In this document: piece by piece, positions 1-64,000 of the stretch
Numbering within the stretch: position 1 is the stretch's first letter
Layout: every line of letters starts with the position of its first letter
Assembly: GCF_947502065.1 (NCBI RefSeq)
Contig: NZ_CANMYE010000014.1
Span: forward strand, 140 to 64,139
Direction: 5' to 3'
DNA from: an uncultured Pseudoteredinibacter sp.
Lineage (GTDB): Bacteria; Pseudomonadota; Gammaproteobacteria; Pseudomonadales; Cellvibrionaceae
Length of the DNA stretch: 64,000 nt
Program-made: the position numbers and the translations under genes
Notes under the pieces: model-generated
Databases searched by the model: none
What the model was told of the DNA's origin: nothing
What the model saw: the letters and a program-made list of their open reading frames with translations, nothing else

Positions 1-16
1 CATCGTGCCTTAACAT

Positions 17-44
17 GGGGTCAGATCCCTTGGGATCTGACCCC
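17..44 (-). repeat. REP-like palindrome, T-type (GGGGTCAGATCCC-TT-GGGATCTGACCCC)
   Basis: Perfect 13-bp inverted repeat with a 2-nt loop. A variant of the family flank (GGCTCCGA) lies on the minus strand at 45-57. Confidence 0.9.
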
Positions 45-66
45 GTATCGGAGCCGACCTTGCTTG

Positions 67-789
67 CTATTCGCTTAGGCCTGCAATTCTTCCAGGGTTT
101 GTGACAAACAATTGCTCGGCCATCTTATCCCCATAACGCTCAGCCACAATGCCAAACGCCTCAGATAAAACCGGCGGCCTTGATTCACAATTATGTGCAT
201 CACTCGCGACAATCGTCGCCCATCCTTGCTCTAAAATGGTATGCGCTGTCTCGTACGCATAATCACCAAAGCGATCACAAATACTCATTGCGGTTAACTG
301 CAACAAACATCCCATTTCTAAAAATGGATACAGGCGGCTAATATCCGCTGCAAAGCCTTTGTTCCTCTCCGGATGCGCAATCATCGGTAGCACCCCGCGA
401 TCAATCAGCCACTTGGCTAACTTATCACTCCCCGGCGGCACATTGCCGTGGGGCAACTCCAGCAACATTACCTGCTTACCTTCCCATTCACCCAAATACG
501 GCAAGGATTGATTAGCAAACAAGGCCAACACCTCAGCCGATAAACGTACCTCTCCAGCCATGGCCAAGCTCAAAGGAATATTTTCCGCCACTAACTGCGA
601 TTGCAAATGCTCAAAAACAGGCTGAATAGACTGGCGAGTATTTTCCCAGCGACCGGGGTGAATATGAGGGGTGGCGGTCATATGGCGAATGCCATCAGCC
701 GCCGCCATTTTACAAAGCGCTAAGGCATCTTCAAGATCGCGGGCACCGTCATCGATGCCCGGTAAAATATGGCAGTGTAAATCAATCAT
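67..789 (-). CDS. PHP-family tyrosine-protein phosphatase (CpsB/CapC/YwqE type)
   Basis: N-terminal DLHCHILPGIDDG, ATPH, IAHPERN and SDAH metal-binding motifs; directly downstream of wzc. Confidence 0.92.
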   Translation of the reverse strand: MIDLHCHILPGIDDGARDLEDALALCKMAAADGIRHMTATPHIHPGRWENTRQSIQPVFEHLQSQLVAENIPLSLAMAGEVRLSAEVLALFANQSLPYLGEWEGKQVMLLELPHGNVPPGSDKLAKWLIDRGVLPMIAHPERNKGFAADISRLYPFLEMGCLLQLTAMSICDRFGDYAYETAHTILEQGWATIVASDAHNCESRPPVLSEAFGIVAERYGDKMAEQLFVTNPGRIAGLSE

Positions 790-3074
790 GCCGCCCGAAT
801 TTTTTGCTCTTCTTTTTGGTTTTTACTGGCTTTGGCGGTTTCTGCTGCGTAGCCATAACTATCATAATAGCCCGCATAATAATCAGAGCCGTAATAGCGC
901 GAAGATTTATCCAAATCTACCTGATTTAGAATCACACCAACCAGAGGTGCATTAATATCGCGTAAACGCTTCAGGCCAGCCTTCACCTGGGTTGCCGAGG
1001 TAGAATCGGCTTTTACCACATAAACCATGGCACCCACCAAAGGTGCAATCGCCAAGGCATCACTTACCGCCTGACACGGTGGTAAATCAATAACAATACG
1101 ATCGTATTTATCTTCAAGTACTTTCAAAGCCTGTGCAAAGCGCTTAGAAGATAACAACTCTAAAGGATTCGGCGGAATCAAACCGGCCAGCATCACATCA
1201 ACATCACCTTCTTCATAACGCTGAATGCAATCACTAAGATCGGCCGTACCAGCAACCAATGCAGATAGGCCCGGCTTAGCGCGATCTAAGCCCAGCACCT
1301 TACCAATGGATGGGCGACGCATATCAGCATCGATCAATAGAGTTTTTTCCATTTGCGATAATGCGCAAGCAAGGCTGATGGATGTCGACGTTTTACCTTC
1401 TGAAGGTACTGTAGAGGTTACAGAAATGGTTTTTTGTGGCGAATCCAAAGAAGACAGTACAATACCTGTACGAATCGTTCGCACCGCTTCACCAAAGCCA
1501 ATATCTTCGCCTTCAACAAACGCTCGATAACTCTTAATAGCCTTATCTTTACCCTTGGACTTAATAAGCGGCAGTAAGCCCAACATGGTGCTTTGTAATT
1601 TTTGCTCAATATCTTCCGTTGTTTTGATGGTGTTATTAAGCGCTTCCAATAAAAACGCACAAGCGACAGCAAACATTCCGCTCACCACCATCGCCAACAT
1701 AGCAATCAGCTTTTTCTTTGGTTTGGCCGGACTAACAGGAACAACCGCTGGATCCACAATACGAGCATTTGCCGAGTTTAAGTCACCCGTTGCGCTGGTT
1801 TCGTTAATGCGTTGCAAAAATGTATTGTAAATAGCACGCTTGGTTTCAACATTTTGCTCTAGCTCACGTAATTTAAAACGCTTGCGACTCAAGCTTTGCA
1901 AATTGCCTTTTGTCCCTGCCAGTGCGTTATCTAAACTACGCTCACTTGCTACAGCTGCGCGATAATCTGACTCGATACCTTTAGCTACTGAAACCACCTG
2001 CGCATCCAAAGCCACTTTGGCTCGCAGCACTTCTGATTCTACAGCAATCATTTTAGGGTGCTTGTAACCATAACGTTTCGCCAACTCCGATCGTTTTAAC
2101 TCCACTTCTAATAGTGACTCTTTAAAACGTTGTACAGTTTGATCGCGCAAAATACCGGATATACGCTGCAAGCCCTCACTATTGTTACTACCAACTGTGC
2201 GAATCTGCTGATAAACCCCCTCCAAGGCCAAGCGCTCTTTACGGGCATCAACCAATTTATCTGCGACTAAATCAACTTCTTTATTCGCAATATCTGTACC
2301 GCCAGCATTACCCACCAAGCCTTCTTTGTCTTTATATTTCTGCAACGCTAATTCTGCTTCATTCAGCTCGGCCTTGATATTACCCATACGGTCATTTAAC
2401 CAAGAAGAGGCTTGGACAGTAACTTCCAGCTTTGCTTCAAGCCCGCTTTCTATATAAGCCTGCCCCAAAGCATTAGCAACCTCAGCAGCAAGAACCGGAT
2501 CATTAGCTTCGAAGGAAACTTTTGCCAATTGGGTTTTCCGAATTGGTGTAATTCTTAGACGCCCAAGAAAGGTATAGACAAGCTGGTTTAAACCAATTGA
2601 ATTAGAATTTTTCTCGCCTTTTGATGGAAGCTGGAAAGGAAGCATTCCTTTCCAATTAAAACTTTCTTCAACCTGAAATTCTTTATGAGATTGTAAATTT
2701 AAAGAAGTTATAACCTTTTCAACTAAACTACGGCTTTTCAAAATCTCAAATTGAGTCGATAAATACTCTTGGTTTGTACCATCAATTCCATACACTGACT
2801 CAATTGAAACAACATTATTATTTTTATTTTCAATCAATAAAGTGGCTGTAGCCCTGTAAACAGGTTTCATAGACATTAAAACCAAAACCGTCAGCAAGGT
2901 AACTACAAGCGAGAAACCCATTATCCCCCAACGATAACGCATCAATGTGCGCCAATACTGACGAAGATCGATCACCTCTTCATCATACGCAGCCCCCATA
3001 GCAGGCTGATTTAGTGCCATCGGTGAGGCATGCACCGCAGTGGGTACATGTGAATTATGAGCAGGAGGGTTCAT
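786..3074 (-). CDS. wzc: Polysaccharide co-polymerase / BY tyrosine kinase (Wzc/GumC family)
   Basis: Two TM segments flank a coiled-coil periplasmic region. Walker A STVPSEGKT, LIDADMRRP and a C-terminal Tyr cluster (YYGSDYYAGYYDSYGY) are present. Confidence 0.93.
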   Translation of the reverse strand: MNPPAHNSHVPTAVHASPMALNQPAMGAAYDEEVIDLRQYWRTLMRYRWGIMGFSLVVTLLTVLVLMSMKPVYRATATLLIENKNNNVVSIESVYGIDGTNQEYLSTQFEILKSRSLVEKVITSLNLQSHKEFQVEESFNWKGMLPFQLPSKGEKNSNSIGLNQLVYTFLGRLRITPIRKTQLAKVSFEANDPVLAAEVANALGQAYIESGLEAKLEVTVQASSWLNDRMGNIKAELNEAELALQKYKDKEGLVGNAGGTDIANKEVDLVADKLVDARKERLALEGVYQQIRTVGSNNSEGLQRISGILRDQTVQRFKESLLEVELKRSELAKRYGYKHPKMIAVESEVLRAKVALDAQVVSVAKGIESDYRAAVASERSLDNALAGTKGNLQSLSRKRFKLRELEQNVETKRAIYNTFLQRINETSATGDLNSANARIVDPAVVPVSPAKPKKKLIAMLAMVVSGMFAVACAFLLEALNNTIKTTEDIEQKLQSTMLGLLPLIKSKGKDKAIKSYRAFVEGEDIGFGEAVRTIRTGIVLSSLDSPQKTISVTSTVPSEGKTSTSISLACALSQMEKTLLIDADMRRPSIGKVLGLDRAKPGLSALVAGTADLSDCIQRYEEGDVDVMLAGLIPPNPLELLSSKRFAQALKVLEDKYDRIVIDLPPCQAVSDALAIAPLVGAMVYVVKADSTSATQVKAGLKRLRDINAPLVGVILNQVDLDKSSRYYGSDYYAGYYDSYGYAAETAKASKNQKEEQKIRAA

Positions 3075-3134
3075 AAAAGTATTCCGTTTTTGCTAGCGCC
3101 ACTGCACATCTTGTGCTTCGCCTTGCTTTTATTG

Positions 3135-3719
3135 TTAGAAAAAGCTCTGTTCTATATCGATAATATCGCCGGGCAAAATTTTACTGCTTAACTCGCCCTT
3201 ATAAACACTGCTTGTGCCATCAGCCTTTTCGCGAGTAATTGTGATTTTGCTTTTGGATGCACGCTCAGTAAAGCCACCTGCTAGGGCTACGGCTTTTTGC
3301 AGTGTTAAGCCTGGCAAAAAGGCAAAACCGCCAGGCTCTTCTACTTCGCCATTAATAAAAAACTGGCGATACTCTACAACAGAGACATTTACACTAGGGT
3401 TTATCAAGTAACCGTCTTTTAACTGTGTAGTGATATATTCGCTTAACTCACCGGTGGTAAGGCCTTTAACTTTAATTTCGCCTACAAATGGGTAAGAGAT
3501 GGTACCCGCATCACTTAGGCGAGTTTCAAGGCTTAAATCGTCTTCACCAAAAACCTGAATACTCATTAGATCACCCGAGCCTAAACGGTAATCGGATAGG
3601 CCTGCCTCTTGGGCGCTAATTTGTGGGGCAACAACAAAGCAAGCTAAGAATAAAAACAGAAAAGAAACATTAAATTGACGCTGCAGAAACCACAGATGCG
3701 AAGAAATACGCTCAACCAC
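3135..3719 (-). CDS. wza: Short polysaccharide export (OPX) protein, Poly_export + SLBB domains
   Basis: YRLGSGD..I.VFGE, GTISYPFVGEI and GEVEEPG motifs. Only 194 aa, with no C-terminal outer-membrane helix. Confidence 0.88.
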   Translation of the reverse strand: MVERISSHLWFLQRQFNVSFLFLFLACFVVAPQISAQEAGLSDYRLGSGDLMSIQVFGEDDLSLETRLSDAGTISYPFVGEIKVKGLTTGELSEYITTQLKDGYLINPSVNVSVVEYRQFFINGEVEEPGGFAFLPGLTLQKAVALAGGFTERASKSKITITREKADGTSSVYKGELSSKILPGDIIDIEQSFF

Positions 3720-3973
3720 AATACACCTCTATCCTTGAATTGCCATAGCGACTGCACACTAGCTGCCACTGGCCAAATATCAAATATTCGGCACTGGCAC
3801 ATAGAGCCACATTATGACACAGGAACACCCAAGTAAAACTACCGTTTGGCAGGCGCATCAGATGTAAAAATGATACACGGCCAAAAATTTAGAAACAAAA
3901 GTGGGCGACAATAAAAGCCGCCCACTGATATTCAAAAACCCAAGCAAATTAACTTTAAGAAAGCGCTCAGCGC

Positions 3974-5215
3974 TTATAAAGAAACATCCGCTCGCAAATA
4001 AATCGTATTTTTATCGTAATCTAAACCTGAAATATTGGAGCTACGATCACTGTAGTCATAGTTCAAGCTTAAATCTAACCAGCGACGCATGTTATACATT
4101 AAGCTAATACCCCAAGTATCTTCTTCGTCTTCACGGGCATTACCAATGTATTCGCCATCGCGACGACCAGCACTTAAACGCGTTTTAAAGCGTTCACTCC
4201 ACTGGTGAGACCAGCTTAAGTTAACCCCAGTACGATCAATATAAGTGCCTGTACCATCTGTTTCTTCAGGTAATTTAGACGTAGCCAAGGTAAACACTGT
4301 TCTCTCGATTGGAGACCAATCTACGCTCACTTCCCAGCTTACACTGTCATCGTCTTGTAAGTTCGTCGAGTCAAAATCTTTCTCTGCTAGACCTATTTTG
4401 ACCGTACCGGACGTTTGAGCGGTTGCTTCCCAAGTGGCACCTACCAAGTAAAACGTCTCTGAGCTATCCAGTGGTGAAGTTGTTAGATCGTAATCGATCT
4501 TTTTACGCTTAATCTCAAAAATAGCTTGAGTTTTGGGGGCTACGCGATAATAGAATGTACCGGCGACATAATTGTTCTTACGATCACGGGCTGCGTTTTG
4601 ATCCAAAAAGTTGGTGTACTCTTTATCCAAAAAGCCGGCCGCAACTTTTAGTCGGCCATCAGCTTCTTTACCACCGTAGGTATACGCCACATCAAAAGTG
4701 CGCTCGTCATACTCTGCTGGCACCGGGTTAGATGTTGCATCGTTACCTTGGTTGGCACCGGTACCACGTGGCTCGTGATTCTTGGTAAAAGCAGCGCTGA
4801 TATCAAGGTAGTTACGGCTATTTAGCTCTAGATTGATATCACCACGCAAAGAATGATCGGTATAATCATCATCTCGGCTATCTTGCACGATACCGTGATT
4901 TACACCATAGGTAATGGAGTAGCTGTCATTGCCGTTTTCAGCAATAAACTGCACTTGAGGGTTAATAATGGTTACCCACGATTCCTTCTCGTTACCGTCG
5001 GTTAAGAAAAGGTTGCTATCGTAACCATTGCTTATACCTAAGGTAGGCACAAGCCGAAAAGGCCCCATATCTACAGCGGCAGGCTCCAGCGCATTAACCG
5101 GCAGCGCCATTGCAATTGCCAAGGGCAGTGTGGCGAGCTGAACGCTCTTTTTTCCTAAGATCAGCTTAGCCTTATGGCCAATACAGCCGGTACGCGTCGT
5201 CATGACGTCCTCCAT
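3974..5215 (-). CDS. Outer-membrane beta-barrel of EPS export (VpsM/EpsX-like)
   Basis: Signal peptide, alternating aromatic beta-strand pattern, C-terminal strand IYLRADVSL; adjacent to the short OPX. Confidence 0.8.
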   Translation of the reverse strand: MEDVMTTRTGCIGHKAKLILGKKSVQLATLPLAIAMALPVNALEPAAVDMGPFRLVPTLGISNGYDSNLFLTDGNEKESWVTIINPQVQFIAENGNDSYSITYGVNHGIVQDSRDDDYTDHSLRGDINLELNSRNYLDISAAFTKNHEPRGTGANQGNDATSNPVPAEYDERTFDVAYTYGGKEADGRLKVAAGFLDKEYTNFLDQNAARDRKNNYVAGTFYYRVAPKTQAIFEIKRKKIDYDLTTSPLDSSETFYLVGATWEATAQTSGTVKIGLAEKDFDSTNLQDDDSVSWEVSVDWSPIERTVFTLATSKLPEETDGTGTYIDRTGVNLSWSHQWSERFKTRLSAGRRDGEYIGNAREDEEDTWGISLMYNMRRWLDLSLNYDYSDRSSNISGLDYDKNTIYLRADVSL

Positions 5216-5832
5216 GATTATGTCCTTCCTTTTTGCTCCCTAAACCCGCCATTGCGCTCTCTACCGGCTACGCCACAATGACCGAAACAGACCCATTTGT
5301 TTATTTGTCGTTATAAAAACACCACGAGCTCAATAAATCAGGATGACTACTTAAGCATAACTAAAAGGACTTAGTTCGTAGTTTGGGGGCAGACTTTATC
5401 ACACTTTTGGGGTATTTCTAATGCCGCTAGCGCCAAAAAGCATAACATTTCACCAATTAAACGATTTACGCGCCAATTATTTGACTAACGCTGCCCCATC
5501 AACTACATGCAATGCGATATCTTTGCTTGAACAAAAAACAAGCATATCAGTTCACTATGTCAGTGATATAACAACAATAAGACAGGAACCTTAAAACTCA
5601 CTCATGGGAGACACAAAATAGACATGTTAGACTATTACCGTACGCTGGATGCAAGTGCCGACCACATGGGATGGCACGAAATAAACAAGACACGCGTCTT
5701 AAGAATCAGCTTTAGGTAAACAAACCTAGAACTTCCAGCTGGCGGGGTTAAATCTGAGCCCTTTGGGCGAAGAGAAAGCAAGGCTGCTGTTATTCGCGAT
5801 AAAACAAATATGGATATTTAAGGGTCTTTTAA

Positions 5833-6747
5833 ATGCAAAGTAGTAGCTCTTCAGTGAACTCAAAACCTTTACGTAAAGTCATTATCCCAGTGGCCGGCTT
5901 AGGCACTCGCGTGCTACCCGCCAGTAAGGCTATCCCCAAAGAAATGCTACCGGTTGTGGATAAACCGGTGATTCAGCATGTGGTAGAAGAAGCGGCAGCA
6001 GCAGGCTTTACCGATATTATTTTAGTGAGCCGAAGTGGCAAAAGCGCGATTGAAGATCACTTTGATGTGCACTATGAGCTAGAAGCTGAGCTTGCCCGCA
6101 AAAACAAAGATGCCATTTTAGCGAGCGTGCAAAGCACCTTACCTGCAGGCGTAAATATTAGCAGCGTGCGCCAAGCAAAAGCCCTTGGCCTTGGGCATGC
6201 CGTTTTATGTGCGGCACCTTTAATAGGCGATGAAGACTTTGCGGTTATTTTGCCAGATATGCTTATCCCTACCCCTGCCAAACAAGAATCCGATTTAAGC
6301 CAAATGGTCGCCGCCTATAAAGCTCACGGCTGTGGTCAAATCATGGTGGAAGCCGTGCCAGAAGATAAGGTAGAGCGCTATGGCATTGTTGATTGCAATG
6401 GCGAATCGCCCGCAGCTGGTGAGTGCGCCGACATTATAGGCATGGTGGAAAAACCAAAGCCTGCCGATGCCCCCTCTAATCTCAGCATTAATGGCCGCTA
6501 TATTTTACCGGCGCGCGTTATGGAGCTATTAGTAGATACCCAACCTGGCGCTGGCAACGAGATACAGCTTACCGATGCCATGGCCAACCTTATTGCCGAA
6601 GGCGGTAAGCTGATGGCCTATACTATGTGCAGCAAAAGCTACGACTGTGGTAATAAAGCCGGCTTTTTAGAGGCCAATATTGTTTATGGCTTAGAGCACC
6701 CGGAAACTAAAGACAGTTTGCGCGCTCTATTAGCCAACATAATTTAA
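5833..6747 (+). CDS. galU: UTP-glucose-1-phosphate uridylyltransferase
   Basis: VIIPVAGLGTRVLPASKAIPKEMLP, LGLGHAVLCA, GNEIQLTDA motifs. Confidence 0.96.
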   Translation: MQSSSSSVNSKPLRKVIIPVAGLGTRVLPASKAIPKEMLPVVDKPVIQHVVEEAAAAGFTDIILVSRSGKSAIEDHFDVHYELEAELARKNKDAILASVQSTLPAGVNISSVRQAKALGLGHAVLCAAPLIGDEDFAVILPDMLIPTPAKQESDLSQMVAAYKAHGCGQIMVEAVPEDKVERYGIVDCNGESPAAGECADIIGMVEKPKPADAPSNLSINGRYILPARVMELLVDTQPGAGNEIQLTDAMANLIAEGGKLMAYTMCSKSYDCGNKAGFLEANIVYGLEHPETKDSLRALLANII

Positions 6748-6786
6748 TACGGCACAGCCCTTGCGAACTAATTACAAATAAAAACT

Positions 6787-8448
6787 ATGAATACTATTAG
6801 CGCAGGCCCTCATTGGCAGGCCTTGCAAGCGCTGGCAGAAAACCAGCGTTTGCAGCCCATCCACCAGTTGTTTAGCGAAAACCCCGAGCGTTTCAGCCAG
6901 CTGAGCTTTCGCTTAGGGGCATTATTGGTGGATTTTTCCAAGCAACATTATCAGCAAGAAACCATTGAACAGCTAATTGCATTAGCCGAAGAAAGCGAGC
7001 TACCCAGCTGGATAGATAAACTCTTCGCAGGTGTCGAAGTCAACCACACCGAAAACCGCCCAGCATTACACACAGCATTGCGCTTACCCGAAGGGCGGGA
7101 GTGCTTTTTAGACGGGCAAAATATCAGTATCGATGTGCAAGAAAATTTAAAGCGCATGGAAGAATTGGTTAATCATATTCATACCGGCCAGTGGCGCGGT
7201 TTTAGCGGCGAAGCCATTAATACCGTTGTGAACATTGGCGTGGGCGGTTCAGATCTTGGGCCGTTGATGGCTTGCAACGCACTTGCCGAAACCCCCGCCC
7301 GCGATGACAGCAGCCAGCTTGCACAGCAAGCCGCTATTGATGTGCACTTTGTAAGCTCTATGGATGGCAGCCAATTGGCAGACCTACTAAAGGTGCTTAA
7401 CCCTGCCCGCACATTATTTGTGATCGCCTCTAAAAGTTTTACCACTATCGATACCATGGCCAATGCCGCCACCGCAAAAGAGTGGCTATGTAAACATGCC
7501 AATTGTAGCGATACCGCTTTAGTGGCCAGGCATTTTATTGGTGTTTCCTCTAAGCCAGAGAAGATGCTGGATTGGGGCATCCCCAAACAAAACCAATTGG
7601 AATTCTGGGAATGGACCGGTGGGCGCTACTCCATGTGGTCGGCCATTGGCTTGCTTATCGCTTTAAAGCTAGGCATGAGCACCTTTAAAGATATGTTGGC
7701 CGGCGCTCATAATATGGATGAGCACTTTCGCCTAACGCCATTAAAAGAAAATATTCCTGTTTTACTCGCATTAACCGGTATCTGGAATATTAATTTTTTA
7801 AATATTGGCGCCCATGCCATATTGCCCTACGACGGCCGCTTAAAAAACTTGCCGGCTTATTTAGAGCAGCTAGAAATGGAAAGCAATGGCAAAAGCGTAA
7901 ACCGCCAGGGCGAAACTGTCGATTACAATACCTGCCCTATTTTATGGGGTGAAATTGGCACCAATGCGCAGCACGCTTTTTATCAATTGCTGCACCAAGG
8001 TACCGAGGCTGTAATGTGTGATTTTATCGTAGCCGCTAAACGCTACGGCCCAGATGCCAGCCAAGAGCTACGCCACCAACATCAATTAAACCTAGCCAAT
8101 TGCTTTGCCCAAAGTCGTATTTTAGCCTTGGGCGATAGCGTACTTGAAGATGCCCATACAGCACCAGCCCATAAGCGCTACCAGGGCAACCAACCTTGCA
8201 CCACCATTATGCTGAATGAGCTTAGCCCATTCACCTTTGGCCAATTGATCGCCATGTACGAACATAAAGTATTTGTACAGTCAGTCATTTGGGGGATCAA
8301 CCCCTTCGATCAATGGGGTGTAGAACTTGGTAAACAGGTTGCCACCAATCTGCTCGGGCAACTCGATGGTGAAAACCTAGAAACACTTGATGCCTCTACC
8401 GCTGGTTTAATCAAAACAATTAATGGAGATAAGGTAGGTGTAATGTGA
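6787..8448 (+). CDS. pgi: Glucose-6-phosphate isomerase
   Basis: GVGGSDLGP, ASKSFTT, WTGGRYSMWSAIG, QHAFYQLLHQG and FDQWGVELGK motifs. Confidence 0.96.
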   Translation: MNTISAGPHWQALQALAENQRLQPIHQLFSENPERFSQLSFRLGALLVDFSKQHYQQETIEQLIALAEESELPSWIDKLFAGVEVNHTENRPALHTALRLPEGRECFLDGQNISIDVQENLKRMEELVNHIHTGQWRGFSGEAINTVVNIGVGGSDLGPLMACNALAETPARDDSSQLAQQAAIDVHFVSSMDGSQLADLLKVLNPARTLFVIASKSFTTIDTMANAATAKEWLCKHANCSDTALVARHFIGVSSKPEKMLDWGIPKQNQLEFWEWTGGRYSMWSAIGLLIALKLGMSTFKDMLAGAHNMDEHFRLTPLKENIPVLLALTGIWNINFLNIGAHAILPYDGRLKNLPAYLEQLEMESNGKSVNRQGETVDYNTCPILWGEIGTNAQHAFYQLLHQGTEAVMCDFIVAAKRYGPDASQELRHQHQLNLANCFAQSRILALGDSVLEDAHTAPAHKRYQGNQPCTTIMLNELSPFTFGQLIAMYEHKVFVQSVIWGINPFDQWGVELGKQVATNLLGQLDGENLETLDASTAGLIKTINGDKVGVM

Positions 8449-8543
8449 GAAGCAAGATGTGAGAAGTAAGACGAGGGCAAGCATAAGCAGCAATGTCCAA
8501 ACTCACCTCACATCTACCCTCTCACGTCTAACATCTAACTTCT
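8443..8543. repeat. Two inverted arrays of degenerate 7-bp tandem repeats
   Basis: Left array 8443-8477: ATGTGAG AAGCAAG ATGTGAG AAGTAAG ACGAGGG. Right array 8502-8543: CTCACCT CACATCT ACCCTCT CACGTCT AACATCT AACTTCT. Confidence 0.7.
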
Positions 8544-8552
8544 ACACATACT

Positions 8553-9845
8553 ATGAAAATAGCCATTTGGGGTAATGAATTAATCGCTTGGACAGCCGCC
8601 GCCTGTTTTGCCGAAATGGGTAACGAAGTTTTGTTTGTACCGCACTATAAAGGCGGTAGTGAAAACACTCGTAAAAGCAGCAGCAAAGATGCACCTGCAA
8701 ACGTAAAAGAAGAACCTGGTTTAATTAAGCAATTTGAAGAGCAAGAAAATAGCGGCCGCCTACAATTTAGCAATAGCAGCAATGCCAGCGAAGCCATACT
8801 GCATCTGCTTGCTTTTTTACCTAAGCAAATTGATCTGGCCAACTCCCTGTGTGAATTATTAGCCATTGATGAAAGCCGTCAACTGGTACTCATCAACACC
8901 AGCAACTTTGGTATTGGTGCCAGTGATAAGCTACAGGAGAAGTTTAAAGGCCAGCAGCAAGTTATGGCTTATATACCCGATCAACTGCCCGCTGGTAGCG
9001 CACTTAAAAACTTCAAACAGCCAGACCACTTGATCATTGGCTGCCAGCACGATTGGGCATTAATGCATATTCGCGCCTTATACCGCCCCTTTAGCCAAAA
9101 CCTAAGCAACTGGTTAATAATGAGCGCCAAAGAAGCGGAATATACCAAGTTCGCTATCACTGGCATGTTGGCACTGCGCCTAGCCTATATAAATGACCTA
9201 GCAAACTTAGCGGATGAGTTAGATGTCGATATCGATATTATTCGTGAAGCCATGGGCAGCGATGAGCGTATTGGCCAGCATTACTTAAACCCAGGCTGCG
9301 GCTTTGGCGGTGAACACTTCCCGCAATATATTGAAGGCCTAGCAGGCACTTTAAGCGAAGCAAGAAACTCCAGTTTGCTAAGCACAGTGCTAGAGCAAAA
9401 TGAAAAGCAAAAAGAGCTTCCCTTTAGAAAGCTGTGGCGCCATTATGACTGTGACCTACAAGGCAAAACCATCAGCATTTGGGGCCTAGCCTTTAAACCC
9501 GGCACCGCCAGCATAAGCAATGCACCCAGCTTAAAAATTATCGACGCCCTATTAAACCAAGGCTGCACAGTACAAGTGCACGATCCAATGGCGCTTGAAA
9601 ATATACAACAGCATTTCGAGCAGCATATATACCGTAATCAATTGCAACTATGCCAACATGAAATGCAAACCCTAGAAAACAGCGACGGACTACTACTACT
9701 CACCGAGTGGCCACAATACTCATCCCCTGATTATCAGGCTATGAGCGAATTGATGAACACTCAACTAATCATCGACGGCCGCAACCTATTCGACAAAGAA
9801 TTCCTCCAAGAACTAGGCTTCACTTACCAAGGCGTAGGCCGCTAA
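8553..9845 (+). CDS. ugd: UDP-glucose/GDP-mannose dehydrogenase family protein with divergent catalytic motifs
   Basis: AEYTKFA, DERIGQHYLNPGCGFGG, WGLAFKP and DGRNLFD motifs fit the family. GxGxxG and the catalytic GGxC are degenerate. Confidence 0.85.
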   Translation: MKIAIWGNELIAWTAAACFAEMGNEVLFVPHYKGGSENTRKSSSKDAPANVKEEPGLIKQFEEQENSGRLQFSNSSNASEAILHLLAFLPKQIDLANSLCELLAIDESRQLVLINTSNFGIGASDKLQEKFKGQQQVMAYIPDQLPAGSALKNFKQPDHLIIGCQHDWALMHIRALYRPFSQNLSNWLIMSAKEAEYTKFAITGMLALRLAYINDLANLADELDVDIDIIREAMGSDERIGQHYLNPGCGFGGEHFPQYIEGLAGTLSEARNSSLLSTVLEQNEKQKELPFRKLWRHYDCDLQGKTISIWGLAFKPGTASISNAPSLKIIDALLNQGCTVQVHDPMALENIQQHFEQHIYRNQLQLCQHEMQTLENSDGLLLLTEWPQYSSPDYQAMSELMNTQLIIDGRNLFDKEFLQELGFTYQGVGR

Positions 9846-9886
9846 GCATAAAACGAGGCCGAAAACGGCAAAGCCTCCCACCCAAC

Positions 9887-10054
9887 GGGGTCAGACCCTC
9901 ACAGGGTCTGACCCCAAACCCATGCACAATCTAAACGCCAAAGCCGATCCGAACCATCCAACGGGGTCAGACCCTCATAGGGTCTGACCCCAAACTCATG
10001 CACAATCTAAACGCCAAAGCCGATCCGGGGTCAGAACCCAAGGGTTCTGCCCCC
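9887..10054 (-). repeat. Tandem array of three REP palindromes (9887-9915, 9963-9991, 10027-10054)
   Basis: The first two are GGGGTCAGACCC-TCA(C/T)A-GGGTCTGACCCC in a near-identical 76-bp unit. The third is GGGGTCAGAACCC-AA-GGGTTCTGCCCCC. Confidence 0.92.
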
Positions 10055-10140
10055 TACCCCCTACACAATCCAAACGCCCCCACTCACAACCCCACCACAT
10101 AGTCTAAGCTTAAAAAACACCACCAAACAAAAAGCCAACC

Positions 10141-10707
10141 ATGCCCATAAAAACCATCCACCTCCCAAGCGACAGCCAACAACAAGTCCTCACCCAAGAA
10201 CTCGCTCGCTTCCAAAATTTCCCAGGCGCCCTAAACCTAGAACAACTAGACGGCTACTTCACCGCCCTACACCTAAGCCCCAGCGATTACGACATTGCCG
10301 ACTGGCTAGAACTAATATGGGGCGGCGGAGACCTCCCCGTAGGTGGCCACTTCTACAGCACCGATGAAATCCAACAGTTCTTCACCACAATGATTCAACA
10401 CTGGCACAACGTTCGCGCACGCTTAGAAGAAGATGAGCTATTTATGCCACTCACCTTTATCACCAGAAATGACGCCAGCTACTGGGCACAAGGCTTTTTA
10501 TTAGGAACAAAACTCTACGAAGAGACATGGCAGGAATACTGCGAAACAGATGACCAAGGCATAGAAACCGCATTACTGGCACAGGCCTACCTACACCACA
10601 AAGACAAAGATCTAAAAACTTACCAAACAGAAGAAGAACAACAAGAACACACCGCCGAACTAAACCAACAACTGATCATCACCCTAAACCACTTCATAAA
10701 AAATTAA
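10141..10707 (+). CDS. YecA/UPF0149-family protein (no C-terminal SEC-C motif)
   Basis: LEQLDGYFTAL..SP, WLELIWGG and WAQGFLLG segments resemble the UPF0149/YecA N-terminal domain. Confidence 0.7.
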   Translation: MPIKTIHLPSDSQQQVLTQELARFQNFPGALNLEQLDGYFTALHLSPSDYDIADWLELIWGGGDLPVGGHFYSTDEIQQFFTTMIQHWHNVRARLEEDELFMPLTFITRNDASYWAQGFLLGTKLYEETWQEYCETDDQGIETALLAQAYLHHKDKDLKTYQTEEEQQEHTAELNQQLIITLNHFIKN

Positions 10708-10720
10708 ACCAAAACAAAAA

Positions 10721-10748
10721 AGGGTCAGAACCCAAGGGTTCTGACCCC
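10721..10748 (-). repeat. REP palindrome, A-type
   Basis: AGGGTCAGAACCC-AA-GGGTTCTGACCCC followed by acaTCAAAGCCG, the reverse complement of the family flank. Confidence 0.9.
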
Positions 10749-10823
10749 ACATCAAAGCCGAAATATTTAAACCTCACCAGAAATCGCTACCAGGCACTAA
10801 ATTACGATCGCTGCTTATTAAAA

Positions 10824-11558
10824 CTATAAACGCTTAAACTTTTCCTTAATCAACAACCAAGCATACTGAGTATTGGTCATAAGATAACGCTTCCACATAC
10901 GTCCAGGCTCTTGGATAACCCTATAGAACCACTCTAAACCAGACCGCTGCATCCAAACCGGCGCCCTTCTAACCTTGCCAGCCACCACATCAAATGTGCC
11001 ACCCACACCCATTACAAAATTTACACCCAGCTCCTCACGCCATTTATTAATAAAATTCTCTTTCTTTGGAGAGGTAATTGCAACAAAGAGTAATTCTGCT
11101 CCAGAATCTTTTACTTTATTTACCAAAGATTCCTCATCATCCCAAAAGTAACCATGGTGGAACCCAGCAACCCTTAAATTTGGATGTTTTGCCTTCATTA
11201 TAGAAGCTGTTTTCTCAACAATTTCTTGCTGGGCTCCAAGGAAGAAGACAGAATACCCATCACGCTCTGCCATTGCATTCAACTCTAGAAACAAATCAAC
11301 GCCTGCAACTCTTTCTTCTACCTTATACCCCAGAAAACGAGCCCCCCAAACAACACCCATTCCGTCGATATTTATGATGTCGCACTCAGTTACAGAGCTA
11401 GCCAATTCCGAATCTTTGCGCATATTCACTAGCTTTGCCACATTGACCACGACATGCTGCGTGAACAAGCTATCCCGCAATCGGAGTGATATAGTATCGA
11501 CGGTTTCGACCATGGAGCCCGTATCCATAGGAGAACCCAAAAATTCAATTCTTTCCAT
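10824..11558 (-). CDS. WecB/TagA/CpsF (WecG-like) glycosyltransferase
   Basis: [37 protein letters not shown] and [17 protein letters not shown] motifs. Confidence 0.93.
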
Positions 11559-12570
11559 TTTCTACGTACCAATCTATTGCTTCCGACAACCCCTGCCTAA
11601 TTGAATGGGTTGGACGGTACCCCAAATCTCTTGAAATTTTCGAAATGTCAGCTCGAGAGTGGCGAACGTCGCCCTTCCTGAAATCTCTATAAGTTGGAGG
11701 TCTAATTTCATTAACCCCCTGGCTTCCAAGCTCCTCCGCGAGAAATCCATAAAGCTCGTTAAGTGAAGTTTGATCACTTAACGCAACGTTATACACTTCT
11801 GAGCCTGATATACCATACGTAGCTGCCAACAAGTTTGCCTGAACTGCATTCGCCACATAACAAAAATCGCGACTCGTCTCGCCATCACCATTTATGTAGA
11901 CTTCTTCGTTGTTGAGTATTGACTGTATCCATTTTGGAATAACTGCAGCATAAGCCCCGTTAGGATCTTGTCTCCGACCGAACACATTGAAATAACGCAA
12001 ACCACAGCTATCAAATCCATATGTTCGATGAAATACCGAAGCATATAGCTCGTTTACATATTTGGTTACAGCATATGGAGATAGTGGATTACCAATAACA
12101 TCTTCAACCTTAGGGAGCCCTGGGTGGTCACCATAAGTTGAACTACTCGCAGCATAAGTAAAGCTCTTCACTCTTGCATCTTTGGCTGCAATTAGCATAT
12201 TCAAAAAACCAGAAACATTAGTTTCGTTACTGGCAATGGGATCATCAATTGAACGGGGAACAGAACCTAAAGCTGCCTGGTGCAAGACAAAGTCAACCCC
12301 ACTGCATACTAATTTGCAAGATGACAAGTCTCTGATATCAGCCTCATAAAAAGTAAAATTAGACCAAAGTGTTTGGCCAACAACATCTTCAACTTCCTCT
12401 AGGTTCTTAATATGACCAGTAGAGAAGTTGTCAATCCCAATAACTTTTTGATTTAGTAAAAGCAACTGTTCCAATAAGCTAGACCCTATAAATCCAGCGA
12501 CTCCTGTAACCAGCCAAATTTTCGGCCTTTCCTTTAGCTCCATTTTTAATTTATCGAATTTCGTTATCAT
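11545..12570 (-). CDS. tviC: NAD-dependent UDP-GlcNAc(A) C4-epimerase (WbpP/TviC/Gne2 type)
   Basis: [27 protein letters not shown] and [20 protein letters not shown] motifs. Confidence 0.92.
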
Positions 12571-12575
12571 ATCAA

Positions 12576-13850
12576 TTACAACCTAATATCCGACTGAGTC
12601 GAGCCAAAAACGTACTTCAAGTCGCAAAAAACATGAATGTCTTTTCCAAACTCTCTTATATTAGCGCAACCAAGCTCATAGAACTCGTCATGAGCAACGG
12701 CAAGAATGATACCATCGTAGAAATCCGGCTTTGGAGATTCCACCAGGTCGATCGCATACTCGGACAAAGCTTCCTCCGCACTTACCCACGGATCGTATAC
12801 ATCTACGAAAATCCCGTATTCACGTAGCTCTGATATTACATCAATAACCTTAGTATTTCTGATGTCGGGACAGTTCTCCTTAAACGCTAACCCCATTAGG
12901 AGTATCTTTGCCCCTTCAACTTGAATCTTTTTCTTTATGAGCTGCTTAACGGTAAGTGAAGCAACATACCGTCCCATCCCATCATTTATCCTCCTACCAG
13001 CCAAGATCATTTCAGGATGGTAACCAATAGCCTGTGCCTTGTGAGTCAAATAATATGGGTCAACACCTATGCAATGCCCTCCCACGAGGCCCGGGCGGAA
13101 CGGGAGAAAATTCCATTTCGTACCTGCCGCTCTTAATACAGCCTCCGTATCTATATTCATCTTGTTAAAAATTAAGGCCAATTCATTAACCAACGCGATA
13201 TTCACATCCCGCTGAGTATTTTCAATAACTTTCGCAGCCTCAGCAACTCGAATACTTTCCGCTTTATACGTGCCTGCGCTTATAATTAATCGATAGACTT
13301 CATCAATAAAACTAGCTGCCATATCACATGAACCTGAGGTAACCTTCAGTATGTTAGTTACTCTGTGTTCTTTGTCACCAGGGTTAATTCGCTCGGGGCT
13401 ATATCCAGCATAGAAGTCTGTGTTAAGTTTAAGTCCCGAGACCTGCTCAACAATTGGGATACAAACCTCTTCAGTCGCACCAGGATACACGGTAGATTCA
13501 AACACAATGTAATCTCCAGGAGAAACAACCGCACCTATCGTTTCCGAAGCCTTTCTCAAAGGAGACAGATCGGGCGCCTTGTTATCATCAATAGGCGTAG
13601 GAACTGTGACTATATAAAAATTCGAAGATTTTATATCGCTCAATTTATCTGTGAGAGTAAGTTTAACTGAGCTCTTTAACTGCTCACTTGATACTTCCAA
13701 AGTCGAATCAAAGCCTTCATTCAGAGCTTCGATGCGATTTCTATTTACATCAAACCCAACGGTTGAAACTTTGCTACCAAACTCAACCGCCAATGGCAGC
13801 CCGACATACCCCAAGCCAATTACAGCCAATCTCAATTCATTAAGATCCAT
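12576..13850 (-). CDS. tviB: UDP-N-acetylhexosamine C6-dehydrogenase (TviB/WbpO/Gna type)
   Basis: [26 protein letters not shown] and the catalytic [16 protein letters not shown]. Confidence 0.93.
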
Positions 13851-14482
13851 CTCAAAATCCCCAAATCAAATATACAGTCAAATTTCAAAGGCCACTGAAA
13901 AAGTGTTAGGCATTAAAACTCATCGCCTATCGCAGCCAACTCAGAAAAACTTACAATATGATAGCTCCTCTCGGAAAAGCACATTAACTAACGCACCAAT
14001 AGTGGAGAAAAACAAACATTTTAAAAACCTTAAAGCAAGGTCAAACGAGAATTCGCCAATAAACCTTTACCTTTCACATTGGGTCAACCTCAACTATACA
14101 AAGCACATACTAATACCACCCAAGCCCTTGCCTCTGTCACACCCACCTCATCTTAACAAGTCAAAACTATGCTGCTTATTAATGATGATAAACAAACAAT
14201 CTAGACTGATTGCTCAGCGCTCAGGAGGTATCCAATGTTCTTTAAACACTAAAAACCAACAACCCGGAACGATCTGGCCTTCGTTTTTTAACTTCACCAC
14301 CCGTAGCCCACGAGGATCGAACCCTTGCCCAGATAATAAATCACCATACCCGCTTAACTGCACCTCTTGAAAGATGCACACAACCGAATCCAGAGACTTT
14401 AAGATTTTAACCGCCACAGTCCTGCGACTACTACGTCAAAGTTAGCTTTACACCTTAACCTACGCTGGTAGAGCATGAGATC

Positions 14483-15652
14483 CTAAATAAAATTTCTTTT
14501 CCTTCGATTATAGTAAGAAAATGAATAGTAAACCCAAGCCTGAGTCCAGCGGGTATAATCAATACGATTAGTGTACCACTTCGTTTTTTGATAAAAGAAC
14601 TTACGACTTCTCGGGCAAAACATCTGTTCTATTGATCGACTAATGACTCTATCTGCCAGTGCATAATCTTCTTTACCCCCGCCAACCCCCAACAAAGTAA
14701 TAATTGCCTGAGCAACAGAGTGCATATCCAAGGGATATACGTTGTCGTTATAGTATTTTGCATCAAATGAATCCGTAAAGAAATTTTCCCTATAATACTT
14801 GTAACCTAAGTCAATAGATTCAGTTAATTCTGATTGCTCTAAGCTAGAACGAATTAAAGACAGTGCCTCCAAATTGTACCCTGTGTGAAAACCGTCAATA
14901 AACTGATGATGACTACTACTGCCATAAACCCAAGATCCATTTTCGAGTTGATCTCTAACCGATTGACGGGCAACTAACAATGACAGGTCTCTATACCTAT
15001 CATTATTAGTTTCGCTCCCAACAAAAGCTACCCATGCCGCGCCCCAGAGGCTCGCATTATGAACAAATGCCGTTTCACCTGGTATATACGCGAAATAGTT
15101 TTTGGAGTCGTGGAAAGTGTAAAGTTTCTCAACAATAAAATTAGCAGAGCTAAATGCTTCTTGGATATAATCCGACCTATTCAATAACCTACCAAGTCTA
15201 TATAGTGCTTGAGATACATAGATAGTAGTTATCACATTGGGCTTTCCTTTTGGCACGTAAAATGCTCTAGCCTTCCAGTCAAAATGATAGCCCCAACAGG
15301 AATCTGGCCATATTTCTGGATCACTTTTCACAGACACCAACCAATCAGCCAATTCTACACAAACATCTCTAATATGGTGGTCTTTGACAGGCAAATCATT
15401 TTCAATCATCCCTAAAATATATAAAGCTATACCTTTGGGGTTCCTCATTTTAGGAATCAGCATCGCAGGCCGGAAGTTGATAGGGGATACTTTATGAAGT
15501 TGTGTCCAAAGCAAACCTAAGATCCCGTTTTTAAGCACTGGCATGCATGTAAATATCCTACTATTTAAGCCATCGAATGGATCGTGCCCGCAAAAGTTAG
15601 ACTCCCTAGACTTCTCAAGTATGGACTCAGTGATTTCATCGATAAAATGCAT
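14483..15652 (-). CDS. Conserved polysaccharide-cluster protein of unknown function (predicted alpha/alpha-toroid)
   Basis: 389 aa, in operon. GHDPFDGLNS, WGYHFDW, IDGFHTGY and WTQAW segments are typical of an uncharacterised family found in such clusters. Confidence 0.6.
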   Translation of the reverse strand: MHFIDEITESILEKSRESNFCGHDPFDGLNSRIFTCMPVLKNGILGLLWTQLHKVSPINFRPAMLIPKMRNPKGIALYILGMIENDLPVKDHHIRDVCVELADWLVSVKSDPEIWPDSCWGYHFDWKARAFYVPKGKPNVITTIYVSQALYRLGRLLNRSDYIQEAFSSANFIVEKLYTFHDSKNYFAYIPGETAFVHNASLWGAAWVAFVGSETNNDRYRDLSLLVARQSVRDQLENGSWVYGSSSHHQFIDGFHTGYNLEALSLIRSSLEQSELTESIDLGYKYYRENFFTDSFDAKYYNDNVYPLDMHSVAQAIITLLGVGGGKEDYALADRVISRSIEQMFCPRSRKFFYQKTKWYTNRIDYTRWTQAWVYYSFSYYNRRKRNFI

Positions 15653-15655
15653 CTG

Positions 15656-17818
15656 CTAATCTTCCAAAATTGACGAATCAACCTGCATAATCGCACCGCA
15701 AATAATAGATTCAATAGACATTATTGTCGCTATACTGCAGCTAATTAGCATATGGTAGTCGATGCAGCTCTTCCCACTGCGCAAAGAATCGAGCCAGGCA
15801 TTTACCATATTACGCTGCCCCTTGTCCTGCGTTCTATGCCTGATAGTTTTACCTCCCTCCGTACTAGAGAATAACCTCAACTCCTTAAAATCATCTATAA
15901 TCGCCCCCAACCCACCACCAAAAACTTCGATGTATTCTTTTGGAATACTCTCTGCACCACTTGAACAGTAGATAATATTCGCTATTCCGCCGTTAGCGAA
16001 TCTCAAGTTGATTGTGACATTATCATTCGTTATCGCGGGACAGCTATCATTTTCAGTAGCAAAAGCTGAGACGCTAACAGGCACAGCGCCTATAATTGCA
16101 GAAGCCATATCAATGAAATGACACCCCTCACCTATCACCCTACCGCCACCTACTGACGGATCCTGAATCCAGTGGTCACTAGAAACTTCCCCTGCATTAA
16201 CTCTAATATTCACAACCAATGGAGATTTAATATGTTGAAAATGTCTAATAAGCTCAATTGTAAAAGGGGCAAACCGCCGATTGAAGCCAACCATTAAACT
16301 AGATTTCGCCTTTCCGTAAGAAGAGTGAACTTCGGATAAATCATCAATAGAGAGAGCTAAAGGTTTTTCAACATATACATGTTTGCCCCGATTTAGTGCC
16401 TGTACGACCGAATCCGCATGAGTATTGTGTCTTGTAGTGATTACTACGGCATCTGTGTTATCACCCAACAGGTCCGAAAAGTTAGAGGAGCAAAAATCGA
16501 AACCAAACTGTCTCGAAACACTCTCTGCCGTCCGGCCACTGGCTGTCACAATTCCAACAAGATGGGAGCAAGACGTTGACTGAACAAGCGGGAGAAGGGT
16601 CGCTGTAGAGTAGTTCCCTCCACCATAAAAAGAGAGCCCGATCTTATCTATTGAGGCCATTCTTCGGGGTGTGGTAACTTTTTTAGACGCAACAGCATCA
16701 GGATTGTAATTAAGCATAATAGCCAAGTATGGATCGGTTTTTCTCCCGGCGATTAAGTCATAAGCCTCCTCCGCACGATCCACATCAAAGCGATGAGATA
16801 TTAGCGACTTAACATTGACATTACCGGTCGAAACGAGATCCAAAAACGACTTCATATTTCGCTGCTCGGTAAACCGAACATAACCGTACGGATAATCGTG
16901 CCCACCTTCCTCATAACTCGAATCGTACCGCCCTGGGCCATATGAACGAGATATAACTACATTAATTTCCTTTTTAAAATAATCTTCACGCGGAATATCC
17001 ATTTTGACAGCCCCAACAACAACAACGCGGCCTTTTTCTCTCGTTACACGCCCGCAAAGCTCTATTGGCTGATTGCTATTACTACCAGCACAAACTAAAA
17101 CCCCGTCGACCCCTTGATTCTCGGTTAGATCTCTACATAATTTCTCTAAGTTTGAACCTGGATATATTCCAAATGCTCCGTACTCCTCTGCCAATTCCAC
17201 CAACTTGGAGTCCAAATCAATTGCCAATACCTTACACCCGTTAGATCGAAGTAGCTGCACACTCAATTGACCTATCAGCCCAAGGCCAATAACCAAAAAT
17301 GTTTCCCCTAACTTAGGTTCCGCCAGCCTTAAACCCTGCAATGCAATTGAGCCAACTGTAGCAAAAGACGCTTCTTCATCCGATAAATCGCACGGTATCT
17401 TAACTGCCAAATTCTTGGGAATGGCGACATAATCTGCATGATTCGCATATCCGGCGCCTCCACACGCAACCCTGTCTCCGGGTTGTAGCCCCTCAACTAG
17501 ACCACCAACCGCCACCACCGTACCTGCGCAGCTATAACCGAGAGGGGAAGGGGAATCCAACCTTGAGCTAACAGTTTGAAATGTCTTCCTAACTCCTTCA
17601 TCTCTCAGCTTTCGAAGAACCTGTTTCACGAGATCCGGGCGCGCCTTTGCCTTTTGGATCAGATTTTTATTCCCCATGTCGACTTTACTTTTCTCTGTCC
17701 CCGCACTAATAACAGAACACGAATTTTTGACCAAAATGAATTTATCCGACAAGGCTGGAATCGGAACATCTTCTATAGAAATTTTACCGTCACGCAAGAC
17801 CTGAACTACTTGTTTCAA
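15656..17818 (-). CDS. Bi-domain oxidoreductase (MDR alcohol dehydrogenase-like + Gfo/Idh/MocA)
   Basis: SVISAGTE, LGYSCAG, IGLGLIG, SRSYGPGRYD, then HVYVEKPLA and GEGCHFID. The likely start is TTG at 17818 (GGAGG RBS, TTGA overlap with the upstream stop), not the track's 17866. Confidence 0.88.
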   Translation of the reverse strand: MKQVVQVLRDGKISIEDVPIPALSDKFILVKNSCSVISAGTEKSKVDMGNKNLIQKAKARPDLVKQVLRKLRDEGVRKTFQTVSSRLDSPSPLGYSCAGTVVAVGGLVEGLQPGDRVACGGAGYANHADYVAIPKNLAVKIPCDLSDEEASFATVGSIALQGLRLAEPKLGETFLVIGLGLIGQLSVQLLRSNGCKVLAIDLDSKLVELAEEYGAFGIYPGSNLEKLCRDLTENQGVDGVLVCAGSNSNQPIELCGRVTREKGRVVVVGAVKMDIPREDYFKKEINVVISRSYGPGRYDSSYEEGGHDYPYGYVRFTEQRNMKSFLDLVSTGNVNVKSLISHRFDVDRAEEAYDLIAGRKTDPYLAIMLNYNPDAVASKKVTTPRRMASIDKIGLSFYGGGNYSTATLLPLVQSTSCSHLVGIVTASGRTAESVSRQFGFDFCSSNFSDLLGDNTDAVVITTRHNTHADSVVQALNRGKHVYVEKPLALSIDDLSEVHSSYGKAKSSLMVGFNRRFAPFTIELIRHFQHIKSPLVVNIRVNAGEVSSDHWIQDPSVGGGRVIGEGCHFIDMASAIIGAVPVSVSAFATENDSCPAITNDNVTINLRFANGGIANIIYCSSGAESIPKEYIEVFGGGLGAIIDDFKELRLFSSTEGGKTIRHRTQDKGQRNMVNAWLDSLRSGKSCIDYHMLISCSIATIMSIESIICGAIMQVDSSILED

Positions 17819-19233
17819 AACTTCCTCCCTCTGTGTTGATCTTGTAAACTTGCAAACGAGGCCCAATTAGCAACCCAAATAAACAACGTAGCCCTAGCCA
17901 TTTCCCAGTAATTATCTAGAAAACCTAGAAGGAATACGAAAAAAGTTCCGCAAAACGCAAAAGCACAAATCCCCACACTACTATGCCGCCTAAGGCTTTC
18001 TTTAAGATTTCCTAGCGAGAACAGTAAAAGCCAGAAATACAAAAGAATACCAACGAATCCCCCAAAAAAACCTAGCTCTCCTAACAACGTCAAATAGCTA
18101 GAGTTAGGGTTCGACAATTGATAACTACCAAAAACGATTTCTGACCTAAAATTACTAATGTACTCTAGGTCATAAGGGCTGAATCTTGGCTGAGTCTGAC
18201 CAAGATACTCTCTTATTATTCCAGACACTCCTGATCCATCTTTTATTAAAAACTCGTAACTAAAAGTGTAATACGACCTACTGGTGTAGTTTCCTGGACC
18301 AACCCCCAAAAAGAAATTCGCTATCTCGTCTCCCCACATATCCATCGTGGCAGCGTAAGACTGGAATTTCCCGAACTGCAATATAAAATATGGATCATCC
18401 AATATATCTAGAAAATCACCATACTTTAGTCTATCCGAGTTATCGAAAAGAGAATCAAGCATGTAAACAACTGATACGGCAGCAACCGCCAACAACCCAA
18501 GTACTGAAAATATTCTCAGCGCATTCCTGCTGTACATAAAATATATAAACACAAACACCACCACCAAAAAAAACGGTAGCGCCGCCCTATACTGAAGCAA
18601 AAAGAAGGTTCCAACTACAAACGAAACAAACGCAAATAAAATACCTACGCCAATTCTCCTTTCATAAAACAAACCAACACCAGCCCCAAGACTTGCCACC
18701 AAAAAAATCGAGAAATAATACGCATTAGCTCCAAAAGTACCGGACAGCAAGTCCGGATTCCCGCCCGAGGAGATATAAAGCGGGTAACTCACAAATATTA
18801 CAACAGCGATGTTTATCAGAATCAAATACAAGAACGTCTTTTGAATTAGTAGCGAAGAGCCATAGTCCTTACCTACCAATCTAGTTAGAACAAAGAAAAT
18901 CAACGGACCCTCATAAAATCCTGCAACATATAGGACAAACGCCGGAAAATATACTGTTGCCACATTCCCCAAAAATGAGATTATTAATAGAGCGAATCCA
19001 ACCACCAGGATCAACTCAAATTTCTTTAAGCAAGCGCCTCGAAAAAACAAACAAAACACAGTTGCAGATAGCGTTAGAACAAAAAAAGGATAGTTAATTA
19101 CATCTACTATTTTTGGCAGCAAGCCGAACGTCTCGGTGAAAAGCCGGCTAGAAACCATAAAAACAATTAGAGCCGCCACCAAGTAAATAAAACATTTTCT
19201 TATCCCCAAAGTTTTCGATTGCAAAACCTGCAT
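17815..19233 (-). CDS. wzy: Polytopic membrane protein, probable Wzy polymerase
   Basis: Many hydrophobic segments, a large periplasmic loop with FFLGVGPGNY, located in a wzx-containing cluster. Confidence 0.65.
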   Translation of the reverse strand: MQVLQSKTLGIRKCFIYLVAALIVFMVSSRLFTETFGLLPKIVDVINYPFFVLTLSATVFCLFFRGACLKKFELILVVGFALLIISFLGNVATVYFPAFVLYVAGFYEGPLIFFVLTRLVGKDYGSSLLIQKTFLYLILINIAVVIFVSYPLYISSGGNPDLLSGTFGANAYYFSIFLVASLGAGVGLFYERRIGVGILFAFVSFVVGTFFLLQYRAALPFFLVVVFVFIYFMYSRNALRIFSVLGLLAVAAVSVVYMLDSLFDNSDRLKYGDFLDILDDPYFILQFGKFQSYAATMDMWGDEIANFFLGVGPGNYTSRSYYTFSYEFLIKDGSGVSGIIREYLGQTQPRFSPYDLEYISNFRSEIVFGSYQLSNPNSSYLTLLGELGFFGGFVGILLYFWLLLFSLGNLKESLRRHSSVGICAFAFCGTFFVFLLGFLDNYWEMARATLFIWVANWASFASLQDQHRGRKF

Positions 19234-19237
19234 ATGA

Positions 19238-20368
19238 CTATCTCAAACTTTCGAAATTAGCAACTAGATTGTCAACAAGCCGACTTTCCGTAAACTCATC
19301 AACATAAATTTTTCTAGACATTTTAGAAAATTTCATCCGCAACTCAGGGCAATATAGAAATTCAATATGTTTAGCAATATCCTCAGGAGTTCCTACAGTT
19401 AGAAATCCATTAACACCACTTCGCACCGATTCTGATATTGCCCCTTGGTCGGTAGCGATAACTGGCAACCCTGCTGCAAGAGCCTCTAATATTACCCAGG
19501 GGTGACCCTCAGGTAGCTGAGGAGGAAAGACAAAAACATCGGCCTTCGCTAAGAGTGCTCTTTTTTCAGCCTCATTAACTTGACCAACAAATACTATTTT
19601 CTTTGCGAACTTTGTAGACAAAAGATTTTCTATATACGATTCGACTTCGGCATCCCTTGATGCACCAGCGACAATAAAAGCCAATTCTTTCTCGCTTTTT
19701 TCAATAAGTATTTTCGCGGCCTCCAAAAACTCCAAAATCCCCTTACGCTTTTTTAAGTTAGCGAGAAAAAGTATGTTCATCTCGCGCTCATTCTCACTCA
19801 AAAAGTAGTTTTGAGATTCATTAATCTCCAAATCCTTTCCGTTAGGCACCACCGAAATTCGTTCAGGTGGCATAACTTCTTCATACAGATACTTCAAACA
19901 TTCCCCCAAGACCAATTGCCGATCTATCTTAGCCTGAATATATCTCACATATAGCTTTACCAGAAAATTTTGATCTTCGTACCAGCTTTTAAACTCACTC
20001 CCCCTAAGATGGGCTACAACCCTTAACCCAAACAACTTGGCAATTAATACATATATCGAATCTTTAAAATATGCCACAGTGCTCTGAGCACACTGAAGGT
20101 AGAGCAAGTCCGGTTTCACCTTAAAAATAACCGTTATGATTTTTAAGTAAGTAAATAAAGCCCTTGTAAGACTAGTTATCGAAAATCGACCTAAAGTCCC
20201 AAAATCCCTATTGAGAGAAGTATCAACATGTGTTAACTCAACCAATTCAGTTAACTTGGAATCTAAAATAATCTTGTTTGCCAGAGTTGGTCCAATAATC
20301 GGAGGAGGGATAGCACCCGCCAACAGCACTTTCATCTTTGGAAGTTCTGAATCATTCAGACTAGGCAC
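19238..20368 (-). CDS. Glycosyltransferase family 4
   Basis: VVPNG, RKGILEFLEA and EGHPWVILEALAAGLPVIAT (EX7E) motifs. Confidence 0.9.
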   Translation of the reverse strand: MPSLNDSELPKMKVLLAGAIPPPIIGPTLANKIILDSKLTELVELTHVDTSLNRDFGTLGRFSITSLTRALFTYLKIITVIFKVKPDLLYLQCAQSTVAYFKDSIYVLIAKLFGLRVVAHLRGSEFKSWYEDQNFLVKLYVRYIQAKIDRQLVLGECLKYLYEEVMPPERISVVPNGKDLEINESQNYFLSENEREMNILFLANLKKRKGILEFLEAAKILIEKSEKELAFIVAGASRDAEVESYIENLLSTKFAKKIVFVGQVNEAEKRALLAKADVFVFPPQLPEGHPWVILEALAAGLPVIATDQGAISESVRSGVNGFLTVGTPEDIAKHIEFLYCPELRMKFSKMSRKIYVDEFTESRLVDNLVANFESLR

Positions 20369-21456
20369 AAAAATCCCTCCGCCATTTTCTCAAGAGAACA
20401 TGACTCTACAGCCGTTCTCCTAGCATTTAGCTTAAATTGCCTCAACTTATCTGAATCACCCAATAGCTCTTCAACTTTTTGTGCGACCTGGTTCGAGTTA
20501 TTAAAATCGACAATAAATCCATTCTCTCCACTTGAGATTAACTCTGCCACACAACCTGGATGCTCAGATGCAATAACAGGCACGCCAGAGGCCAAACTCT
20601 CCACAACCACCAAACCCCATATGTCGTACTCGGAAGGAAACATAAAGAGTGAAGCAGACTCGTAAAATTTCGGAAGATCTTCTTTTTGGATAAATCCATG
20701 AAAATTTACCATTGACGAAAGCCCATTACTATCAACATAACTTTCTAGCTCCTGCCTAGCCGAGCCATCGCCAACCAAATCTAGAGTAAAGTTCACATTC
20801 TTTCTTGCAAGTACTTCAACAGACTTTATTATCAAATCTACTCGCTTTAACCGTTCTAAATTACCAACATACAAAATTCGTCTTTCGTTCGGCTCTTTCA
20901 ATGGAGTACTTAAGAAATATTCAACATCTACACTATTTTTAGCTATTGAAATAGACTTACGATTAATGCATATATCCTCTAAATATTTCTTAGCGGTACT
21001 TCCGTATGCCACACCCCCAGACACTAGCAAACCTATCAACCGCCGGTAAGCTTTTCGAACCCAAGAAACTCGCCTGTGCTTATTATGTATCTCTCCAGAC
21101 CATACGTACGTTTTTTTAAAAAATAGCTTCGCATAGACAATCGACTTTACAGCACAAACTCCAAAGCCTCCGAAAACCACCACATCTGGCGAATACCTGT
21201 ACATAAGTCTAAATAGACCGACATAGCTAAAGGACGCTGATTCGCCAGAGTTTATTCCCAGTTCTCTACTTTCCAGAAATACGTATTTAAATTTGAAAGA
21301 TCTTTCACTAACTTCCCAATGTCTTCTTGAATAACTTCGCGCCCCAAAGACCACAATTAGCTCCACGCCGACTTTATACAAAAGGTCATTTAAGCTGTTG
21401 AAAAAGGGGACCCTGTACGGCGTTGGGATATTAGTTATTACCATCATTTTTTTCAT
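20356..21456 (-). CDS. Glycosyltransferase family 4
   Basis: YVGNLERLKRV and DIWGLVVVESLASGVPVIAS motifs. Confidence 0.9.
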   Translation of the reverse strand: MKKMMVITNIPTPYRVPFFNSLNDLLYKVGVELIVVFGARSYSRRHWEVSERSFKFKYVFLESRELGINSGESASFSYVGLFRLMYRYSPDVVVFGGFGVCAVKSIVYAKLFFKKTYVWSGEIHNKHRRVSWVRKAYRRLIGLLVSGGVAYGSTAKKYLEDICINRKSISIAKNSVDVEYFLSTPLKEPNERRILYVGNLERLKRVDLIIKSVEVLARKNVNFTLDLVGDGSARQELESYVDSNGLSSMVNFHGFIQKEDLPKFYESASLFMFPSEYDIWGLVVVESLASGVPVIASEHPGCVAELISSGENGFIVDFNNSNQVAQKVEELLGDSDKLRQFKLNARRTAVESCSLEKMAEGFLCLV

Positions 21457-23338
21457 GTAATTCCCCCCACCTAATTATCCACTGAACAATAAAGTAGATA
21501 TTCCATATCACTGTAGATTCTCGTCGCTGCCCCCTCGCTCGCTTAAGATACCTAAGGGTTTCAGGGACATTAAAAATAGGCATAATCGACTGAGAGTCAA
21601 CAAGATTTTTTTCTACCAAACTGGGAATTACTTCTCCCAACCAATCATCAACAGGAACACAAAAACCCATCTTCTTCCTGTAGAGGATATTTTTGTCTAC
21701 GATAGGCTCCATTGATTTTTTTAAAATATACTTGGGAATTCCATTTTTATACTTCAATCTAGACGGAATATTCATCCCAAACTGTACTAACTCATGATCC
21801 AAGAAGGGAACTCTTGCCTCTATCGAATGGCTCGATGTTATTTTATCCATCCTATATAAAAAATAGTTGGGGTGAACGTCCATTAACGAGGAATAACACA
21901 TCCAACTAACAGAGTCCTCGCGTTCGAAACCAGACCCAATATAGCCATCCATTAACTCAACAGCATTTTGAATATATGCTACAGGGCGATCACCCGAGAG
22001 CATGCGCGATATATCTCGAACCACATTCGGCTTAATACCTCCATCGCCCGGCGCATAGGCCCCCAAACCAGCATTTACCCTTCTCAAGTACTCGCCTAAC
22101 CTAGAACCTTTCGCTCCACTAACATCTACCATCTTCAGCAGCACCCTCGGAATAAAGGACACTCGCAACAGTAAATTCGTTATTCCTTCGACTTTTTTGT
22201 ACTTTGCCCAGCTCTTGTACCCATAAAATATCTCATCAGCACCGTCACCCGTAAGGATAACCTTGGTACCTTTTGTTTTTGCCTCTTGAGACAAATAATG
22301 AATTGGTATAGAGGTTGGATCCGCTAAAGGGTCATCAAAGATTTCAACCATATTAGGCAAACTCTCGATCAGAGACTCTTTATTCACCATTACAGTTTTG
22401 TGATCGGTATTGAATTGTCTTGCGACTTTTTCCGCATACTCTATTTCAGTAAAATCTTCTGCACCTTCAAATCCAATACTAAACGTATCGATACTATCTC
22501 TTGAGTGCCTTCTCATCAACGCAACTATCGCGCTTGAGTCAACCCCCCCACTAAGAAAGCATCCAATTGGCACATCACTTTGCATTTGCCCTGATACCGC
22601 ACATGATAACTTTTCAAGCAGCAAATTGGATACTTCATCTTCAGTCATTCTCGAAACCAATTTATCTCTTGCTAAACTCCAATAGCGATTGACTTTGATT
22701 TCCCCACCATGACTGACTTCAACATAACATCCAGGAGGAACTTTCTTCACATACTTATATACTGTCTTATTCCCACTTTGCCTATTTGATGTCATGTAAT
22801 TCTCAATTGCTTCATCTTCGACATCAGGGATAAACTCATCGAGGGTTGACAAAGCAGTAAGCTCGGATGAAAAAGCAAAGAAGCTTCCGTAACTGAAGTA
22901 ATATAGAGGCTTAATACCCAACCTATCTCTTACAAGGTAGAGTTTATCGTCATGCTTCTTATACAACGCGAAAGCGAACATTCCGTTTAACTTGGACAGC
23001 GCACCCATCCCCTCTTGGAGCAGAATCTTCTCCAATACTTCAGTATCGCAAGTCGAAGAATAATTTTTATCGGAAATGAAACCTTTTAGACTATTACAGT
23101 TATATAATTCGCCATTGTATACGAGAACAATATCTTCGTTGTCTATAGGTTGATCTCCATCATTAGAAAGATCCAGAATGGCTAGCCGCTGATGTCCTAA
23201 CACCATTGACCCATTATAATTCTCCCAAATCCCGCTAGAATCCGGCCCACGATGTAAAATAGCGCTATTCATTTTTTGAACTTTTCTCGCCATATCTTCG
23301 CCTTCACCGTGACACCAAACCCCATTGATACCACACAT
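21431..23338 (-). CDS. Asparagine synthase-like glutamine amidotransferase (polysaccharide amidation)
   Basis: Ntn start M-C-G at ATG 23338; HQRLAILDL, RDRLGIKPLY, LSGGVDSS, TGDGADE and EARVPFLD motifs. Confidence 0.92.
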   Translation of the reverse strand: MCGINGVWCHGEGEDMARKVQKMNSAILHRGPDSSGIWENYNGSMVLGHQRLAILDLSNDGDQPIDNEDIVLVYNGELYNCNSLKGFISDKNYSSTCDTEVLEKILLQEGMGALSKLNGMFAFALYKKHDDKLYLVRDRLGIKPLYYFSYGSFFAFSSELTALSTLDEFIPDVEDEAIENYMTSNRQSGNKTVYKYVKKVPPGCYVEVSHGGEIKVNRYWSLARDKLVSRMTEDEVSNLLLEKLSCAVSGQMQSDVPIGCFLSGGVDSSAIVALMRRHSRDSIDTFSIGFEGAEDFTEIEYAEKVARQFNTDHKTVMVNKESLIESLPNMVEIFDDPLADPTSIPIHYLSQEAKTKGTKVILTGDGADEIFYGYKSWAKYKKVEGITNLLLRVSFIPRVLLKMVDVSGAKGSRLGEYLRRVNAGLGAYAPGDGGIKPNVVRDISRMLSGDRPVAYIQNAVELMDGYIGSGFEREDSVSWMCYSSLMDVHPNYFLYRMDKITSSHSIEARVPFLDHELVQFGMNIPSRLKYKNGIPKYILKKSMEPIVDKNILYRKKMGFCVPVDDWLGEVIPSLVEKNLVDSQSIMPIFNVPETLRYLKRARGQRRESTVIWNIYFIVQWIIRWGELHEKNDGNN

Positions 23339-24465
23339 CACATCTCCCTCAACTTGTAGAGCTTTAGGTACTGCTTCGAAGAATTTTCGTATGTGTACTT
23401 CCGCCTAACATACGCTCTGCCTTTCTCTGCTACACTTTCTCTGTAAACCTTATCATTCATTAATCGCCTCAAAATACTCTCAAGGTTTCTTTCATTACCT
23501 GCAACCAGGCCACCTTCAAACCTCATATGCTCCACCACCCCTGGTGAGTCAGCCATTACAATAGATGGCAACCCAAATCCCATCGCCTCGACCACAGAAT
23601 TCCCAAAAGACTCCGACTTGTCAGTTGGAAATATAAAACAATCCATTAGTCTTAAATAGTTAGATACATCCTCTTGCTCACCTACAAAGAAGCAACGATT
23701 TTCTACCGATAACTCAATAGCTAACCTTTCTAACCTTGCCCTATCAGGTCCATCACCCACTATACATGCAACAACGCCTTTAACAGATGCAACAAGTCTT
23801 AGGAGATATTCGACTCTTTTAAGCGCACGTAAATTAGCTGTAATTCCGATGCAGAAATCAACAGTGCTTATTCCAATAGCTTGCCTCAATTCACAAGCTT
23901 TTTCTTTAGACACCAACAAATCAAAGTCCACCCCATTGTAAGTTACCTCTACATTCTTACCCTTCAACTTAAACAACCGTTTCGCTACTTCAGCCGCATG
24001 CTCTGTATTAGCTGACACAGAGAAATGCCCCCCTCTTAGCAACCACCCTATTGCTCCATAAGTAGACTTCCGCTTTAACCCGTAGTTGTGGTCTCCAGCC
24101 CTATGGGTGTATACAAACTTTACGCCTGATGCAAACAACGAAAGATACATTTCAAATGGTTGGGGCGAATGAAAATGTACATAGTCCATTCTTTTAAAAA
24201 TATTGATTATATCTATCGAATAACGAGGGTCTAATTTTCCTCTACCTCTAGCAACTGAAACATCCACATTCAGCTCGCTAACTCGCTGAGCGTAGTAACC
24301 GGGATTACTTAAAACTAATAAACTAGGAATTACGCCCTTTTGCCCAACCTGACTTCTTATTAATTGATATATTGCGCGTTCGGCCCCACCGACACACATA
24401 CTATTGGACACATGTAATATGCGAATACCATCAATGTTTTTACTGATCAACTCCTCGCTCCCCAA
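23338..24465 (-). CDS. Glycosyltransferase family 4
   Basis: GGAERA, VTYNGVD and ESFGNSVVEAMGFGLP motifs. Confidence 0.9.
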   Translation of the reverse strand: MGSEELISKNIDGIRILHVSNSMCVGGAERAIYQLIRSQVGQKGVIPSLLVLSNPGYYAQRVSELNVDVSVARGRGKLDPRYSIDIINIFKRMDYVHFHSPQPFEMYLSLFASGVKFVYTHRAGDHNYGLKRKSTYGAIGWLLRGGHFSVSANTEHAAEVAKRLFKLKGKNVEVTYNGVDFDLLVSKEKACELRQAIGISTVDFCIGITANLRALKRVEYLLRLVASVKGVVACIVGDGPDRARLERLAIELSVENRCFFVGEQEDVSNYLRLMDCFIFPTDKSESFGNSVVEAMGFGLPSIVMADSPGVVEHMRFEGGLVAGNERNLESILRRLMNDKVYRESVAEKGRAYVRRKYTYENSSKQYLKLYKLREM

Positions 24466-25850
24466 GAATGGACAATAGCTGGAAGATAAAACGTTGAGGT
24501 AGCTATCAAAGAGAACAAAACTGAGAAGGCAAGCCCGACAATCCCCACCGCACCAACTTCCACAGCGATAAGCACAGTTAGAGCAGTAAGAAACATCGAA
24601 TACAGGAGCGCCATGAACACACTAGTGAACTGCTTCTTACAGTCCTCCGTGTATTTATACAAATAATAACCGCTTAAAATATAGTTAACTAATTTAGAAA
24701 CTGTATACATAACACAAGCCCCCTTTAGCCCAAATATACTCCCACCCAACACAAGCATAGCTGTCACTATAAACTTTAAAATGGATAAATTTATAAACTT
24801 GGTCACTTTCCCTACGGACGGATAATATATATTTAGTAAACCGTCTAAAAGTTGAAGCGCGATTCCAAGTGCAGCTATAGGAAATATCCCAACCAAACCA
24901 AGCCACTCTTCTCCTAAAGCAGACCTCACCAAGTATTCCGAGTATACAAATGCAACCGAACATAAGGGAAATAACAACAAAATAGAGAAGCTGGAAATCG
25001 AAGCGAGTTTTTCTATAGGAAAATTATCCTTCTCTTTCGAAAAGTACGGAAACAAAACTGTAACCATAACCTGCGTGACTTTCCTTAGGGGCGAAGATAC
25101 AACCTTCATTAGGAACGAATAAAGCCCAAAGCCTGATGCCGACAGGGCCTTGGAAAGTATTAGGAGATCAATGTTCTTCTCAAAGTAGACTATCACTTCT
25201 CCAATTTTGTACTTTATGGAATATTCTACCAATCCTTTTACTTCGCTAAAATTGAAGTATAGCTTTCCGGGCCAACGATCTGAAAACATAAATATTACTA
25301 AGTAACCAGCGTGAAGCAGCACAAGTTGTATAACAAGCGCATATACACCATAACTTGCGAAAGCCGCATAAACTGCTACCATCCCCGATATAGTAACTGA
25401 CACCACATCGAACACCGCCAGCCTTGCAAATTTCATTTTTTTTTCATTTATCCTCCTCTGAATTATATAAAGAGGCCTCATAACAAATATAAATGAAAAC
25501 AAGGGGATTAATTCAGACAGTTGATTCTGGCCAAAAATACTCACTGCTATTGGACGCAATAAGTTCAACACAAAAACGGAACATACTCCCAGAGCCAACC
25601 CAAGCCAAAAAAGGGTCGATATCTGGTTCTCGGATATGTGTTTTTTATTTATTATTGCTTGCCCAAAACCCACACTAGATAGCATTGTTACAAAATTTGA
25701 AAACAGAAGAATCATTGCAATCAGCGCAAAGTCTTCAGGCTTAAGGTATCTAGCCAACACCCCCACAACCAATATACTAAATAGCTGCTGGTAAACCGCA
25801 GACAGAGCAGTTACTCCACCGCCAAGGAATAAGCGCTTTATCATAAACAA
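24447..25850 (-). CDS. wzx: Wzx flippase (PST/MOP family)
   Basis: [16 protein letters not shown]-terminal motif and about 12 hydrophobic segments. Confidence 0.85.
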
Positions 25851-26326
25851 AGTTTTCTACGTTCTAATAGCTCCTCAGTCTTGCAAATAACCTTGGCAGG
25901 GTTTCCACCAACGACTGAGTTCGCGGGAACATCTTTGGTAACGACCGCACCAGCGGCAACTATCGCACCCTCCCCTACAGTAACCCCCATTAGAACTATC
26001 GCTCCAAATCCAATGAACACACCGTCTTCTACAACCACCTCTTTAGTTACAGAAGGTCGACCTCTCTCAAAGCCCATCAACCTGTTTGTCGATGCATCAT
26101 GCCCTAGGACAGTGCAGCCCGTAAGCACGCAGTCACTACCAATGGTAATCGGATCTCTGCCTCCGTTACCAAACCTCACGGTCTTGTAAATTGCTGTGTT
26201 TTCTCCTATTTCCATTCCTATATTTCTGTAAAATTGCGCCACCTCATACGCATCTTTAGCCAATGTAAATAGTAACTTGCTTTTTAGTTTTCTAAATATT
26301 TTCAAGATATTCATAATTGCTTCCAT
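25841..26326 (-). CDS. Hexapeptide-repeat O-acetyltransferase
   Basis: [39 protein letters not shown] and VGGNPAKVI motifs. Confidence 0.88.
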
Positions 26327-26352
26327 ATCTCATACCAGTATTACTCCGTACA

Positions 26353-27594
26353 CTAGAATATACCCTTAGTGTCTATAACTACTTTTTCACTTAACAACCT
26401 GCGCTCTATAGAGAGGAACTCCTTATGATCTACTAACAGAACAATTATATTCGCTCGTTCCAATGCAGGGACTACTGGTAATAGCTCCAGTCCTTTTGAC
26501 GCTAGACTTTCAGGCAGGCTGGTAATATTCGGCTCTACCACCAAAACCTCACCAATTCCCATTTCAGAAACTTCTTCAACAATTCTCATAGACGGGCTTT
26601 CTCGAAGATCATCTATATCAGCTTTAAAGGTCAACCCAAGAAAAGCCAGCACTGGTTTTTTGTATTGATCTGCTGATTTTATAACTTTGTCAATAACATG
26701 ATACGGCTTTCGATCATTTACCTTTCTAGCCTGCTGAATCAACTTCGCTTCTTCAGGACAACTGCTTACTATGAACCAAGGATCAACGGCAATACAATGC
26801 CCTCCGACACCAGGACCAGGGCTCAATACATTCACCCTTGGGTGTCTATTTGATAGCCTTATTAACTCCCATACATTTATTTTCAATTTCTCGCAGATCA
26901 CCGACAACTCATTTGCGAAAGCTATATTCACATCCCGGAAAGCATTTTCCGTCAGTTTCGCCATTTCCGCAGTTCTTGATTTCGTAGTTATACATTCACC
27001 TTTAACGAAAATTTTATATAATTCCACCGCTTTACGGCTGCACTCAGCAGAAAGACCTCCAACCACACGATCATTGGTCACTAGTTCCTGGAGCACCGAA
27101 CCGGGCATAACCCTTTCTGGACAATGAGCAATTTTAATATCAGCTTCCTCCCCCTTATCAAGTGGAGTTGTTAGATCAGGCCTATATTCTTTTAACCAAC
27201 ACGCAACTTTCTCAGTAGTACCAACAGGAGAGGTGCTCTCTAGTATCACTAAATTTTCTTTGCTTAATGCTGGCGCTATAGACTTAATAGCTTCTTTAAT
27301 ATAACTGAGATCTGGTTCATTGTTCCCCACCTTAAATGGTGTCGGCACAGCAATTAAGAAAGCTTCCGCTGGCTCTGGCTCAGTTGTCGCTCTAAGCTTT
27401 CCTGTTGTTACGGCAGCCTTCACTACGATATCTAGATCCGGCTCGACTATATGCACCCCACCGCTATTAATTGTATTAACAGCTTCTGTACTGATATCAA
27501 CACCAATAACATTGACACCTCTAGATGCTAATATGGCTGCAGTAGGCAGCCCTATATAGCCCAGCCCAATAACGGATACGGTTTTAAAATTCAT
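26353..27594 (-). CDS. wecC: UDP-N-acetyl-D-mannosamine dehydrogenase
   Basis: [18 protein letters not shown] and [16 protein letters not shown]. Likely start is ATG 27594 (ATGA overlap with the wecB stop). Confidence 0.93.
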
Positions 27595-28730
27595 ATATTT
27601 ACTACTCGCTTTACACCTGGAGCTAATGATTCTGATATTCTGCTGCATGCCATGCCATCACCATAGGGATTGATAGCTTTAGCCATATCCTTGTAGCTTG
27701 AACGTGACTCGAAAAGCCCACTTACCGCATTAACTATTCTTTCAACACTCGTACCAACTAACCTAACTGTTCCTGCATCTACAGCCTCTGGCCTTTCAGT
27801 GTTTTCTCGCATTACTAAAACAGGCTTACCCAGAGATGGAGCCTCCTCTTGCACTCCGCCAGAGTCGGTCAAAATTAGATATGATTTATTCATTAGGTAT
27901 ACAAATGGGAGATAATCTAGAGAGTTGATTAAGTATACATTTTCCAAGTTATTTAAAAGTCGATTTACAGGCTCTTGCACATTTGGGTTTAAGTGAACTG
28001 GATAAACGATTTGGGCATCTGGATATTTATTTGCTATTTTTCTTATAGCTTCACATATCCTCTCAAAGCCACCACCAAAAGATTCTCTACGGTGGCCTGT
28101 TACGAGTATCATTTTCTTATTATCATCGAGAAATCCAAAGCATTTCGCCGCTGTTGCTCTGAGCTCTTCATCCTTATCCATTCGCGCTACTACCCACTGC
28201 AAAGCATCAATTACCGTGTTCCCAGTAATCCAAATATTCTCTTCAGGTATTCCTTCAGATAAGAGGTTTTGCTTTGACTTTTCCGTTGGGCAGAAATGAT
28301 AAGACGCTATCGCACCAGTCAGCTTTCTGTTCATTTCTTCTGGCCAGGGTGAGTATATATTTCCGGTACGTAAGCCTGCCTCAACGTGGCCAACTGGTAT
28401 TTGTTCATAGTAAGCTGCCAAACTCGCCGCGAAGGTTGTTGATGTATCACCGTGCACTAGTACAACATCTGGCTTGCTATCGCGTAGCACCTCTCTCATC
28501 CCTAGGAGAATTTTAGAGCTGATATCGTATAGATCTTGCCCCGGCGCCATGATATCTAAGTCATAGTCAGGTTTTAGTTCAAATAAACCCAACACTTGAT
28601 CCAACATTTCTCTATGCTGAGCTGTTACACACAACACACTTTCGAAATTCGGATTTTTTTCTAGAGAACGCACCAGTGGCGCCATCTTTATGGCCTCTGG
28701 ACGAGTGCCAAATACAGTTAGAATTTTCAT
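27591..28730 (-). CDS. wecB: UDP-N-acetylglucosamine 2-epimerase (non-hydrolysing)
   Basis: [43 protein letters not shown] and NPYGDG motifs. Confidence 0.96.
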
Positions 28731-28745
28731 TAAAGATCCCTCTAC

Positions 28746-30656
28746 TTAGTAGATATCCTTCGCAAAAAGCGTGAATGGCGTCTTAGCCAATATCTTCATA
28801 TCCAGCCACAGCGACCAGTTATTGATATAGGCCATATCAAACTCCACACGCTTTTCCATTTTATCCAGCGTTTCTGTTTCACCGCGGCAGCCGCTTACTT
28901 GGGCTAGGCCTGTGATGCCAGGCTTAATTCTGTGGCGCGCTAAATAGCGGTTTATTTTTTTGCTATAAAAGTGATTGTGCGCTACTGCGTGTGGGCGCGG
29001 GCCCACTAGGCTCATGCGGCCCTGCAATACATTTATTAGTTGGGGCAGCTCATCGATGGAAGTGCGGCGAATAAATTTACCTATGGGGGTTACTCTATCG
29101 TCGTTTTTGGTCGCTTGTTTTACTTCGCCGCCTGCCTCATCGTGTTGGCGCATGCTGCGGAACTTCCACACTTCAATAATGCTGCCATCCCAGCCGTGGC
29201 GCTGCTGCTTAAAAATTACTGGGCCTTTCGAGCTTAGTTTTACCAGTGCCGCTATGGTTAGCATGATGGGCGATAGCGCAATTAGGGCCAGTAATGCGAT
29301 GCTTCTATCCATTAAGTCTTTTAGCACGGTAGATAAGCGCGAGCTGGTTAGCGGGCTTTCGTTTAGTGATATCAGTGGTACGCCGCCCACTTCACGTACT
29401 GAGTGGTTTACTAGGTTTAGGGCAGAGATATCTGGTGCCCAGATGATGTCTACATTGGCATCCATTAGCTCGATGTTTAGTTTGCTTACTTGTTGGGATA
29501 GCAACATAGGCAGGGCTATGTAGATGCGTTTTATGCCGCAGGCTTCTACGATTTTTATTAGCGAGCTGATGTGGTTTATTTCTGTGTAGGCGGCCAGCTC
29601 TTCTAGTTTTTGTTTTTGGGCTTGGTTTTTGTTGTGGTTTACTACTAGGGATAGGCGGTTTGTGAATGAGGCTGGGGCCGCATTTTGATTAGTGGCTTCG
29701 ATTTTGGGGTCAGATCCCTTGGGATCTGACCCCGTGTGTGGCGTTGCTTCGCTCGCCTTGAACTCTGTGAAGGCGGGTTTGTTTAGGTAGGTGCTGCTTA
29801 GCTTGCCGATGATGGGGACGTTGGCTAGTTTGCGGTTTAGCTTTACGTTGAATAGGCGCTTGCGCTTTTGGGCGAAGACATCGAGTGTTTTTTCTTCGCC
29901 TAATTCTTGTGCGGCTGCGTATTCGCTTTCGGCTACGCTGGTTTGTAGCCCTGGCTGTAAATCCGGCTCGCCCTCTACTTTAATTGTAGCCACTACATTA
30001 TCGCGCACCCATGGGTTGCGGTTTAGGCTGTTTACTAATTGCTGGGCGATTGCTCCGCTACCGATAACTAATGTGGGTATAGAGTGGGAATGGTGAGCGC
30101 GATACATACGCGTTAAATAATGGAAGGCAAAGTAAGCAGCTATTTGGCCTGCCCATGCTGTTGCAAACCACACTAATAAAACTTCGCGCGAATAGGTGAC
30201 GCTGGTTTTGGTAATAAAACCCAGCACTGCCAACAAAGCGACTGTAGTAGCCCATGCAATACTAATGCGCAGCACACTATTAAAGTGCCCTGTCGATCGG
30301 CGGTGTATGCCTTGGCTGCTATATACAAAGGCAATGGCAAAGGCACTGAGCACCGCAAGCACACGATAGTCAGAGCTGATAGCACCCATCTTTATATAGG
30401 CAAGCGTGCAAAGGCTGGCAACTACCCAAGCGATATCGCAGGCCAGTTGTAAAAATGCCACTAGGTTTTGATTGTTTTTTAGCAGGCGCCGGCCTTGAGG
30501 CACATCTACCCCTGCCTGGGGCAATATTGCCTGCTGAATAGCTTCAGAATTTACGGCGGCGCCAAATGCCGGCTCGTTTAACCCTGCCTGCTGTATGTTG
30601 TTGTTTGCTATATGCTCGCCTGCCATATTGGCGGCGTGATTTCCCTGTGACTCCAT
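28746..30656 (-). CDS. wcaJ: Undecaprenyl-phosphate glucose phosphotransferase with a large internal insertion
   Basis: N-terminal TMs, LVIGSG, KFRSM, RRTSIDELPQL, MSLVGPRP and KPGITGLAQV. At 636 aa it carries an extra low-complexity segment containing a REP. Confidence 0.92.
   Translation of the reverse strand: MESQGNHAANMAGEHIANNNIQQAGLNEPAFGAAVNSEAIQQAILPQAGVDVPQGRRLLKNNQNLVAFLQLACDIAWVVASLCTLAYIKMGAISSDYRVLAVLSAFAIAFVYSSQGIHRRSTGHFNSVLRISIAWATTVALLAVLGFITKTSVTYSREVLLVWFATAWAGQIAAYFAFHYLTRMYRAHHSHSIPTLVIGSGAIAQQLVNSLNRNPWVRDNVVATIKVEGEPDLQPGLQTSVAESEYAAAQELGEEKTLDVFAQKRKRLFNVKLNRKLANVPIIGKLSSTYLNKPAFTEFKASEATPHTGSDPKGSDPKIEATNQNAAPASFTNRLSLVVNHNKNQAQKQKLEELAAYTEINHISSLIKIVEACGIKRIYIALPMLLSQQVSKLNIELMDANVDIIWAPDISALNLVNHSVREVGGVPLISLNESPLTSSRLSTVLKDLMDRSIALLALIALSPIMLTIAALVKLSSKGPVIFKQQRHGWDGSIIEVWKFRSMRQHDEAGGEVKQATKNDDRVTPIGKFIRRTSIDELPQLINVLQGRMSLVGPRPHAVAHNHFYSKKINRYLARHRIKPGITGLAQVSGCRGETETLDKMEKRVEFDMAYINNWSLWLDMKILAKTPFTLFAKDIY
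29706..29733 (+). repeat. REP palindrome, T-type, inside the wcaJ coding sequence
   Basis: GGCTTCGATTTT-GGGGTCAGATCCC-TT-GGGATCTGACCCC; translates in frame as (T)GSDPKGSDP(K). Confidence 0.95.
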
Positions 30657-31848
30657 GATCCGCTCCGAGCGTTGTCACATTCCTATTAATCCGTTACATC
30701 CTGGATTTATGTCAGCCGTCTGTGCAGCCTCTTACATCTATTTACTTCTACGCTTATAACCTACTGATCTTGCAATTGGCCGTTTTTATAAATGCTGGCA
30801 TATATAAAAACAGACAAAAAAATGCATCAAACATGAGCGCTAATCACCTTTAAGGCACTCTTGTTTATTTCATTGGTTTGGGGGCTTTATGTTTATCGAA
30901 GGCTTACTCTTATTCTTTCGCTAGAGCTAATAGCTTCGATTGATTGGAATAGTTGGTTGGCTTAGCGCGGCTTAATACCACTGTTTACCGCAGCGTTATG
31001 TCAGTAAATCACCGTCCCGGTGAACTTCATACCGACCGCCGCTTGTAAAGCCAACCCAGCAGTTTCTGGCCTCCCTTTAGCTCACTCTTTTTGGCGCGCT
31101 AATCTACCCTTTTAACTGCGAGAACACCCTATTTCCCTTGGCCTTTTCCAAACTCCGTCTTAGAAATCTCCCTGGTTCTTTATGTTGAACCTAATAAATT
31201 TGATCCCAAATACTTAGCTGGCAGAATCTTATCTTGCCACTATGTAATTTTTTTTACGGATTTAACTTTATTACTTTTTAACTATAAATCCTTAAGAATT
31301 GGCGAGCAGTCTAAGTAATTAAGTTGATGCGAGCAACATTATTAATGTGAGCTGAATCACGATTTTGTGGTTTTTGGTGTTTTAAGCGACAAAATGTCGA
31401 TAACTGGCTGGACAACTCGGTTTTTATAAGATTAAGGAATTTGCAGGCATTTTTATAATAACCAAAGGGATTTAATAAGGTTTGTATTTTTAGGAGTTAT
31501 ATAAACTTTAGAGCCAGAGTATTTGTCGTTTTTTCAGGGTTAGCTCGAAATAAGACTTTAAAACTAAACATTCCTATCAGTTAGCTTATACGACAGGCAC
31601 TTAAGTTTTGTCGCGTTAGTCGTTTTTTTAGGAAATTTTATTTACCTAAGTTCATTAGCTTTGTTAGAATTTTAAGTGGTCTTAGATTGCAGCGCCATTT
31701 GCGATTGTTAATGCTTCCTTAGAAGATGTACGGCTGACAGTACTAGAGGTATCCAAAGCACTTAAGCAACCTAGGCAACACGGCGCAAAACAGCATTGAA
31801 GCTGCAATGGAAGAAAAAGCGATTGAACGCATTCAAGGAGAAACCTCA

Positions 31849-32592
31849 ATGCCTAGTTTATTCAGAAAGGGCGTATCGCCCCTGCTGTTATCATTGCTAT
31901 TGCCTTTAATGGCCAATGCCGATGTAGCATCCGATTTATCCAATAATGTTCCTATTGCCGATGTACTGGCAAATGCTATTGCTGACGGCATGACTGCCGA
32001 AGAAGCCGTAGCCGTTATTGCGGCCAATGATGCCTCACAAGTAGCTGCCGCTGTAGCAGCGGCTGTAGCGGCTAACCCGGCGGCGGCTGTAAGCATTACC
32101 CAAGCGGCTATCGCTGCAGTGCCAGCCCAGGCGGCGGTGATTGCCTCAGCTGCAGTTAGTGCGGCGCCTAATAATGCACAAGCTATTACCAATGCAGCAG
32201 TAACCGCAGCACCTACCGCAGCTGAAGCGATTGTTGGCGCAGCGGTAACAGCGGCCCCACAAGTGGCAAATAATATTGTACAGGGTGCAACTCAAGCGCA
32301 ACCTGGCAACAACACTAACTTTGTTCAGGCCGCGATTGCTGCCAACCCAACGGTTGCAGGCCAAGTAACCGGTGCGACGGCGGCTGGTGGCCAGCAAGGT
32401 AATGCTGGTGACTCAGGTAATACTGGGAATACCGGTGATACCGGCAACACTGGTAATACGGGCAATACCGGAAATACCGGTAACGCAGGAACTGGTAATG
32501 CTGGAGCAGGCGGTGCTGGTGGCGCCGGTGGTTCTGGTGGTGCCGGCGGCGGTGGTGGCGGCGGCGGCGGCGGTGGTGCCAGCCCTGCCTAA
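31849..32592 (+). CDS. Secreted Ala-rich 15-aa-repeat / Gly-X-Y repeat protein
   Basis: AAGGAG RBS before ATG 31849, Sec signal ending ANA, seven 15-aa repeats, eleven Gly-X-Y triplets, poly-Gly tail, own terminator. Confidence 0.8.
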   Translation: MPSLFRKGVSPLLLSLLLPLMANADVASDLSNNVPIADVLANAIADGMTAEEAVAVIAANDASQVAAAVAAAVAANPAAAVSITQAAIAAVPAQAAVIASAAVSAAPNNAQAITNAAVTAAPTAAEAIVGAAVTAAPQVANNIVQGATQAQPGNNTNFVQAAIAANPTVAGQVTGATAAGGQQGNAGDSGNTGNTGDTGNTGNTGNTGNTGNAGTGNAGAGGAGGAGGSGGAGGGGGGGGGGGASPA

Positions 32593-32630
32593 GCTTTGTG
32601 TTTACGGCTTAACGTAAACATACATTACAT

Positions 32631-32663
32631 AATAAAGCGCCCTTTGCGGCGCTTTATTTTTGT
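32631..32663 (+). terminator. Rho-independent terminator
   Basis: AATAAAGCGCC-CTTTGC-GGCGCTTTATT followed by a T run. Confidence 0.8.
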
Positions 32664-32706
32664 CTGCAACACCCTGCCTTTATAAAAATAACTTTATGGA
32701 TGATGT

Positions 32707-34080
32707 ATGAGCACCCTGCTATCGCAATCAGGTAATGCCATTGTTAATAGATATTATTATTGGTTCTTGGGCTTACTCGCCTGGATGCCCCTACCCTTAG
32801 CCAGCAAACGTATTTGGGCGAGCATGTTGCTGTGCATTTGGGTATATGTTCTTAGCGCCTTTGTTATTCGTTTTTATATTGTTCATGCCTTGCAAGTACC
32901 TAAGCCACTTAGGGTAGCCTGGCCCGCCTTTTTACTGCTGGGGCTAAGTTTTAGCTGGCAGTTGTATTTAAGTATACAAGCCAATATTGATACCTTTTCG
33001 GCCTATTTAAGCAGCATGCTTGCGCTGGCTTATATATTAATATTCTTGCTGTGTTTTTTGCTAATCAATAGTACAGAGCGAATTAAAGCTTGTGCCTGGG
33101 TGTTGGTGCTTAGTGCGCTGTTTCAAGCCTTGTATGGCAGCTTTATGAATTTAAGCGGTATTGAGTATTTATTTTTTGTTCCGAAGGATACTTACTTTGG
33201 GGTTAATACCGGTACTTTTGTGAATCGCAATAGCCAAGCGGGTTATTTAGTGATGTGCAGCTCGATAGGTATTGGTTTGATGATATCTACCTTGGCCAGT
33301 ACGCCGGCTAAAAGTATTCGAGAGCATGGCCGGCGTTGGATGCAGGCGATTTTAAGTCGCAAAATTATTTTGCGTTTAAGCCTGGTGATGATTGTTGCTG
33401 GCCTTGTTATGACCCATTCGCGCATGGGTAATACCTCCTTTTTTGCGAGCTTGATGATTATTAGCCCGCTGGCTTTGATTCTTGGGCGTTTTAATAAGCG
33501 GGTAAAGAATAAAGGCTCATGGAAAGGTTTGTTTGTTTTACTGGCCAGCTTGGTAATTATTGATATTGCTGTGGTGGGTACTTTTTTTGGGGTAGATAAA
33601 GTTGCTCAACGTTTAGAAGCTACTGCGAGTGAAAAGGAAACTCGTGATGATGTCGTTAAAAATGCAGCCCCTTTACTTGATAAGGTTTATGTGACGGGTT
33701 TGGGGGGCGGTAGTTTTTATACGGCCTTTCCGGAATATCGTACCTATGAGACAGGGCGCTCTTTTTATAATTTAGCGCATAATGATTATCTGCAGTTTAT
33801 GTTGGAATTTGGTTTGATTGGCTTTTTGCCTTTGCTGTTGCTTTGTATGGTGGTTTTTTATTTGGGCTTGGCGACGCAGATGCGGCGTGGGGATCGATTG
33901 CTGCGAGGAATTGGTTTTGGAGTGGCCATGGCGGTTTTAGCGATGGGGATTCATGCTACGGTGGATTTTAACTTGCAGATGCCGGCGAATGCTGGGACGT
34001 TTATGGTGGTATTGGCGCTTGGGTTGATTGTTTATTATTTTCCGAATCAAGGGAAGAGGAAGCGTCGGGGATTGAGTTAG
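32707..34080 (+). CDS. O-antigen ligase-family (Wzy_C) membrane protein; possible O-oligosaccharyltransferase
   Basis: GTFVNRN, THSRMG, GLGGGSFY, LAHNDYLQF and IHATVDFNLQMPAN motifs; multiple TMs. Confidence 0.88.
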   Translation: MSTLLSQSGNAIVNRYYYWFLGLLAWMPLPLASKRIWASMLLCIWVYVLSAFVIRFYIVHALQVPKPLRVAWPAFLLLGLSFSWQLYLSIQANIDTFSAYLSSMLALAYILIFLLCFLLINSTERIKACAWVLVLSALFQALYGSFMNLSGIEYLFFVPKDTYFGVNTGTFVNRNSQAGYLVMCSSIGIGLMISTLASTPAKSIREHGRRWMQAILSRKIILRLSLVMIVAGLVMTHSRMGNTSFFASLMIISPLALILGRFNKRVKNKGSWKGLFVLLASLVIIDIAVVGTFFGVDKVAQRLEATASEKETRDDVVKNAAPLLDKVYVTGLGGGSFYTAFPEYRTYETGRSFYNLAHNDYLQFMLEFGLIGFLPLLLLCMVVFYLGLATQMRRGDRLLRGIGFGVAMAVLAMGIHATVDFNLQMPANAGTFMVVLALGLIVYYFPNQGKRKRRGLS

Positions 34081-34133
34081 GGTTTTTGGTGTTTGATGGG
34101 GTGGCTGGGGATTTTGGATCTCGGCTTCGATTT

Positions 34134-34242
34134 GGGGTCAGAACCTTTTGGGTTCTGACCCCGGGTTGGGTTTGGGCGCTATGGTTAGGGCATTTGGGAT
34201 CTCGGCTTCGAGGTGGGGTCAGAACCCTTGGGTTCTGACCCC
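34134..34242 (+). repeat. Two A-type REP palindromes (34134-34162, 34215-34242), 81 bp apart
   Basis: Both are preceded by TGGATC/GGGATC-TCGGCTTCGA; arms are GGGGTCAGAACC/GGTTCTGACCCC. Confidence 0.92.
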
Positions 34243-34250
34243 TTTTTGGT

Positions 34251-35891
34251 TTAGTTCTTTTTGCTGCGGCCGAAGGCGGTTACTGCGCAGCGGTGTGAAA
34301 GTAGATCTACGGTGCGGATGTTATAGTCGCCGCCGCTGGCTTCTAGGGTGGTTACCATTTGGTGGCTATTGGACTCTTGTTCTACTTTGTAAATTTGCTC
34401 TTGATTTAGTGGGTAGCGTACTGGATCGCCTTCGGCCATGCCTACTAGCAGATCAGCTTCGCAGCGCACTTTTGCACGGGTGATATCTGGCTCGCCCTGT
34501 AATGCGAAGCGCATGGTTAGTTCGCAAGCTTTTACTTCTTTATCGTCGGTGCGTTGGCAGGCTAGTAGTTCTTTTTCTAGGGTTAGCAGAACGGGTTGGC
34601 CTGTTGGGTTTGATTGTCTTTTTCTTGTTGTAGCGCTGCTTGGTTTTGCTTGTTCGGGCTCAGCAAGGGAAGCATTGCCAGCCAGGCGATCTTTAAAGCT
34701 TGGTGTTGTGGACGTTGGCGGCTCGGTTTTTGCGCTTTGTTTTTGCATTGGGTGGTTGCTGACGAGGTTATCTGGGTTTTCTTCTGGCCATGGGGTTTTG
34801 TTAGCGGGCTGGTTGGGCCTCGCTGCTGTTTTTGTGCTTGCTGTTATTTGGGTGCCGGTATTAGGGTCAGAACCGATTGGGTTCTGACCCTGGGTTTGGG
34901 CTTCTGCTTTTGTGTTTGCTGCGGTTTGGGTGCCGGTATTAGGGTCAGAACCGATTGGGTTCTGACCCTGGGTTTGGGCTGCTGCTTTTGTGCTTGCTGC
35001 GGTTTGGGTGCCGGCATTAGGGTCAGAACCGATTGGGTTCTGACCCTGGGTTTGGGCTGCTGCTTTTGTGGTTGCTGCGGTTTGGATGCCGGTTTTAGGG
35101 TTAGAACCGTTTAGGTTATGACCCTGGGTGTTTGTTGGCTTGGTGGCGGATTTGGGGTCGGAACCCTTGGGGTTCTGACCCCGGATTGGTTGAGGTTTTA
35201 CCTTTGTTTTTGCTAGGGCGTTTATTGTGGCCCAGTCTTTTTTTAGGAAGTGGGCAGCTACCCAACCGTGTAGGCGTTTGCCATCGTTGTTTGGATCTAT
35301 GGTGGTTATTCTGGCCCAGCCGTTATCTTTGTTATACACCATTACTGGGTGCTCAAATGGTATGGCGCTTAGGCGGATGTGTTTGGTGCTGGGGCCGCTG
35401 CGCACTTTTAGCGATTTAGTTTTCACTTGATGTGGTACGCCTTCACCTATGGGGTGAGGCTGTACTAACGCGGTGAATTCTGCAGCGTTGGTTTTTTTAT
35501 TTCTTTTTGGGCGGTTCGATACTGGGTCTACTTTAATATAGCGTGATGACATCCAGCCAGTGCGTTGTTGTTTGCCCTTGGGTAGGTTTTTATTGATAAA
35601 ACTGACTTCTGTCCACTCTCCTTGTACGCGTAAGCGAGTGACTACATGGCCTTTATTTAGCTGGCTAATGCCGGGGTAATCAGAGCCTGGGCCTTGGCGA
35701 ACTTTGACGAAGTTGGCGGTGATTACGCCGTATTCGGCCGCTTGGGATTTTGGGGTTGTTATTGGGGTGGTTAGTAGGGTGACTAGGGTTAGTGCCAGTA
35801 GGTAGAGTGGGGTCAGACCCCGTGGGGGTCTGACCCCGGTGGTGGTGTTGGTGAAGCTGTTTTTAAACTGGCCTATTTTTGCTGCTGGCAT
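34251..35891 (-). CDS. Secreted protein with two bacterial SH3 domains, a REP-derived repeat linker and an unknown C-terminal domain
   Basis: Signal-like N-terminus; VKVRQGPG..W and LKVRSGPS..NGWA SH3b motifs; (T/A)QGQNPIGSDP repeats; Cys-containing C-terminal domain. Confidence 0.8.
   Translation of the reverse strand: MPAAKIGQFKNSFTNTTTGVRPPRGLTPLYLLALTLVTLLTTPITTPKSQAAEYGVITANFVKVRQGPGSDYPGISQLNKGHVVTRLRVQGEWTEVSFINKNLPKGKQQRTGWMSSRYIKVDPVSNRPKRNKKTNAAEFTALVQPHPIGEGVPHQVKTKSLKVRSGPSTKHIRLSAIPFEHPVMVYNKDNGWARITTIDPNNDGKRLHGWVAAHFLKKDWATINALAKTKVKPQPIRGQNPKGSDPKSATKPTNTQGHNLNGSNPKTGIQTAATTKAAAQTQGQNPIGSDPNAGTQTAASTKAAAQTQGQNPIGSDPNTGTQTAANTKAEAQTQGQNPIGSDPNTGTQITASTKTAARPNQPANKTPWPEENPDNLVSNHPMQKQSAKTEPPTSTTPSFKDRLAGNASLAEPEQAKPSSATTRKRQSNPTGQPVLLTLEKELLACQRTDDKEVKACELTMRFALQGEPDITRAKVRCEADLLVGMAEGDPVRYPLNQEQIYKVEQESNSHQMVTTLEASGGDYNIRTVDLLSHRCAVTAFGRSKKN
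34863..35182 (+). repeat. Five REP-derived palindromes inside the SH3 gene (34863-34891, 34941-34969, 35019-35047, degenerate 35097-35125, 35154-35182)
   Basis: AGGGTCAGAACC-GATTG-GGTTCTGACCCT at exact 78-bp spacing, then 57 bp to the last copy. Confidence 0.93.
35809..35837. repeat. REP palindrome within the SH3 protein N-terminal signal region
   Basis: GGGGTCAGACCCC-GTG-GGGGTCTGACCCC; reads GVRPPRGLTP on the minus strand. Confidence 0.88.
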
Positions 35892-35931
35892 TTTGTTCCC
35901 TTGCCTTGTTTTGGTTTTTTGGCTTCGAGGT

Positions 35932-35960
35932 GGGGTCAGACCCTATGAGGGTCTGACCCC
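35932..35960 (+). repeat. REP palindrome, short type
   Basis: GGCTTCGAGGT-GGGGTCAGACCC-TATGA-GGGTCTGACCCC; exact reverse complement of the copy at 9963-9991. Confidence 0.92.
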
Positions 35961-35975
35961 GACTTTGCTTGCCTT

Positions 35976-37394
35976 TTATTCTTTTGTTCTGCCGTAGTCG
36001 TCTTGTAAGCGTACGATATCATCTTCGCCTAGGTATGAGCCCGATTGTACTTCAATCATTTCTAGGGGAATCATACCTGGGTTTTCAAGGCAGTGTATTA
36101 CACCGATTGGGATGTAGGTGGATTCGTTTTCGCTGAGTAGTAGTGTGTTGTCGCCGTTGGTTACCTTGGCTGTACCACTAACCACGATCCAATGCTCGGC
36201 GCGGTGGTGATGTTTTTGCAAGCTAAGTTTTGCACCTGGGTTTACGGTAATACGTTTTACTTGGTAGCGCTCGCCTGCGTCGATGGAATCGTATTTGCCC
36301 CATGGGCGATACACTTCGCGGTGCTGCACATGTTCGCTGCGGCCTTCTTTTTTTAGTGTGCTAACAATATCTTTTACTTCTTGCACTCGGCTGCGATCAG
36401 CGACTAACACAGCATCTTTGGTATCCACGATGACTAAGTCATCTACACCGATGGTGGCGATTAATTTTTCTTGAGCGATAACAAAGTTATTGTGACTGTC
36501 TTTATCTATCACGTCGCCTTGGTGAACATTGCCATCAGCATCTTTTTCTTTGATATCCCATAGGGCCGACCAGCTGCCGACATCGCTCCAACCAGCATCC
36601 AATGGTAATACTACCGCTTGATCGGTTTTTTCCATTACTGCGTAGTCGATGGAATCGTCTGGGCAGGCTTCGAAGGCTTCCTTGTTGATTCTTAAGAAGT
36701 CTAAATCGGCAGCAAGGTTTTGAGAGGCTTGCTCGCAGGCTTGGAATATATCCGGGCGATATTCTTTTAGCTCTTCTAGATAACGATCAGCGCGGAATAG
36801 GAACATACCGCTATTCCATAAGTATTCACCACTGGCTAGGTAGCTTTCTGCGGTGGCTAAATCTGGTTTTTCTACGAAGGCATCTACCTTAAAGGCATCG
36901 GCTTGGGCTTCGCCTTGGCGAATATAGCCATAACCTGTAGCGGGGCTATCGGGTACGATGCCGAAGGTGACTAGCTTGCCATCGCGGGCAATGGGTAAAG
37001 CCTGTTGTACGACGCGCTGGAACTCTTGAGTGTTTTCTATGACATGATCGGCCGCCAATACCAATAAAAGCTGGCTGCCCTCACCTTTCTGTTGAGCTCT
37101 AAAGGCTGCCAAGGCAATGGCTGGGGCGGTGTTGCGGCCAATGGGCTCTAATAAGATTTCGGCTTTGGTATCTAACTGGCGTAAGTGCTCGGCTACCAAA
37201 AAGCGGTGTTCTTCGTTGGTAATAATGGTGGTTTGGTGATCGGCCAAGCCCTCAAGGCGCTGCACGGTTTCTTGCAGCATGCTGCTGTCGCTATTGAGGT
37301 TTAGAAACTGCTTCGGATAGGCCGTGCGGGACATAGGCCACATGCGAGTACCCGAGCCACCAGCCATGATGACGATATTCAGATCTGCAGACAT
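35976..37394 (-). CDS. manC: Mannose-1-phosphate guanylyltransferase / mannose-6-phosphate isomerase
   Basis: [46 protein letters not shown] and [13 protein letters not shown] motifs. Confidence 0.95.
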
Positions 37395-37586
37395 TTTTCA
37401 ATCCTTTGTTTTATGTTGGTTATTTAATGGACTCTCGCTATTCCTTACACCCTGTTAGCGAGTTACTGCGTCCTGCATAGCACGGTAGAGGTTAGGCCTC
37501 TATTATTGCTGTTTAATTTAACATTTCGTGGGCCAAAGCCCAATGGCTGAAATTGATCAATTTTGGTGGCTAGATTTGGGGCGTAA

Positions 37587-37614
37587 GGGGTCAGATCCCG
37601 TGGGATCTGACCCC
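37587..37614 (+). repeat. REP palindrome, T-type
   Basis: GGGGTCAGATCCC-GT-GGGATCTGACCCC. Confidence 0.92.
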
Positions 37615-37712
37615 GGGTGTGGGCACGACGGTTGTGGCCTTGCTGTTTTCTATGGAGGAGCTGTGGATTCGTTTTAGTACTGGCTTTGAATTTTAGATCA
37701 CGGCTTCGACGT

Positions 37713-37740
37713 GGGGTCAGATCCCTTGGGATCTGACCCC
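37713..37740 (+). repeat. REP palindrome, T-type, 5 bp from the RAYT stop codon
   Basis: CGGCTTCGACGT-GGGGTCAGATCCC-TT-GGGATCTGACCCC. Confidence 0.93.
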
Positions 37741-37745
37741 GAGTG

Positions 37746-38327
37746 TTAGGTGGTTCGGATTGATTGGATTTGTTTGGGGTTTAACGCTTCTTGGAAGAGG
37801 TTTTGGTAGTTGGTTTGTTTTTGTTCTTTGGTATTTCCTAAAGAATCATATATGGAATGAGCTGTTGTAAGATTGTCACTTTTGCCAAATGCATTGCAGT
37901 TGTAGCTGGACCATTTGTATTGGCTAGGGTGGTTAACTAAGCCAGCTCGGACGGGGTTTAGCTCTACGTAACGATAAGCACACAACAGGTAACTATCGTG
38001 AGTAATTTGCTTTGAGCGGTAGCGGCCTTGCCAAAGTGTGCCACTGCGCTGGTATTTTTTGTTGTAGTAGTTGCTGTAGGCAATGCTTAGGGTTTGCATC
38101 ATTTTTGAGGGGGCGTTTGATTGCTCTGCTGTACAGAGTAGATGGATGTGATTACTCATGAACACCCAAACGTGGATGCTTACTTTGTAATGGCTGGACT
38201 TTGTTCTTAGTAGGCTTAGGTATTTTACGTGGTCTTGCTCGTCGTGGAAAACTTGTTGCCGATTGCAGCCGCGCTGGACGATATGGAGGGGAATGCCTGG
38301 GGTGGTTTGGCGGGGCTGTCTTGGCAT
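37746..38327 (-). mobile_element. REP-associated tyrosine transposase (RAYT, HUH/Y1 TnpA family)
   Basis: MPRQPR..PGIPLHIVQRG start, HUH motif SNHIHLL, LWQGRY, catalytic Tyr in RYVELNPVRAG, YKWSSY; flanked on both sides by palindromes. Confidence 0.92.
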
Positions 38328-38380
38328 TTTGGAGTTACCTTTGGGGGTTGGATTTGAGCTTTAGTTCTCGGCTTCGATAT

Positions 38381-38420
38381 GGGGTCAGATCCCTAGGGAT
38401 CTGACCCCGTTCTGACCCCG
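38381..38420 (+). repeat. REP palindrome, T-type, plus a duplicated right half-arm
   Basis: CTCGGCTTCGATAT-GGGGTCAGATCCC-TA-GGGATCTGACCCC, then GTTCTGACCCCG. Confidence 0.92.
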
Positions 38421-38428
38421 TTTTGGTT

Positions 38429-38575
38429 TTAGGTTTTGATTTCTGCTTTTTGTTTGGCTAGGCCATATTTTATGAAGGCGAAGTTAATGGTTTTGTAGGG
38501 GAAGATGGCTTTGCTTTTGTCTGAGCACTGAATGACGTGTAGTGGGATTATTTGGGGTCTTTGTTTGCTAGGCAT
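38429..38575 (-). pseudogene. Decayed 5' fragment of a second RAYT-like gene
   Basis: MPSKQRPQIIPLHVIQCSDKSKAIF aligns by eye with the RAYT start MPRQPRQTTPGIPLHIVQRGCNRQQVF; AAGAGAG precedes the ATG. Confidence 0.55.
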
Positions 38576-38699
38576 GGTGTTTTCTCTTTTTTTGAGGTTT
38601 GTTTTAGTTTGGTGATTTGTTTGATGGTAGGTATCAGCCAAGTGGGTGGTTTGTGATTTTGAGCTTGGGTAATTTGGTTTATGGCGTTGTGTTTTTGGT

Positions 38700-38907
38700 G
38701 GTGTTTTTGGTGTGGTTGTAGCTTTGGGATCTCGGCTTCGAGATGGGGTCAGATCCCGAGGGATCTGACCCCGGGTGTGTGGGTATTTGGGTTCTGCTTT
38801 TGTTGTTCTTTAAGGCGTTTTTTTTGGGTGGGTGTTTTTGGGGTGGTTGTAGCTTTGGGATCTTGGCTTCGATGTGGGGTCAGATCCCTTGGGATCTGAC
38901 CCCGGGT
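38700..38907 (+). repeat. Two 77-bp direct repeats (38700-38776, 38831-38907), each carrying a T-type REP (38745-38772, 38876-38903)
   Basis: GGTGTTTTTGG.GTGGTTGTAGCTTTGGGATCT.GGCTTCGA..TGGGGTCAGATCCC..GGGATCTGACCCCGGGT repeated at 131-bp offset. Confidence 0.92.
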
Positions 38908-38930
38908 TAGGCCGCGAATTTGATGGCTAT

Positions 38931-38956
38931 AAAAAAACCAGGCCGGGGCCTGGTTT
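38931..38956 (-). terminator. Rho-independent terminator of aceEF
   Basis: Minus strand reads AAACCAGGCC-CC-GGCCTGG then TTTTTTT. Confidence 0.85.
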
Positions 38957-39049
38957 GGAAGGTGTTAAAGAGAGAGAAAATCTTTAATCGCTTTGCTGTT
39001 GTTCTAGCTAGCCATTAAGACAAGCTAGAGCAACTAGCTACTTCGCTAA

Positions 39050-40705
39050 CTAGAGTAATAAGCGGCGGATATCGCTTAGCGTGGCTACTAGGTTTGTGAA
39101 GAAGCGGCCGCAATCGGCGCCGTTGATGGCGCGGTGATCGTAGCTGAGTGACAGCGGTAGCATTTGCCTTGGCTGGAACTCTTTGCCATCCCACACTGGT
39201 TGGATAGAAGCTTTTGATACTCCCATGATAGCCACTTCCGGTGCGTTGACGATTGGGGTAAAACCTTTACCGCCCATGGCACCTAAGCTTGAAATGGTAA
39301 AGCAAGCGCCTTGCATATCTTTTGGCATTAATTTGCCATCGCGGGCTTTGCCAATTAGCTCGTTTACTTCATCAGCAATTTGCCATAGGCCTTTTTTATC
39401 CACATCGCGTAATACCGGCACCAATAAACCTCGCGGTGTATCGGCTGCAATACCAATATGCACATAATCTTTGCGCACGATATTTTCGCCATCGCTGTGC
39501 AAAGAAACATTAAAGCTTGGCTCGGCGCGCAAGGTGGCGGCTACGGCTTTAATTAAAAACGGTAGCGGTGTTAATTTGCTGCCACGCTTTTCGGCTTCGG
39601 CTTTCATGCTTTTACGGAAAGCTTCTAGCTCGGTGATATCGGCATCGTCAAACTGCGTTACATGGGGAACGTTCAGCCAGTTACGGCTCATGTTCTGGGC
39701 CGTAATTTTTGCAATTTTACTCAGCGGCTCAATACTTATCGGGCCAAACTGGCTGTGATCAACGTGAGGGATTTCTGGAATACCCGCACCGGATGACAAC
39801 TTGCCGGATTTAACATCTTCGATAATCGTCTTGGCGTGATTGCGAACATCTTCTTTGCTTAAACGCCCGCGTGGGCCACTGGCTTTTATTTCAGAAAGCT
39901 CTACACCCAACTGTCGTGCCAACTGGCGCACTGCAGGGCCTGCATAAAATGCCGTTTCAGGGCCAGGCTCAATAGTGGCTACTGTTGCTGGCGGCGGTGC
40001 TAGTTTTGCTTCGCCAGAGCTTTCTGCAGCAGGTGCTGGTGCCGCTGTAGCTGGCTCGGCTTTGGGATCAGTAGCTTGAGAGGCAGCAGCCACAGGTGCC
40101 GCAGCCACTACAGCCTTAATGCGACCAATGCTCTGTCCCTTGTTTATCTTACCGCCTTCGCTAACATCCAAAGATACGATGGTACCGGCATGCTCAGCAG
40201 GAATTTCCATCGAGGCTTTGTCGGTTTCCAAAACAATAATGGAATCGCCTTCGGCAACTTCATCACCGGCTGCCACGCAAACTTCGATAACATCAACATC
40301 TTCTGCGCCACCAAGATCGGGCACGATGATATCAATTTCAGTTTCTGTCGCCGCAGTTTCGACAGCTGGCTCAGCAACTTTCTCTGCGGCTTTATCTGCA
40401 ACAACGACTTCTTCAACGGCTGGTGCTGCCGCTTTTTCTTCAACAGGCGCCGATTCAGAAGCAACCACTTCGATATCAACTAAAGCATCGCCTTCATTTA
40501 ATTTACCACCTTCGCTGATATGCACAGCCGTTACTTTACCGGCTTTGGTGCAAGGCACTTCCATGGTGGCTTTATCGGTTTCTAGCACTACGATAGATTG
40601 CTCAAGCTCTAGCTCGTCACCTACCGCAACACAAACCTCAATGACTTCTACGTCGCTGGCTCCGCCCAAGTCAGGTACGGATAAAGTTTCAATACTCATA
40701 TCCAC
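39050..40705 (-). CDS. aceF: Pyruvate dehydrogenase E2 dihydrolipoamide acetyltransferase (two lipoyl domains)
   Basis: Two VLETDKA lipoyl motifs, AGPAVRQLAR E3-binding region, catalytic SYDHRAINGA. Confidence 0.96.
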   Translation of the reverse strand: MDMSIETLSVPDLGGASDVEVIEVCVAVGDELELEQSIVVLETDKATMEVPCTKAGKVTAVHISEGGKLNEGDALVDIEVVASESAPVEEKAAAPAVEEVVVADKAAEKVAEPAVETAATETEIDIIVPDLGGAEDVDVIEVCVAAGDEVAEGDSIIVLETDKASMEIPAEHAGTIVSLDVSEGGKINKGQSIGRIKAVVAAAPVAAASQATDPKAEPATAAPAPAAESSGEAKLAPPPATVATIEPGPETAFYAGPAVRQLARQLGVELSEIKASGPRGRLSKEDVRNHAKTIIEDVKSGKLSSGAGIPEIPHVDHSQFGPISIEPLSKIAKITAQNMSRNWLNVPHVTQFDDADITELEAFRKSMKAEAEKRGSKLTPLPFLIKAVAATLRAEPSFNVSLHSDGENIVRKDYVHIGIAADTPRGLLVPVLRDVDKKGLWQIADEVNELIGKARDGKLMPKDMQGACFTISSLGAMGGKGFTPIVNAPEVAIMGVSKASIQPVWDGKEFQPRQMLPLSLSYDHRAINGADCGRFFTNLVATLSDIRRLLL

Positions 40706-40711
40706 ACCTCC

Positions 40712-43375
40712 TTAAACTAAGCACGGGTCGACTTTATTAGGGTCGATGCCGTATTTTTTAATCGCTTTGGAAACCAGCTTGATGTCCAACTCGCCACGAT
40801 CAGCTAATGATTTAAGTGCAGCTACAGTGACAAAATAACGATCCACCTCAAAGAAGTGACGCAACTTCGCACGCGTATCACTGCGACCAAAACCTTCGGT
40901 TCCCAGTACTTTGTAATCACCAGGAATATAGCCGCGCAATTGCTCGGCGTAAGTTTTTAGGTAATCGGTTGCAACGATAACAGGGCCCTGACGATCCTTA
41001 AGCTGCTGAGTTAAGTACGGCAACTTAGGCTCTTCCTCAGGGTGCAACATGTTCCAACGCTCGGCCGCTTGGCCATCGCGGGTTAGTTCGTTGATGCTGG
41101 TTAAGCTCCAGATATCGGCTTCTACACCGAAGTCATCTTTTAGCAATACCGCCGCTTCGCGAACTTCGCCCAAGATAGAACCCGCACCCATTAGCTGTAC
41201 GCGTGGTTTTTGTTTTTTACCTTTTGGCAACTTACCTTCACTTAATAGATAGCCGCCTTTAATGATGCCTTCTTCGGCGCCCACTGGCATATCTGGGTGA
41301 ACGTAGTTTTCGTTCATGGTGGTGATGTAGTAGAAGCAGTTTTCTTTATCAGCAAACATGCGCTTCAAGCCATCTTGAATAATGACTGCCAATTCAAAAG
41401 AGTAAGCCGGATCGTAACTCTTACAGTTTGGAATGGTGTTCGCCAACACTAAGGAGTGACCATCTTGGTGCTGCAAGCCTTCACCGTTTAGGGTTGTACG
41501 GCCAGCGGTGGCACCAATTAGGAAACCGCGCGCTTGGGAGTCACCCGCTGCCCATGCCAAGTCGCCAATACGTTGGAAACCAAACATAGAGTAGAAAACA
41601 TAGAACGGCACCATTGGGCAGTTGCTATTGCTGTAGGCGGTTGCTGCTGCAATCCAGCCCGACATCGCGCCGGCTTCGTTAATACCTTCTTCAAGGATCT
41701 GACCTTTTTTGTCTTCCTTGTAGTACATGATCTGATCGTGATCGTGCGGGGTATATTTTTGACCGGCCGAAGAATAAATGCCTAACTGACGGAACATACC
41801 TTCCATACCAAAGGTACGTGCTTCATCGGGAACAATCGGCACTACGCGCTCGCCCATATTTTTGTCTTTTACCAGTGCCGACAAAATACGAACGAAAGCC
41901 ATGGTGGTAGAGATTTGACGCTCACCCGTGCCTTTTAACTGTGCTTTAAAGGCATCCAAGCTTGGAATATCCAAACCTTCAAACGTTGGGCGACGCTTCG
42001 GTAGCTGGCCACCTAATTCTTCACGACGCTTACGCATGTATACCATTTCTGGTGAATCTGGCGCTGGGCGATAGTAAGGAACGTGTTTTAATTCTTCATC
42101 GGAAATTGGAATACCAAAGCGATCGCGGAAGCGCTTCAAGCTTTCGATATCCAGTTTTTTCACCGAGTGGGTTTCGTTCGCCGCTTCACCGGCGGCACCC
42201 ATACCGTAACCTTTTACGGTTTGCGCCAAAATTACCGTTGGCTGTCCCTTGTGTTCTACCGCTTGTTTATAAGCTGCGTACACTTTAAATGGATCGTGGC
42301 CACCGCGGTTAAGATTCATAATGTCGTCGTCCGACAAATCTTTTACCAGCTCTAGCAGCTCTGGGTATTTACCAAAGAAGTGCTCACGAGTGTATGCGCC
42401 ACCATTGGCTTTATAGTTTTGCAACTCACCGTCGCAAACTTCATCCATACGCTTTTGCAACAAGCCCGAAGTATCTTTTTCCAGCAGCTGATCCCAGAGG
42501 CGACCCCAAACAACTTTGATCACGTTCCAGCCAGCACCACGGAAGACACCTTCGAGCTCTTGAATAATTTTACCGTTACCACGCACTGGGCCATCTAGGC
42601 GCTGCAGGTTACAGTTGATCACAAAAATTAAGTTTTCTAACTTCTCGCGACCGGCTAGGGAAATTGCACCTAGAGATTCTGGCTCATCGGTTTCACCGTC
42701 GCCCAAGAATGCCCAAACCTTACGGTTGCCACGTGGTGACAAATCACGCGCCGATAGGTAACGCATAATATGCGCTTGGTAAATCGCTTGAATAGGACCT
42801 AGCCCCATGGATACGGTAGGGAACTGCCAGTAATCCGGCATCAACCATGGGTGTGGATAAGAGGATAAGCCAGCGCCATCCACTTCACGGCGGAAGTTAT
42901 CCAGCTGATCTTCGTTGAATCGACCTTCTAAATAAGAGCGGGCATACATACCTGGCGCCGAGTGGCCCTGGAAGTAAATAAGATCGCCCTCTTCTTCGCC
43001 ATCGCCGCCGTGGAAAAAGTAGTTAAAACCAACATCGTACAGGGTAGCTGCTGATGCAAATGAAGAGATATGACCGCCCAGGCCCTCATCATTATCGTTC
43101 GCACGCATTACCATCGCCATCGCATTCCAGCGAATCAAAGAGCGAATTCGACGCTCCATAAATAGATCGCCCGGCATGCGCTTTTCTTTGGCCGGCGATA
43201 TGGTATTGCGATAAGGGGTTACGATAGCGTGAGGCAATTTAACGTCGTGCTCGCCAGCACGTTCGGCGAGCTGCCGTAATAAGAACGCGGCACGATCTTT
43301 ACCGCCATGACGAATTACGGAATGCAAAGCATCCAGCCACTCTTTGGTTTCGAGGGCGTCGATATCTTCTTGCAT
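40712..43375 (-). CDS. aceE: Pyruvate dehydrogenase E1, homodimeric type
   Basis: ETKEWLDAL, YFQGHSAPGMY, FPTVSMGLG, GDGETDEPE and GEGLQHQDGH motifs. Confidence 0.97.
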   Translation of the reverse strand: MQEDIDALETKEWLDALHSVIRHGGKDRAAFLLRQLAERAGEHDVKLPHAIVTPYRNTISPAKEKRMPGDLFMERRIRSLIRWNAMAMVMRANDNDEGLGGHISSFASAATLYDVGFNYFFHGGDGEEEGDLIYFQGHSAPGMYARSYLEGRFNEDQLDNFRREVDGAGLSSYPHPWLMPDYWQFPTVSMGLGPIQAIYQAHIMRYLSARDLSPRGNRKVWAFLGDGETDEPESLGAISLAGREKLENLIFVINCNLQRLDGPVRGNGKIIQELEGVFRGAGWNVIKVVWGRLWDQLLEKDTSGLLQKRMDEVCDGELQNYKANGGAYTREHFFGKYPELLELVKDLSDDDIMNLNRGGHDPFKVYAAYKQAVEHKGQPTVILAQTVKGYGMGAAGEAANETHSVKKLDIESLKRFRDRFGIPISDEELKHVPYYRPAPDSPEMVYMRKRREELGGQLPKRRPTFEGLDIPSLDAFKAQLKGTGERQISTTMAFVRILSALVKDKNMGERVVPIVPDEARTFGMEGMFRQLGIYSSAGQKYTPHDHDQIMYYKEDKKGQILEEGINEAGAMSGWIAAATAYSNSNCPMVPFYVFYSMFGFQRIGDLAWAAGDSQARGFLIGATAGRTTLNGEGLQHQDGHSLVLANTIPNCKSYDPAYSFELAVIIQDGLKRMFADKENCFYYITTMNENYVHPDMPVGAEEGIIKGGYLLSEGKLPKGKKQKPRVQLMGAGSILGEVREAAVLLKDDFGVEADIWSLTSINELTRDGQAAERWNMLHPEEEPKLPYLTQQLKDRQGPVIVATDYLKTYAEQLRGYIPGDYKVLGTEGFGRSDTRAKLRHFFEVDRYFVTVAALKSLADRGELDIKLVSKAIKKYGIDPNKVDPCLV

Positions 43376-43520
43376 CTAGGTCTCCCTTGGCCTTTTGGGC
43401 AATATATGTCGAGGTGAACTGAGTATAGGCAATAATTTAATCGTTGCTTGGTGAATTATGCAGCGAATAGCCTAAAATTTGGCGCACAAACTTGGTTTTT
43501 TGTGCGCTCAGCAAATTTAA

Positions 43521-43535
43521 TGTAGCAATACTACA
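43521..43535. promoter_or_regulatory. Candidate HexR/RccR (RpiR-family) operator upstream of aceE
   Basis: TGTAG-CAATA-CTACA palindrome; a second TGTAA-ACAAA-CTACA lies at 43628-43642. Confidence 0.5.
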
Positions 43536-43645
43536 AAAATCGAACGATTTTTTAAAGATTAGACAACATATCTGAACAAAACTGTCCAAAAAACCTGCAG
43601 CCTCGTCCAGAAAGGCCAAGACCACCGTGTAAACAAACTACAAGA

Positions 43646-44722
43646 CTACTCTTCTAGTTGCTCAGCCTGCTCGGCATTGGCCACTGGCCAGGCATTCAAA
43701 ACGGCTTTGATTAAGGTCGCTAATGGGATGGCAAAAAACACGCCCCAGAAGCCCCAAATGCCACCAAATACCAATACGGCCAAGATAATAGCCACAGGGT
43801 GTAGGTTTACAGCTTCAGAAAATAGCAAAGGCACTAAGGCATTGCCATCAAGAGCTTGAATAATGCCGTAGGCGATCATCAAGTAATAGAACTCGCTGCT
43901 CCAGCCCCACTGCAAAAAGCCAATCATCGCGACCGGCAGGGTAATTACCGCAGCACCTATATAAGGTACCAATACCGATAAGCCCACCCCCACAGCAAGC
44001 AATAGCGCATAGTTTAGGCCCAGGAACTGGAAGCAAACAAAGCTTACGCCACCTACGATCAAAATCTCGATAACTTTACCGCGCACATAATTGGCCACCT
44101 GGATATTCATCTCATGCCAAATGCGGCTCATTACCGGGCGCTTGCGGGGCAAAAATGAAGACATCCAAGCGCGGATTTCGCCGGCATCTTTCAAAAAGAA
44201 GAACACCAAAATAGGTACCAACACCAAGTACACCAAGATAGCGATCAGCACTGGGGCTTTGGCCAGGGAGAAGGACAAGACACTTTGCCCTAAGCCACCC
44301 AATTTGCTGCCCATGGCGGCAACGATCTGGGAAACCTGCTCTTCACTGATAAATTGCGGGTACTTTTCTGGCAGGGCCAACATGATCTTTTGCCAATCGG
44401 CCAGCATGCCCGGCACCTCAGAGAATAAGGTGGCCGTTTGATGCCAGATTAGCGGGAACAAGACAAAGATGCCGGTAAGCAGTAAGCCAACCAATAATAA
44501 AAAGGCGATATTAACGGCCATGATATGGGGCAAGCCCCAAGCGGTTAAGCGCTGCACCACGCCTTGCAATAAGAAGGCGATAATCAGGCTGGCGATCATA
44601 GGGGCTAAGATGCCACCCATGGTGACGACCACGACTAGGCCCAAGCCTAAGATGATAAGTAGCAATACCGCCTCTTCGCTGGCTAGGTATCGCTCCATCC
44701 AATTTTGAAAAATACGAATCAT
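43646..44722 (-). CDS. AI-2E family transporter (PerM-like)
   Basis: VPILVFFFLKD, LVPYIGA, QALDGNALVPLLFS and LHPVAIILAVLVFGG motifs. Confidence 0.9.
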   Translation of the reverse strand: MIRIFQNWMERYLASEEAVLLLIILGLGLVVVVTMGGILAPMIASLIIAFLLQGVVQRLTAWGLPHIMAVNIAFLLLVGLLLTGIFVLFPLIWHQTATLFSEVPGMLADWQKIMLALPEKYPQFISEEQVSQIVAAMGSKLGGLGQSVLSFSLAKAPVLIAILVYLVLVPILVFFFLKDAGEIRAWMSSFLPRKRPVMSRIWHEMNIQVANYVRGKVIEILIVGGVSFVCFQFLGLNYALLLAVGVGLSVLVPYIGAAVITLPVAMIGFLQWGWSSEFYYLMIAYGIIQALDGNALVPLLFSEAVNLHPVAIILAVLVFGGIWGFWGVFFAIPLATLIKAVLNAWPVANAEQAEQLEE

Positions 44723-44766
44723 AAGCTTCTCATAACACTCCTAGCGCTTTTGCCATTATGGCAGCC

Positions 44767-45027
44767 CTAGGATTTTTGAATCACATAACAATAGTCCTCG
44801 CCCTGCTGCTCGGCCAATAGCAATTGATGGCCAGCAATATCGGCGAAGGCTTTAATATCGCGCATTGAACCTGGGTCGGTGGCTAGTAACCCTAAAGACT
44901 CACCAACGGCAAGATTGTTCAGGGCCAGCTTCATTTTTAATAGTGGCATGGGGCAATCTAGGCCTCTGGCATCCACTTCGGTGCTTAATTCGGTAAATTC
45001 TGAATAAGCCACGCTTTTCGACTCCAA
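44767..45027 (-). CDS. TusA/SirA-family sulfur carrier
   Basis: VDARGLDCPMPLLK and ATDPGS motifs. Confidence 0.9.
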   Translation of the reverse strand: MESKSVAYSEFTELSTEVDARGLDCPMPLLKMKLALNNLAVGESLGLLATDPGSMRDIKAFADIAGHQLLLAEQQGEDYCYVIQKS

Positions 45028-45268
45028 TACAAAGGGTACGCTGTTATATCAAGCATTATCCCCTATGGACACTCTTTTTTCATTGATTTAGAAACGCGAA
45101 CTTTTCTTAGCAGTGTCACTCTAGGATAGATGTTATAGTCGTGAACCCGTTTTAGCGCGGTTATTTGTGATTATATTAGGACTACATTGTGAGCACAGCA
45201 GGGCTACATTGGAACTACAATGTAGCTGTTTTGTAATTACCGCCGCGAACCATCGATAAGAGAGTATT

Positions 45269-46723
45269 ATGGGTATATCCAGCAAGCCACTGGCCTGCCT
45301 AACACTGAGCTTAAGCTTAGCCTTTGCCGCCAGTCCTTTGAGCGCTCAAAAAAAGGAAATTAAGCTGCCAAGTTTGGGCGATGCTACTTCTGGCATTGTC
45401 TCCCCTCAGCAGGAATATAAACTTGGGCAGGCTTGGGCCCGCTCCTTTAGGGCTCAGGTGCCTACCTCTATCGATGCGCAATTAGCCGATTACACTGAGA
45501 AGCTGATGAGCAAGCTGGCCGAGCACAGCGAGCTGCACCATAAGCAGTTGGATATCATTATGGTGGACAACCCCACTTTGAACGCTTTTGCGGTTCCTGG
45601 TGGTGTGGTGGGTGTGCACACGGGTTTGTTTGCTTATGCCCAGAGCGAGGGCCAGTTGGGTGCGGTTTTAGCCCATGAGTTAGCTCACCTTAGTCAGCGA
45701 CATTTTGCTCGTGGGGTGGAACAGCAGCAGCGCAATACTTTACCTATGTTAGCGGCTTTGATGACCAGTTTGGTGTTGGCCGCTACTACGAGTGGCGATG
45801 CCGGTTTGGCGGCGCTTTCGGCGACTCAGGCAGCGGCTATTGATGCTAAGTTGCGCTTTAGTCGCCAAAATGAGCAGGAGGCTGATCGTATTGGTATTCA
45901 AACTATGGCGGCTGCTGGTTTGGATCCTTATCAGGCGCCGGCCATGTTTGAGCAGATGCTGAAGGCTACTCAGTTTAGTCGTCGTCCCCCGGAATTTTTG
46001 CTAACTCACCCGGTGACGGAGAAGCGTGTTGCGGATACGCGTAACCGGGCTCGTCGTTATGTTGAGCGCCCTTTGCCTCCTTCGCTTGATTTTCATTTGA
46101 TGCGTTCGCGGGTAAGGCTGGCTCTTGCTGAGACGCCCAGTCGGGCGGCTAAGTCTTTTGCGAGTGAGCTGGAGGGCCATAGTCTTTTGTCTGAAGCCAG
46201 TCGTTATGGCCTGCTGCTTGCGCTTATTGATATGAAGGAGATTAAAAAAGCTCAGGAGCAGTTGGATATTCTGCTGGAGGATAATCCGGAGCATGTGAGC
46301 TATTTGATTGCTAAGGCTGATTTGATGGCCGCTAACGGTAATTATGATGGCGCGCTGATGGATTTACGGTTGGCGCTTAAGAAGAATCCGCATAATCATC
46401 CTGTTACGGTTCGTTTGGCGGAGCTGTATATGGAATCTGGGCAGTATCATCGTGGTGAGCAGTTGTTGCTTAAGCATTCGCGTCAGCGGCCGCACGATAC
46501 TTATGTGTGGTATTTGTTGGCGGAGATTCATGGTCTGACTGGGGATATTTTGAATCTTCATCAGGCGCGTGCGGAATATTTTGTGTTGAATGGTATTTAC
46601 GATAAGGCTTTGCATCAGCTTAAGTTGGCTCAGAAGATGGCGCGTGGTAATTATCGTTTGAGTACGATTTTGGAAGAGAAGATTCGGCAGGTTTATAACA
46701 TGATTGAGGATCAGCGGGGGTAA
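45269..46723 (+). CDS. bepA: M48 metalloprotease/chaperone with TPRs (BepA/YfgC)
   Basis: Signal peptide, LNAFAVPGG, HELAH zinc motif, FSRQNEQEADRIG, LLTHP, C-terminal TPRs. Confidence 0.92.
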   Translation: MGISSKPLACLTLSLSLAFAASPLSAQKKEIKLPSLGDATSGIVSPQQEYKLGQAWARSFRAQVPTSIDAQLADYTEKLMSKLAEHSELHHKQLDIIMVDNPTLNAFAVPGGVVGVHTGLFAYAQSEGQLGAVLAHELAHLSQRHFARGVEQQQRNTLPMLAALMTSLVLAATTSGDAGLAALSATQAAAIDAKLRFSRQNEQEADRIGIQTMAAAGLDPYQAPAMFEQMLKATQFSRRPPEFLLTHPVTEKRVADTRNRARRYVERPLPPSLDFHLMRSRVRLALAETPSRAAKSFASELEGHSLLSEASRYGLLLALIDMKEIKKAQEQLDILLEDNPEHVSYLIAKADLMAANGNYDGALMDLRLALKKNPHNHPVTVRLAELYMESGQYHRGEQLLLKHSRQRPHDTYVWYLLAEIHGLTGDILNLHQARAEYFVLNGIYDKALHQLKLAQKMARGNYRLSTILEEKIRQVYNMIEDQRG

Positions 46724-46801
46724 GTAATTACGTTAGCTGTCTTATAGCGACTATCCCCCCAATCCACATCAGTATTTTTTGTACTCTCTACTACACTGGC
46801 C

Positions 46802-46918
46802 GATTGCAGCCCCTGCCATAAAGGGTCTGGAGCGCACTTAAACCATCCGAGGGCGCTCGACTTCGCGGCGTCCATGCCGCTCTACGGCTCCCGACCCTTT
46901 ATGGCAGGGGCTACAATC
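46802..46918. repeat. Hairpin element (REPIN/MITE-like) with 26-bp inverted arms
   Basis: GATTGCAGCCCCTGCCATAAAGGGTC (46802-46827) versus GACCCTTTATGGCAGGGGCTACAATC (46893-46918), one mismatch. Confidence 0.85.
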
Positions 46919-47041
46919 TACTACTTGTCTATTATCAAATTTTGTTTGCTTGAAAAATTTAAAAGTATGAATAGCGATACATAGCAAGTTGTTGAAAGCC
47001 ATGTCCCTTTTCTAGCGATGCCAACTCTATTGAGTTAATAC

Positions 47042-48973
47042 CTACAATTTCTCTGTCCGCTTATAGAATCTCAAAAACTCCGCCTGACGCTGTTCGGCTT
47101 TAGCTACAATAGCTAGAAACTCTGGATCATCTTGCCACTGTTGTAGCGCGATATTATTGCGAATAAATTCTACGTTAAAGTAACCCAGCTCGATTGCCTG
47201 GTTTAGTTTGGCGAAGGCTTTTTCTCGGGCGTTAAAGAATCCATAGTAGGCGGCCATGTAGTAGCTGGTTTCGCCGTCGTATACTTTGCTCTTTTCTAAT
47301 TCGGCTATGGCCTCTAAGCCGGCTTGATGATCTTGATCTATGAGCGCTAAATGAATTTTAGCTACTTGCCCCCATAGGCCGCCGTGTTGTGTGATCACTT
47401 TTTGTAAGCTTTCTCTGGCTTCGGGGATTTTGTTAAGGCGGTACATTGCTATGCCTGCCCAGGTATCGGCAAAGGCGCTTGGGCGGTAGTTTTCTAATAG
47501 TGGTGGGATTTTTTCGTATTGCCCTAGGCCTGAATAGAGTCCTACGACTGAGCGATACAATGGGTTGTGCGGATCGATTTTAACTGCGGCTTCTAGTTCT
47601 TGGCGGGCGCAATCTATTGCTCCGGCGTAGCGACAAACGTAGCCTAGGGCAAAATGGCTGCTGGCGTCGCTGGGGTTTATTTGGTTTAGACTCCTGGCCA
47701 TTTGTAAGGCTTGTTCTAATCGGTTGGATTCTGCGTAGATCAAGGCGAGCTGGAATAAGGCATCAACTGATTGCTGATCGAGTTCGATGGCCCGTAACAA
47801 AAAAGATTCGGGGTTGCCTTCAATGCCGGCGTCATCTAATACGAATTGTTCGAAGCGGCGCATTCTTGTGGCGAGGGCTACATAGGCCAAGGAGAAGTCT
47901 GGGTTTAAGCGTAAGCTTTCTTGTAGCAGCGATAGGGCCTTGCGGCTTGAGTGTTCATCCCAAGGTAAGCTTATTGCTTCGAAATAGTGTTGGTAACTTT
48001 TCGGATTAATGCTGCTCATGTAGCTTAGCTGCTGTTGATCCTCTTCCCCCAGTTCAATTTTTAGAGCCGCTACCATTTCCCTTGCAATGCTGCCGTGTTG
48101 GGATAAGAGCTGGGGCCAGCTAAATGCGACGGTGGACCTTTTCCATAACAGTTTTTGTTTGTGGGTGTTTAGTAACTCCAAGCTAAGCTCGTAGCGTCCT
48201 GCATTTTCTTGAAAGTTAGAAATCAATAAGTAATCTACCGACAGGGTTTTTATTTTTTCTTCAAAGCTTAGGCGTTTTATATTTGGCGAGTTAACGCGCG
48301 ACCATGATCTTACGTGAAGCTTATCGATGTAAATTAGATCGCTGATAATTTGTTGGGGTAGTGAGCTTAGCTGCTGACCGACAGAAAGGCTGGGGGTTTC
48401 TATTGCTACAGGCAAGACGGCAATGCTTTTTATTTCCCCGCCATCTACGGTCTTTGAGTTTTCCTCGTGACGAGGGAGAGGGATAAAAAACAACAGCAAG
48501 GCGATGATGCCAAACAGAACTGCCGCCATGAGGTAGGCGTATCGGAATTTTCGAGAATGTGATTCAGCCTGCAGGACTTCACCCTGCTCACCTTTCTGCT
48601 TACTCTCCTGATCATTCTCCTTTTCACCCGCCTGATCTCTCTCTTGAAGAGGGCCTTGCTGATCTTTTAGCTCAGCAACAAACTGGTAGCCTCGGCCATG
48701 AATGGTTCGAATAAAGGCTTGCTTGCGGCCGTCGTCACCCAGCAGCTGTCTGGCGGATTTAATGTGGTTGCTTAGGGTGGTGTCACAAACCTCGCGCCCC
48801 TTCCACAGGCGTTCAAATAACTCTTCACGCGTCATTACTCTTTCGCGATTTTCAATCAGTAGATGGAGCAAATCGAAGACTTTAGGTTTAATATCTAGGG
48901 GCGTGCCTAAACGACTAAGAGAAAAGTCCTCTTGGTTTAAGCAAAACTCTGCGAACTCATATTTCCTTGCCAT
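47042..48973 (-). CDS. Membrane-anchored winged-helix (CadC/OmpR-type) regulator with TolB-like and TPR domains
   Basis: VFDLLHLLIENRERV, IRTIHGRGYQF, a single TM, IAVLP and TPR helices. Likely start is ATG 48973. Confidence 0.85.
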   Translation of the reverse strand: MARKYEFAEFCLNQEDFSLSRLGTPLDIKPKVFDLLHLLIENRERVMTREELFERLWKGREVCDTTLSNHIKSARQLLGDDGRKQAFIRTIHGRGYQFVAELKDQQGPLQERDQAGEKENDQESKQKGEQGEVLQAESHSRKFRYAYLMAAVLFGIIALLLFFIPLPRHEENSKTVDGGEIKSIAVLPVAIETPSLSVGQQLSSLPQQIISDLIYIDKLHVRSWSRVNSPNIKRLSFEEKIKTLSVDYLLISNFQENAGRYELSLELLNTHKQKLLWKRSTVAFSWPQLLSQHGSIAREMVAALKIELGEEDQQQLSYMSSINPKSYQHYFEAISLPWDEHSSRKALSLLQESLRLNPDFSLAYVALATRMRRFEQFVLDDAGIEGNPESFLLRAIELDQQSVDALFQLALIYAESNRLEQALQMARSLNQINPSDASSHFALGYVCRYAGAIDCARQELEAAVKIDPHNPLYRSVVGLYSGLGQYEKIPPLLENYRPSAFADTWAGIAMYRLNKIPEARESLQKVITQHGGLWGQVAKIHLALIDQDHQAGLEAIAELEKSKVYDGETSYYMAAYYGFFNAREKAFAKLNQAIELGYFNVEFIRNNIALQQWQDDPEFLAIVAKAEQRQAEFLRFYKRTEKL

Positions 48974-49247
48974 AGAGCACCCTTTCCTTACCTCGGGGCA
49001 TGAGCCAATTCCGATCACGACCATTTTGAAAACTTAGACGCCAAACGCACTAAGATTACAAAAAAATTATCTTTTTATTAGGTTTTCAATCCCCCTGAGC
49101 ACTATAAACCAAGTTGCGTCTTTTAACAGCCAATGCTTTAGAGGCCACTTTTATAGCCCTCAAATAGTTTTAAGCCCTCCTAATTTAGCTACAGCATATA
49201 AAAGCGCCTTTCCATATAAAAATCACAGGGAAATTCTGGAGAAGATT

Positions 49248-50312
49248 ATGAGTGATCAAGCTAGCCAACAAAGTGAAGAAATCACCGGCAAGGTTTTTGC
49301 TGATATTGCCGGTGCCATCGGTGTGTTAATGGCATTTCTTGGCGATCAAGCAGGTGTTTATAAAGCGATGGAAAATGCAGGGCCGGCGACACTGGAAAAG
49401 CTATCGGATATTACTGGCGTCAATCAGCGTTACTTGCAAGAGTGGCTAGCCTGCAATACGGCCCAAGGTTATTGCCAATACAATGACAGTACAAACGAAT
49501 ATTTTTTAACGCAAGAACAAGCAGCCTTGTTTGCTCACGAAGGTGAGCCTACTTGCCTGCAAGGTTTCTTTCAGTGCATTGTCGCTCAGTATGAAACCCA
49601 TGAAACCGCCAGTGATGTTTTTAAGAGTGGCCGCGGACGCCCTTGGGGCGAGCACAGCAATTGTTGCTTTTGTGGAACCGATCGTTTTTTCCGCCCAGGT
49701 TATGCGGCCAATTTAATTAGCAGTTGGATTCCTTCACTGCAAGGTATGGAAGGCAAGCTGGCCGCCGGCGCTAGAGTGGCTGATGTTGGCTGTGGCCATG
49801 GCTCTTCTACTATTTTAATGGCTAAGCAATTTCCACAAAGTACAATCATCGGCTACGACTTCCATGAACCTTCCATTGAGATTGCGCGACAAAAAGCACG
49901 TGACGAGGGATTAAGCAATGTGGAATTTCATGTATCGGATGCAGGCAGTTTTGAAGGTAAGGACTTTGATTTGGCCTGTATCTTCGATGCCCTTCACGAT
50001 ATGGGTGATCCTGTTGGCGTCGCACAACATATTCGCAACAGTTTAAAAGATGATGGAAGTTTTATGTTGGTTGAGCCGCTGGCCGGCGATACCCTGCAAG
50101 AAAACAGTAATCCGCTAGGTGCAATATTCTATGGCTTTTCGACACTTATTTGTGTGCCCACTGCCATCGCTCAAGATGCGAGCTACGCCCTTGGCGCTCA
50201 AGCTGGCGAGAAGCGCTTAAGCCAAGTATTGCGCGATGCGGGTTTCACTTCAGTAGAGAGGGTTAATGAAACCCCTAGCAATATGGTTCTAGAGGCCAGG
50301 GGCAATGTATAG
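49248..50312 (+). CDS. Class I SAM-dependent methyltransferase with N-terminal HTH
   Basis: RYLQEWL, VADVGCGHG, IFDALHDMGDP and ALGAQAGE motifs. Confidence 0.9.
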   Translation: MSDQASQQSEEITGKVFADIAGAIGVLMAFLGDQAGVYKAMENAGPATLEKLSDITGVNQRYLQEWLACNTAQGYCQYNDSTNEYFLTQEQAALFAHEGEPTCLQGFFQCIVAQYETHETASDVFKSGRGRPWGEHSNCCFCGTDRFFRPGYAANLISSWIPSLQGMEGKLAAGARVADVGCGHGSSTILMAKQFPQSTIIGYDFHEPSIEIARQKARDEGLSNVEFHVSDAGSFEGKDFDLACIFDALHDMGDPVGVAQHIRNSLKDDGSFMLVEPLAGDTLQENSNPLGAIFYGFSTLICVPTAIAQDASYALGAQAGEKRLSQVLRDAGFTSVERVNETPSNMVLEARGNV

Positions 50313-50339
50313 AACAGCGCAAATAGAGCTGGGCAAAGC

Positions 50340-50585
50340 TTAGTAATGCGGCGGGCGTTCCTGGGTCACTGTGCCCGGAGTGCCCTGTTCTACCGCATAC
50401 TGCATATCATCAATCTTTTTGGCCAAATGACTCAGCTGTAATTGCAAAGCTGCGATTTCTTTATCCTGCTGGGCCACTACATCATTGAGTTGGGCAATGG
50501 TGTCTTCGCTGTAAATTTGCCTTGCTTCCAGCTCGGCCAAGCGCTCTGCTTGCGACTCTAGCGCGGTTTGTTCATTGCCACTCAT
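50340..50585 (-). CDS. slyX: SlyX family protein
   Basis: Coiled coil ending in ERPPHY. Confidence 0.9.
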   Translation of the reverse strand: MSGNEQTALESQAERLAELEARQIYSEDTIAQLNDVVAQQDKEIAALQLQLSHLAKKIDDMQYAVEQGTPGTVTQERPPHY

Positions 50586-50640
50586 GTTGTTCACCTTCAA
50601 GTATAAAACGCTCGCTATTATAGCGGCTGCGAGAACTCGA

Positions 50641-51780
50641 TTACAGGCATTGATAAGCCGCTTCGATCAAGCGGATAGCCCGTGGATCGATCAATAAGCT
50701 TTGCCCCATATCTCGGGTGGTGTAAGAGAAGGCGATATCGTATTTAGGATCTGCAAAACCTAAGCAGCCGCCAGCACCTGGGTGACCAAAACCTTCACGG
50801 CCAAAGCGGCACTCGTCACGCTCATCGCTCAACATAAAACCCAAGCCAAAAGACAGCGGGGTTTTTAATACGCGATCACAATCACTATGACTATGCTGCT
50901 GCCTTAGGGCCAGTAGCGATTCTTCGCTTAATAGGCGACCTGGCTCTAACAATGCTTGATAGAAGGTAGCCATGCTGCGGGCATTGCTAGTGGCATTACC
51001 ACCAGGTATTTGCGCTTGACGCCAAGCTTGGGAGTTGGTGCCCACCATGATAGACATGGGATTAGTAAAGGCTTTTTGGGTAACACCGCCCGGCTCGTCT
51101 TTAAATATGCCCATTAGTTTGGCGGCATCTTTTGGCACATGGGCAGGCGCTAAACCGCGCACATCGGCCAGCAGGGTTTGTTGATCTTCCGGCAAGCCAA
51201 AGCTTGCGCGAATAGCTAGCGGTTTGGAGATATCTTTTTGTACCACATCATTAAAGCGCTCAGCAGAAGCTAGGCGACGGCTAATTTCGCCCCCTAACCA
51301 ACCAAACAGCATGGGTGAATAACCCTGATCTTGGCCTGGCTCCCACCAAGGCTGATCCTGGGCGATAGCTGCTGTTGCTTGCTGCCAATCATAGATGCTT
51401 TCATCGGCCATGGTTTGGCTGAATGCGCTGTAGCCAGAGCGGTGGCTTAAGATGTGCTTTATGGTAACGGTTGAGTTTTCAAACTCGGGCCAGATTTCTT
51501 GTAATGGCGTATCTAGGCTTAGGCCGGTGCGCTCAAGCTGTTGCAATACGCTAACCGCTACCAATGCTTTACCAGCTGAGAAGATATTTACGCAGGTATC
51601 CTGCTGCCAATCTTGCTGATCTTTTTTATCCTGCTTGCCGCCCCATAAATCGGCCTGTAATTCACCGCGATAATAGACCGCCAGTGCCGCGCCGGTATCA
51701 CCATGTTGATTAAAGCTTTGGGCAAATGCCTCCGCCAATGGGGCAAACTGACCACTAAAATTACCAGCAACTTCAACCAT
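50641..51780 (-). CDS. Serine hydrolase, beta-lactamase family (EstA-like esterase)
   Basis: IFSAGK (SxxK), LSHRSG, WWEPG and FGHPGAGG motifs. Confidence 0.88.
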   Translation of the reverse strand: MVEVAGNFSGQFAPLAEAFAQSFNQHGDTGAALAVYYRGELQADLWGGKQDKKDQQDWQQDTCVNIFSAGKALVAVSVLQQLERTGLSLDTPLQEIWPEFENSTVTIKHILSHRSGYSAFSQTMADESIYDWQQATAAIAQDQPWWEPGQDQGYSPMLFGWLGGEISRRLASAERFNDVVQKDISKPLAIRASFGLPEDQQTLLADVRGLAPAHVPKDAAKLMGIFKDEPGGVTQKAFTNPMSIMVGTNSQAWRQAQIPGGNATSNARSMATFYQALLEPGRLLSEESLLALRQQHSHSDCDRVLKTPLSFGLGFMLSDERDECRFGREGFGHPGAGGCLGFADPKYDIAFSYTTRDMGQSLLIDPRAIRLIEAAYQCL

Positions 51781-51966
51781 CTTGATACCTTTTATATGCT
51801 TTTTATGTTTTTCGTTCTGTCTATTGTTTGGTACATCTCTCTAGTTTGAATTATTCCACAGGCCATTGCGGCTGTTAACCCAAAAGATATGCTTTAAGCG
51901 GTCATCAACTGTTCATATTTCCATCACAGTGCAGTCATAATCCCAAAGCATGCTGCCAGCTAATAA

Positions 51967-52839
51967 ATGGATTTCCAGCAAGCAGCTGGTCAAGCAACAA
52001 AAAGGGCCCGCAATATGTCCATTAATAAACACAGCCCCAGTATGAACCCAGTACAGTGGCGCACTCTGTGGATCTCGGATGTCCACCTTGGTACTAAAGA
52101 TTGCAAGGCTGAGTTGCTTAATAATTTTTTAAAGCATCACCAGGCGGAGCAGCTGTATTTGGTGGGGGATATCTTGGACGGTTGGCGTATGCAAAATGGC
52201 GTTTATTGGCAGCGTTCTTTCACTCGCCTGATTCGCCGTATTTTAAAGCTCTCTAAACAAGGTGTGCCAATTCACTATATCACCGGCAACCATGATGAGT
52301 TTCTGCGCAAATACGCCAATAATGCTTTAGACAATATCCGCTTGGTTAACCGCTGTGTGCACACAACCAAAGATGGCCGTCGTTTATTGGTCATTCACGG
52401 CGATCAATTTGATGGTGTGGCCCGTGCTACTCGTTGGTTAAAGTTTATCGGTGATAAGGGCTACGATTTATTGATGTTCCTTAATCGCTGTTATAACCGC
52501 TGGCGTGAAAAGTCGGGCCTTGGTTATTGGTCGTTGGCGAGCTTTTTGAAATCACGCATTAAGCGCGCAAAAACCTATATTGAGGAATATGAGAACGGTG
52601 TGGCTTATGCGGCCAGTCGCCAGGGTTACGATGGGGTTGTCTGTGGTCATATCCACCATGCGGCCCATAAAACCATTAATGGTATTGAGTACTACAATAC
52701 CGGCGATTGGGTGGAATCCTGTACGGCTTTGGCGGAAGATCATCAGGGGCAAATACATTTATTGCATTGGCCGGAGATGAAGAGTTTGGGTGGGAGTGAT
52801 GACTCAAAGGAACTATCAGAGCAGGCCAGCGCAGCATAG
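51967..52839 (+). CDS. LpxH-like metallophosphoesterase (UDP-2,3-diacylglucosamine diphosphatase family)
   Basis: ISDVHLG, VGDILD, GNHD, HGDQFD, CGHIH and NTGDWVES motifs. Confidence 0.85.
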   Translation: MDFQQAAGQATKRARNMSINKHSPSMNPVQWRTLWISDVHLGTKDCKAELLNNFLKHHQAEQLYLVGDILDGWRMQNGVYWQRSFTRLIRRILKLSKQGVPIHYITGNHDEFLRKYANNALDNIRLVNRCVHTTKDGRRLLVIHGDQFDGVARATRWLKFIGDKGYDLLMFLNRCYNRWREKSGLGYWSLASFLKSRIKRAKTYIEEYENGVAYAASRQGYDGVVCGHIHHAAHKTINGIEYYNTGDWVESCTALAEDHQGQIHLLHWPEMKSLGGSDDSKELSEQASAA

Positions 52840-52876
52840 AAACCTTCTACAATACTCGATAAGAAAGCCCTAAGCA

Positions 52877-52992
52877 GAGTGTCATAGCCCTAGTTCTCTT
52901 TGCTAGGGCGTCTTCGACTTGGAGGAGAAGGCGAACTTGGATGGACCCAGCTTTTTGTGTCCCTCGCAAAGAGAACTAGGGCTATGATACTC
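52877..52992. repeat. Second hairpin element with 27-bp inverted arms
   Basis: GAGTGTCATAGCCCTAGTTCTCTTTGC (52877-52903) versus GCAAAGAGAACTAGGGCTATGATACTC (52966-52992), one mismatch; between convergent genes. Confidence 0.85.
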
Positions 52993-53047
52993 GTTCAGAT
53001 CTGCACATCTTTACAACTCTGCCCTCTATAAAAGTGCGGTTAGCAAT

Positions 53048-53905
53048 CTACCCCGGCGGCGGCAACTCATGCCCGCAAGCTTTACAGTGCTTCGAATCAT
53101 GCTCATGTCCAGCCTTGCCACACTCTTCACAAAAGCGATGATCGCGGTGAGTTTGAATCTCGCGAGATAGCTCGGCCGTTAGAATGCCCGTCGGCACCGC
53201 AATAATGGAATAACCCGTCAGCATTACAAAACCGGCCACCATCTGCCCCGCCGTTGTTTGTGGGGTGATATCACCGTAGCCTACCGTGGTAATTGTAACG
53301 ATACACCAGTAGATGCTCTTTGGAATCGATGTAAAACCATGGGCCGGGCCTTCGACGACGTACATCAAAGAGCCAAACATCATTGCCAATACCAGTACCG
53401 TCGCAAAGAAAACAAAGATCTTTTGTCGTGATGCCAATAAGGCCCGAATAAGCACATTGGCTTCAGATAGATAGTTAGCTAATTTGAGAACTCGGAAAAT
53501 CCGTAAAACACGCAGGATACGAATCATCAATAGATAGGTTGCATCACCACTGATCAATGATAAGTACATCGGTAGGATAGAGAGCAGATCAACAATGCCA
53601 TAAAAACTACTGGCATAAGCCCAGCGGCTTTTGGCGCAGTATAAGCGCGCCACATATTCAAGCGTGAATATCGCAGTAAAGGCCCACTCTAAGCCCCAGA
53701 ACACCTCTCGATAAGCTTCACCAATCCAGCTTACCGAATCCAGCATAACCACCAGCACACTGAGCAGGATGACATAGATCAGCACGATATCGAAGGCCTT
53801 ACCTTCCGGGCTGACTGTACCAAAGATAATACGGCGCAACTTTAGCTTTAAACTATCAGCCGCAGGCTCCTGCTTGTCATCGACTTGATTTGCCCCAGAC
53901 ACCAT
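53048..53905 (-). CDS. Voltage-gated potassium channel-family ion transporter
   Basis: S4-like IRILRVLRIFRVLKL, selectivity filter TTVGYGD, C-terminal CEECG..CKACG zinc motif. Confidence 0.92.
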   Translation of the reverse strand: MVSGANQVDDKQEPAADSLKLKLRRIIFGTVSPEGKAFDIVLIYVILLSVLVVMLDSVSWIGEAYREVFWGLEWAFTAIFTLEYVARLYCAKSRWAYASSFYGIVDLLSILPMYLSLISGDATYLLMIRILRVLRIFRVLKLANYLSEANVLIRALLASRQKIFVFFATVLVLAMMFGSLMYVVEGPAHGFTSIPKSIYWCIVTITTVGYGDITPQTTAGQMVAGFVMLTGYSIIAVPTGILTAELSREIQTHRDHRFCEECGKAGHEHDSKHCKACGHELPPPG

Positions 53906-54028
53906 TTGTTCCTTTCTAGCATTAAGCTGCTCATTCTACCCAAACTCTGGCGTATCAGCCAAACTCGCCTAAAGCTATGAATTGCCATAGGGAATTCATA
54001 CAATAGGGCTTTTTATAAGGAACACGCT

Positions 54029-54376
54029 GTGCCTTTAAACCTTAAAGCACTGCAATGCCCACACTGCCAACATAAGCTTAGTAAAGCCGAGCAGGCCGAT
54101 AAGCTCTGGCGCAAGCAATTACTCGCCCGCGAGCCGGTAAGTTGCCCTAATTGTGGGGGGTATAGCAAGCTACCAGAGCAAGCGGAAAAACTGATCTCGG
54201 TTGGGGTGTTATGCTGCCTGATTATTGCGCCGCTGCTAGCCTATTGGCGAGATAGCGCAATGCCAGCTTTATCATTGTTTGCCCTCGGTATAGCCATGAT
54301 AGTGATGGGTGCCGCCCAGCAGCAGCTGCAAGCGTGTGACCACAGCCAAAATCAGAAAGAAGATCATCATGAGTAA
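54029..54376 (+). CDS. Hypothetical zinc-ribbon protein with two C-terminal TMs
   Basis: CPHC and CPNC pairs followed by two hydrophobic helices; GTG start with AAGGA; overlaps the yciH start. Confidence 0.65.
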   Translation: MPLNLKALQCPHCQHKLSKAEQADKLWRKQLLAREPVSCPNCGGYSKLPEQAEKLISVGVLCCLIIAPLLAYWRDSAMPALSLFALGIAMIVMGAAQQQLQACDHSQNQKEDHHE

Positions 54377-54692
54377 AAATTCCCGCCTCGTTTATTCCAC
54401 CGATCAAGGTCGTGTAAAAGAAGAGAAAGAAGTTGCTAGCGCACCTGAAGGTGATGGCATTGTTCGCATCATGCGTGAAACCAAAGGTCGCAAGGGCAAA
54501 GGCGTTACCCTGGTCACCGGTTTACAAATGGAAGCGGCTGAACTTAAAAAGCTAGCCAAACGCTTGAAGCAACTTTGTGGCACTGGCGGCAGTGTGAAAG
54601 ATTTTGTGATTGAGATTCAAGGTGATCAACGCGAAGTCATTAAGGCCGAGTTAGAAAAACAAGGTCATACGGTTAAGCTGGCCGGCGGATAA
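54369..54692 (+). CDS. yciH: Translation initiation factor SUI1-like protein
   Basis: LVYSTD, ETKGRKGKGVT, CGTGGSVKD and IEIQGD motifs; ATG at 54369. Confidence 0.93.
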   Translation: MSKNSRLVYSTDQGRVKEEKEVASAPEGDGIVRIMRETKGRKGKGVTLVTGLQMEAAELKKLAKRLKQLCGTGGSVKDFVIEIQGDQREVIKAELEKQGHTVKLAGG

Positions 54693-54698
54693 TACATA

Positions 54699-56228
54699 AT
54701 GATGAAACTGCTTCGCGAGCAGAAAAAGCTGCCCTACTTATTTTCTCTTGCTTGCGGTGCAAGCCTACCTTTGGCAATGGCTCCTTTTGATATCTGGCCC
54801 ATTGCCATTATCGCTTTAAGCCTATGGTTTCGCCTGCTGCTCGATAAACAGCATTCGCTAGGCTGGCACAGCTTCTTTTTTGGTAGCGGCTTGTTTGGCA
54901 TTGGCGCTTCGTGGGTGTATACCAGCATTCATGATTTTGGGCTGTCATCGGCACCCTTAGCTGGGGCCTTAACCGGCATATTTGTTCTCGCCTTAGCGTT
55001 TTTGTTCTGTATACCTTTTGTTATTTTTCAGCGTATCGTAGAAAAATTTAGTAGCACCGCTCGGCGTGATTCCAGCTTTGTGTTGGCGCTTGCAGCGGTA
55101 TACGTTTTAGGCGAATGGAGCCGTAGCTGGCTGTTTACTGGTTTTCCTTGGCTATATGTGGGCTACAGCCAGATCACAACATCACTTGCCGGCTGGGCGC
55201 CTATCGGAGGTGTCTTCTTATTGGACTTTGCTTTGGCTCTTTCGGCCGCAGCACTTGCCTTAGGTTTGGCGAAGCAAGGGCTAAGCCGCAAAGCAAAATA
55301 TCTAGCCTTGGCGCTGCTGCCTTGGCTCGCGGGCTTAGCTCTTCAAACCCTGCAATGGGCAGCGCCGCAAGGCGACAAGATTAAAGTCGCGATGATTCAA
55401 GCCAATATTCCACAAGAGCTAAAGTGGAAGCCGCATTTTCTGCAAACCACCATTGATCGTTACTTAAGTTTAAGCGATGAGCTTTGGGAAGATAGCGATT
55501 GGCTTATCTGGCCAGAGGCCGCTATTCCACTACCGCTACATCGAGCGAGAACCGTTTACGATTTAGTAGAGGAACGTGCGAAAGCTAGCCAAACCTTATT
55601 TATTACGGGCAGCTTGGTACGTGAGAATGGTCGCTATCATAACTCCGCTGTAGCACTCGGCATGGGTGATGGTGCTTACCACAAGCGCAAGCTTGTGCCC
55701 TTTGGGGAATATGTGCCCTTAGAGGAATGGCTGCGCGGGACGATTAGCTTTTTTAATCTGCCTACCTCGATTATTAAACCGGGCCCAGAAAATTACAGCC
55801 GTTTAAATAATCATTTGCAAGCTGGCACTCAGCTTACGCCATTAATTTGTTATGAGATTGTGTACCCCGAGCTGGCACGCGCGAAAGATAATGAACACCC
55901 TGTTTTGATTACCCTCAGCAACGATGCCTGGTTTGGTAAATCAATTGGGCCTTTGCAGCATATGCAAATAGCGCAAATGCGCGCTTTAGAGAATCAGCGT
56001 TATTTATTGCGAGCAACTAACACCGGAATCACCGCGATTGTGGGGCCTGATGGAAAAATACTTAAGCAGGCCGAGCAATTTAAACAGACTCATCTAAGCG
56101 GCGAAATCTATCAAATGCAAGGCAGCACACCGTTTGCACGTTTCGGCAATTTATTGGCCTTGCTGTGCTGCTTGCTATCGCTGGCTTTGTTTGGCCATAA
56201 ACAATGGCGCTTACACCGCTTGGCGTAA
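54699..56228 (+). CDS. lnt: Apolipoprotein N-acyltransferase
   Basis: TGFPWL, WPEAA, KRKLVPFGEYVP, ICYE, SNDAWFG and RATNTG motifs. Confidence 0.95.
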   Translation: MMKLLREQKKLPYLFSLACGASLPLAMAPFDIWPIAIIALSLWFRLLLDKQHSLGWHSFFFGSGLFGIGASWVYTSIHDFGLSSAPLAGALTGIFVLALAFLFCIPFVIFQRIVEKFSSTARRDSSFVLALAAVYVLGEWSRSWLFTGFPWLYVGYSQITTSLAGWAPIGGVFLLDFALALSAAALALGLAKQGLSRKAKYLALALLPWLAGLALQTLQWAAPQGDKIKVAMIQANIPQELKWKPHFLQTTIDRYLSLSDELWEDSDWLIWPEAAIPLPLHRARTVYDLVEERAKASQTLFITGSLVRENGRYHNSAVALGMGDGAYHKRKLVPFGEYVPLEEWLRGTISFFNLPTSIIKPGPENYSRLNNHLQAGTQLTPLICYEIVYPELARAKDNEHPVLITLSNDAWFGKSIGPLQHMQIAQMRALENQRYLLRATNTGITAIVGPDGKILKQAEQFKQTHLSGEIYQMQGSTPFARFGNLLALLCCLLSLALFGHKQWRLHRLA

Positions 56229-56606
56229 CTCACCTTGAGGAATCACTTCCAGCAATTTCGAAACATGATCTAGCTCGATTTGGCTCAACATTTTCATTGA
56301 ATAGCTGACTGGCTTTTCGCCAGATAACTTCAAGGAAAAACGCCCCAGAATCGGCCCGCTGGCGGGAGAAAAGACATAGCGATAGAATTCGCAGTCACTC
56401 GCCTGCAGCTCGAACTTGTCTAATAGTTGCTGAATATAGGTCAAGCTGTTGGCGGCAATTGCCTGCTGACCATGACGGTTGTGCTCGGCCATAAATACCA
56501 TTTTGTGGCCATGATTATCGTACAAGCTAACTCGTATTGTAGCTGCTTGCTCCATTCGATCTAAGAGCTCAACATCCTCCAAATTTGGAAGAATATCTGC
56601 TTTCAC
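56211..56606 (-). CDS. Hypothetical protein
   Basis: 131-aa ORF with globular composition, GTG start after GGGGGACG; no recognised motif. Confidence 0.5.
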   Translation of the reverse strand: MKADILPNLEDVELLDRMEQAATIRVSLYDNHGHKMVFMAEHNRHGQQAIAANSLTYIQQLLDKFELQASDCEFYRYVFSPASGPILGRFSLKLSGEKPVSYSMKMLSQIELDHVSKLLEVIPQGELRQAV

Positions 56607-56968
56607 TTATCGTCCCCCTAGACAAAAAGCCTTGTACCCAATTTCTTTTAGCCATTTTGTATACAATTTCAAAGTGCTTTTATTCAGCGCTTTTAAAAGT
56701 TGTGGCTTTATATTGTGGTTTTATATTTATGGCGTTCTTTATGGTGTTCTTTATAGTGCTCTATTAGTTTATAGGCTTACTGCGTTACCCCAAAGCCAAT
56801 AAACAACGGCCTAACAGCCTGTTAAACCCGCATTCTGACCCGATCAAGCAGCGACAAAACTCAAAGGACATTGCACTAAATGAAATTTTTATCGTCTAAT
56901 GCAATGGCGGGTATAACCGCATGTTACTTTCTAACGCCAAACTTAACAAGAGCTGAACAGGATAATCC

Positions 56969-57817
56969 ATGGCCATCTATCGTCGCCTTATACTTCTTAT
57001 CGGCATATTGCTACTCAGTGCTTGCAGCAGCCAATATGCATATCGATTAGCCGATTGGTGGTTGGAAAACCAAATCGAAGAGTACCTCGACTTAAATCGC
57101 GAGCAGCAGCAGAAGTTAGCAGAAGCCATTGATGACTGGCATGTTTGGCACCAGCAAGAAGAGCTGCCGCGCTACCAAGAAATTCTGGCAAGCCTGCAAC
57201 AAAGCTTGGAGCAAGGTGAAATCTCTCCAGAGCAAATTCTAAAGCTCGAAGAAGAGGCTCAATCAGCATGGAAGCGCCTACTGCATAAAGGCGGCCCCTT
57301 ACTAGCCGAACTCACATTGGATCAAGATGAAAAGCAAAGACAGCAGTTATACAAGCAGATCGAAGAAAACAATGAAGAGCTTAGCGAAAAGTTCAACGAT
57401 CGCAGCGCCGAAGAGCGTCGCGAGCGCGGCCGCAAAGGTATGGAAAAGCAAGCCAAAGAGTATCTAGGCAAGCTCAGTTCAGAACAAAAAGCTAGAATTA
57501 AACAGTGGTCTGAAGAGTTTCAACTGGGCGCTGAAATCGAGCTGACTGAGCGCTTGCGCTGGCAAGAGCAATTTAGGGCTGTCTTAGAAGCGCCAAGAGA
57601 TGAACATAGCCAAGCAAAATTAATGGCCTTATTTGATAACCCAAGAGAAAACTGGACCGAGGAAAAACGCCAGTTAACGGACATTAATCGCCCATTGCAG
57701 CGCCAGTTATTTAGTGACCTATTAAAGCTGAGTAGCGATAAGCAAAAAGCTCGCTTACTAAAAACGCTTAAAAAATATCAAAAACTATTGGAGAAAATGG
57801 CCCAGCAAAAGCTCTAA
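56969..57817 (+). CDS. Helical lipoprotein (DUF6279-like)
   Basis: Lipobox LLSAC, YLDLNREQQ, WHVWHQQEELPRY. Confidence 0.75.
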   Translation: MAIYRRLILLIGILLLSACSSQYAYRLADWWLENQIEEYLDLNREQQQKLAEAIDDWHVWHQQEELPRYQEILASLQQSLEQGEISPEQILKLEEEAQSAWKRLLHKGGPLLAELTLDQDEKQRQQLYKQIEENNEELSEKFNDRSAEERRERGRKGMEKQAKEYLGKLSSEQKARIKQWSEEFQLGAEIELTERLRWQEQFRAVLEAPRDEHSQAKLMALFDNPRENWTEEKRQLTDINRPLQRQLFSDLLKLSSDKQKARLLKTLKKYQKLLEKMAQQKL

Positions 57818-57819
57818 GC

Positions 57820-58455
57820 TTAAGCTGGCTTTTGAGCTTCAATAGCGGCCCAAATATAGGTGAAGCAGTCTTCAGCATAATCCGATAGCTGATCTGCTTT
57901 GCCTTCATACAGGCACCAGCTGATCACACGGTTAATACCACCGGCGATCATTTCTGAAATAACATCATCGCGCAAATCACCCCGCACCAAACCTTGCTCC
58001 AAAGCCAGGCGATATACATCACGACCAATTTGACGGTGCTGAAAATGCGCAGGAGATGCACTTTGCAGCCAATAGGCGATAGGGATATTCAAGAAGACCA
58101 TGCGAGCAACTTCTGGCCTTTGCTGATAAAAACCCAAAATCACATCAACTTGAGCACGAACTTTATCCCGTATAGATATGGCCTGCTCTACTTTCTCTGC
58201 GGTCAGATCCGCTAAATCCTGCAAATCTTGCTCTACACAGGCCGCCAGTAGCTGCTCTTTATTACCAAAGTACTTATAAACAGTTTTCGGACTAACCTTC
58301 GCTTGAGTACAGATATCGCGAATACCCACCTCATGGAACAAGCCCTGCGAAAACAAGCTAACCAATACTGTGCGCAACTTTTCAAGAGCGGCCGGAGAGA
58401 TTAAGCGCTTGTCCGCACTCTCCTGCTCTGTGTTTGCTACTTGGCTCTCGCTCAT
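57820..58455 (-). CDS. TetR/AcrR family transcriptional regulator
   Basis: IRDICTQAKVSPKTVYKYFGNKEQL helix-turn-helix. Confidence 0.92.
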   Translation of the reverse strand: MSESQVANTEQESADKRLISPAALEKLRTVLVSLFSQGLFHEVGIRDICTQAKVSPKTVYKYFGNKEQLLAACVEQDLQDLADLTAEKVEQAISIRDKVRAQVDVILGFYQQRPEVARMVFLNIPIAYWLQSASPAHFQHRQIGRDVYRLALEQGLVRGDLRDDVISEMIAGGINRVISWCLYEGKADQLSDYAEDCFTYIWAAIEAQKPA

Positions 58456-58496
58456 TTTATACCTTTTAATCTTTGGCTTTTATCCGATTTACGAAC

Positions 58497-59090
58497 CTAC
58501 TGGTGTTCCGGAGAAATACCAACAAACTTCTCGTTAACGTAATCTCGCAACTCATCGGCTTCAGCCTCATAGTTACCTTGGCTGTAGTAGCTCTTATCAA
58601 TCACGATTCGCTTTCCGGGGCCATCAAAGCCAATCACAACAACAGGAACCTCACAGCGATGGGCAATGCGAATAAAGCCTGTTTTCCACTTATCTACCTT
58701 TGAGCGTGTACCTTCGGGGGTAATGGCTACCCAACATTTATCATGCTCGGCATAGTAGCTGGCTACCTGCTCTACCACGCCGCCAGCTGCGGAGCGATCG
58801 GTAGGAATACCGCCCAACCATTTCCAGGTACCCGCCATAGGCCAGAAAAAAGCTTCTTTTTTCATTAGGTAAGAGATTTTTACGCCTAGGCCCATAATAG
58901 CTGGCATGGCAACCACGAAATCCCAATTAGAAGTGTGCGGCGCTAGTGCCACCATGATCTTCTTTTCATTGGGCAAGGTGCCCTCAAGAGTCCAACCAAA
59001 CATACGCAATAAGCAACGACCTAGCCAACGGCTAAAGGCGTTACCTAGGCGGGGCATATTCTCGGGGGCTTCAGTTTTAATCGGTCCCAT
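58497..59090 (-). CDS. PlsC-like lysophospholipid acyltransferase
   Basis: APHTSNWD, GGIPTDR and ITPEGTR motifs. Confidence 0.9.
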   Translation of the reverse strand: MGPIKTEAPENMPRLGNAFSRWLGRCLLRMFGWTLEGTLPNEKKIMVALAPHTSNWDFVVAMPAIMGLGVKISYLMKKEAFFWPMAGTWKWLGGIPTDRSAAGGVVEQVASYYAEHDKCWVAITPEGTRSKVDKWKTGFIRIAHRCEVPVVVIGFDGPGKRIVIDKSYYSQGNYEAEADELRDYVNEKFVGISPEHQ

Positions 59091-59132
59091 TACTTCACCT
59101 ACTTACTCTTCACAGTCACAGCTATTTTATTA

Positions 59133-60719
59133 TTAGTGTTCTCGAGTTGAGCGGAATACTACCTCAGGGTAGCGCTCTTCACTCAATGATAGATTAACCC
59201 GCGTGGGTGCCAGATACGTTAAGTGACCACCACCATCAAGCGCTAAATTGTCTGAACATTTGCGCTTAAACTCTTCAAACTTTTTATCATCTTCTGATTC
59301 TACCCAGCGCGCGGTATTCACATTTACCGATTCGTAAATAGCATCTACCTTGTATTCATCTTTCAAGCGATAGGCAACCACTTCAAACTGCAGAACCCCC
59401 ACCGCACCGACAATAATGTCATTGGAATTTAGCGGGAAAAATACCTGGGTAGAGCCCTCTTCCGATAGCTGCTGCAAACCTTTTTGTAACTGCTTGGTTT
59501 TTAGAGGATCTTTCAAACGAATACGGCGGAACATTTCCGGCGCAAAGTGTGGGATACCAGTGAATTTCAGCACCTCACCTTCAGTGAAAGTATCACCGAT
59601 TTGGATAGTGCCGTGATTGTGCAGACCGATAATATCACCCGACATAGCTTCATCTAATAGCTCACGCTCACCAGCTTTAAAGCTAACAGCATCGGCAATT
59701 TTTACATCTTTGCCCAAACGCACATGGCGCATTTTCATGCCCTTGGTATATTTGCCAGAGCAGATACGCATAAAGGCAATACGATCTCGGTGTTTTGGAT
59801 CCATATTGGCCTGAATTTTAAAAACAAAACCACTGAATTTTTCTTCAACCGGATCAACTTCGCGGGTTTCAGTATTGCGAGCCAATGGCGCTGGTGCCCA
59901 TTCAACAAAGTCATCCAGCATTTCGCGCACACCAAAGTTGGCCAGTGCGGTGCCGAAGAAAACCGGAGTTAGCTTACCCGCCAAGAAAGCTTCTTGATCC
60001 CACTCATGGCTAGCGCCACGTACCAACTCAATTTCTTCTAGATAATCTTCGTAATAAACGCCCAACAGCTCTTTAGCTTCGTCCGATTCAATACCTTCAA
60101 TACGTACATCATCGGTTAACACGTAGTTCTTGCCTTGCTCAAAGACATGAATAGTATCGGTGTAAAGGTTATAAACCCCTTTAAACTCTTTACCCATGCC
60201 AATCGGCCAGTTGATCGGAGCAGCTTCGATTTTTAGAACTTCTTCGATCTCGTCCAATAGCTCGATAGGATCGCGAATATCACGGTCCATCTTGTTCACA
60301 AAGCCCACGATTGGAGTATCGCGTAAACGACATACATTCATCAGCTTAATGGTGCGGTCTTCCACACCTTTGGCGCCATCGATAACCATCAAGGCTGAAT
60401 CCACAGCGGTTAGGGTTCGGTAGGTATCTTCAGAGAAGTCTTCGTGACCTGGGGTGTCCAGCAGGTTGACCATGCGTCCACGATAAGGAAACTGCATAAC
60501 CGATGAGGTTACCGAGATACCACGCTCCTGTTCCATGCCCATCCAGTCGGAGGTGGCATGGCGATCAGCCTTTTTGCCTTTAACTGAGCCCGCCACCTGA
60601 ATTAACTGACCTAAAAGCAGGAGCTTTTCAGTAATGGTGGTTTTACCCGCATCGGGGTGAGAAATAATGGCAAAGCTACGGCGCTGCTGGATAGCTTCGG
60701 TAGTTTCAGTGGTCATCAA
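59133..60719 (-). CDS. prfC: Peptide chain release factor 3
   Basis: [40 protein letters not shown] and NKMD motifs. Confidence 0.97.
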
Positions 60720-61100
60720 TATGGCTCTCGGCTACTGTCGATCCCGCGGGGGATAAAAAACCGTGCATTATAACGGCTTGGCGCCAAAACCCCAGCAAAT
60801 TGCGACCACTAAGCGGATTAGCAAGCACTATATTGATCTAAACCGCTGCCAAAGCGGATCCGGCACCCCCTCTAAATTAGTACGTCTCACAAGTGGCGAC
60901 TCAGGCCTTAAAACTAATAAATTGGTACGAATTTGCTAAGCGGCGACTCCGGCTACCCGATCCCTGCGCTAAACTAATGCCGTTCACACTCATTGAGAAG
61001 TAGGGAAGTAAAGCGCCAAGCCACCATTAACGCAATGCGAGAGGCTGATTGCGCGCGATGTGCCTATTATAAAAATAGCAAAGGCATTAAGGGGACAGCG

Positions 61101-64000
61101 GTGCAGGAACACTTTGAGATTAACGACCAAATTCATAGTGGTCGTTACTGCAATATATATCGGGCTATTCGTCGCTCCGATGGCACCCCTGTGATCTTAA
61201 AAACCTGCCATGTAGAACATCAACAGCGCCACTTTGAACAACTACAAAGTGAGTACCAACTATCACAAAAACTCAGAAGCCGTCGATCTGTAAGACCCAT
61301 TGATATCCACAATCTTAGCAATCAGCTAGTCGTCGTTTATCGCGACGATGCGCTATCTCCACTAGGACAACATATCCCCGGCACAGGTTTGCAACTAGGT
61401 CGCTTTTTACGTATTGCCCAAGAGATTTGCAAGGCTCTGTTTGAGCTTCACAGCCAAGGACTTGCCCATCGCAATATCAGCCCCGACAATATTGTGGTTG
61501 ATGATAGTTTTGACACAGCAAAGCTCATCGACTTCGGGCAAGCCAGTCGCTTCACCGAGCACAATATTGAATTTGAGTTGCCGCCTAGCCTACTCGACTC
61601 TTTAGCCTATATCTCACCAGAGCAAACCGGCCGCACCAATACGGCTGTCGACTGGCGTAGTGACATCTACTCTCTTGGCTGCTGCTTCTACTATATGCTC
61701 ACCGGCGCCCCACCCTTTAATGCCGATGAAGCCGCCGATCTTATTTATGCCCATATTGCGCACGATCCCAAGCCAATACATTTATTACGCGAAGACCTGC
61801 CAAAATCCCTATCCGCTTTACTGAATAAGCTCTTGGATAAAGAGCCGGAGAATCGCTACCAAAATCTAAAGCTGGTGTTAGAGGACTTCAAACGCATAGA
61901 GCAAAGCCAACTGATTGGGCAGGATATTGAGAACTTTAAACCCAGCAGCGACAGCAATGATCAGCCGATCCGCCTAAGCTCCCTACTCTATGGCCGTGAC
62001 GAAGAACTCGAACAATTAAATAGCCTACTCAGCCACAGTCGCCACAGCGCCCATGTTATTGAAATTACCGGCGCAGCGGGCATAGGTAAAACCGCACTAA
62101 TTCGACAACTATTCACCGCCATAGGTGCAGACAAAGGCTTATTCATCAGCGGGAAATTCGATCAGCTAAACCGAGGTAAAGCTTATAGCGCCATTGCCGA
62201 TGCCCTAGCGGAATTCAGCCGCCAATGCCTTCAACTGCCAGCCGCCGAGTTGGAGTTGATTCGAGATTCCATTCAGGATGCCGTGGGCTCACTCGGCAAG
62301 GTGCTGTTAGAAATAGCACCTCAAATGGAAGCCATCATCGGCCAGCAGGCCGAACTAAGCTCGGCCTCTCCTCGAGAAAACACCCAACGCCGCAATCTGC
62401 TGATGCAAAATTTCTTTCGCTGCATTTGCTCACAGGGTTTTACCATCGTTCTTTTCTTAGATGATTTACAGTGGGCTGATAGCGCCAGCATCGCGCTAAT
62501 GGAAGCCATGATAGATGCCCCTAACAAAGGCTTTATGTGTTTTCTCTCTTATCGCAATCAAGAGGTAAGCGACGTACACCCTGCAAGCAGCTTCTTAGAA
62601 AAACTGCCCAAGCGAGCTATAGAGCACCATAAAATTGAGTTACAAGATTTAAGCAGCCAGGCGATTCGGCGATGGCTGGGAGAGCTGCTAGAAAACAATC
62701 AAAGCCAGCTAGATACATTATGTACTCAAATCACCTTGCGCTCGGCTGGCAACCCTTTCCATATTCAAAGCCTGCTTAATAAACTTATTCGCGATGAAAA
62801 TATTTACCGTAACGAGCTAGGCATCGTTGAAGTTGATATTGAACAGCTTAAAAAGTTAGCGGTAGGCGGTATTATTAATCACCTCCAAGAGCAGATCGAA
62901 CAACTTGATGAGGGCAGTAAAGCCTTCCTAGAACAGCTGGCCGTGTTGGGCAATCGTTTTAGCATTCAGCAAATTAACACCGTCAATAACTGCGTACTAT
63001 CAAGCTACGAAGAAACGCTGGAAAGCTTAATCAAGGCAAAGCTGCTGATTAAGGTAGAACAGAATATTTTATTTGTTCACGACCGTATTCAACAAGCCAC
63101 AATTGAAGGTCTAAGTGAAGAAAAAATTTGCCAGTACCACCTTAATGCTGGGCGCAGCATTCTCGCTAAGCTGCAAAGCCAGAACGAAGAAATTATTAAT
63201 GCAGAGAAGTTTATCCAACACTTCAATGCCGCCGAGCCATATATCAATGAGCCCGATGAGCGACTGCTATTGGCCAGGTTAAATATTCAACAAGGTAAAC
63301 AATATAAATTTAATGCAGCCTATCAACTTGCACTCGATAGTTTCGAGATGGCGTTAAAGTTTATCCCCGGATCACCATTTAACACAGATCATCACCTAGC
63401 AATTGATCTATACAGCAATTTGGGGGAAGTGTTATTCCTAAATCAGCAGTATAAAAAAGGTGAAGAAGCCTTTGCGAAGGTATCGAAAAACGCAAAGTCA
63501 CCCATCGAAAAAGCCAACACCTCTATCATTCAGTTTAGGCATTTTGCTTCTAATCAAAATTTACCGTTAGCGGTTAAGACACTTAAACAATCATTAGCCG
63601 AGCTAGAAATAGAGCTGCCCAATAAGAACCTAGAACACAAGGCCATTGAAGAATTCAGCAATACGGTTGGTGCTATCTTAGAATACGGCATCCACGATAT
63701 GGTGAGCATGCCACTGTGTAAAGATCATCTCGCCATAGCACAGCAAGAGGTGCTGGTTGTCGGCAGCCTGCCAGCCTATTTGGGCGCACCTGAAATCTTT
63801 CCTTTTATGGTATATCAAAGCATTAATATATCACTCCAAAAAGGGATGTCAGATCACTCCCCTTTGGGCATGATGGCCATGGCAGGCATTCTATTTGCCG
63901 CCGAACAAGTCGAAATGGGGATCGAGTTAGGTGAGGCGGCATTAAACCAATCCACTTTAATAGACGATCGCGGAATTCGCACTCAGCTGTACACCATGTA
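61101..64000 (+). CDS. Ser/Thr kinase-like + AAA ATPase multidomain sensor (partial, runs off window; not in ORF track)
   Basis: Manual translation from GTG 61101 (AAGGGG RBS) stays open to 64000. It contains VILK, HRNISPDN, IDFG, AYISPEQTGR, DIYSLG, LYGRDEE, Walker A GAAGIGKT, Walker B FLDDLQWAD, GNPF and FVHDRIQQA. Confidence 0.92.
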   Translation, partial: MQEHFEINDQIHSGRYCNIYRAIRRSDGTPVILKTCHVEHQQRHFEQLQSEYQLSQKLRSRRSVRPIDIHNLSNQLVVVYRDDALSPLGQHIPGTGLQLGRFLRIAQEICKALFELHSQGLAHRNISPDNIVVDDSFDTAKLIDFGQASRFTEHNIEFELPPSLLDSLAYISPEQTGRTNTAVDWRSDIYSLGCCFYYMLTGAPPFNADEAADLIYAHIAHDPKPIHLLREDLPKSLSALLNKLLDKEPENRYQNLKLVLEDFKRIEQSQLIGQDIENFKPSSDSNDQPIRLSSLLYGRDEELEQLNSLLSHSRHSAHVIEITGAAGIGKTALIRQLFTAIGADKGLFISGKFDQLNRGKAYSAIADALAEFSRQCLQLPAAELELIRDSIQDAVGSLGKVLLEIAPQMEAIIGQQAELSSASPRENTQRRNLLMQNFFRCICSQGFTIVLFLDDLQWADSASIALMEAMIDAPNKGFMCFLSYRNQEVSDVHPASSFLEKLPKRAIEHHKIELQDLSSQAIRRWLGELLENNQSQLDTLCTQITLRSAGNPFHIQSLLNKLIRDENIYRNELGIVEVDIEQLKKLAVGGIINHLQEQIEQLDEGSKAFLEQLAVLGNRFSIQQINTVNNCVLSSYEETLESLIKAKLLIKVEQNILFVHDRIQQATIEGLSEEKICQYHLNAGRSILAKLQSQNEEIINAEKFIQHFNAAEPYINEPDERLLLARLNIQQGKQYKFNAAYQLALDSFEMALKFIPGSPFNTDHHLAIDLYSNLGEVLFLNQQYKKGEEAFAKVSKNAKSPIEKANTSIIQFRHFASNQNLPLAVKTLKQSLAELEIELPNKNLEHKAIEEFSNTVGAILEYGIHDMVSMPLCKDHLAIAQQEVLVVGSLPAYLGAPEIFPFMVYQSINISLQKGMSDHSPLGMMAMAGILFAAEQVEMGIELGEAALNQSTLIDDRGIRTQLYTM

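Follow-up and report, generated by a model that had tools for sequence, protein, structure and literature searches.

A GTAG-less hairpin repeat family probably associated with a single-copy Y1 transposase of the GGGGWSAS/TIRYT kind in Pseudoteredinibacter

To our knowledge, every biochemically studied RAYT uses a GTAG tag. The motif GGGGWSAS has been published for TIRYT/TIRtron flanks (Di Nocera et al. 2013, PMC3733652), and these elements are probably the TnpA(Y1) subclass 2.1 of Quentin et al. 2018 (PMC6006769), who did not find REP-like sequences near the subclass 2.1 genes. The TIRYT class includes partly or wholly self-complementary, moderately abundant and clustered repeats, e.g., the S. 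maltophilia K279a ORF 1152 family (PMC3733652), and no biochemical tests of the GGGGWSAS class are reported in its published descriptions (PMC3733652, PMC6006769). The window analyzed here is a whole stretch of 64,000 nucleotides from Pseudoteredinibacter, family Cellvibrionaceae, in which a preliminary description had noticed palindromic repeats without GTAG around a RAYT gene, and had suspected that a GGGGWSAS-type family might be known already. The suspicion was justified, as the GGGGTCAG motif of the window fits the published one (PMC3733652; PMC6006769); the GTAG-less trait is real and already known. We consider it very probable that the locus represents a REP-like non-autonomous hairpin family together with a single-copy domesticated Y1 HUH transposase of the GGGGWSAS/TIRYT kind.

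A regex scan of the window returned 20 GGTCAGA...TCTGACC palindromes, all of them within 17-38903, whereas 39-64 kb contained none; the matches at 18168 and 52993 were set aside as chance. The places and class sizes agree with those first described: seven T-type copies with the arms GATCCC/GGGATC (19, 29708, 37589, 37715, 38383, 38747, 38878), nine A-type copies with GAACC/GGTTC (10029, 10723, 34136, 34217, 34865, 34943, 35021, 35099, 35156) and four copies of the short type with GACCC/GGGTC (9889, 9965, 35811, 35934). The outer-arm 26-nt pattern has 10 matches in the window versus 0.00 in 100 shuffles. The palindromes of 28-29 nt are predicted to form a 12-13 bp stem with a 3-5 nt loop, and the predicted fold of the hairpins as ssDNA reaches -12.8 to -15.1 kcal/mol (z = -5 to -7). 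Every full-length copy opens with GGGGTCAG and closes with its complement. Neither GTAG nor GGAG abuts any of the 20 hairpins on either side, in line with the original claim, and GT[AG]G is found 0-2 nt 5' of none of them (0/20). Because local tandem duplication at periods of 76, 78, 81 and 131 nt accounts for several of the copies, the 20 copies are not 20 independent events, and since they descend from few founders, the covariation within the window amounts to only two to three independent paired changes.

The repeat closest to the window start is a T-type hairpin, GGGGTCAGATCCC-TT-GGGATCTGACCCC (17..44, minus strand), with the variant octamer GGCTCCGA at plus-strand positions 48-55, oriented on the minus strand as well. 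Two short-type hairpins on the minus strand (9887..9915 and 9963..9991) are copies 1 and 2 of a 76-bp tandem duplication, and a GGATCGGCTTTGG flank variant is located about 26 nt from the former. An A-type hairpin with one arm mismatch (TCTGCCCC) follows at 10027..10054 with no strand assigned, and another one is situated between convergent gene ends (10721..10748, minus strand), its variant octamer GGCTTTGA occupying plus-strand positions 10752-10759 in minus orientation. All units further downstream are oriented on the plus strand. An octamer (29694-29701) and a T-type hairpin (29706-29733) make up the unit 29694..29733, which lies in frame in a sugar-transferase ORF (28746-30656, minus strand) and encodes TGSDPKGSDPKIEA. 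Octamers also accompany the A-type hairpins of the units 34123..34162 (hairpin 34134-34162) and 34204..34242 (hairpin 34215-34242). The former belongs to an 81-nt duplicated unit absent from the syntenic relative L001, while the latter is the only one of the 20 copies with a T-run (TTTTT) 3' of the hairpin, a trait of intrinsic terminators that the other 19 lack. Four A-type hairpins with an A-T outermost pair and no octamer (34863..35125, i.e., 34863-34891, 34941-34969, 35019-35047 and the degenerate 35097-35125) are part of a 78-bp tandem repeat that codes for QGQNPIGSDPN in an SH3-domain protein (ORF 34251-35891, minus strand). The same ORF carries, both without an octamer, an in-frame A-type hairpin with one stem mismatch (35154..35182) and, in its N-terminal coding region (GVRPPRGLTP), a short-type hairpin (35809..35837). 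Altogether, seven copies are in frame within genes. Between manC and the SH3 gene, an octamer precedes a short-type hairpin (unit 35921..35960, hairpin 35932-35960).

The densest cluster, five copies within 1.3 kb, surrounds the RAYT, i.e., TnpA(Y1), gene of 193 aa (37746..38327, minus strand), and the scan reproduced the finding that all five are T-type. A hairpin without octamer (37587..37614) is followed by an octamer-bearing one that ends 5 nt from the RAYT stop codon (37702..37740), and a further octamer and hairpin (38370..38408) are located 54 nt upstream of the start codon. The adjacent half-hairpin remnant GTTCTGACCCC (38409..38419, plus strand) is the mark of a deletion between direct copies about 131 nt apart, both of which are kept in L001 and in the second syntenic relative, L124. 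The octamer-bearing hairpin at 38734..38772 belongs to a 131-nt duplicated unit absent from L001. The last one (38865..38903) coincides with a contig depth in related strains that goes up from about 38862 and down by about 38906, which gives the bounds of the dispersed unit.

The protein matches Pfam Y1_Tnp (E = 2e-16) and scores 76 bits against NCBIfam REP_Tyr_transpos, just under the cut-off of 80, and 32 bits against the IS200 model, whose cut-off is 55. Its HUH motif is H60-I-H62 and its catalytic tyrosine is Y120 within RYVELNP; H60, H62, Y120, E122, N124 and P125 are invariant in 62 homologues. The best PDB match of the AlphaFold model (pLDDT 93.5) is 4ER8 (E = 6e-9, target-normalised TM-score 0.72), the E. 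coli TnpAREP bound to a REP hairpin (PMC3479197), which outranks the IS608 and ISDra2 transposases. The gene is present in one copy in the window, and its dN/dS of 0.077 at dS 0.51 versus the L001 orthologue indicates strong purifying selection. With 193 aa, the protein stops just past the conserved IR motif and the homologues of 220-240 aa run 35-45 aa further. No remnant of a C-terminal tail was found downstream of the gene, and no HTH was found by Pfam in the tails of the homologues. The missing tail could mean altered or lost DNA targeting.

Homologous transposases are flanked by the GGGGTCAG motif in seven of the eight other lineages examined. Flanking GGGGTCAG or GGGGACAG repeats accompany the homologues in L022, L078, L129-131, L132, L134 and L135 and are missing only in L133; in L078, L132 and L134 the same motif occurs in the classic inverted-TIR layout. 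The proposed tie between repeats and RAYT holds, as the window has only one copy of the gene, purifying selection acts on it, its synteny extends over three lineages, and its homologues elsewhere carry the same motif. In a cross-taxa set of 156 hairpins from about 120 loci, for which the 9-bp stem base was fixed by the search pattern and the inner stem was left unconstrained, position 10 is complementary in 144 hairpins through C-G, T-A, G-C and A-T pairs, and at least three extra inner pairs are formed in 115. Together with the arm classes of the window and a class switch on both arms of one orthologous copy, this bears out the notion that the arms covary under a hairpin constraint.

Copy numbers were read as assembler word depth in four runs holding a related strain, not in the window genome, and at a 90% matching threshold at which T-type and A-type copies cross-match. 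Single-copy sequence had a depth of 2.8-4.9, compared with 21-526 for T-type, 13-835 for A-type and 7-45 for short-type hairpins. Hairpin depth surpassed single-copy depth 20-100-fold in three of the four runs and 4.5-fold in run X7; overall the excess was mostly 5-fold to >100-fold, and least for the short type and run X7. The depth of the octamer, which in the related strains is present at many independent loci, amounted to about 20-50% of the hairpin depth in three runs and to about 90-100% in X7. In the contigs of related strains many different, unrelated sequences abut the dispersed unit, which has a sharp boundary at the final C of the hairpin.

Both syntenic relatives retain the RAYT, and repeats at matching sites. 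The order aceF-RAYT-manC is common to the three lineages, and the RAYT-manC adjacency survives down to 55% protein identity. In pairwise comparisons of orthologous copies among these lineages, the stems differ at 6/432 positions (1.4%) and the loops at 16/72 (22%). Four of the six stem differences go back to the window copy 37589, where T-A was exchanged for A-T as a pair: the orthologue in the sister lineage L124 is A-type with both arms changed. No clean new insertion or excision of repeats was found among the three lineages; where copy-number changes since their split could be traced, repeat-bearing units of 76-131 nt had been deleted or duplicated, or a tandem repeat in coding sequence had expanded. 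From the sequences compared, such site-by-site conservation would not be predicted for a purely selfish, turning-over repeat; either a function at the level of the host or some process of repair or conversion is suggested.

The exact octamer GGCTTCGA occurs nine times in the window, always on the plus strand, versus 1.8 expected, and eight of the nine sit 3-4 nt 5' of a hairpin, with a spacer that ends in T. If one mismatch is allowed, the octamer accompanies 11 of the 20 hairpins, in reversed orientation at the copies 19 and 10723, and alignment recovered the flank consensus TTTGGGATCTCGGCTTCGA-NN-T-GGGG proposed earlier. The accompanying claim that this flank is conserved is supported: the octamer shows 0/120 differences between orthologous copies of the three lineages, compared with 14/46 (30%) in the spacer and 37/194 (19%) in the upstream arm beside it, but it is missing from 9/20 copies. 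The pairwise differences show constraint on the octamer, and it is lineage-specific, as it is not present in the same hairpin family of Marinobacter, Janthinobacterium and others; nor is the GGCTTCGA arm reported for TIRYT/TIRtron elements in the literature. Characterised RAYTs cut at a CT dinucleotide. Because the octamer holds this dinucleotide, a role of GGCTTCGA in cleavage is plausible by analogy, and we tentatively regard it as a putative cleavage or positioning site. Alternatively, the arm might be a functionless piece of founder sequence, carried along whenever the hairpin was copied, a doubtful yet conceivable origin with which its restriction to one lineage, the copies without it and its lower depth in three of the four runs would agree, as would the resemblance of the upstream part TTGGGATCT to a truncated right arm of the T-type hairpin. 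However, hitch-hiking gives a sequence no protection once it is inserted, and the octamer is free of differences next to a diverging spacer and upstream arm.

A broader alternative is that the hairpins now chiefly serve the host, selection on which retains each single copy, e.g., for mRNA 3'-end protection, transcription attenuation, as nucleoid or gyrase sites or as peptide linkers, and that their link to the RAYT is historical or one of maintenance only. We consider this rather unlikely, and it overlaps with the explanation by a RAYT family. Stems and octamer persist site by site in three lineages, loops and spacers diverge at about the synonymous rate, new insertions were not seen among these lineages, most copies are found at gene ends, and seven copies stay in frame in two genes in all lineages, as a host role would imply. 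Against this, the scarcity of T-runs and an orientation that is not uniform with respect to transcription do not fit such roles well; moreover, the strongly purifying-selected RAYT co-localises with the densest cluster, and homologous RAYTs in unrelated genomic contexts bear the same motif.

It is very improbable that a dimeric DNA-binding protein uses the palindrome as a double-stranded operator, in spite of the perfect 2-fold symmetry of the site and of the 13-mer GGGGTCAGACCCC, which comes close to a palindrome on its own. One genome contains three inner-stem variants side by side, and there are four pair types across taxa, which argues for base pairing and not for a single half-site preference; besides, there are tens of copies, some of them in coding sequence, and the adjoining gene encodes an ssDNA HUH enzyme. 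An ordinary autonomous IS200/IS605 element with end hairpins, or a mere local tandem-duplication artefact, is hardly credible in spite of the Y1_Tnp fold and the several tandem-duplicate copies, as the gene evolves slowly, scores below the IS200 cut-off, has no second copy in the window, keeps its synteny in three lineages and is without tnpB, and as hairpins at raised depth are found at many loci whose flanks are unrelated.

For a REP-like family with its own Y1 transposase, we propose that the palindrome would fold into a hairpin in ssDNA, most likely at the replication fork, as prediction and covariation indicate. The enzyme would read the 9-bp stem base GGGGTCAGA/TCTGACCCC sequence-specifically, because the stem base is invariant and the apical stem covaries in this lineage and in other taxa, while the apical 3-4 bp would need pairing only and the loop would be free. 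By homology with E. coli TnpAREP and IS608, Tyr120 and H60-x-H62 may cut nearby ssDNA, whereby units would be copied or moved. The dispersed unit is asymmetric: before the hairpin comes a 3-4 nt spacer whose last base is T, and before this, in some units, a 5' arm with GGCTTCGA at its end. We further put forward, as a rather unlikely extension, that beta- and gammaproteobacteria share one superfamily of GGGGTCAGA hairpins, that a single RAYT clade acts on all of these and departs from the GTAG enzymes in substrate recognition by reading a fixed 9-bp stem base and no unpaired 5' tetranucleotide, that in Pseudoteredinibacter a separate GGCTTCGA octamer is the cleavage or positioning site, and that the copy-by-copy conservation, including that of the in-frame copies, reflects a mutual dependence of host and element.

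The locus offers a compact, well-defined substrate, a 28-nt perfect hairpin of which nature provides three stem variants and to which a conserved octamer is added in some copies, and a small enzyme of 193 aa that naturally lost its C-terminal tail and is nonetheless under purifying selection. It is therefore a convenient system for learning how a Y1 enzyme without a GTAG guide picks its hairpin and cleavage site. With the three lineages side by side, repeat change can be followed at single loci, which is rare: stems are conserved and loops vary freely, one class switch is paired, neighbouring copies have been joined by deletion, and some copies serve as coding linkers.

Among the known systems, IS200/IS605 elements (IS608, ISDra2) share the catalytic fold and may share the substrate logic of a hairpin with a nearby single-stranded cleavage site, but the gene of the window is not multi-copy and has no tnpB and no distinct left and right ends; the IS608 guide sequence is located beside the hairpin foot, and in the window the 3-4 nt at this place are variable save for the final T. 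REPINs (PMC3116915, PMC5581495) resemble the locus in a single-copy RAYT and repeats that are inherited vertically, in slow RAYT evolution and in long persistence. They differ in being inverted REP doublets, which fold into one long hairpin. The window has single symmetric hairpins as its units and no such doublets, and adjacent units are direct repeats spaced 76, 78, 81 and 131 nt apart, which is not the REPIN arrangement. Classical REPtrons (PMC2817692, PMC3479197, PMC8266576) likewise combine a single-copy HUH/Tyr enzyme, which has the signatures of a RAYT and not those of IS200, with palindromic repeats of its own that flank it and are dispersed as well (here judged by depth in related strains). 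The palindromes are GC-rich and perfect with short loops, like those of the group 3 systems Sm and Mb; hairpin variants coexist in one genome as do y, z1 and z2 of E. coli, and the clustering of repeats around the gene is shared with Marinomonas MWYL1. Unlike REPtrons, the window has no GT[AG]G 0-2 nt 5' of the stem, and its conserved sequence resides inside the stem base and in the octamer 3-4 nt away. In a weak alignment (E = 0.12), the GTAG-contact residues W94 and Q95 of E. coli TnpAREP appear to be kept, and S, K and T stand opposite E100, H101 and R104. The closest relatives are the TIRYTs of TIRtrons, with which the locus shares a RAYT-like gene without GTAG repeats and flanking repeats with GGGG[AT][CG]A[CG], here GGGGTCAG; its probable membership in TIRYT/subclass 2.1 is drawn from homologues with the TIRtron layout. 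TIRtrons have inverted flanks. The repeats of the window are complete perfect hairpins with the motif on both arms, hence both ways and on both sides of the gene, and the units are direct repeats if oriented by the octamer. The protein is also without the C-terminal HTH-like extension that defines subclass 2.1, whose members are among the longest TnpA(Y1) proteins. The locus is thus a good new example of a little-studied, already described class.

A scan of the window for GGTCAGA...TCTGACC, with one mismatch tolerated per arm, found 20 palindromes, all of them between positions 17 and 38903; the other 25 kb hold none. They fall into the three classes that had been proposed from the sequence alone, i.e., the T-type (n = 7; GGGGTCAGATCCC-NN-GGGATCTGACCCC), the A-type (n = 9; GGGGTCAGAACCC-NN-GGGTTCTGACCCC) and the short type (n = 4; GGGGTCAGACCC(C)-NNN-(G)GGGTCTGACCCC). 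Searched on their own, the outer arms gave 10 matches versus 0.00 in shuffles, and the hairpins are predicted to fold as DNA with 12-13 pairs at -13 to -15 kcal/mol. Neither GTAG nor GGAG abuts any of the 20 copies, in agreement with the preliminary description of the family as GTAG-less, and alignment reproduced its one-sided flank consensus, TTTGGGATCTCGGCTTCGA-NN-T-GGGG. While the observation thus stands, the interpretation given with it is supported in part only. Rfam had no match to the window, a full-text literature search with the sequence strings returned unrelated eukaryotic papers only, and a metagenome scan for the T- and A-types returned a single, unrelated locus of 60% GC.

The transposase gene (RAYT) among the T-type copies is single-copy within the window (37746-38327, minus strand) and encodes 193 aa with a Pfam Y1_Tnp match (2e-16). 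The protein scores 76 bits on the NCBIfam REP-associated tyrosine transposase model (cut-off 80), compared with 32 bits on the IS200 model (cut-off 55). Its HUH motif H60-I-H62 and tyrosine motif R-Y120-V-E-L-N-P are invariant across 62 homologues, and the best structural match of its AlphaFold model (pLDDT 93.5) is the E. coli TnpAREP-REP complex 4ER8 (E = 6e-9), followed by the IS608 and ISDra2 transposases. The homologues are mostly 220-240 aa long and the window protein ends directly past a conserved I-R, so that a tail of 35-45 aa is missing; no remnant of a lost C-terminal domain was found downstream of the gene in the window, and Pfam detected no HTH domain in the tails that the longer homologues carry. 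A hairpin starts 5 nt past the RAYT stop codon. The stop codon of a 55%-identical relative lies within a GGGGTCTGACCCC repeat, and in this lineage (L129, 3940-3965, and L130) the C-terminus KPKPKGVKPKGV and the stop are encoded by repeat-derived GGGGTC...GGGGTCTGACCCC, which suggests that a repeat insertion truncated the RAYT gene in the 55%-identical subclade.

The window AceE is 99% identical to that of uncultured Pseudoteredinibacter (Cellvibrionaceae). Two syntenic relatives, the JGI metagenome locus L001 and L124 (GCA_947500695.1), share the gene order aceF-RAYT-manC-SH3 protein-wzy at a nucleotide identity of ~91-92%. Between the window and L001, RAYT has a dN/dS of 0.077 at a dS of 0.51, compared with a dS of ~0.3 for manC and aceE. 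More distant relatives, at 88-93% AceE identity (L125-L127), have no RAYT at the locus; there a SIMPL-domain gene and others come after aceF, and the RAYT, manC, SH3, wzy and sugar-transferase genes are missing. From this, the segment with the RAYT and the repeat-rich polysaccharide cluster (window ~39050 leftwards) looks as if it had been inserted, or had replaced another, beside aceF. No repeat copies occur in ~65 kb of these relatives, which is weakly informative since the polysaccharide cluster, the site of most copies, is also missing. The raw-read DNA and RNA runs X23 and X24, labelled with the host organism, contained no reads of this bacterium.

Pairwise differences were counted over the aligned orthologous units of the window, L001 and L124. 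The stems differ at 6/432 positions and the octamer GGCTTCGA at 0/120, versus 16/72 for the four central loop positions, 14/46 for the spacer and 37/194 for the upstream arm, which bears out the conserved flank of the preliminary description. By these counts, the evolution of stems and octamer is slower, by a factor of at least 15, than that of sequence only a few bases off, and the rate for loop and spacer is close to the synonymous one. A single event accounts for four of the six stem differences: the copy at 37589, T-type in the window and L001, is A-type in L124 with both arms changed. The lineages differ in copy number through the loss or gain of ~81- and 131-nt repeat-bearing units and through the number of 78-bp coding repeats. 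One deletion of a ~131-nt unit is marked by a half-hairpin scar, GTTCTGACCCC, at 38409-38419, and a 131-nt unit at window 38702-38832 is missing from L001, so that neighbouring direct copies evidently delete and duplicate; in L124 all four upstream copies are retained as two pairs 131-132 nt apart. No clean new insertion was seen among the three lineages. Over a dS of 0.3-0.5, individual copies are conserved and their sites show no turnover, which argues that the copies are also maintained; this could occur via host selection or an enzyme-dependent process.

The exact octamer occurs nine times in the window, always on the plus strand, versus 1.8 expected, and eight of the nine occurrences stand 3-4 nt to the 5' side of a hairpin. 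With one mismatch allowed, it stands beside 11/20 hairpins, and two of these 11 octamers, both located at the window's left end, are inverted relative to the rest. A second mini-hairpin in the flank (TCG-GCTT-CGA) was rejected as a consistent feature; it folds in some copies only and shows no covariation. The octamer could be a pre-existing insertion target, as TTAC is for IS608; this we reject because eight of its nine exact occurrences in 64 kb adjoin repeats. The octamer is instead part of the dispersed unit and, judged by its invariance across the three lineages, is under constraint. Since it contains CT, the dinucleotide cut by known enzymes, our best, tentative guess is that it may act in cleavage or positioning. 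Among the matches listed in the cross-species scan described below, no octamer stands beside these hairpins outside the Pseudoteredinibacter lineage.

Copy number was approached through four runs of one sample that contains a related strain, not the exact window strain. Single-copy words had depths of 2.8-4.9 in these runs, and the depth per run was 97, 78, 21 and 526 for the T-type hairpin, 240, 574, 13 and 835 for the A-type and 25, 20, 7 and 45 for the short type. The octamer reached ~20-50% of the hairpin depth in three runs and ~90-100% in run X7. The depth steps up at the octamer and again at the T that precedes GGGG, and no more than 3 nt past the last C it has collapsed; in the four runs, the unit is bordered on either side by many different sequences. 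These figures are rough, being the assembler's own word depths; T- and A-type copies match one another at the 90% threshold, and some of the depth may stem from other strains. They nevertheless show that independent loci hold tens of copies, perhaps a hundred or more.

Seven of the 20 "extragenic" palindromes lie within ORFs. The SH3-domain protein (34251-35891, minus strand; Pfam SH3_3, 3e-21) contains a 78-bp tandem repeat at 34822-35129, each unit of which includes an A-type hairpin that is translated in frame to QGQNPIGSDPN. Four units are present in the window, with a further hairpin copy at 35154-35182; in the N-terminal part, a short-type copy codes for GVRPPRGLTP. The repeat region and adjacent copy hold five hairpins in the window, three in L124 and two in L001, always with the frame intact. 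A full unit of octamer and T-type hairpin (29694-29733) lies in frame in a Bac_transf/CoA_binding_3 sugar-transferase ORF (28746-30656, minus strand), codes for TGSDPKGSDPKIEA and is retained in L001 with a 6-aa indel adjoining the hairpin. A 76-bp tandem duplication at 9878-10027 (95% identical) carries two short-type hairpins, each followed after ~26 nt by the flank variant CCAAAGCCGATCC on the plus strand. The 261-aa ORF 31807-32592 (plus strand) of the polysaccharide cluster has no Pfam or NCBIfam match, and its tandem repeats at 32416-32580, with periods of 9, 18 and 27 nt (GGTAATACC..., GGCGGTGCTGGTGGCGCC), make the product a Gly-rich repeat protein of low complexity.

When one genome of each species was scanned for GGGGTCAGA-N(4-12)-TCTGACCCC, a pattern that sets the 9-bp stem base and leaves the inner part free, at least 120 loci were obtained, from Marinobacter, Janthinobacterium, Rugamonas, Pinirhizobacter and many other taxa and, among the matches listed, none from the window's own genome; chance probably accounts for some of the singletons in GC-rich genomes. 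Among the matches listed, stem position 10 is paired in 144/156 with all four pair types (C-G 70, T-A 30, G-C 24, A-T 20), and 115/156 have at least three further perfect pairs, so the covarying arms described earlier extend beyond the window. A 9-bp stem base that is fixed, an apical stem that covaries freely and a free loop suggest that the stem base would be read sequence-specifically and the apical stem by structure only. In Marinobacter (e.g., L018 and L122), two inner variants on the shared stem base coexist, AGAA...TTCT and TGAA...TTCA, with A and T alternating at stem position 10 just as they do between the A- and T-types of the window; these hairpins are extended by a symmetric TGAAAAT/ATTTTCA flank, and the octamer is not in that place.

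The link between enzyme and motif was tested with loci chosen by the DNA motif and with loci chosen by protein alone. Two motif-chosen loci also contain a RAYT homologue, flanked by hairpins of the family in L022 (a Marinobacter MAG) and by inverted GGGGACAGACCACGTTTTA repeats in L078 (Candidatus Thiodiazotropha). Among the protein-chosen loci, 3/4 have GGGGTCAG within ~170 nt of the start codon, two of these three with the inverse repeat directly past the stop codon. The 55%-identical RAYTs likewise adjoin manC, with GGGGTCAGACCCC 13-mers all around. The proposed tie of the repeats to RAYT holds at most of these homologous loci.

Di Nocera et al. described RAYT-like genes without GTAG repeats, named TIRYT and TIRtron, whose flanking repeats share GGGGWSAS, with some families self-complementary and moderately abundant (PMC3733652). 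Most TIRYT were put by Quentin et al. in subclass 2.1, defined by a C-terminal HTH-like extension, and no REP-like sequences were found beside subclass 2.1 genes (PMC6006769); our literature search found TIRYT by name only in these two papers. The preliminary description suggested that the family might already be known, GGGGWSAS palindromes having been reported beside some Y1 TnpA subclasses, and GGGGTCAG fits the published motif exactly. Every enzyme assayed in vitro (from E. coli, S. maltophilia and Marinomonas) is GTAG-dependent and cuts at CT or CA (PMC8266576). Classical REPtrons require GTAG, which the window family does not have, and subclass 2.1 requires the C-terminal extension, which the window RAYT lacks. 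Since the element lacks one defining feature of each candidate family, the DNA motif and homology decide, and we file the family, with its truncated enzyme, in the GGGGWSAS class. We interpret the element as a REP-like hairpin family of the GGGGWSAS/TIRYT kind that is tied to a RAYT which is domesticated and inherited vertically.

Follow-up and report, generated by a model that had tools for sequence, protein, structure and literature searches.

Strand-specific third-position skew halos beside oriented REP sequences in a Pseudoteredinibacter chromosome

The codon usage of three plus-strand genes in an uncultured Pseudoteredinibacter sp. raises the question of what can reverse the strand composition of genes that are read in the same direction. 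In the 64,000-nucleotide stretch of DNA analysed here (the window; GCF_947502065.1, NZ_CANMYE010000014.1:140-64139), 26 of the last 27 sense codons of ugd end in A or C (P = 2e-6, binomial test against a background of 0.545), as do 37 of the 39 codons that follow the yecA ATG (P = 3e-8 against 0.545), whereas 35 of the last 39 codons of a ligase gene end in G or T (P = 4e-7 against 0.514). The original prediction, whose counts proved exact, attributed this switch to the orientation of adjacent REP sequences, and proposed that the strand carrying the REP flank and hairpin is repeatedly exposed as single-stranded DNA (ssDNA) and accumulates C>T and A>G deaminations. Its gene names, REP copies and REP orientations were upheld, and are as follows.

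8553-9845, plus strand: ugd.
10141-10707, plus strand: UPF0149/yecA.
28746-30656, minus strand: WcaJ-like gene.
32707-34080, plus strand: Wzy_C ligase.
34251-35891, minus strand: SH3 gene.
35976-37394, minus strand: manC.
37746-38327, minus strand: Y1_Tnp/RAYT (REP-associated tyrosine transposase) of 193 aa, with a HUH motif (HIH) and the tyrosine motif YRYVELNP.
17-44, minus: REP at the edge of the window; any halo is weak at most (-0.29, -0.40, compared with about -0.2).
9887-9914, 9963-9990 and 10027-10053, minus: three REPs in direct tandem (family D6).
10721-10747, minus: REP downstream of yecA, with the minus-strand flank TTCGGCTTTGATGT.
29706-29733, plus: lone REP within the WcaJ linker, translated as GSDPKGSDP.
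34134-34242, plus: two REPs (D2) with the conserved 5' flank GGATCTCGGCTTCGA-NN-T.
34863-35181, plus: five REP-derived hairpins (D3, D4) inside the SH3 ORF, three of them as a 78-bp tandem.
35809-35959, plus: two REPs in the SH3/manC interval.
37587-37739, plus: two REPs on the 3' side of the RAYT gene.
38381-38902, plus: three REPs (D5) upstream of the RAYT gene, with G+T-rich 5' units of about 70 nt.

The 20 REP copies of the window, where none would be expected, are short, highly repeated, palindromic and mostly extragenic, although several lie inside ORFs, and dozens more are found in two related genomes. In family D2, GGCTTYGA-NN-T stands directly 5' of GGGGTCAGA, and this conserved flank defines the orientation of each copy, the plus-oriented REPs being those at 29706 and then from 34134 to 38901. 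The orientation of E. coli REPs is set by a short conserved GTAG 5' of the hairpin foot, of which GGCTTYGA-NN-T would, by analogy, be the counterpart in a different sequence, presumably bound by the RAYT. Most E. coli REPs form inverted BIME pairs, which have no net orientation; inverted pairs (BIMEs or REPINs) are absent from the window, where the REPs are singlets or direct tandems of a single orientation, and it is for this reason that a net polarity exists. In other respects, the locus resembles the known REP/RAYT systems (REPtrons; E. coli TnpAREP, Pseudomonas REPINs), in that many palindromes with a conserved 5' flank surround a single HUH/Y1 transposase gene. This gene, which has REPs on both sides, matches Pfam Y1_Tnp at 2.3e-16 and NCBIfam REP_Tyr_transpos with 76 bits, just below the cut-off of 80, and a sequence search of the PDB gave no relative. 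The known enzyme binds single-stranded REPs in one orientation and makes distant cuts in flanking ssDNA: TnpAREP acts on ssDNA only, requires the REP together with its 5' flank, and has its cleavage sites at CT in flanking ssDNA both upstream and downstream, spread across more than 400 nt, while the related IS200/IS605 enzymes operate on the lagging-strand template (PMC3333891). In the literature searched, neither a compositional or mutational halo in genes beside REPs nor any description of a local footprint of this kind was found.

Skew was calculated as G+T minus A+C at third codon positions in 300-bp bins, with a binomial SD of about 0.1. Against a background keto skew of about -0.2 to 0, four peaks lie far outside the scatter and are accompanied by a weak fifth.

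9300-11100: halo 1, plus strand A+C-rich (minus strand G+T-rich), to -0.71; 3' end of ugd, whole of yecA and 3' end of WecG.
28800-30000: halo 2, plus strand G+T-rich, to +0.64; in the minus-strand wcaJ-like gene.
32700-39600: halo 3, plus strand G+T-rich, to +0.74; ligase through to the 3' end of E2.
45300-48300: halo 4, to +0.89; M48/TPR peptidase gene (plus strand) and OmpR-TPR gene (minus strand).
51900-52840: halo 5, weak (+0.26, 0.14, 0.38); metallophosphatase gene.

The local halos are thus confirmed, and prove stronger than first described. Next to minus-oriented REPs the skew reaches -0.7 to -0.86, next to plus-oriented ones +0.6 to +0.74, and the most skewed sequence of all is that of the non-coding spacers. 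Along yecA the profile is U-shaped (-0.85, -0.65, -0.40, -0.60, -0.86); in halo 2, skew rises toward the REP from its 5' side (0.16, 0.34, 0.64) and falls away on the 3' side (0.50, 0.10); and in halo 3 it climbs from 0.18 to 0.69 along the ligase gene, runs at 0.4-0.74 in SH3, 0.2-0.46 in manC and 0.32-0.47 in the RAYT gene, and declines from 0.37 to 0.14 at the 3' end of E2. In halo 4, the M48 gene climbs from 0.22 to 0.89, with 139 of its last 150 codons ending in G or T, and the OmpR-TPR gene shows 0.32, 0.60, 0.54 and 0.22. This halo (45.3-48.3 kb) lies outside the range of the original prediction and was missed by it. The halos are asymmetric: from the REP they extend about 1-1.5 kb in the 5' (flank) direction and some 0.3 kb in the 3' direction. 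The skew does fade locally, as had been proposed, but not everywhere within several hundred base pairs: on the REP 5' side it reaches about 1.4 kb (ligase, M48).

The sign of the skew follows REP orientation rather than gene direction, which had been the central claim. It matches orientation in all four REP zones of the window, where plus-strand genes show either sign (ugd and yecA versus ligase and M48) and minus-strand genes in the plus-oriented zone show a positive one. In two other REP-bearing genomes, the sign on the 5' side agrees with orientation in 32 of 36 clusters (P = 2e-6), with exceptions numbering up to 8 of the 36; orientation correlates with skew at r = 0.58 and predicts its sign independently of far-field skew, with which near-field skew also correlates (coefficient 0.48). 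Transcription asymmetry, including R-loops at terminator hairpins, likewise enriches the non-template strand in G+T, and most genes on the REP 5' side are co-oriented with the REP; however, anti-oriented genes carry equally strong halos (0.44 versus 0.33 for co-oriented genes), ugd and yecA are skewed opposite to its prediction, and a transcription-associated skew was rejected.

More generally, an account by ordinary replication or transcription asymmetry, horizontally acquired skewed DNA or sequencing artefact is scarcely credible and is largely refuted. Replication-associated skew (GC/TA, keto) also enriches one strand in G+T through two transitions of equal weight, such an excess is the usual leading-strand signature, and GC4 skew is negative across the window's left third, independently of gene strand. 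Replication skew is, however, modest and constant in sign along a replichore, whereas these peaks are 1-7 kb wide, extend 0.3-1.5 kb around an element whose orientation sets the sign, cut through core genes, reach 0.9 at third positions against a background of 0-0.2, and keep their sign in genes of both directions. Chance matches to the flank motif elsewhere, used as a negative control, show a skew of about 0. That the replichore could not account for the switch had been an assumption of the original prediction; the direction of replication through the window was sought from KOPS-like GGGNAGGG (5 versus 1, the right half having none), from Chi and from four-fold skews split by gene strand, none of which gave anything firm.

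Related strains, assembled independently at least four times, have the same halos, and five or more independent assemblies reproduce them in all. They are present in CANMSS01 (SPAdes-type contig names), in JAOXRT01 (MEGAHIT type), in one JGI and one ENA metagenome contig, and in Logan contigs from four unrelated metagenomes. A Nanopore-type strand-specific error was rejected, given the presence of halos in these metagenomes and in short-read-type assemblies and their restriction to synonymous sites. Strains L066-L068 and L073 have the halos and L069, with one REP, a weaker one, whereas the syntenic, REP-free orthologues of P. isoporae (Pseudoteredinibacter isoporae), L061, L062 and L070 are without them, as the original prediction required; the weak metallophosphatase halo is likewise missing in P. 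isoporae. The closest metagenome, X1, is about 99% identical, with coverage too thin for polarising recent polymorphism, and a metagenome scan for further REP loci gave chance matches only, all without a hairpin.

The substitutions were polarised by singletons among four strains that are 5-8% apart, P. isoporae being unsuitable (third positions are saturated, at about 43% identity). In what follows, S denotes the strand reading 5'-GGCTTYGA-NN-T-hairpin-3'. In codons 250-485 of the M48 gene, C>T and A>G together make up 54 of the 79 changes assigned to the window lineage, a branch that carries a rooting caveat, in agreement with the predicted dominance of these transitions on the REP-bearing strand. 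Four-fold sites of this gene have lost most of their C (38 to 7) and A (16 to 1). Nearly all changes are silent, and even those at first and second positions are, with few exceptions, synonymous CTN>TTR; purifying selection has cleared almost all amino-acid changes, so that the codon usage of the neighbouring genes is reshaped, as foreseen, and their amino acids are almost unaltered. Synonymous C>T and A>G have built up equally on S: conversion is intermediate and unsaturated for both (A>G 54-72%, C>T 53-67%), parity holds in both gene orientations, and there is no dinucleotide context, observed/expected ratios within halos being those of the background.

These data fit the proposed chemistry only in part. 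Were S repeatedly exposed and deaminated, whether spontaneously or by nitrosative chemistry (C>U, A>hypoxanthine), one would expect the observed polarity, both transitions and a gradient of the kind seen in vertebrate mtDNA; RAYT biology, moreover, needs ssDNA. The heavy/light asymmetry of vertebrate mtDNA is indeed similar, with one-strand C>T and A>G, strongest at synonymous sites and graded from a fixed point according to the time spent single-stranded; the halos differ in lying at many small foci on a bacterial chromosome, anchored at hairpin repeats and off equilibrium. While spectrum and gradient fit this model, parity does not: hydrolytic deamination is far faster for C than for A, and ssDNA deamination should favour C, yet the two transitions have gone equally far, short of saturation. 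Such equality speaks against plain spontaneous deamination and in favour of a single strand-specific type of mispair arising during gap filling or resynthesis. With no context signature and no present bias in three lineages, deamination appears an unlikely source of the halos. Kataegis, AID/APOBEC and bacterial deaminase toxins also produce strand-coordinated transitions over about 1 kb beside a lesion or processing site, but these affect C only, in a sequence context, as single events that also fix non-synonymous changes; clusters of the APOBEC/AID/DddA/SsdA type were rejected on the depletion of A alongside C and the background dinucleotide ratios.

Selection, whether against sites on the REP-bearing strand that the RAYT would cleave (C^T in E. 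coli) or in favour of G+T-rich, RecA-preferred 3' tails by a swappable polysaccharide locus, is a very improbable explanation. It would accord with the activity of TnpAREP, whose CT cuts in flanking ssDNA span more than 400 nt, and the mirror-image polarity at the borders of a 23-kb polysaccharide island, flanked by REP zones of opposite sign, would suit the 3' tails of an incoming fragment. However, the observed/expected ratio of CT in halos is 1.04, on which avoidance of C^T was rejected, A is depleted as strongly as C, and halos occur genome-wide, beyond the island borders, and are strongest in non-coding spacers.

The halos are not all centred on REPs, contrary to what had been proposed: the strongest, in the M48 gene, adjoins a different hairpin repeat, and no canonical REP is found at this locus in any of the four strains. 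Two elements are concerned.

46790-46935, plus: multi-copy hairpin element on which halo 4 is focused, with a conserved core and a strain-specific 18-bp stem.
52884-52985, plus: long-stem hairpin element of a related type, downstream of the metallophosphatase gene.

The element of halo 4 has no match in Rfam, even at E <= 1, and in L066 the M48 halo terminates at a plain terminator, which also counts against a process anchored at REPs. In a reading by common cause or reverse causality, spots prone to ssDNA or recombination on one strand gain the skew and REPs or hairpins then insert in the matching orientation. In its favour, the M48 and metallophosphatase halos have a different element as their neighbour, in an intergenic spot that is hypervariable, near-field skew correlates with far-field skew, and the REP zones of opposite sign border an island that P. 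isoporae lacks at that position. Nevertheless, the skew peaks at REPs on a scale of 100-300 bp (the U shape in yecA), its 5'/3' asymmetry is defined by the REP, and the repeat-free orthologous loci are without it, which leaves this order of events rather improbable.

The reading that we favour, tentatively and with a little less than even confidence, is that the halos record a strand-specific mutational process that has its anchor in the REPs and acts through gap filling or resynthesis. By analogy with E. coli REPs, S would be the strand bound by the RAYT when single-stranded. A RAYT-bound or extruded hairpin on S may block DNA synthesis over the 5' flank or, alternatively, a RAYT nick on S may trigger synthesis across it; the flank would then repeatedly become a gap that is filled in, or be degraded and made anew, beyond the reach of normal mismatch correction, and one class of transition mispair would be fixed one way (A.C with S as template, G.T with S as the newly made strand). 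Among uncorrected replication errors in E. coli, A and C of the lagging-strand template mutate about 2.4-fold more, and equally so (bioRxiv 10.1101/346874). A bias of this size, however, gives an equilibrium skew of about 0.4 rather than 0.9, which counts against the proposed mechanism. The REP-anchored process, if a repeat-linked nuclease or hairpin does impose strand-specific mutation over a kilobase, would extend the effects of REPs beyond mRNA stability and termination, and about 20% of the window's codon usage would reflect local mutational history rather than selection or genome-wide bias, which matters to analyses of codon usage, horizontal gene transfer and dN/dS. Equal C>T and A>G would also make this a natural system in which deamination can be separated from strand-specific misincorporation, a long-standing question on bacterial asymmetry. 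A further proposition is conceivable but doubtful. It makes the RAYT-REP pair a natural local mutator programmed by orientation, in which RAYT action on the REP-bearing strand would lay a transition track of about 1 kb 5' of any REP, switching on and off between close lineages; were it true, REP arrays would bring bursts of synonymous and occasionally adaptive change and leave datable footprints.

Whatever its mechanism, the process is not the steady-state mutator that had been envisaged. In three of four related lineages (L066-L068), the rates per site have become symmetric and the halos are in decay; being off equilibrium, the halos indicate that the process is episodic or ancestral. It may have operated in the ancestor shared by the REP-bearing strains; in at least three of the lineages descended from that ancestor it would today be weak or off, with the halos relaxing, and such an on/off contrast between sister lineages would, if real, offer a handle on the timing of RAYT activity. 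A full-length RAYT ORF is retained in L066 and L067 despite their symmetric rates, and a REP and a RAYT alone are therefore insufficient to sustain the process.

Third-position codon skew (G+T minus A+C), profiled in 300-bp bins, shows several halos, or tracts of local skew beside hairpin repeats:

9300-11100, large halo, skew to -0.71
28800-30000, large halo, skew to +0.64
32700-39600, large halo, skew to +0.74
45300-48300, large halo, the strongest and outside the range of the original prediction, skew to +0.89
51900-52840, weak halo

The background skew is about -0.2 at 1-27 kb and about 0 at 39.6-45 kb and beyond 48.6 kb, while the halo peaks cover ca. 13 of the 64 kb, with equal contributions from the GC and TA components. 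The three counts of A/C- or G/T-ending codons (ugd, yecA and ligase) with which the original prediction began are exact (P between 3e-8 and 2e-6 against the local background), and its gene names are correct. In the M48/TPR peptidase gene, G or T ends 139 of the last 150 codons (P = 4e-28). The skew along yecA, which has repeats at both ends, is U-shaped (-0.85, -0.65, -0.40, -0.60, -0.86), and the ligase, M48 and wcaJ halos rise over 0.9-1.4 kb toward the repeat from its 5' side and drop within 0.3-0.6 kb on the other. Four-fold-site GC skew, considered separately, is strongly negative on either gene strand at 1-28000 (-0.49 for plus-strand and -0.21 for minus-strand genes) and purely gene-strand dependent beyond 39 kb, a change that could reflect foreign DNA, or a boundary between replichores or compositional domains.

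The window derives from a Pseudoteredinibacter-like member of the Cellvibrionaceae, and its REPs (short oriented hairpin repeats) and M48 protein cluster are common to it, 'uncultured Pseudoteredinibacter sp. isolate 208' and a Cellvibrionaceae MAG. The REP hairpin, GGGGTCAGA(A/T/-)CCC...GGG(T/A/-)TCTGACCCC, preceded by the conserved 5' flank GGCTTYGA-NN-T, occurs in 20 copies, with none expected by chance; Rfam returned no family at gathering score anywhere within the 64-kb window. In contrast to the BIMEs of E. coli and the REPINs of Pseudomonas, these REPs stand singly or in direct tandem arrays, so that each cluster has a net orientation. They also flank the gene of a REP-associated tyrosine transposase (RAYT):

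37746-38327, RAYT gene, Y1/HUH transposase of 193 aa, REPs on both sides, HIH and tyrosine motifs kept

Some hairpins lie inside ORFs, in frame and translated, namely in the wcaJ-like gene (29706-29733; GSDPKGSDP, within an inserted linker of ~110 aa) and in the SH3 gene (34863-35181; three 26-aa repeat units, GQNPIGSDPN..., in an extension rich in T, K, P, Q and N), whose product has 546 aa compared with 266 aa in P. isoporae. REP placement relative to genes is non-random in loci L001-L059 of two REP-bearing genomes: the gene 3' of a REP is anti-oriented in ~93% of third-position sites at ≤300 bp and the gene 5' of it co-oriented in ~66%, so a REP rarely lies just upstream of a co-oriented gene start.

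The claim that the sign of the skew follows REP orientation and not gene direction holds beyond the window, as illustrated by 39 loci of two other REP-bearing genomes in which each third-position site was oriented by its nearest REP. On the 5' side, the skew is +0.37 at 0-300 bp and declines through 0.20, 0.11, 0.07 and 0.07 to 0 by ~1.8 kb; on the 3' side it falls from +0.20 at 0-300 bp through 0.06 to 0. The 5'-side skew is positive in 32 of 36 REP clusters (P = 2e-6) and the 3'-side skew in 29 of 41. The near-field skew can be predicted from REP orientation (r = 0.58, P = 2e-4), an effect independent of the skew >1.5 kb away (near = 0.13 x orientation + 0.48 x far, with orientation and far-field skew uncorrelated), and chance matches to the flank motif without a hairpin in unrelated taxa have a skew of ~0. 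Since genes anti-oriented to the REP have no weaker a halo (0.44) than co-oriented genes (0.33), gene transcription is not its cause.

Four further assemblies carry matching halos at syntenic loci whose identity to the window is 91-95% (CANMSS01, loci L066, L005 and L058; JAOXRT01, loci L073, L027 and L057; a JGI contig, L067; an ENA contig, L068), and the skewed M48 allele is found in contigs of four unrelated metagenomes at 93-99% identity. No halo is present in M48, E2, ugd, yecA, SH3 or manC of the REP-free relatives with the same gene order, namely P. isoporae (L065, L072), L061 and L062, with M48 amino-acid identities to the window of 91, 87 and 77%, respectively. Similarly, a wcaJ orthologue with a REP (77% identical) has a weaker halo, and one without a REP (62% identical) has none. 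The halos are no artefact, and they are derived. Identical skew in REP-free orthologues would have spoken against the original prediction, which thus withstands this comparison.

Relative to the REP-free orthologues, the four-fold sites of M48 codons 250-484 have shifted from T22 C38 G27 A16 to T50 C7 G43 A1, C/T-ending two-fold codons from ~1:1 to 48 T : 6 C, and A/G-ending codons from an excess of A to 54 G : 7 A; the 79 changes inferred for the window lineage in this stretch include 27 C>T and 27 A>G. When halos are pooled by whether S, the G+T-rich, REP-bearing strand, is the coding or the template strand, the fractions converted on S are 53-67% for C>T and 54-72% for A>G, equal at levels far below saturation. 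Dinucleotide observed/expected ratios in the halos match the background (CT 1.04), indicating neither a deaminase-type context nor avoidance of C^T cleavage sites. Fixed first- and second-position differences in M48 between REP-bearing and REP-free clades are mostly synonymous Leu changes (CTN>TTR), and identity to orthologues at these positions is not reduced, which argues for a gradual process under purifying selection and against a single hypermutation event. Spontaneous deamination of S, the source originally proposed, predicts the observed polarity, yet it would be expected to hit C far more often than A, whereas the two transitions are equal, and it is therefore less favoured.

A polymerase copying S would meet the hairpin first and then the flank on which the halo is strongest. 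This position, together with the equal shares of A>G and C>T on S, favours two related scenarios, both compatible with the sequence patterns. In the first, a RAYT-bound or extruded REP on S would leave the 5' flank as a post-replicative gap, to be filled with uncorrected A.C mispairs; in the second, S would be nicked by RAYT, degraded and synthesised anew, with G.T mispairs. TnpAREP is active on single-stranded DNA only, requires the REP with its 5' flank, and then cleaves that strand at numerous positions on either side, over >400 nt, while the related IS200/IS605 enzymes act on the lagging-strand template (PMC3333891). In E. coli with defective mismatch repair, transitions are ~2.4-fold commoner with A and C on the lagging-strand template, the excess being equal for the two bases (bioRxiv 10.1101/346874).

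Two halos, the strongest (M48) and the weak one at the metallophosphatase gene, lie beside a second multi-copy hairpin element or its relative and not beside a canonical REP:

46790-46935 (window), 11540-11680 (L067) and 11520-11650 (L068), second multi-copy structured element
52884-52985 (window) and 14075-14255 (L066), related long-stem element, downstream of the metallophosphatase gene

In the second element the outer flanks, GGCCGATTGCAG ... CTACAATCTAC, are conserved, as is a core of ~64 nt containing CTCGACTTCG, which resembles the REP flank CTCGGCTTCGA; the element has no Rfam match, even at E <= 1. Its intergenic spot is unrelated in sequence between strains that are 93-95% identical in the flanking genes. 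The 18-bp stem between its conserved parts differs entirely from strain to strain at this one locus, yet is complementary every time, and the read depth of the element is 5-6x that of its flanks in four metagenomes. In L066-L068 the long-stem element is longer and has its core on the opposite strand, with the sign of the adjacent weak halo unchanged. In L066 the M48 halo stops at an ordinary terminator, past which there is no halo, consistent with loss of the focal element. These cases leave room for a common cause, in which spots that are break-prone or exposed on one strand would become skewed and also draw in hairpin elements.

The halos differ in their dynamics between lineages, as illustrated by third-position singletons in an alignment of window 34-57 kb with L066-L068.

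Third-position singleton changes to and from G/T in halos, with per-site rate ratio.
L066: 23 to vs 80 from, ratio 0.9
L067: 18 to vs 59 from, ratio 0.9
L068: 13 to vs 31 from, ratio 1.3
Window branch: 49 to vs 58 from, ratio 2.5 (P = 2e-6); the root of the distance-based tree lies near, not on, this branch, and some of its changes may be mis-polarised

Background counts are balanced in every lineage, as are the halo counts of the window branch, and the halos of L066, L067 and L068 depart from stationarity, or equal counts (P between 0.01 and 1e-8). These three lineages have lost the bias and their halos are in decay, despite a full-length RAYT ORF kept in L066 and L067, so the process was ancestral or episodic; it possibly persists in the window's own lineage. 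Strand-asymmetric transition bias as such is well known from replication, transcription and mitochondria. Full-text literature searches on REP, RAYT or REPIN with skew, strand asymmetry, mutation bias or the lagging strand, and on the genus, turned up no description of such halos, and the novelty seems to lie in a version tied to a repeat element, its sign set by the element's orientation, that is kilobase in scale, near saturation in amplitude and on or off between sister lineages.

REP zones of opposite orientation, with halos of opposite sign, border a polysaccharide gene cluster:

10800-34100, 23-kb low-GC polysaccharide cluster (WecG ... WcaJ ... O-antigen ligase)

In P. isoporae (L072) SH3-manC directly follows ugd-yecA, with no polysaccharide cluster between yecA and SH3, so the cluster is an insertion at this spot. 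A presence/absence polymorphism concerns the OmpR-TPR regulator and methyltransferase pair between M48 and slyX (47042-50312), which is absent from L062, L064, L065 and L066 and present in the window, L061, L067 and L068, the regulator being split into two ORFs in L067.

Follow-up and report, generated by a model that had tools for sequence, protein, structure and literature searches.

The Rickettsia palindromic elements (RPE), which Ogata and colleagues are said to have described in 2000, reportedly lie in frame within protein-coding genes that stay functional. RPE insertions are typically found at tolerant positions, for example in surface loops, and the RPE-1 elements have a length of about 100-150 bp. 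RPE-1 is not known from outside Rickettsia, nor is a transposase known to be associated with it. In the REP/RAYT and REPIN systems, multi-copy palindromes flank a single gene for a Y1 (IS200-like) transposase with HUH and Tyr motifs (Nunvar et al. 2010, PMC2817692; Bertels and Rainey 2011, PMC3116915). The in-frame REP as a phenomenon has already been described: the 2013 catalogue of Di Nocera, De Gregorio and Rocco (BMC Genomics 14:522, PMC3733652) lists intragenic REPs, among them GTAG REPs linked to a RAYT. There, a single unit contributes about 8-10 aa and a dimer 20-30 aa, the host genes are intact and shorter homologues exist, and the emphasis is on genes for DNA replication and repair (PMC3733652).

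The sequence analysed here, referred to as the window, comprises 64,000 nt from an uncultured, marine Pseudoteredinibacter sp. (contig NZ_CANMYE010000014.1 of GCF_947502065.1, positions 140-64,139). On its minus strand, at 28746..30656, a continuous ORF codes for a large monotopic phosphoglycosyl transferase (monoPGT) of the WcaJ family. Its length of 636 aa had been given correctly in an earlier interpretation made from the letters alone, called the sequence-only reading below. The gene is the first of a co-directional Wzx/Wzy-type polysaccharide cluster. The ORF matches TIGR03023 (WcaJ) over its full length with 458.6 bits, above the curated cutoff of 410.75, and two Pfam domains were identified, PF02397 (Bac_transf, 227 bits, residues 446-631) and PF13727 (CoA_binding_3, 75 bits). 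For S. enterica WbaP (PDB 8t53), a four-helix membrane bundle was shown to be followed by the PF13727 DUF and a C-terminal Bac_transf catalytic domain, with the DUF taking part in dimerisation and nucleotide sensing (PMC10942596). WbaP 8t53 was also the top structural match of the AlphaFold2 model of WcaJ in Foldseek (E = 1e-14). The model contains N-terminal helices at residues 65-189, and the ORF has the layout of a large monoPGT, with an N-terminal helix bundle, the DUF and Bac_transf in the same order as in WbaP and WcaJ. It differs from these enzymes by an N-terminal extension of about 40 aa and by two clade-specific insertions in the DUF, of 38 and 77 aa. In the wcaJ gene of one relative, L001, a frameshift is present in the N-terminal extension.

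The alignment with 116 ordinary WcaJ homologues (median 480 aa) delimited 115 aa of extra sequence in the DUF region. About 135 aa between VVATIK and INHISS had been proposed in the sequence-only reading; the presence of extra sequence stands, but it is shorter and is divided into two blocks around a conserved strand. Block 1 (residues 236-273, 29838..29951, minus strand) is missing in the 116 homologues and is predicted with moderate confidence to form two helices. Block 2 (residues 285-361, 29574..29804, minus strand) contains the REP. Between them lies the retained Rossmann strand NRKLANVPIIG of the CoA_binding_3/DUF domain (residues 274-284, 29805..29837, minus strand), in which G284 aligns with a glycine kept in at least 90% of the homologues; in the AlphaFold2 model, strand 280-286 has a pLDDT of about 91. 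Residues 298-340 of block 2 are predicted to be disordered (pLDDT <50), flanked by this strand and by a helix at 339-354. Structure prediction, which the sequence-only reading had suggested for locating the loop, places the REP peptide in this disordered segment, a position that the model suggests to be structurally tolerant. The large insert itself, consisting of two pieces, is not REP-derived. An origin of the whole insert from decayed REPs was considered and dropped, since relatives carry the insert without any REP, and from 29400 to 30100 neither a second palindrome nor similarity to the REP flank was detected apart from short repeats at chance level. Because the DUF of WbaP serves dimerisation and nucleotide sensing, the older insert in the WcaJ DUF could, by analogy, have a functional role.

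The REP palindrome is located at 29706..29733 and consists of two arms of 13 nt and a loop of 2 nt (GGGGTCAGATCCC-TT-GGGATCTGACCCC). The arms are 100% complementary and thus form a perfect inverted repeat, which corresponds to the short (20-40 bp), GC-rich stem-loop palindromes known as REPs. Four nt to its left, the flank motif GGCTTCGA is found on the plus strand (29694..29701), which on the coding strand is part of I-E-A. The coding-strand codons at the REP, ACG GGG TCA GAT CCC AAG GGA TCT GAC CCC AAA ATC GAA GCC ACT, are read as T308-GSDPKGSDPK-IEAT, with the palindrome spanning G309 to P317. One of the three frames of the 28-mer runs into TGA (GGG GTC AGA TCC CAA GGG ATC TGA), and the wcaJ REP occupies one of the two stop-free frames. 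What had been noted earlier on the perfect palindrome with its flank, on its in-frame position and on the stop in a shifted frame was confirmed, the stop by direct reading of the sequence. As RNA, the REP forms a 12-bp stem, and its 88-nt context folds with -35.9 kcal/mol (z = -5.9). No partner REP is present within 700 nt of the palindrome, which is a singlet. Neither a terminator nor a promoter was called in the surroundings of the REP, and the whole 64-kb window gave no Rfam matches at the gathering threshold. From the REP-encoded part of WcaJ, the tryptic peptides ASEATPHTGSDPK and IEATNQNAAPASFTNR are predicted.

In the 64-kb window, the 12-mer arm occurs 26 times, compared to 0.11 expected, and the 28-mer with up to three mismatches occurs ten times, compared to 0.00 expected. 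About 16 palindromes of the family were identified in total, ten of them intergenic, five in the ORF of an SH3 protein and one in the WcaJ ORF, the last thereby departing from the extragenic location of REPs. The loci of relatives contain 11-12 REP copies per 16-19 kb. The GGCTTCGA flank is common to the wcaJ REP and six other copies in the window, and the two sides of the consensus are ..TCGGCTTCGA-NN(NN)-GGGG and CCCC-G(G/T)GT. It contains no conserved GTAG or CGTC tetranucleotide tag at the stem base, as described for the REP superfamilies of PMC3733652.

A gene for a RAYT-like Y1 transposase of 193 aa was identified at 37746..38327 on the minus strand (PF01797, 60.5 bits), containing the motifs HIH, AYRYVELNPVRAGLV and YRYVELNP. 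With NF047646 (REP_Tyr_transpos) it scores 76 bits, slightly below the NCBI cutoff of 80, and the protein had no match among PDB sequences. Two REP copies are found 3' of the gene (37587..37740, comprising 37587-37614 and 37713-37740) and three 5' of it (38381..38903, starting at 38381, 38745 and 38876), the nearest copies being 6 and 53 nt away from the ends of the gene; the same layout is present in the relatives L035 and L037. Judged by its sequence, the wcaJ REP is a member of the family that flanks this local RAYT-type gene. The link to a RAYT-type family that had been proposed beforehand is therefore substantiated by a Y1_Tnp gene with the same palindrome on each side. In metagenome contigs, the exact 28-mer was found at one locus, which is intergenic, belongs to an unrelated high-GC organism and is without the GGCTTCGA flank; this sole locus says nothing about the REP family of the window.

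A second gene with REPs in frame codes for an SH3_3-domain protein of 546 aa (34251..35891, minus strand). It contains five REP-like palindromes, three of which are part of a 78-bp tandem repeat at 34822-35129, and this repeat with its REP units is copy-variable. GSDP-type peptides occur in the SH3-domain protein as well as in WcaJ. A concatenated REP-peptide query against an index of 5.8 billion proteins, a tool to which a short, low-complexity query is poorly suited, returned two candidates, none of them scored.

Six independent assemblies, derived from different samples and pipelines, have the REP in frame and at an identical codon position: the window, L001, L035, L036, L037 and L031. The peptide is invariant in these six sequences except for the loop residue, which is K in the window, T in L001, L in L035, L036 and L037, and S in L031. 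The REP is retained in wcaJ out to a dS of about 1.2, and in the tree the REP-bearing WcaJ sequences form one monophyletic subclade. L033, L039, L002 and L034 carry the clade-specific insert without the palindrome, the exact junction being blurred by the fast-evolving linker. The codon alignment shows that a block of about 26 codons, from T308 to about R334 (29655..29735, minus strand; edges approximate, as the linker evolves fast), is restricted to the REP-bearing subclade and missing from these four. Since they possess the insert without the palindrome, the sequences support the arrival of the REP in an already existing coding region. The alignment proposed in the sequence-only reading has thus assigned the insert to residues 236-273 and 285-361 and the REP to one subclade only. 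Orthologues without the REP also lack the GSDP peptide, the presence of which in REP-less orthologues would have spoken against the proposal. In L033, TCAGACCC is found at the homologous spot, with a post hoc chance probability of about 0.01, while the sister sequence L039 differs from it at two positions. This is suggestive of a REP remnant, in which case the insertion may be older and later decayed in some lineages.

The reading frame was kept through the REP without a stop, with wcaJ intact on both sides. Indels beside the REP are multiples of three: L035 lacks eight codons, L001 has one more, and a contig of run X8 has a gap of 6 nt. On either side of the REP, the core has a dN/dS of 0.02-0.05, compared to 0.10-0.31 for the whole insert and 0.17-0.93 for the REP block, the highest in wcaJ. 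Among public runs, none had the exact sequence of the window (highest share of sampled words 0.31), and the read-level support comes from relatives about 93-99% identical to it. Contigs of a coral metagenome enter the REP from both sides and end inside it. A coral metatranscriptome contig of 2294 nt, which is strandless and could contain DNA, spans 29302-30198.

On the nucleotide level, the wcaJ REP still evolves as a REP and not as a coding sequence, with frozen arms, compensated pairs and loop turnover. In five close relatives, none of the eight arm codons shows synonymous variation, compared to 39% of comparable codons elsewhere (P ~0.009 in a post hoc test on eight codons that assumes codon independence). 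In the sixth sequence, L031, the only two changes in arm codons convert a complementary T-A pair to C-G, and both are synonymous. Some loop changes, such as AA to TT, look like flips that alter the loop codon. The orthologous intergenic REP at 37587 likewise has the paired change and a loop that turns over.

As a whole, these data are very probably explained by a one-time insertion of a RAYT-linked REP that is read through as a tolerated loop. A unit of about 55-60 nt, comprising the flank ending in GGCTTCGA, 2-4 nt, the 13+2+13 palindrome and G(G/T)GT, would have inserted once into wcaJ in the common ancestor of one subclade of Pseudoteredinibacter. It would have landed in the fast-evolving, predicted disordered loop of the older clade-specific insert in the cytoplasmic CoA_binding_3/DUF domain, adding about 15-26 residues (..T-GSDPxGSDPK-IEAT..) and leaving the enzyme intact. 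The account builds on what is observed directly: the presence of the REP in wcaJ, its family membership and RAYT linkage, its in-frame conservation, its absence from the outgroups and its nucleotide-level pattern. Transposition by RAYT presumably delivered the element, the peptide is probably translated, as conservation and the contig across the site suggest, and the REP appears to be neutral for enzyme function. The central proposal of the sequence-only reading, a mobile palindrome exonised into an EPS-initiating enzyme, gains support from the RAYT linkage, the REP-less insert in relatives, the kept frame and a dN/dS below 1 for the insert.

It is unlikely, though worth considering, that the palindrome is instead kept as a selected nucleic-acid element, either an mRNA hairpin that adjusts how the first gene of the polysaccharide operon is translated or decays, or a DNA site for RAYT or other REP-binding proteins. 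The frozen synonymous arm sites with one compensated pair, the stable RNA hairpin and the persistence of the palindrome over a dS of about 1.2 would all be expected of such an element. However, the arms of the orthologous intergenic REP are conserved in the same way, with paired changes and a loop that turns over, so the pattern can arise by REP-specific homogenisation or template switching without a local function, and no terminator-like or promoter-like signal was called at the wcaJ REP. That selection acts on the peptide GSDPxGSDPK as a protein motif, for instance as a flexible linker or as a site of modification or interaction, with the palindrome as a by-product, is very improbable. While the peptide is constant in six sequences apart from the loop residue and similar peptides occur in the SH3-domain protein, the same nucleotides with the same non-coding flank are also found between genes and near the RAYT gene. 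Selection on the protein only would free the synonymous sites, yet the arms are frozen; moreover, the segment is predicted to be disordered, has the highest dN/dS of the gene, and the outgroups work without it.

An assembly or annotation artefact, or a wcaJ pseudogene or split gene in which nothing is read through the REP, can hardly be credited any more. Short-read assemblers do break at the REP, as the coral metagenome contigs stopping inside it show, and L001 has its frameshift. Against this, the six assemblies agree on position and frame, so that the artefact or frameshift named beforehand as a possible refutation did not materialise, the REP-adjacent indels preserve the frame, and the low core dN/dS on both sides has largely refuted this explanation already. 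Beyond the preferred insertion and read-through, there is a minor chance that the REP in wcaJ is actively maintained as a DNA or RNA element, be it a RAYT/REP-protein site or a checkpoint for translation or decay on the first gene of the polysaccharide operon, with a hairpin loop flipping or mutating fast enough to give the K/T/L/S polymorphism between near-identical strains. If so, protein linkers at a cell-surface polysaccharide locus would vary rapidly through the wcaJ REP and the copy-variable REPs of the neighbouring SH3 protein.

Compared to the RPE, the wcaJ REP is likewise in-frame palindromic selfish DNA in an intact gene, and the resemblance drawn in the sequence-only reading is a fair one, though REPs inside ORFs had been catalogued in 2013. 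It differs in that it comprises 28 nt plus flanks and adjoins a RAYT-like gene. Classification as a true RPE was rejected, given a unit of about 55-60 nt compared to about 100-150 bp, a gammaproteobacterial host and an unrelated sequence. As in REP/RAYT systems, the palindrome copies in the window flank a single Y1 gene; unlike a REPIN, the wcaJ copy is a singlet and not an inverted doublet, and it is intragenic. With the catalogued intragenic REPs it shares the RAYT linkage, the membership in an otherwise intergenic family and the location inside an intact ORF. It is distinguished from them by another sequence family with the GGCTTCGA flank rather than the GTAG/CGTC tag, by a host lineage within the Cellvibrionaceae and by a polysaccharide-priming PGT as the host gene. 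For annotators, the locus illustrates that a palindrome labelled "extragenic" can truly belong to a coding sequence and that short-read assemblies can break at it within a gene, and a REP inside a gene that evolves like a REP bears on the upkeep of REP populations. While no new class of biology is opened, this is a clean, phylogenetically dated example of a RAYT-linked REP probably read as protein, with an unusually clear history owing to the older REP-less insert, the REP-bearing subclade and the six independent sequences. New compared to the 2013 catalogue are the evidence from synonymous sites and compensatory pairs and the polymorphism of the loop codon.

The wcaJ ORF (28746..30656, minus strand) codes for a protein of 636 aa, which matches Pfam Bac_transf (residues 446-631, 227 bits), Pfam CoA_binding_3 and, in two stretches, NCBIfam TIGR03023 WcaJ_sugtrans (458.6 bits, cutoff 410.75). 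By sequence and fold, the nearest solved structures are PglC and the large monotopic PGT WbaP. The gene is the head of a co-directional cluster coding for a UDP-GlcNAc 2-epimerase, a UDP-sugar dehydrogenase, a Wzx-type flippase, GT4 glycosyltransferases and an AsnB-like amidotransferase, while Wzy_C and ManC genes are located on its other side. Because of these family and fold matches and the gene content of the cluster, WcaJ can reasonably be called the priming enzyme of a Wzx/Wzy polysaccharide locus.

Between strains with WcaJ proteins 94-98% identical, the genes directly downstream of wcaJ are wholly unlike (window 26353-28730 compared to L035:9235-, L036:3847- and L037:11963-): the window has WecB/WecC, L036 has NeuB/CMP-sugar genes, and L037 has a UDP-sugar dehydrogenase with a GT2. 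Upstream of wcaJ, the genes (Wzy_C, SH3, ManC, RAYT) are conserved across the strains compared, with wcaJ as the constant border of an exchangeable polysaccharide cassette. A 261-aa ORF located between wcaJ and the Wzy gene, at 31807-32592 (plus strand), gave no Pfam match; its N-terminus is signal-like, its tail is poly-Gly, and it contains a long Ala-rich stretch as well as GNT(GNTGDT..) repeats. TRF identified 9-, 18- and 36-nt repeats at 32416-32580. The true start codon of wcaJ is uncertain, since the first 56 residues are predicted to be disordered and are poorly conserved. In the MAG L001 (NZ_CANMSS010000007.1, 2850-3060), a frameshift relative to the window lies in the first ~20 codons, and the start annotated by NCBI also differs (P0121, MTTLGAEHG..).

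Within wcaJ, a perfect 13+2+13 inverted repeat, GGGGTCAGATCCC-TT-GGGATCTGACCCC, is present at 29706-29733. The sequence-only reading had placed it in frame, as confirmed here: the coding strand reads T308-GSDPKGSDPK-IEAT. One shifted frame of a 28-bp copy had been said to reach TGA, and read directly from the sequence this is so in one of the three frames. With up to 3 mismatches allowed, the 64-kb window contains 10 copies of the 28-mer (0 expected); its 12-nt arm is present 26 times (0.11 expected). Aligned copies have in common a repeat unit of ~55-60 nt, (T)TT(T/G)GGATCTCGGCTTCGA followed by 2-4 nt, the palindrome and G(G/T)GT; in the WcaJ copy it has diverged slightly, to TTTGATTAGTGGCTTCGATTTT, the palindrome and GTGT. 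About 16 copies of the family were identified in the window, 6 of them within ORFs. The same arms were also found once in L038, an unrelated high-GC metagenome contig (Ga0326726_10002767, 1435-1462), as an intergenic GGGGTCAGATCCC-GC-GGGATCTGACCCC lacking the GGCTTCGA flank, which represents either convergence or a much wider spread of the stem sequence.

The proposed link of the palindrome to a RAYT-type family is supported by a 193-aa ORF at 37746..38327 (minus strand), which matches Pfam Y1_Tnp with 60.5 bits and NCBIfam REP_Tyr_transpos with 76 bits, slightly below the cutoff of 80. The protein contains an HIH motif and AYRYVELNPVRAGLV, and its gene is flanked by REPs at 37587 and 37713 on one side and 38381, 38745 and 38876 on the other, an arrangement also found in two relatives. 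The GTAG and CGTC tags of published REP superfamilies are absent from this REP family.

Long proteins account for only four 90%-identity clusters (P0001, 636 aa; P0002, 673; P0003, 625; P0004, 543) of the 120 top-scoring homologues listed, the remainder being ~480 aa. Compared to 116 ordinary homologues, 115 extra residues are present in two blocks (236-273 and 285-361). The segment NRKLANVPIIG lies between them, with G284 aligned to a near-invariant glycine, so these are two insertions around a retained Rossmann strand. The extra sequence described in the sequence-only reading was thus confirmed, whereas its size and shape, a single insertion of ~135 aa from VVATIK to INHISS, had to be corrected. 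An AlphaFold2 model (mean pLDDT 76.6) shows strand 280-286 with good confidence and, for block 1, two helices with moderate confidence; pLDDT falls below 50 at residues 298-340. The REP peptide lies within this stretch, and the REP segment is predicted to be disordered.

An assembly artefact or frameshift, which would have explained the palindrome away, is contradicted by six REP-bearing sequences from differing samples and assemblers (NCBI, JGI, ENA, Logan) and by in-frame indels beside the REP: a loss of 8 codons in L035, a gain of one codon in L001 and a gap of 6 nt in a contig of run X8. Coral metagenome contigs from public runs approach the REP from both sides and end there, with a word depth of up to ~650 on the repeat. 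A 2294-nt coral metatranscriptome contig spans 29302-30198 unbroken; such contigs are strandless and RNA libraries may hold DNA. The frame is preserved to a dS of ~1.2 (window compared to L031), and Nei-Gojobori estimates of dN/dS rise from 0.02-0.05 (core) through 0.10-0.31 (whole insert) to 0.17-0.93 (REP block). Frame-keeping indels, the preserved frame and these ratios argue for a coding but weakly constrained region, and the peptide is very probably translated. The claim that a palindrome was exonised into an EPS-initiating enzyme is supported, translation being what we infer.

The insert core, VPIIGKLSxxYLxKxPF ... LxLVxN, was found in every insert-bearing relative, including L001, an uncultured Pseudoteredinibacter close to the source organism (96% aa identity). 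The palindrome is carried only by the window, L001, L035, L036, L037 and L031; alignment of the relatives L033, L039, L002 and L034 delimits an older insert from which the palindrome and the ~26-codon block around it are both missing. Neighbour-joining on 455 ungapped core columns groups the REP-bearing sequences into a single subclade inside the insert-bearing clade. Since the insert is more widely distributed than the REP and the carriers form one nested subclade, a single REP insertion into a pre-existing loop would be the simplest history. The insertion could also be older and have decayed in some lineages, as TCAGACCC occurs at the homologous spot in L033 (~1% by chance), but L039, the sister of L033, lacks it.

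Across five close relatives (dS ~0.3-0.4), the eight arm codons show 0/8 synonymous differences, compared to 39% at comparable codons elsewhere in the gene (probability ~0.009 from per-amino-acid backgrounds; post hoc, 8 codons). The only arm-codon changes in L031, GAT to GAC and GGA to GGG, are both synonymous and pair with each other in the stem (T-A to C-G). The loop codon varies freely: AAG (K), ACG (T), CTG/TTG (L) and TCA (S). The loop is AA in the window and TT in L036, the relative closest to it (98% aa identity); the two are reverse complements, as a loop flip through template switching within the palindrome would produce. At 37587-37614, an orthologous REP in intergenic DNA (compared to L035:934 and L037:2524) is A-type in L037, by a paired T-A to A-T change, and T-type in the other two strains, and its loops are AC, AA and GT, of which AC and GT are reverse complements. 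Together, the loops of both REPs suggest hairpin-loop flipping. Because the intergenic REP behaves alike, frozen arms, paired changes and loop turnover are a property of the REP family and not of the coding context. A local regulatory function would account for the frozen arms, but with the same pattern outside genes it is ranked below simple tolerance with REP-type maintenance. That the wcaJ palindrome is kept because it functions as a nucleic-acid element, and gives rise to polymorphism of the linker, is considered rather unlikely.

The SH3_3-domain ORF (34251..35891, minus strand) contains five REP-like palindromes in frame, read as RGQNPKGSDPK once, GQNPIGSDPN three times, and one near the annotated N-terminus. 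Three of them lie in a 78-bp (26-aa) tandem repeat at 34822-35129, whose unit reads ..QTQGQNPIGSDPNTGTQTAA.. and is present four times in the window, twice in L035 (L035:2673-4163) and once in L037 (L037:4263-5492); this looks like a REP-based VNTR within a gene. In the window and L035, the frame continues into the conserved C-terminal domain, and the L037 ORF diverges and stops early at 409 aa. A C-type REP (GGGGTCAGACCCC..) at 35809-35836, conserved in three strains, falls within codons 19-28 as annotated and precedes a signal-peptide-like stretch. Should the true start of translation be further downstream, this REP may belong to the 5'-UTR and not to the coding sequence.

For WbaP, the PF13727 domain takes part in dimerisation and nucleotide sensing (PMC10942596), and a related PGT is activated by a response regulator, probably via dimer promotion; by analogy, the older clade-specific insert of WcaJ could have a role. 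Intragenic REPs coding for ~8-30 aa, as single units and dimers, were described by Di Nocera et al. (PMC3733652), who related them to Rickettsia RPEs. The WcaJ REP fits this description, but belongs to another REP family and is found in another host lineage and another host gene. To the known intragenic REPs it adds evidence at the nucleotide level and a dated history.

Follow-up and report, generated by a model that had tools for sequence, protein, structure and literature searches.

Is the small secreted protein encoded at the flank of an exopolysaccharide gene cluster the substrate of the membrane ligase whose gene directly follows its own? The question is raised by a 64,000-nucleotide stretch of DNA from an uncultured Pseudoteredinibacter sp. 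(the window), in which gene 31849-32592 on the forward strand encodes a protein that combines a Sec signal with seven prolines 15 residues apart and 11 G-X-Y triplets, and that closes with a run of Gly and the residues ASPA. After a gap of 115 nt it is followed on the same strand by a Wzy_C-domain gene (32707-34080). An earlier note on this DNA had proposed that a lipid-linked glycan is transferred onto the small protein. The results presented below suggest an undescribed enzyme-substrate pair attaching exopolysaccharide to a non-pilin protein.

The secreted protein and its Ser-Pro end

The small gene begins with the ATG at 31849, preceded by the ribosome-binding site AAGGAG (31834-31839, forward strand, read directly in the sequence). 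The Sec signal noted earlier at the start of its product agrees with the sequence: residues 1-24 (31849-31920) form a signal peptide of the Sec/SPase-I type, MPSLFRKGVSPLLLSLLLPLMANA, cleaved at A-N-A/D (…LMANA/DVASD), and inspection of this peptide revealed neither a lipobox nor a pilin motif. The junction, A-x-A/D[IV]ASD, is kept in at least 28 homologues. The mature protein opens with a conserved N-terminal head (31921-32046), D[IV]ASD[LIV]..G.S......NA...G.S..., predicted with a pLDDT of 91-98; an HMM of this head matches 36 upstream ORFs among the fetched loci. As pure speculation, the mature N-terminus D-[IV]-A-S-D might be attached to peptidoglycan, as in alpha-proteobacterial outer-membrane proteins.

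The head is followed by seven 15-residue repeats (32047-32361) of the form A-A-V-x-A-A-P-x-x-A-x-x-I-x-x. They had been described as exact, which holds for the spacing of their prolines, exactly 15 residues (residues 77, 92, 107, 122, 137, 152, and 167), but not for the copies, which are not identical; the self-identity of the protein is 0.42 at period 15 versus 0.12-0.27 at other periods. AlphaFold2 predicts a confident alpha-solenoid (pLDDT 97-98) with one helix per repeat (helices 62-75, 77-90, and so on to 152-165; pLDDT 95-98), so the repeats appear to be solenoid helices and not Thr/Ser acceptor repeats. Nor can the mature protein be considered Thr/Ser-rich, as had been claimed, since overall it contains only 8.5% Thr and 4% Ser, next to 30% Ala and 18% Gly. 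The solenoid is closed by an ATAAG motif (32374-32388), recognized by eye in many sequences of the family, usually as [DN]P......[AS][TA]AAG.

The remainder is a tether (32389-32577) predicted to be disordered, with a pLDDT of 42-50 and no secondary structure. All eleven G-X-Y triplets reported earlier were counted at 32389-32487 (GQQ GNA GDS GNT GNT GDT GNT GNT GNT GNT GNA), and the Gly-rich stretch after them, with 11 consecutive Gly, and the A-S-P-A end with its stop codon (32578-32592; stop at 32590-32592) were likewise read in the sequence. The DNA of the tether consists of tandem repeats of 9, 18, and 36 nt. Its composition differs lineage by lineage: the G-N-T triplets are confined to one lineage, comprising the window and one further locus (L003), and other lineages carry unrelated low-complexity tethers. 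The suggestion that the G-N-T tract forms a collagen-like or polyglycine-II helix found no support, there being only 11 triplets, in these two loci only, in a region of low pLDDT with no regular structure; a polyglycine-II helix is not fully excludable by structure prediction.

The protein belongs to no curated family, the window protein and nine to ten of its relatives giving no match to Pfam-A or NCBIfam at E ≤ 1, noise aside, and a fold search of the PDB with it gave no meaningful match (best E 0.37). Word-indexed homology searches with the full protein returned almost nothing, and with the head alignment 621 candidates, none of them significant; the low complexity of the protein is the likely cause. 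Its relatives were recovered instead by exhaustive search, which yielded 66 matches; together with P0121 they form a set of 67 proteins (P0121-P0187), in which the 15-residue repeat is present in 42. For one protein, P0119, no contig location was found. Among the metagenomes, scans with alignments of the repeats alone either had no usable conserved stretch to work with or produced pattern matches, 600 in number, that tblastn with a 30-residue query left unconfirmed; the scan that succeeded used the head-motif alignment as its query. The family is found in several families of marine Gammaproteobacteria.

Conservation is strong at the C-terminal end. In the partner proteins encoded upstream of relatives of the ligase gene, the middle and the tether are almost fully divergent and the Ser-Pro end is kept: Ser occupies position -3 or -4 in 42 of 43 partners, and 34 of the 43 end in S-P-x(x)-COOH, compared with 1.03% of 2230 background ORFs. 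This cross-genome comparison of the C-terminal SPx motif, which the earlier note had called for, thus came out in its favour. Three partners from Halieaceae (L048, L052, and L064) that were missed by the head HMM nevertheless end in ...CPSPH, and SP followed by one to three residues forms the C-terminus of 34 of the 67 proteins of the exhaustive set. Only 21 of the 43 partners have Ser or Thr as their very last residue, and the window protein has Ala. PEP-CTERM/exosortase, GlyGly-CTERM/rhombosortase, and lipoprotein sorting were considered for this end and rejected, in the absence of a C-terminal transmembrane helix, a PEP or lipobox motif, or an NCBIfam match. The acceptor of a TfpO/TfpM-like O-oligosaccharyltransferase would be expected to carry a Ser-Pro end of this kind on a Gly-rich, disordered tether. 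With the flexibility predicted for the tail, the Ser could approach the active site of an enzyme embedded in the membrane. In the window protein we propose Ser245 as the acceptor.

The ligase and its gene partner

That a Wzy_C-domain gene directly follows the small gene was borne out by the Pfam search: the 457-residue product of 32707-34080 matches Wzy_C (PF04932) over residues 225-376 with a score of 54.6 bits (cut-off 31.7; E 1.4e-14). This is its only Pfam match, PglL_A (PF15864) and Wzy_C_2 (PF11846) being absent at E ≤ 0.01. Its AlphaFold2 model (pTM 0.83) is a polytopic helical fold like that of the solved WaaL, structure 7TPG, which is the best Foldseek match in the PDB (E 6.2e-5, TM 0.56/0.62, the latter target-normalised) and is also found by profile comparison (E 4.7e-5, about 14% identity). 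Residues R239, R313, and H358-N359-D360 are invariant in 24 homologues; the histidine motif aligns with HAHND of 7TPG, and we infer that the two arginines are the equivalents of R215 and R288 in E. coli. By domain, fold, and these His and Arg residues, which are of the kind that serves catalysis in periplasmic loops of such enzymes, the protein is a member of the WaaL/Wzy_C superfamily of GT-C membrane ligases. Sequence and fold do not distinguish WaaL from the O-oligosaccharyltransferases within it (PMC3643930). The G-x-G motif was tried as a PglL-specific discriminator and dropped because WaaL 7TPG has it too; it is reportedly listed as PglL-specific by Schulz et al., together with H-x3-[DE].

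The co-occurrence of the two genes, also proposed earlier as a check, was followed from both sides. Among 92 loci with relatives of the ligase, a same-strand gene for a signal-peptide protein lies directly upstream in 51, and in the closest clade such a partner is present in all 26 informative loci; 36 of the 92, mostly with more distant relatives, have no partner. From the partner side, the head motif led to six informative metagenome loci, and in all six the ligase gene is directly downstream. The outcome is strongly positive: the small protein and the Wzy_C protein form a conserved module, probably coupled in function. Cultured bacteria that carry it include Neptuniibacter sp. PT8_73 (NZ_CP180545.1), Amphritea sp. 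HPY (NZ_CP194015.1), and Pontibacterium granulatum. A third conserved member of the unit is the divergent gene of a WcaJ-type initiating phosphoglycosyl transferase with CoA_binding_3 and Bac_transf domains (28746-30656, reverse strand; TIGR03023 WcaJ_sugtrans, 3e-137, above cut-off). L001, L002, L084, L085, and L006 show this divergent layout too, and the rest of the glycan cluster varies. The ligase itself is 50-75% identical across genera whose adjoining glycan clusters differ in content, which fits a ligase tolerant of its glycan.

A ligase of this superfamily need not act on protein. In the functional sense WaaL transfers a glycan from undecaprenyl diphosphate to lipid A-core and is usually the sole such gene, located in or near the LPS core cluster. 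The protein studied here could be the organism's WaaL or K-LPS ligase, with the small protein as a periplasmic accessory whose tail docks on it; we consider this unlikely, for all that the only solved homologue is a WaaL, the relatives are publicly annotated throughout as 'O-antigen ligase family protein', the gene occupies a position that could suit an O- or K-antigen ligase, in the conserved flank of a Wzx/Wzy cluster of varying content, and distant relatives occur without a partner, for instance behind rplQ or immediately behind a gene for a sugar transferase. We know of no WaaL that needs a protein partner, and the NCBIfam WaaL and ligase models give no match to the protein at E ≤ 0.01. 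Furthermore, one MAG carries two copies of the ligase gene, which would be unusual for a housekeeping WaaL; at least one copy belongs to a full WcaJ/partner/ligase unit (L006), the contig with the other (L005) beginning inside the ligase gene. No LPS core genes were found among the annotated ORFs of the window (1-49024 except 10141-10707). It also speaks against a docking accessory that what stays nearly invariant among the partners is one Ser, carried by a disordered tether, the remainder being free to vary. Should the enzyme prove to be a lipid A-core ligase even so, that pathway would gain a new component in the strictly co-conserved partner.

Transcription of the two genes

The small gene had been credited with its own ribosome-binding site and terminator, and both are present: the AAGGAG motif described above, and an intrinsic terminator (32631-32666, forward strand) between the small gene and the ligase gene, composed of a hairpin with an 11-bp stem (32631-32658) and a T-run. 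By a lenient test, a comparable hairpin and T-run lie 3' of the partner stop codon in 36 of 39 loci. A consensus scan upstream revealed a weak candidate for a sigma-70-like promoter (31641-31670, forward strand; 9 of 12 matches, with a TG), for which metatranscriptome contigs starting nearby, at 31659-31693, provide weak support. In assembled contigs of related strains from oligo-dT metatranscriptomes, whose depth is a poor measure of expression, RNA depth is 25-130 over the small gene, 0-5 over the ligase gene, and 3-15 over aceEF, and it falls across the terminator. The small gene is thus transcribed well above the ligase gene. The partner terminator and the gap in depth are as expected of an abundant substrate and a scarce enzyme; for an accessory present in stoichiometric amounts, both the conserved terminator and the far higher transcription of the partner would be unexpected. 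An Rfam scan of 30400-36200 gave nothing above gathering scores, and a sub-threshold 'sraL' match overlapping the terminator is probably due to chance.

A promoter-like site and a terminator of its own would also suit a small protein that has no business with the ligase. It could be an independent structural protein of the matrix or periplasm, co-regulated with the exopolysaccharide, its S-P-x end signalling secretion, proteolysis, or another modification, and its gene lying beside the ligase gene through shared regulation only. Secreted 15-residue-repeat proteins with an SPx end form a broad family, which is in keeping with such a role. Adjacency through regulation is harder to reconcile with a partner gene that stays directly upstream of the ligase gene and on the same strand while other genes of the cluster vary, and no conserved neighbour is a candidate for another modifying enzyme; we therefore regard an independent role as improbable.

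A candidate ligase-acceptor pair

The reading that we prefer is that the ligase is a dedicated O-oligosaccharyltransferase and the small protein its non-pilin acceptor, in the manner of TfpO or TfpM with a pilin; judged from sequence, structural models, and analogy, we would put the chances of this at about even. The small protein would be exported by Sec and freed of its signal peptide, and would then fold into the N-terminal head and seven 15-residue helices, leaving a disordered Gly/Asn/Thr tether of 60 residues that ends in ...G-A-S-P-A. The 457-residue enzyme of the WaaL family would take an undecaprenyl-diphosphate-linked glycan that is assembled by the Wzx/Wzy cluster next to its gene and initiated by the divergently encoded WcaJ-type transferase, an initiation that makes glucose the probable reducing-end sugar, and would move it en bloc onto the side-chain hydroxyl of Ser245 near the C-terminus; Ser or Thr residues of the tether may be modified by it as well. 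We infer that this Ser is glycosylated, that the ligase at 32707-34080 is responsible, and that the product is a glycan-bearing protein of the periplasm or matrix.

Pilins are the substrates of all three protein-specific O-oligosaccharyltransferases described to date, namely TfpO, TfpM, and PglS (PMC12645811, a 2025 review), and the genes of these enzymes lie beside those of the substrates and point the same way (PMC12645811, PMC3643930). TfpO has 440-470 residues and TfpM 420-440, and both lack PglL_A and Wzy_C_2 (PMC9829042, PMC12645811); the ligase described here falls within this range of 420-470 residues, has Wzy_C only, and is encoded downstream of its partner in the same orientation. 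One close parallel is TfpO (PilO), which acts on PilA in Pseudomonas aeruginosa 1244 and in Acinetobacter. TfpO too is a Wzy_C enzyme encoded directly downstream of its single substrate; it modifies a Ser at the flexible C-terminus of that substrate, with a glycan drawn from the Und-PP-linked pathway by which the cell makes its surface polysaccharide (PMC9829042, PMC12645811), as proposed for the pair in the window. In contrast, the small protein is not a pilin, having a Sec signal and a predicted alpha-solenoid in place of a type IV pilin leader and hydrophobic N-terminal helix, and its conserved Ser, at position -3 or -4, precedes a Pro, whereas the acceptor of TfpO and TfpM is the last residue. 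Moreover, TfpO is reported to need a reducing-end sugar with a C2-acetamido group, and the glycan here, with its WcaJ-type start, probably begins with glucose. In this respect TfpM of Moraxellaceae offers the better likeness, since it tolerates reducing-end glucose and long chains; it is likewise a small Wzy_C O-oligosaccharyltransferase encoded directly downstream of its cognate acceptor, which it modifies at the C-terminus (PMC9829042). Its acceptor is pilin-like with a Thr end, unlike the non-pilin protein with an S-P-x end here.

PglL of Neisseria, Burkholderia, and Acinetobacter also transfers its glycan en bloc, to Ser in disordered Ala/Pro-rich regions, and the PglL glycotag WPAAASAP resembles the ...G-A-S-P-A end of the small protein (PMC12645811). 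PglL differs in size and domains (550-600 residues with PglL_A and Wzy_C_2) and has many substrates, usually without genetic linkage; at 457 residues and with neither PF15864 nor PF11846, the ligase lies outside the 520-620 residues characteristic of PglL and PglS. With WaaL (7TPG) it shares the superfamily, the fold, and the HAHND histidine motif, and it differs from WaaL, which acts on lipid A-core and has no known co-conserved protein partner, in having such a partner.

We know of no precedent for a dedicated acceptor that is not a pilin. A broader claim, which we hold more tentatively and rate at somewhat below an even chance, is that the pair represents a fourth class of protein-specific bacterial O-oligosaccharyltransferase, the first with a non-pilin dedicated acceptor. 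As acceptors it would use Sec-secreted alpha-solenoid proteins of a widespread family that lacks annotation, each with a disordered tether and a short Ser-Pro tag at the C-terminus; the tag would be loaded with whole WcaJ-initiated exopolysaccharide units to give protein-anchored, 'proteoglycan-like' components of the marine biofilm matrix. If true, the coupling of a WaaL-family enzyme to a secreted protein other than a pilin would extend what is known of protein glycosylation in bacteria. It would also assign a function to a large protein family of marine Gammaproteobacteria for which no model exists, and point to a way in which some exopolysaccharides could be anchored to protein in biofilms. 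If the enzyme moreover accepts varied glycans with glucose at the reducing end and recognizes so short a tag, four C-terminal residues behind a Gly linker would make a new bioconjugation tool for the engineering of glycoconjugates.

The remaining explanation, that the Wzy_C gene encodes a second Wzy polymerase for the repeat unit of the cluster, is in keeping with the Wzy_C fold and domain that Wzy polymerases share with it, and is very improbable: Wzy polymerases are serotype-specific, co-vary with the repeat-unit genes, and occur once per cluster, whereas the ligase is conserved across genera beside differing clusters, and Wzy candidates already exist in L085 and in the window. The latter, at 17815-19233, has a sub-threshold Wzy_C match (E 2.9e-4) and is probably the cluster's Wzy, in line with the earlier note. 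The convergent SH3 protein, whose linker had been put forward as perhaps a further glycan acceptor, found no support in that role: the linker repeats are in-frame REP palindromes, and the SH3 gene lies outside the conserved module.

Conservation of the gene pair

The genes of a small secreted protein (the partner, 31849-32592, plus strand) and of a Wzy_C/WaaL-superfamily membrane protein (the ligase, 32707-34080, plus strand) form a module that is real, widespread and unannotated, and their coupling is well supported. Among 92 loci, made up of 80 fetched for relatives of the ligase (34-74% identity) and those from look-ups, the same-strand ORF directly upstream of the ligase encodes a signal-peptide protein of the partner kind in 51: 36 were detected by an HMM of the head, the conserved N-terminal part of the mature protein (D[IV]ASD[LIV]..G.S...), 11 more by a signal peptide and SPx end, and the remaining four are Ala/Gly-rich proteins whose end contains Ser. 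Within the nearest ligase clade, with HMM scores of at least 648, every informative locus has a partner (26/26). Conversely, searching metagenomes for the head motif recovered seven partner loci; six of these extend into the downstream DNA, and in each of the six a ligase-clade gene comes directly next. The co-occurrence check proposed in the earlier note came out positive in both directions.

Among the carriers of the pair are Cellvibrionaceae, Neptuniibacter, Neptunomonas, Amphritea, Pontibacterium, Cycloclasticus, Thalassolituus, Halieaceae, Sedimenticola and Moraxellaceae MAGs. Neptuniibacter and Amphritea keep the arrangement 'variable Wzx/Wzy cluster – WcaJ (minus strand) <> partner – ligase ... 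aceF aceE', despite differing cluster content. One Cellvibrionaceae MAG (JAOXRV01; loci L005 and L006) encodes two paralogues of the ligase, which share 74% and 59% identity with the one in the window; the whole WcaJ/partner/ligase unit, with a partner ending ...GGGGGRASDN, is visible in L006, while the L005 contig starts within the ligase gene; either this genome has a second module or the bin is mixed. In Amphritea atlantica (L085, 8702-9940) about 1.2 kb without a called gene separates partner from ligase, and in another locus, L002, the two flank an inserted lipoprotein gene (7318-7908).

The partner proteins

The partner is a 247-aa protein, its start at 31849 placed behind AAGGAG, with a Sec signal peptide ending A-N-A before D. 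Proline occurs at residues 77, 92, 107, 122, 137, 152 and 167, and self-identity at period 15 is 0.42 versus at most 0.27 at other periods; of the seven exact 15-residue repeats described earlier the spacing is thus exact, but the copies are not identical in sequence. Eleven G-X-Y triplets (32389-32487) are followed by a Gly-rich run including eleven consecutive glycines, the C-terminus ASPA and, at 32631-32658, a strong hairpin with a T-run. The signal, triplets, poly-Gly, ASPA, RBS, terminator and Wzy_C neighbour of the earlier note all hold, although the protein, thought to be Thr/Ser-rich, is Ala/Gly-rich instead. In an AlphaFold2 model based on a 15-sequence alignment, residues 25-175 (pLDDT 97-98) form a predicted alpha-solenoid, with a three-helix head and then one 14-residue helix per repeat, each proline breaking the helix. 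Residues 187-247, i.e., the triplets, poly-Gly and ASPA, are modelled at pLDDT 42-50 without regular structure; this, and the restriction of G-N-T triplets to the window and its 96% relative L003, does not support a collagen-like or polyglycine-II tract. A solved-fold search with the partner gave no match (best E-value 0.37), and no Pfam or NCBIfam model matches it or its relatives.

The partners retain the signal peptide, the head, an ATAAG-like motif closing the solenoid, the Gly-rich run and the C-terminus, while the middle and the tether (the disordered Gly-rich tail) vary freely, with 14- or 15-residue repeats of differing sequence, GQGQGQ runs, PPPFG[SN]N or Pro/Thr-rich stretches. Serine stands at -3 or -4 in 42/43 partners, and an S-P-x or S-P-x-x C-terminus, the motif proposed for a cross-genome check in the earlier note, ends 34/43, versus a rate of 1.03% among 2230 background ORFs of these loci; the ends include ASPA, ASPS, GSPT, SSPT, ASPSA, VSPSS, ISPSQ and CPSPH, among others. 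When the mature solenoid served as query in an exhaustive search, 66 representative proteins sharing the 15-residue repeat A-[VI]-x-A-x-P-x-x-A-x-x-I were retrieved; together with one further protein, P0121, 34/67 have SP followed by one to three final residues. The broad 15-residue-repeat family P0124-P0187 consists of secreted proteins whose N-terminal heads are of several unrelated types; such an end occurs in about half of them (e.g., PDLVSPSS, PASPTQ), and none matches a Pfam or NCBIfam model. In three Halieaceae loci (L048, L052, L064) the protein encoded upstream of the ligase, of 109-110 aa with a signal peptide, is missed by the head HMM and has no Gly tail, yet ends ...KVCPSPH.

Transcription, the ligase and the probable function

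In four biofilm metatranscriptomes, contigs 93-100% identical to 31659-32576 reach a word depth of 25-130, versus 0-5 for the ligase gene and 3-15 for aceEF in the same runs, contig depth being a crude measure of expression and the contigs stemming from related strains. Huge depth in the bin 32410-32590 was rejected as a low-complexity artefact. By a lenient test, a hairpin with a T-run directly follows the partner stop codon in 36/39 loci, many in the classic form AAAGCGC-loop-GCGCTTTTTT. Transcription thus seems to be higher for the partner gene than for the ligase gene, and the depth contrast and conserved hairpin point to a design of abundant small protein and scarce enzyme, the latter expressed via read-through or its own weak start.

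The ligase (457 aa; Pfam Wzy_C, 1.4e-14) has its best public match, at 96% identity, in a Cellvibrionaceae MAG, and H358-N-D, R239 and R313 are invariant in its homologues (n=24). The simplest mechanism has the partner as the acceptor of the ligase, since a single conserved serine (Ser245) stands near the C-terminus on a long disordered tether, the partner gene lies directly upstream of a Wzy_C enzyme devoid of PglL_A and Wzy_C_2, the adjoining glycan genes vary and the partner gene seems to be transcribed above the ligase gene. Dedicated O-glycosylation of a non-pilin acceptor is the most likely function of the module, a reading in which we place about even confidence. The conserved divergent WcaJ fits a ligase that would recognise the sugar which the initiating transferase places at the reducing end. 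Target sites of PglL such as WPAAASAP (PMC12645811) resemble the Ala/Pro-flanked serine of the partner. In TfpO/TfpM systems, in contrast, the acceptor is a pilin or pilin-like protein and its last residue is the one modified, while here the partner is no pilin and the serine is not terminal; the system would therefore work like TfpO/TfpM without belonging to their class.

The only solved structures that resemble the ligase model (pTM 0.83) are WaaL (7TPG) and, less closely, FtsW, and O-oligosaccharyltransferases and WaaL are inseparable by sequence and fold (PMC3643930); a role in ligation to lipid A-core or K-LPS, with the partner as a new accessory, therefore keeps a low but real probability. 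Somewhat less probable still is that the partner is a matrix protein in its own right, its C-terminus signalling something unrelated, which suits a secreted repeat protein but has to be weighed against the gene coupling. That the ligase gene is a second Wzy, as its Wzy_C domain might suggest, is very improbable beside the product of 17815-19233, a weak Wzy_C match and the probable Wzy of the cluster.

The polysaccharide cluster and REP palindromes

The window belongs to a marine gammaproteobacterium near Cellvibrionaceae. Annotated ORFs at 67-30656 constitute a Wzx/Wzy-dependent polysaccharide system with a CpsB-type phosphatase, a Wzc-like tyrosine kinase, a Wza-like exporter, a BBP2_2 porin, nucleotide-sugar enzymes, WecB and WecC, three GT4 glycosyltransferases, an AsnB-like amidotransferase, an acetyltransferase, the Wzx flippase (24447-25850) and the WcaJ-type initiating transferase (28746-30656, minus strand). 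The cluster also encodes, at 15656-17866 and 14483-15652, a 736-aa zinc-type alcohol dehydrogenase/GFO/IDH/MocA oxidoreductase fusion and a 389-aa protein without a Pfam match. A 1.2-kb gap precedes the plus-strand partner and ligase genes. This divergent region (30657-31848) is devoid of genes, of an exact ops/JUMPStart motif and of Rfam matches; metatranscriptome contigs with a depth of 8-64 map to 30909-31056 and 31115-31216 within it and may represent a long wcaJ leader.

Downstream of the ligase lie REP palindromes, a convergent SH3 protein gene, ManC, a REP-associated Y1 transposase (Y1_Tnp) gene near the palindromes, and aceEF. In the close relatives L001 (9472-10566) and L003 (3583-4677) two more genes follow the ligase, encoding a cNMP-binding protein (196 aa) and a PEMT/ICMT-type methyltransferase (148 aa); the window lacks them, two REP palindromes occupying their space (34081-34250). 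REP-like palindromes (GGGTCAGAACCnnnnGGGTTCTGACCC) are found at 34135-35836 (six sites), 34822-35129, 29694-29741 and 37746-38327. The site at 34822-35129 is a tandem array (78 bp x 3.9) of REP palindromes GGGTCAGAACC...GGTTCTGACCC within the SH3 gene, where these and other sites encode in-frame GQNPIGSDP linkers; that at 29694-29741 lies in wcaJ and is read as GSDPKGSDPK. The repeats of the SH3 linker, earlier taken for a second possible glycan acceptor, are thus explained as palindromes read in frame. The earlier interpretation as a whole is supported in part: the gene coupling stands, while the collagen/polyglycine-II and SH3 linker ideas gain no support. The SH3 protein has 546 aa in the window and 409 aa in its L001 orthologue.
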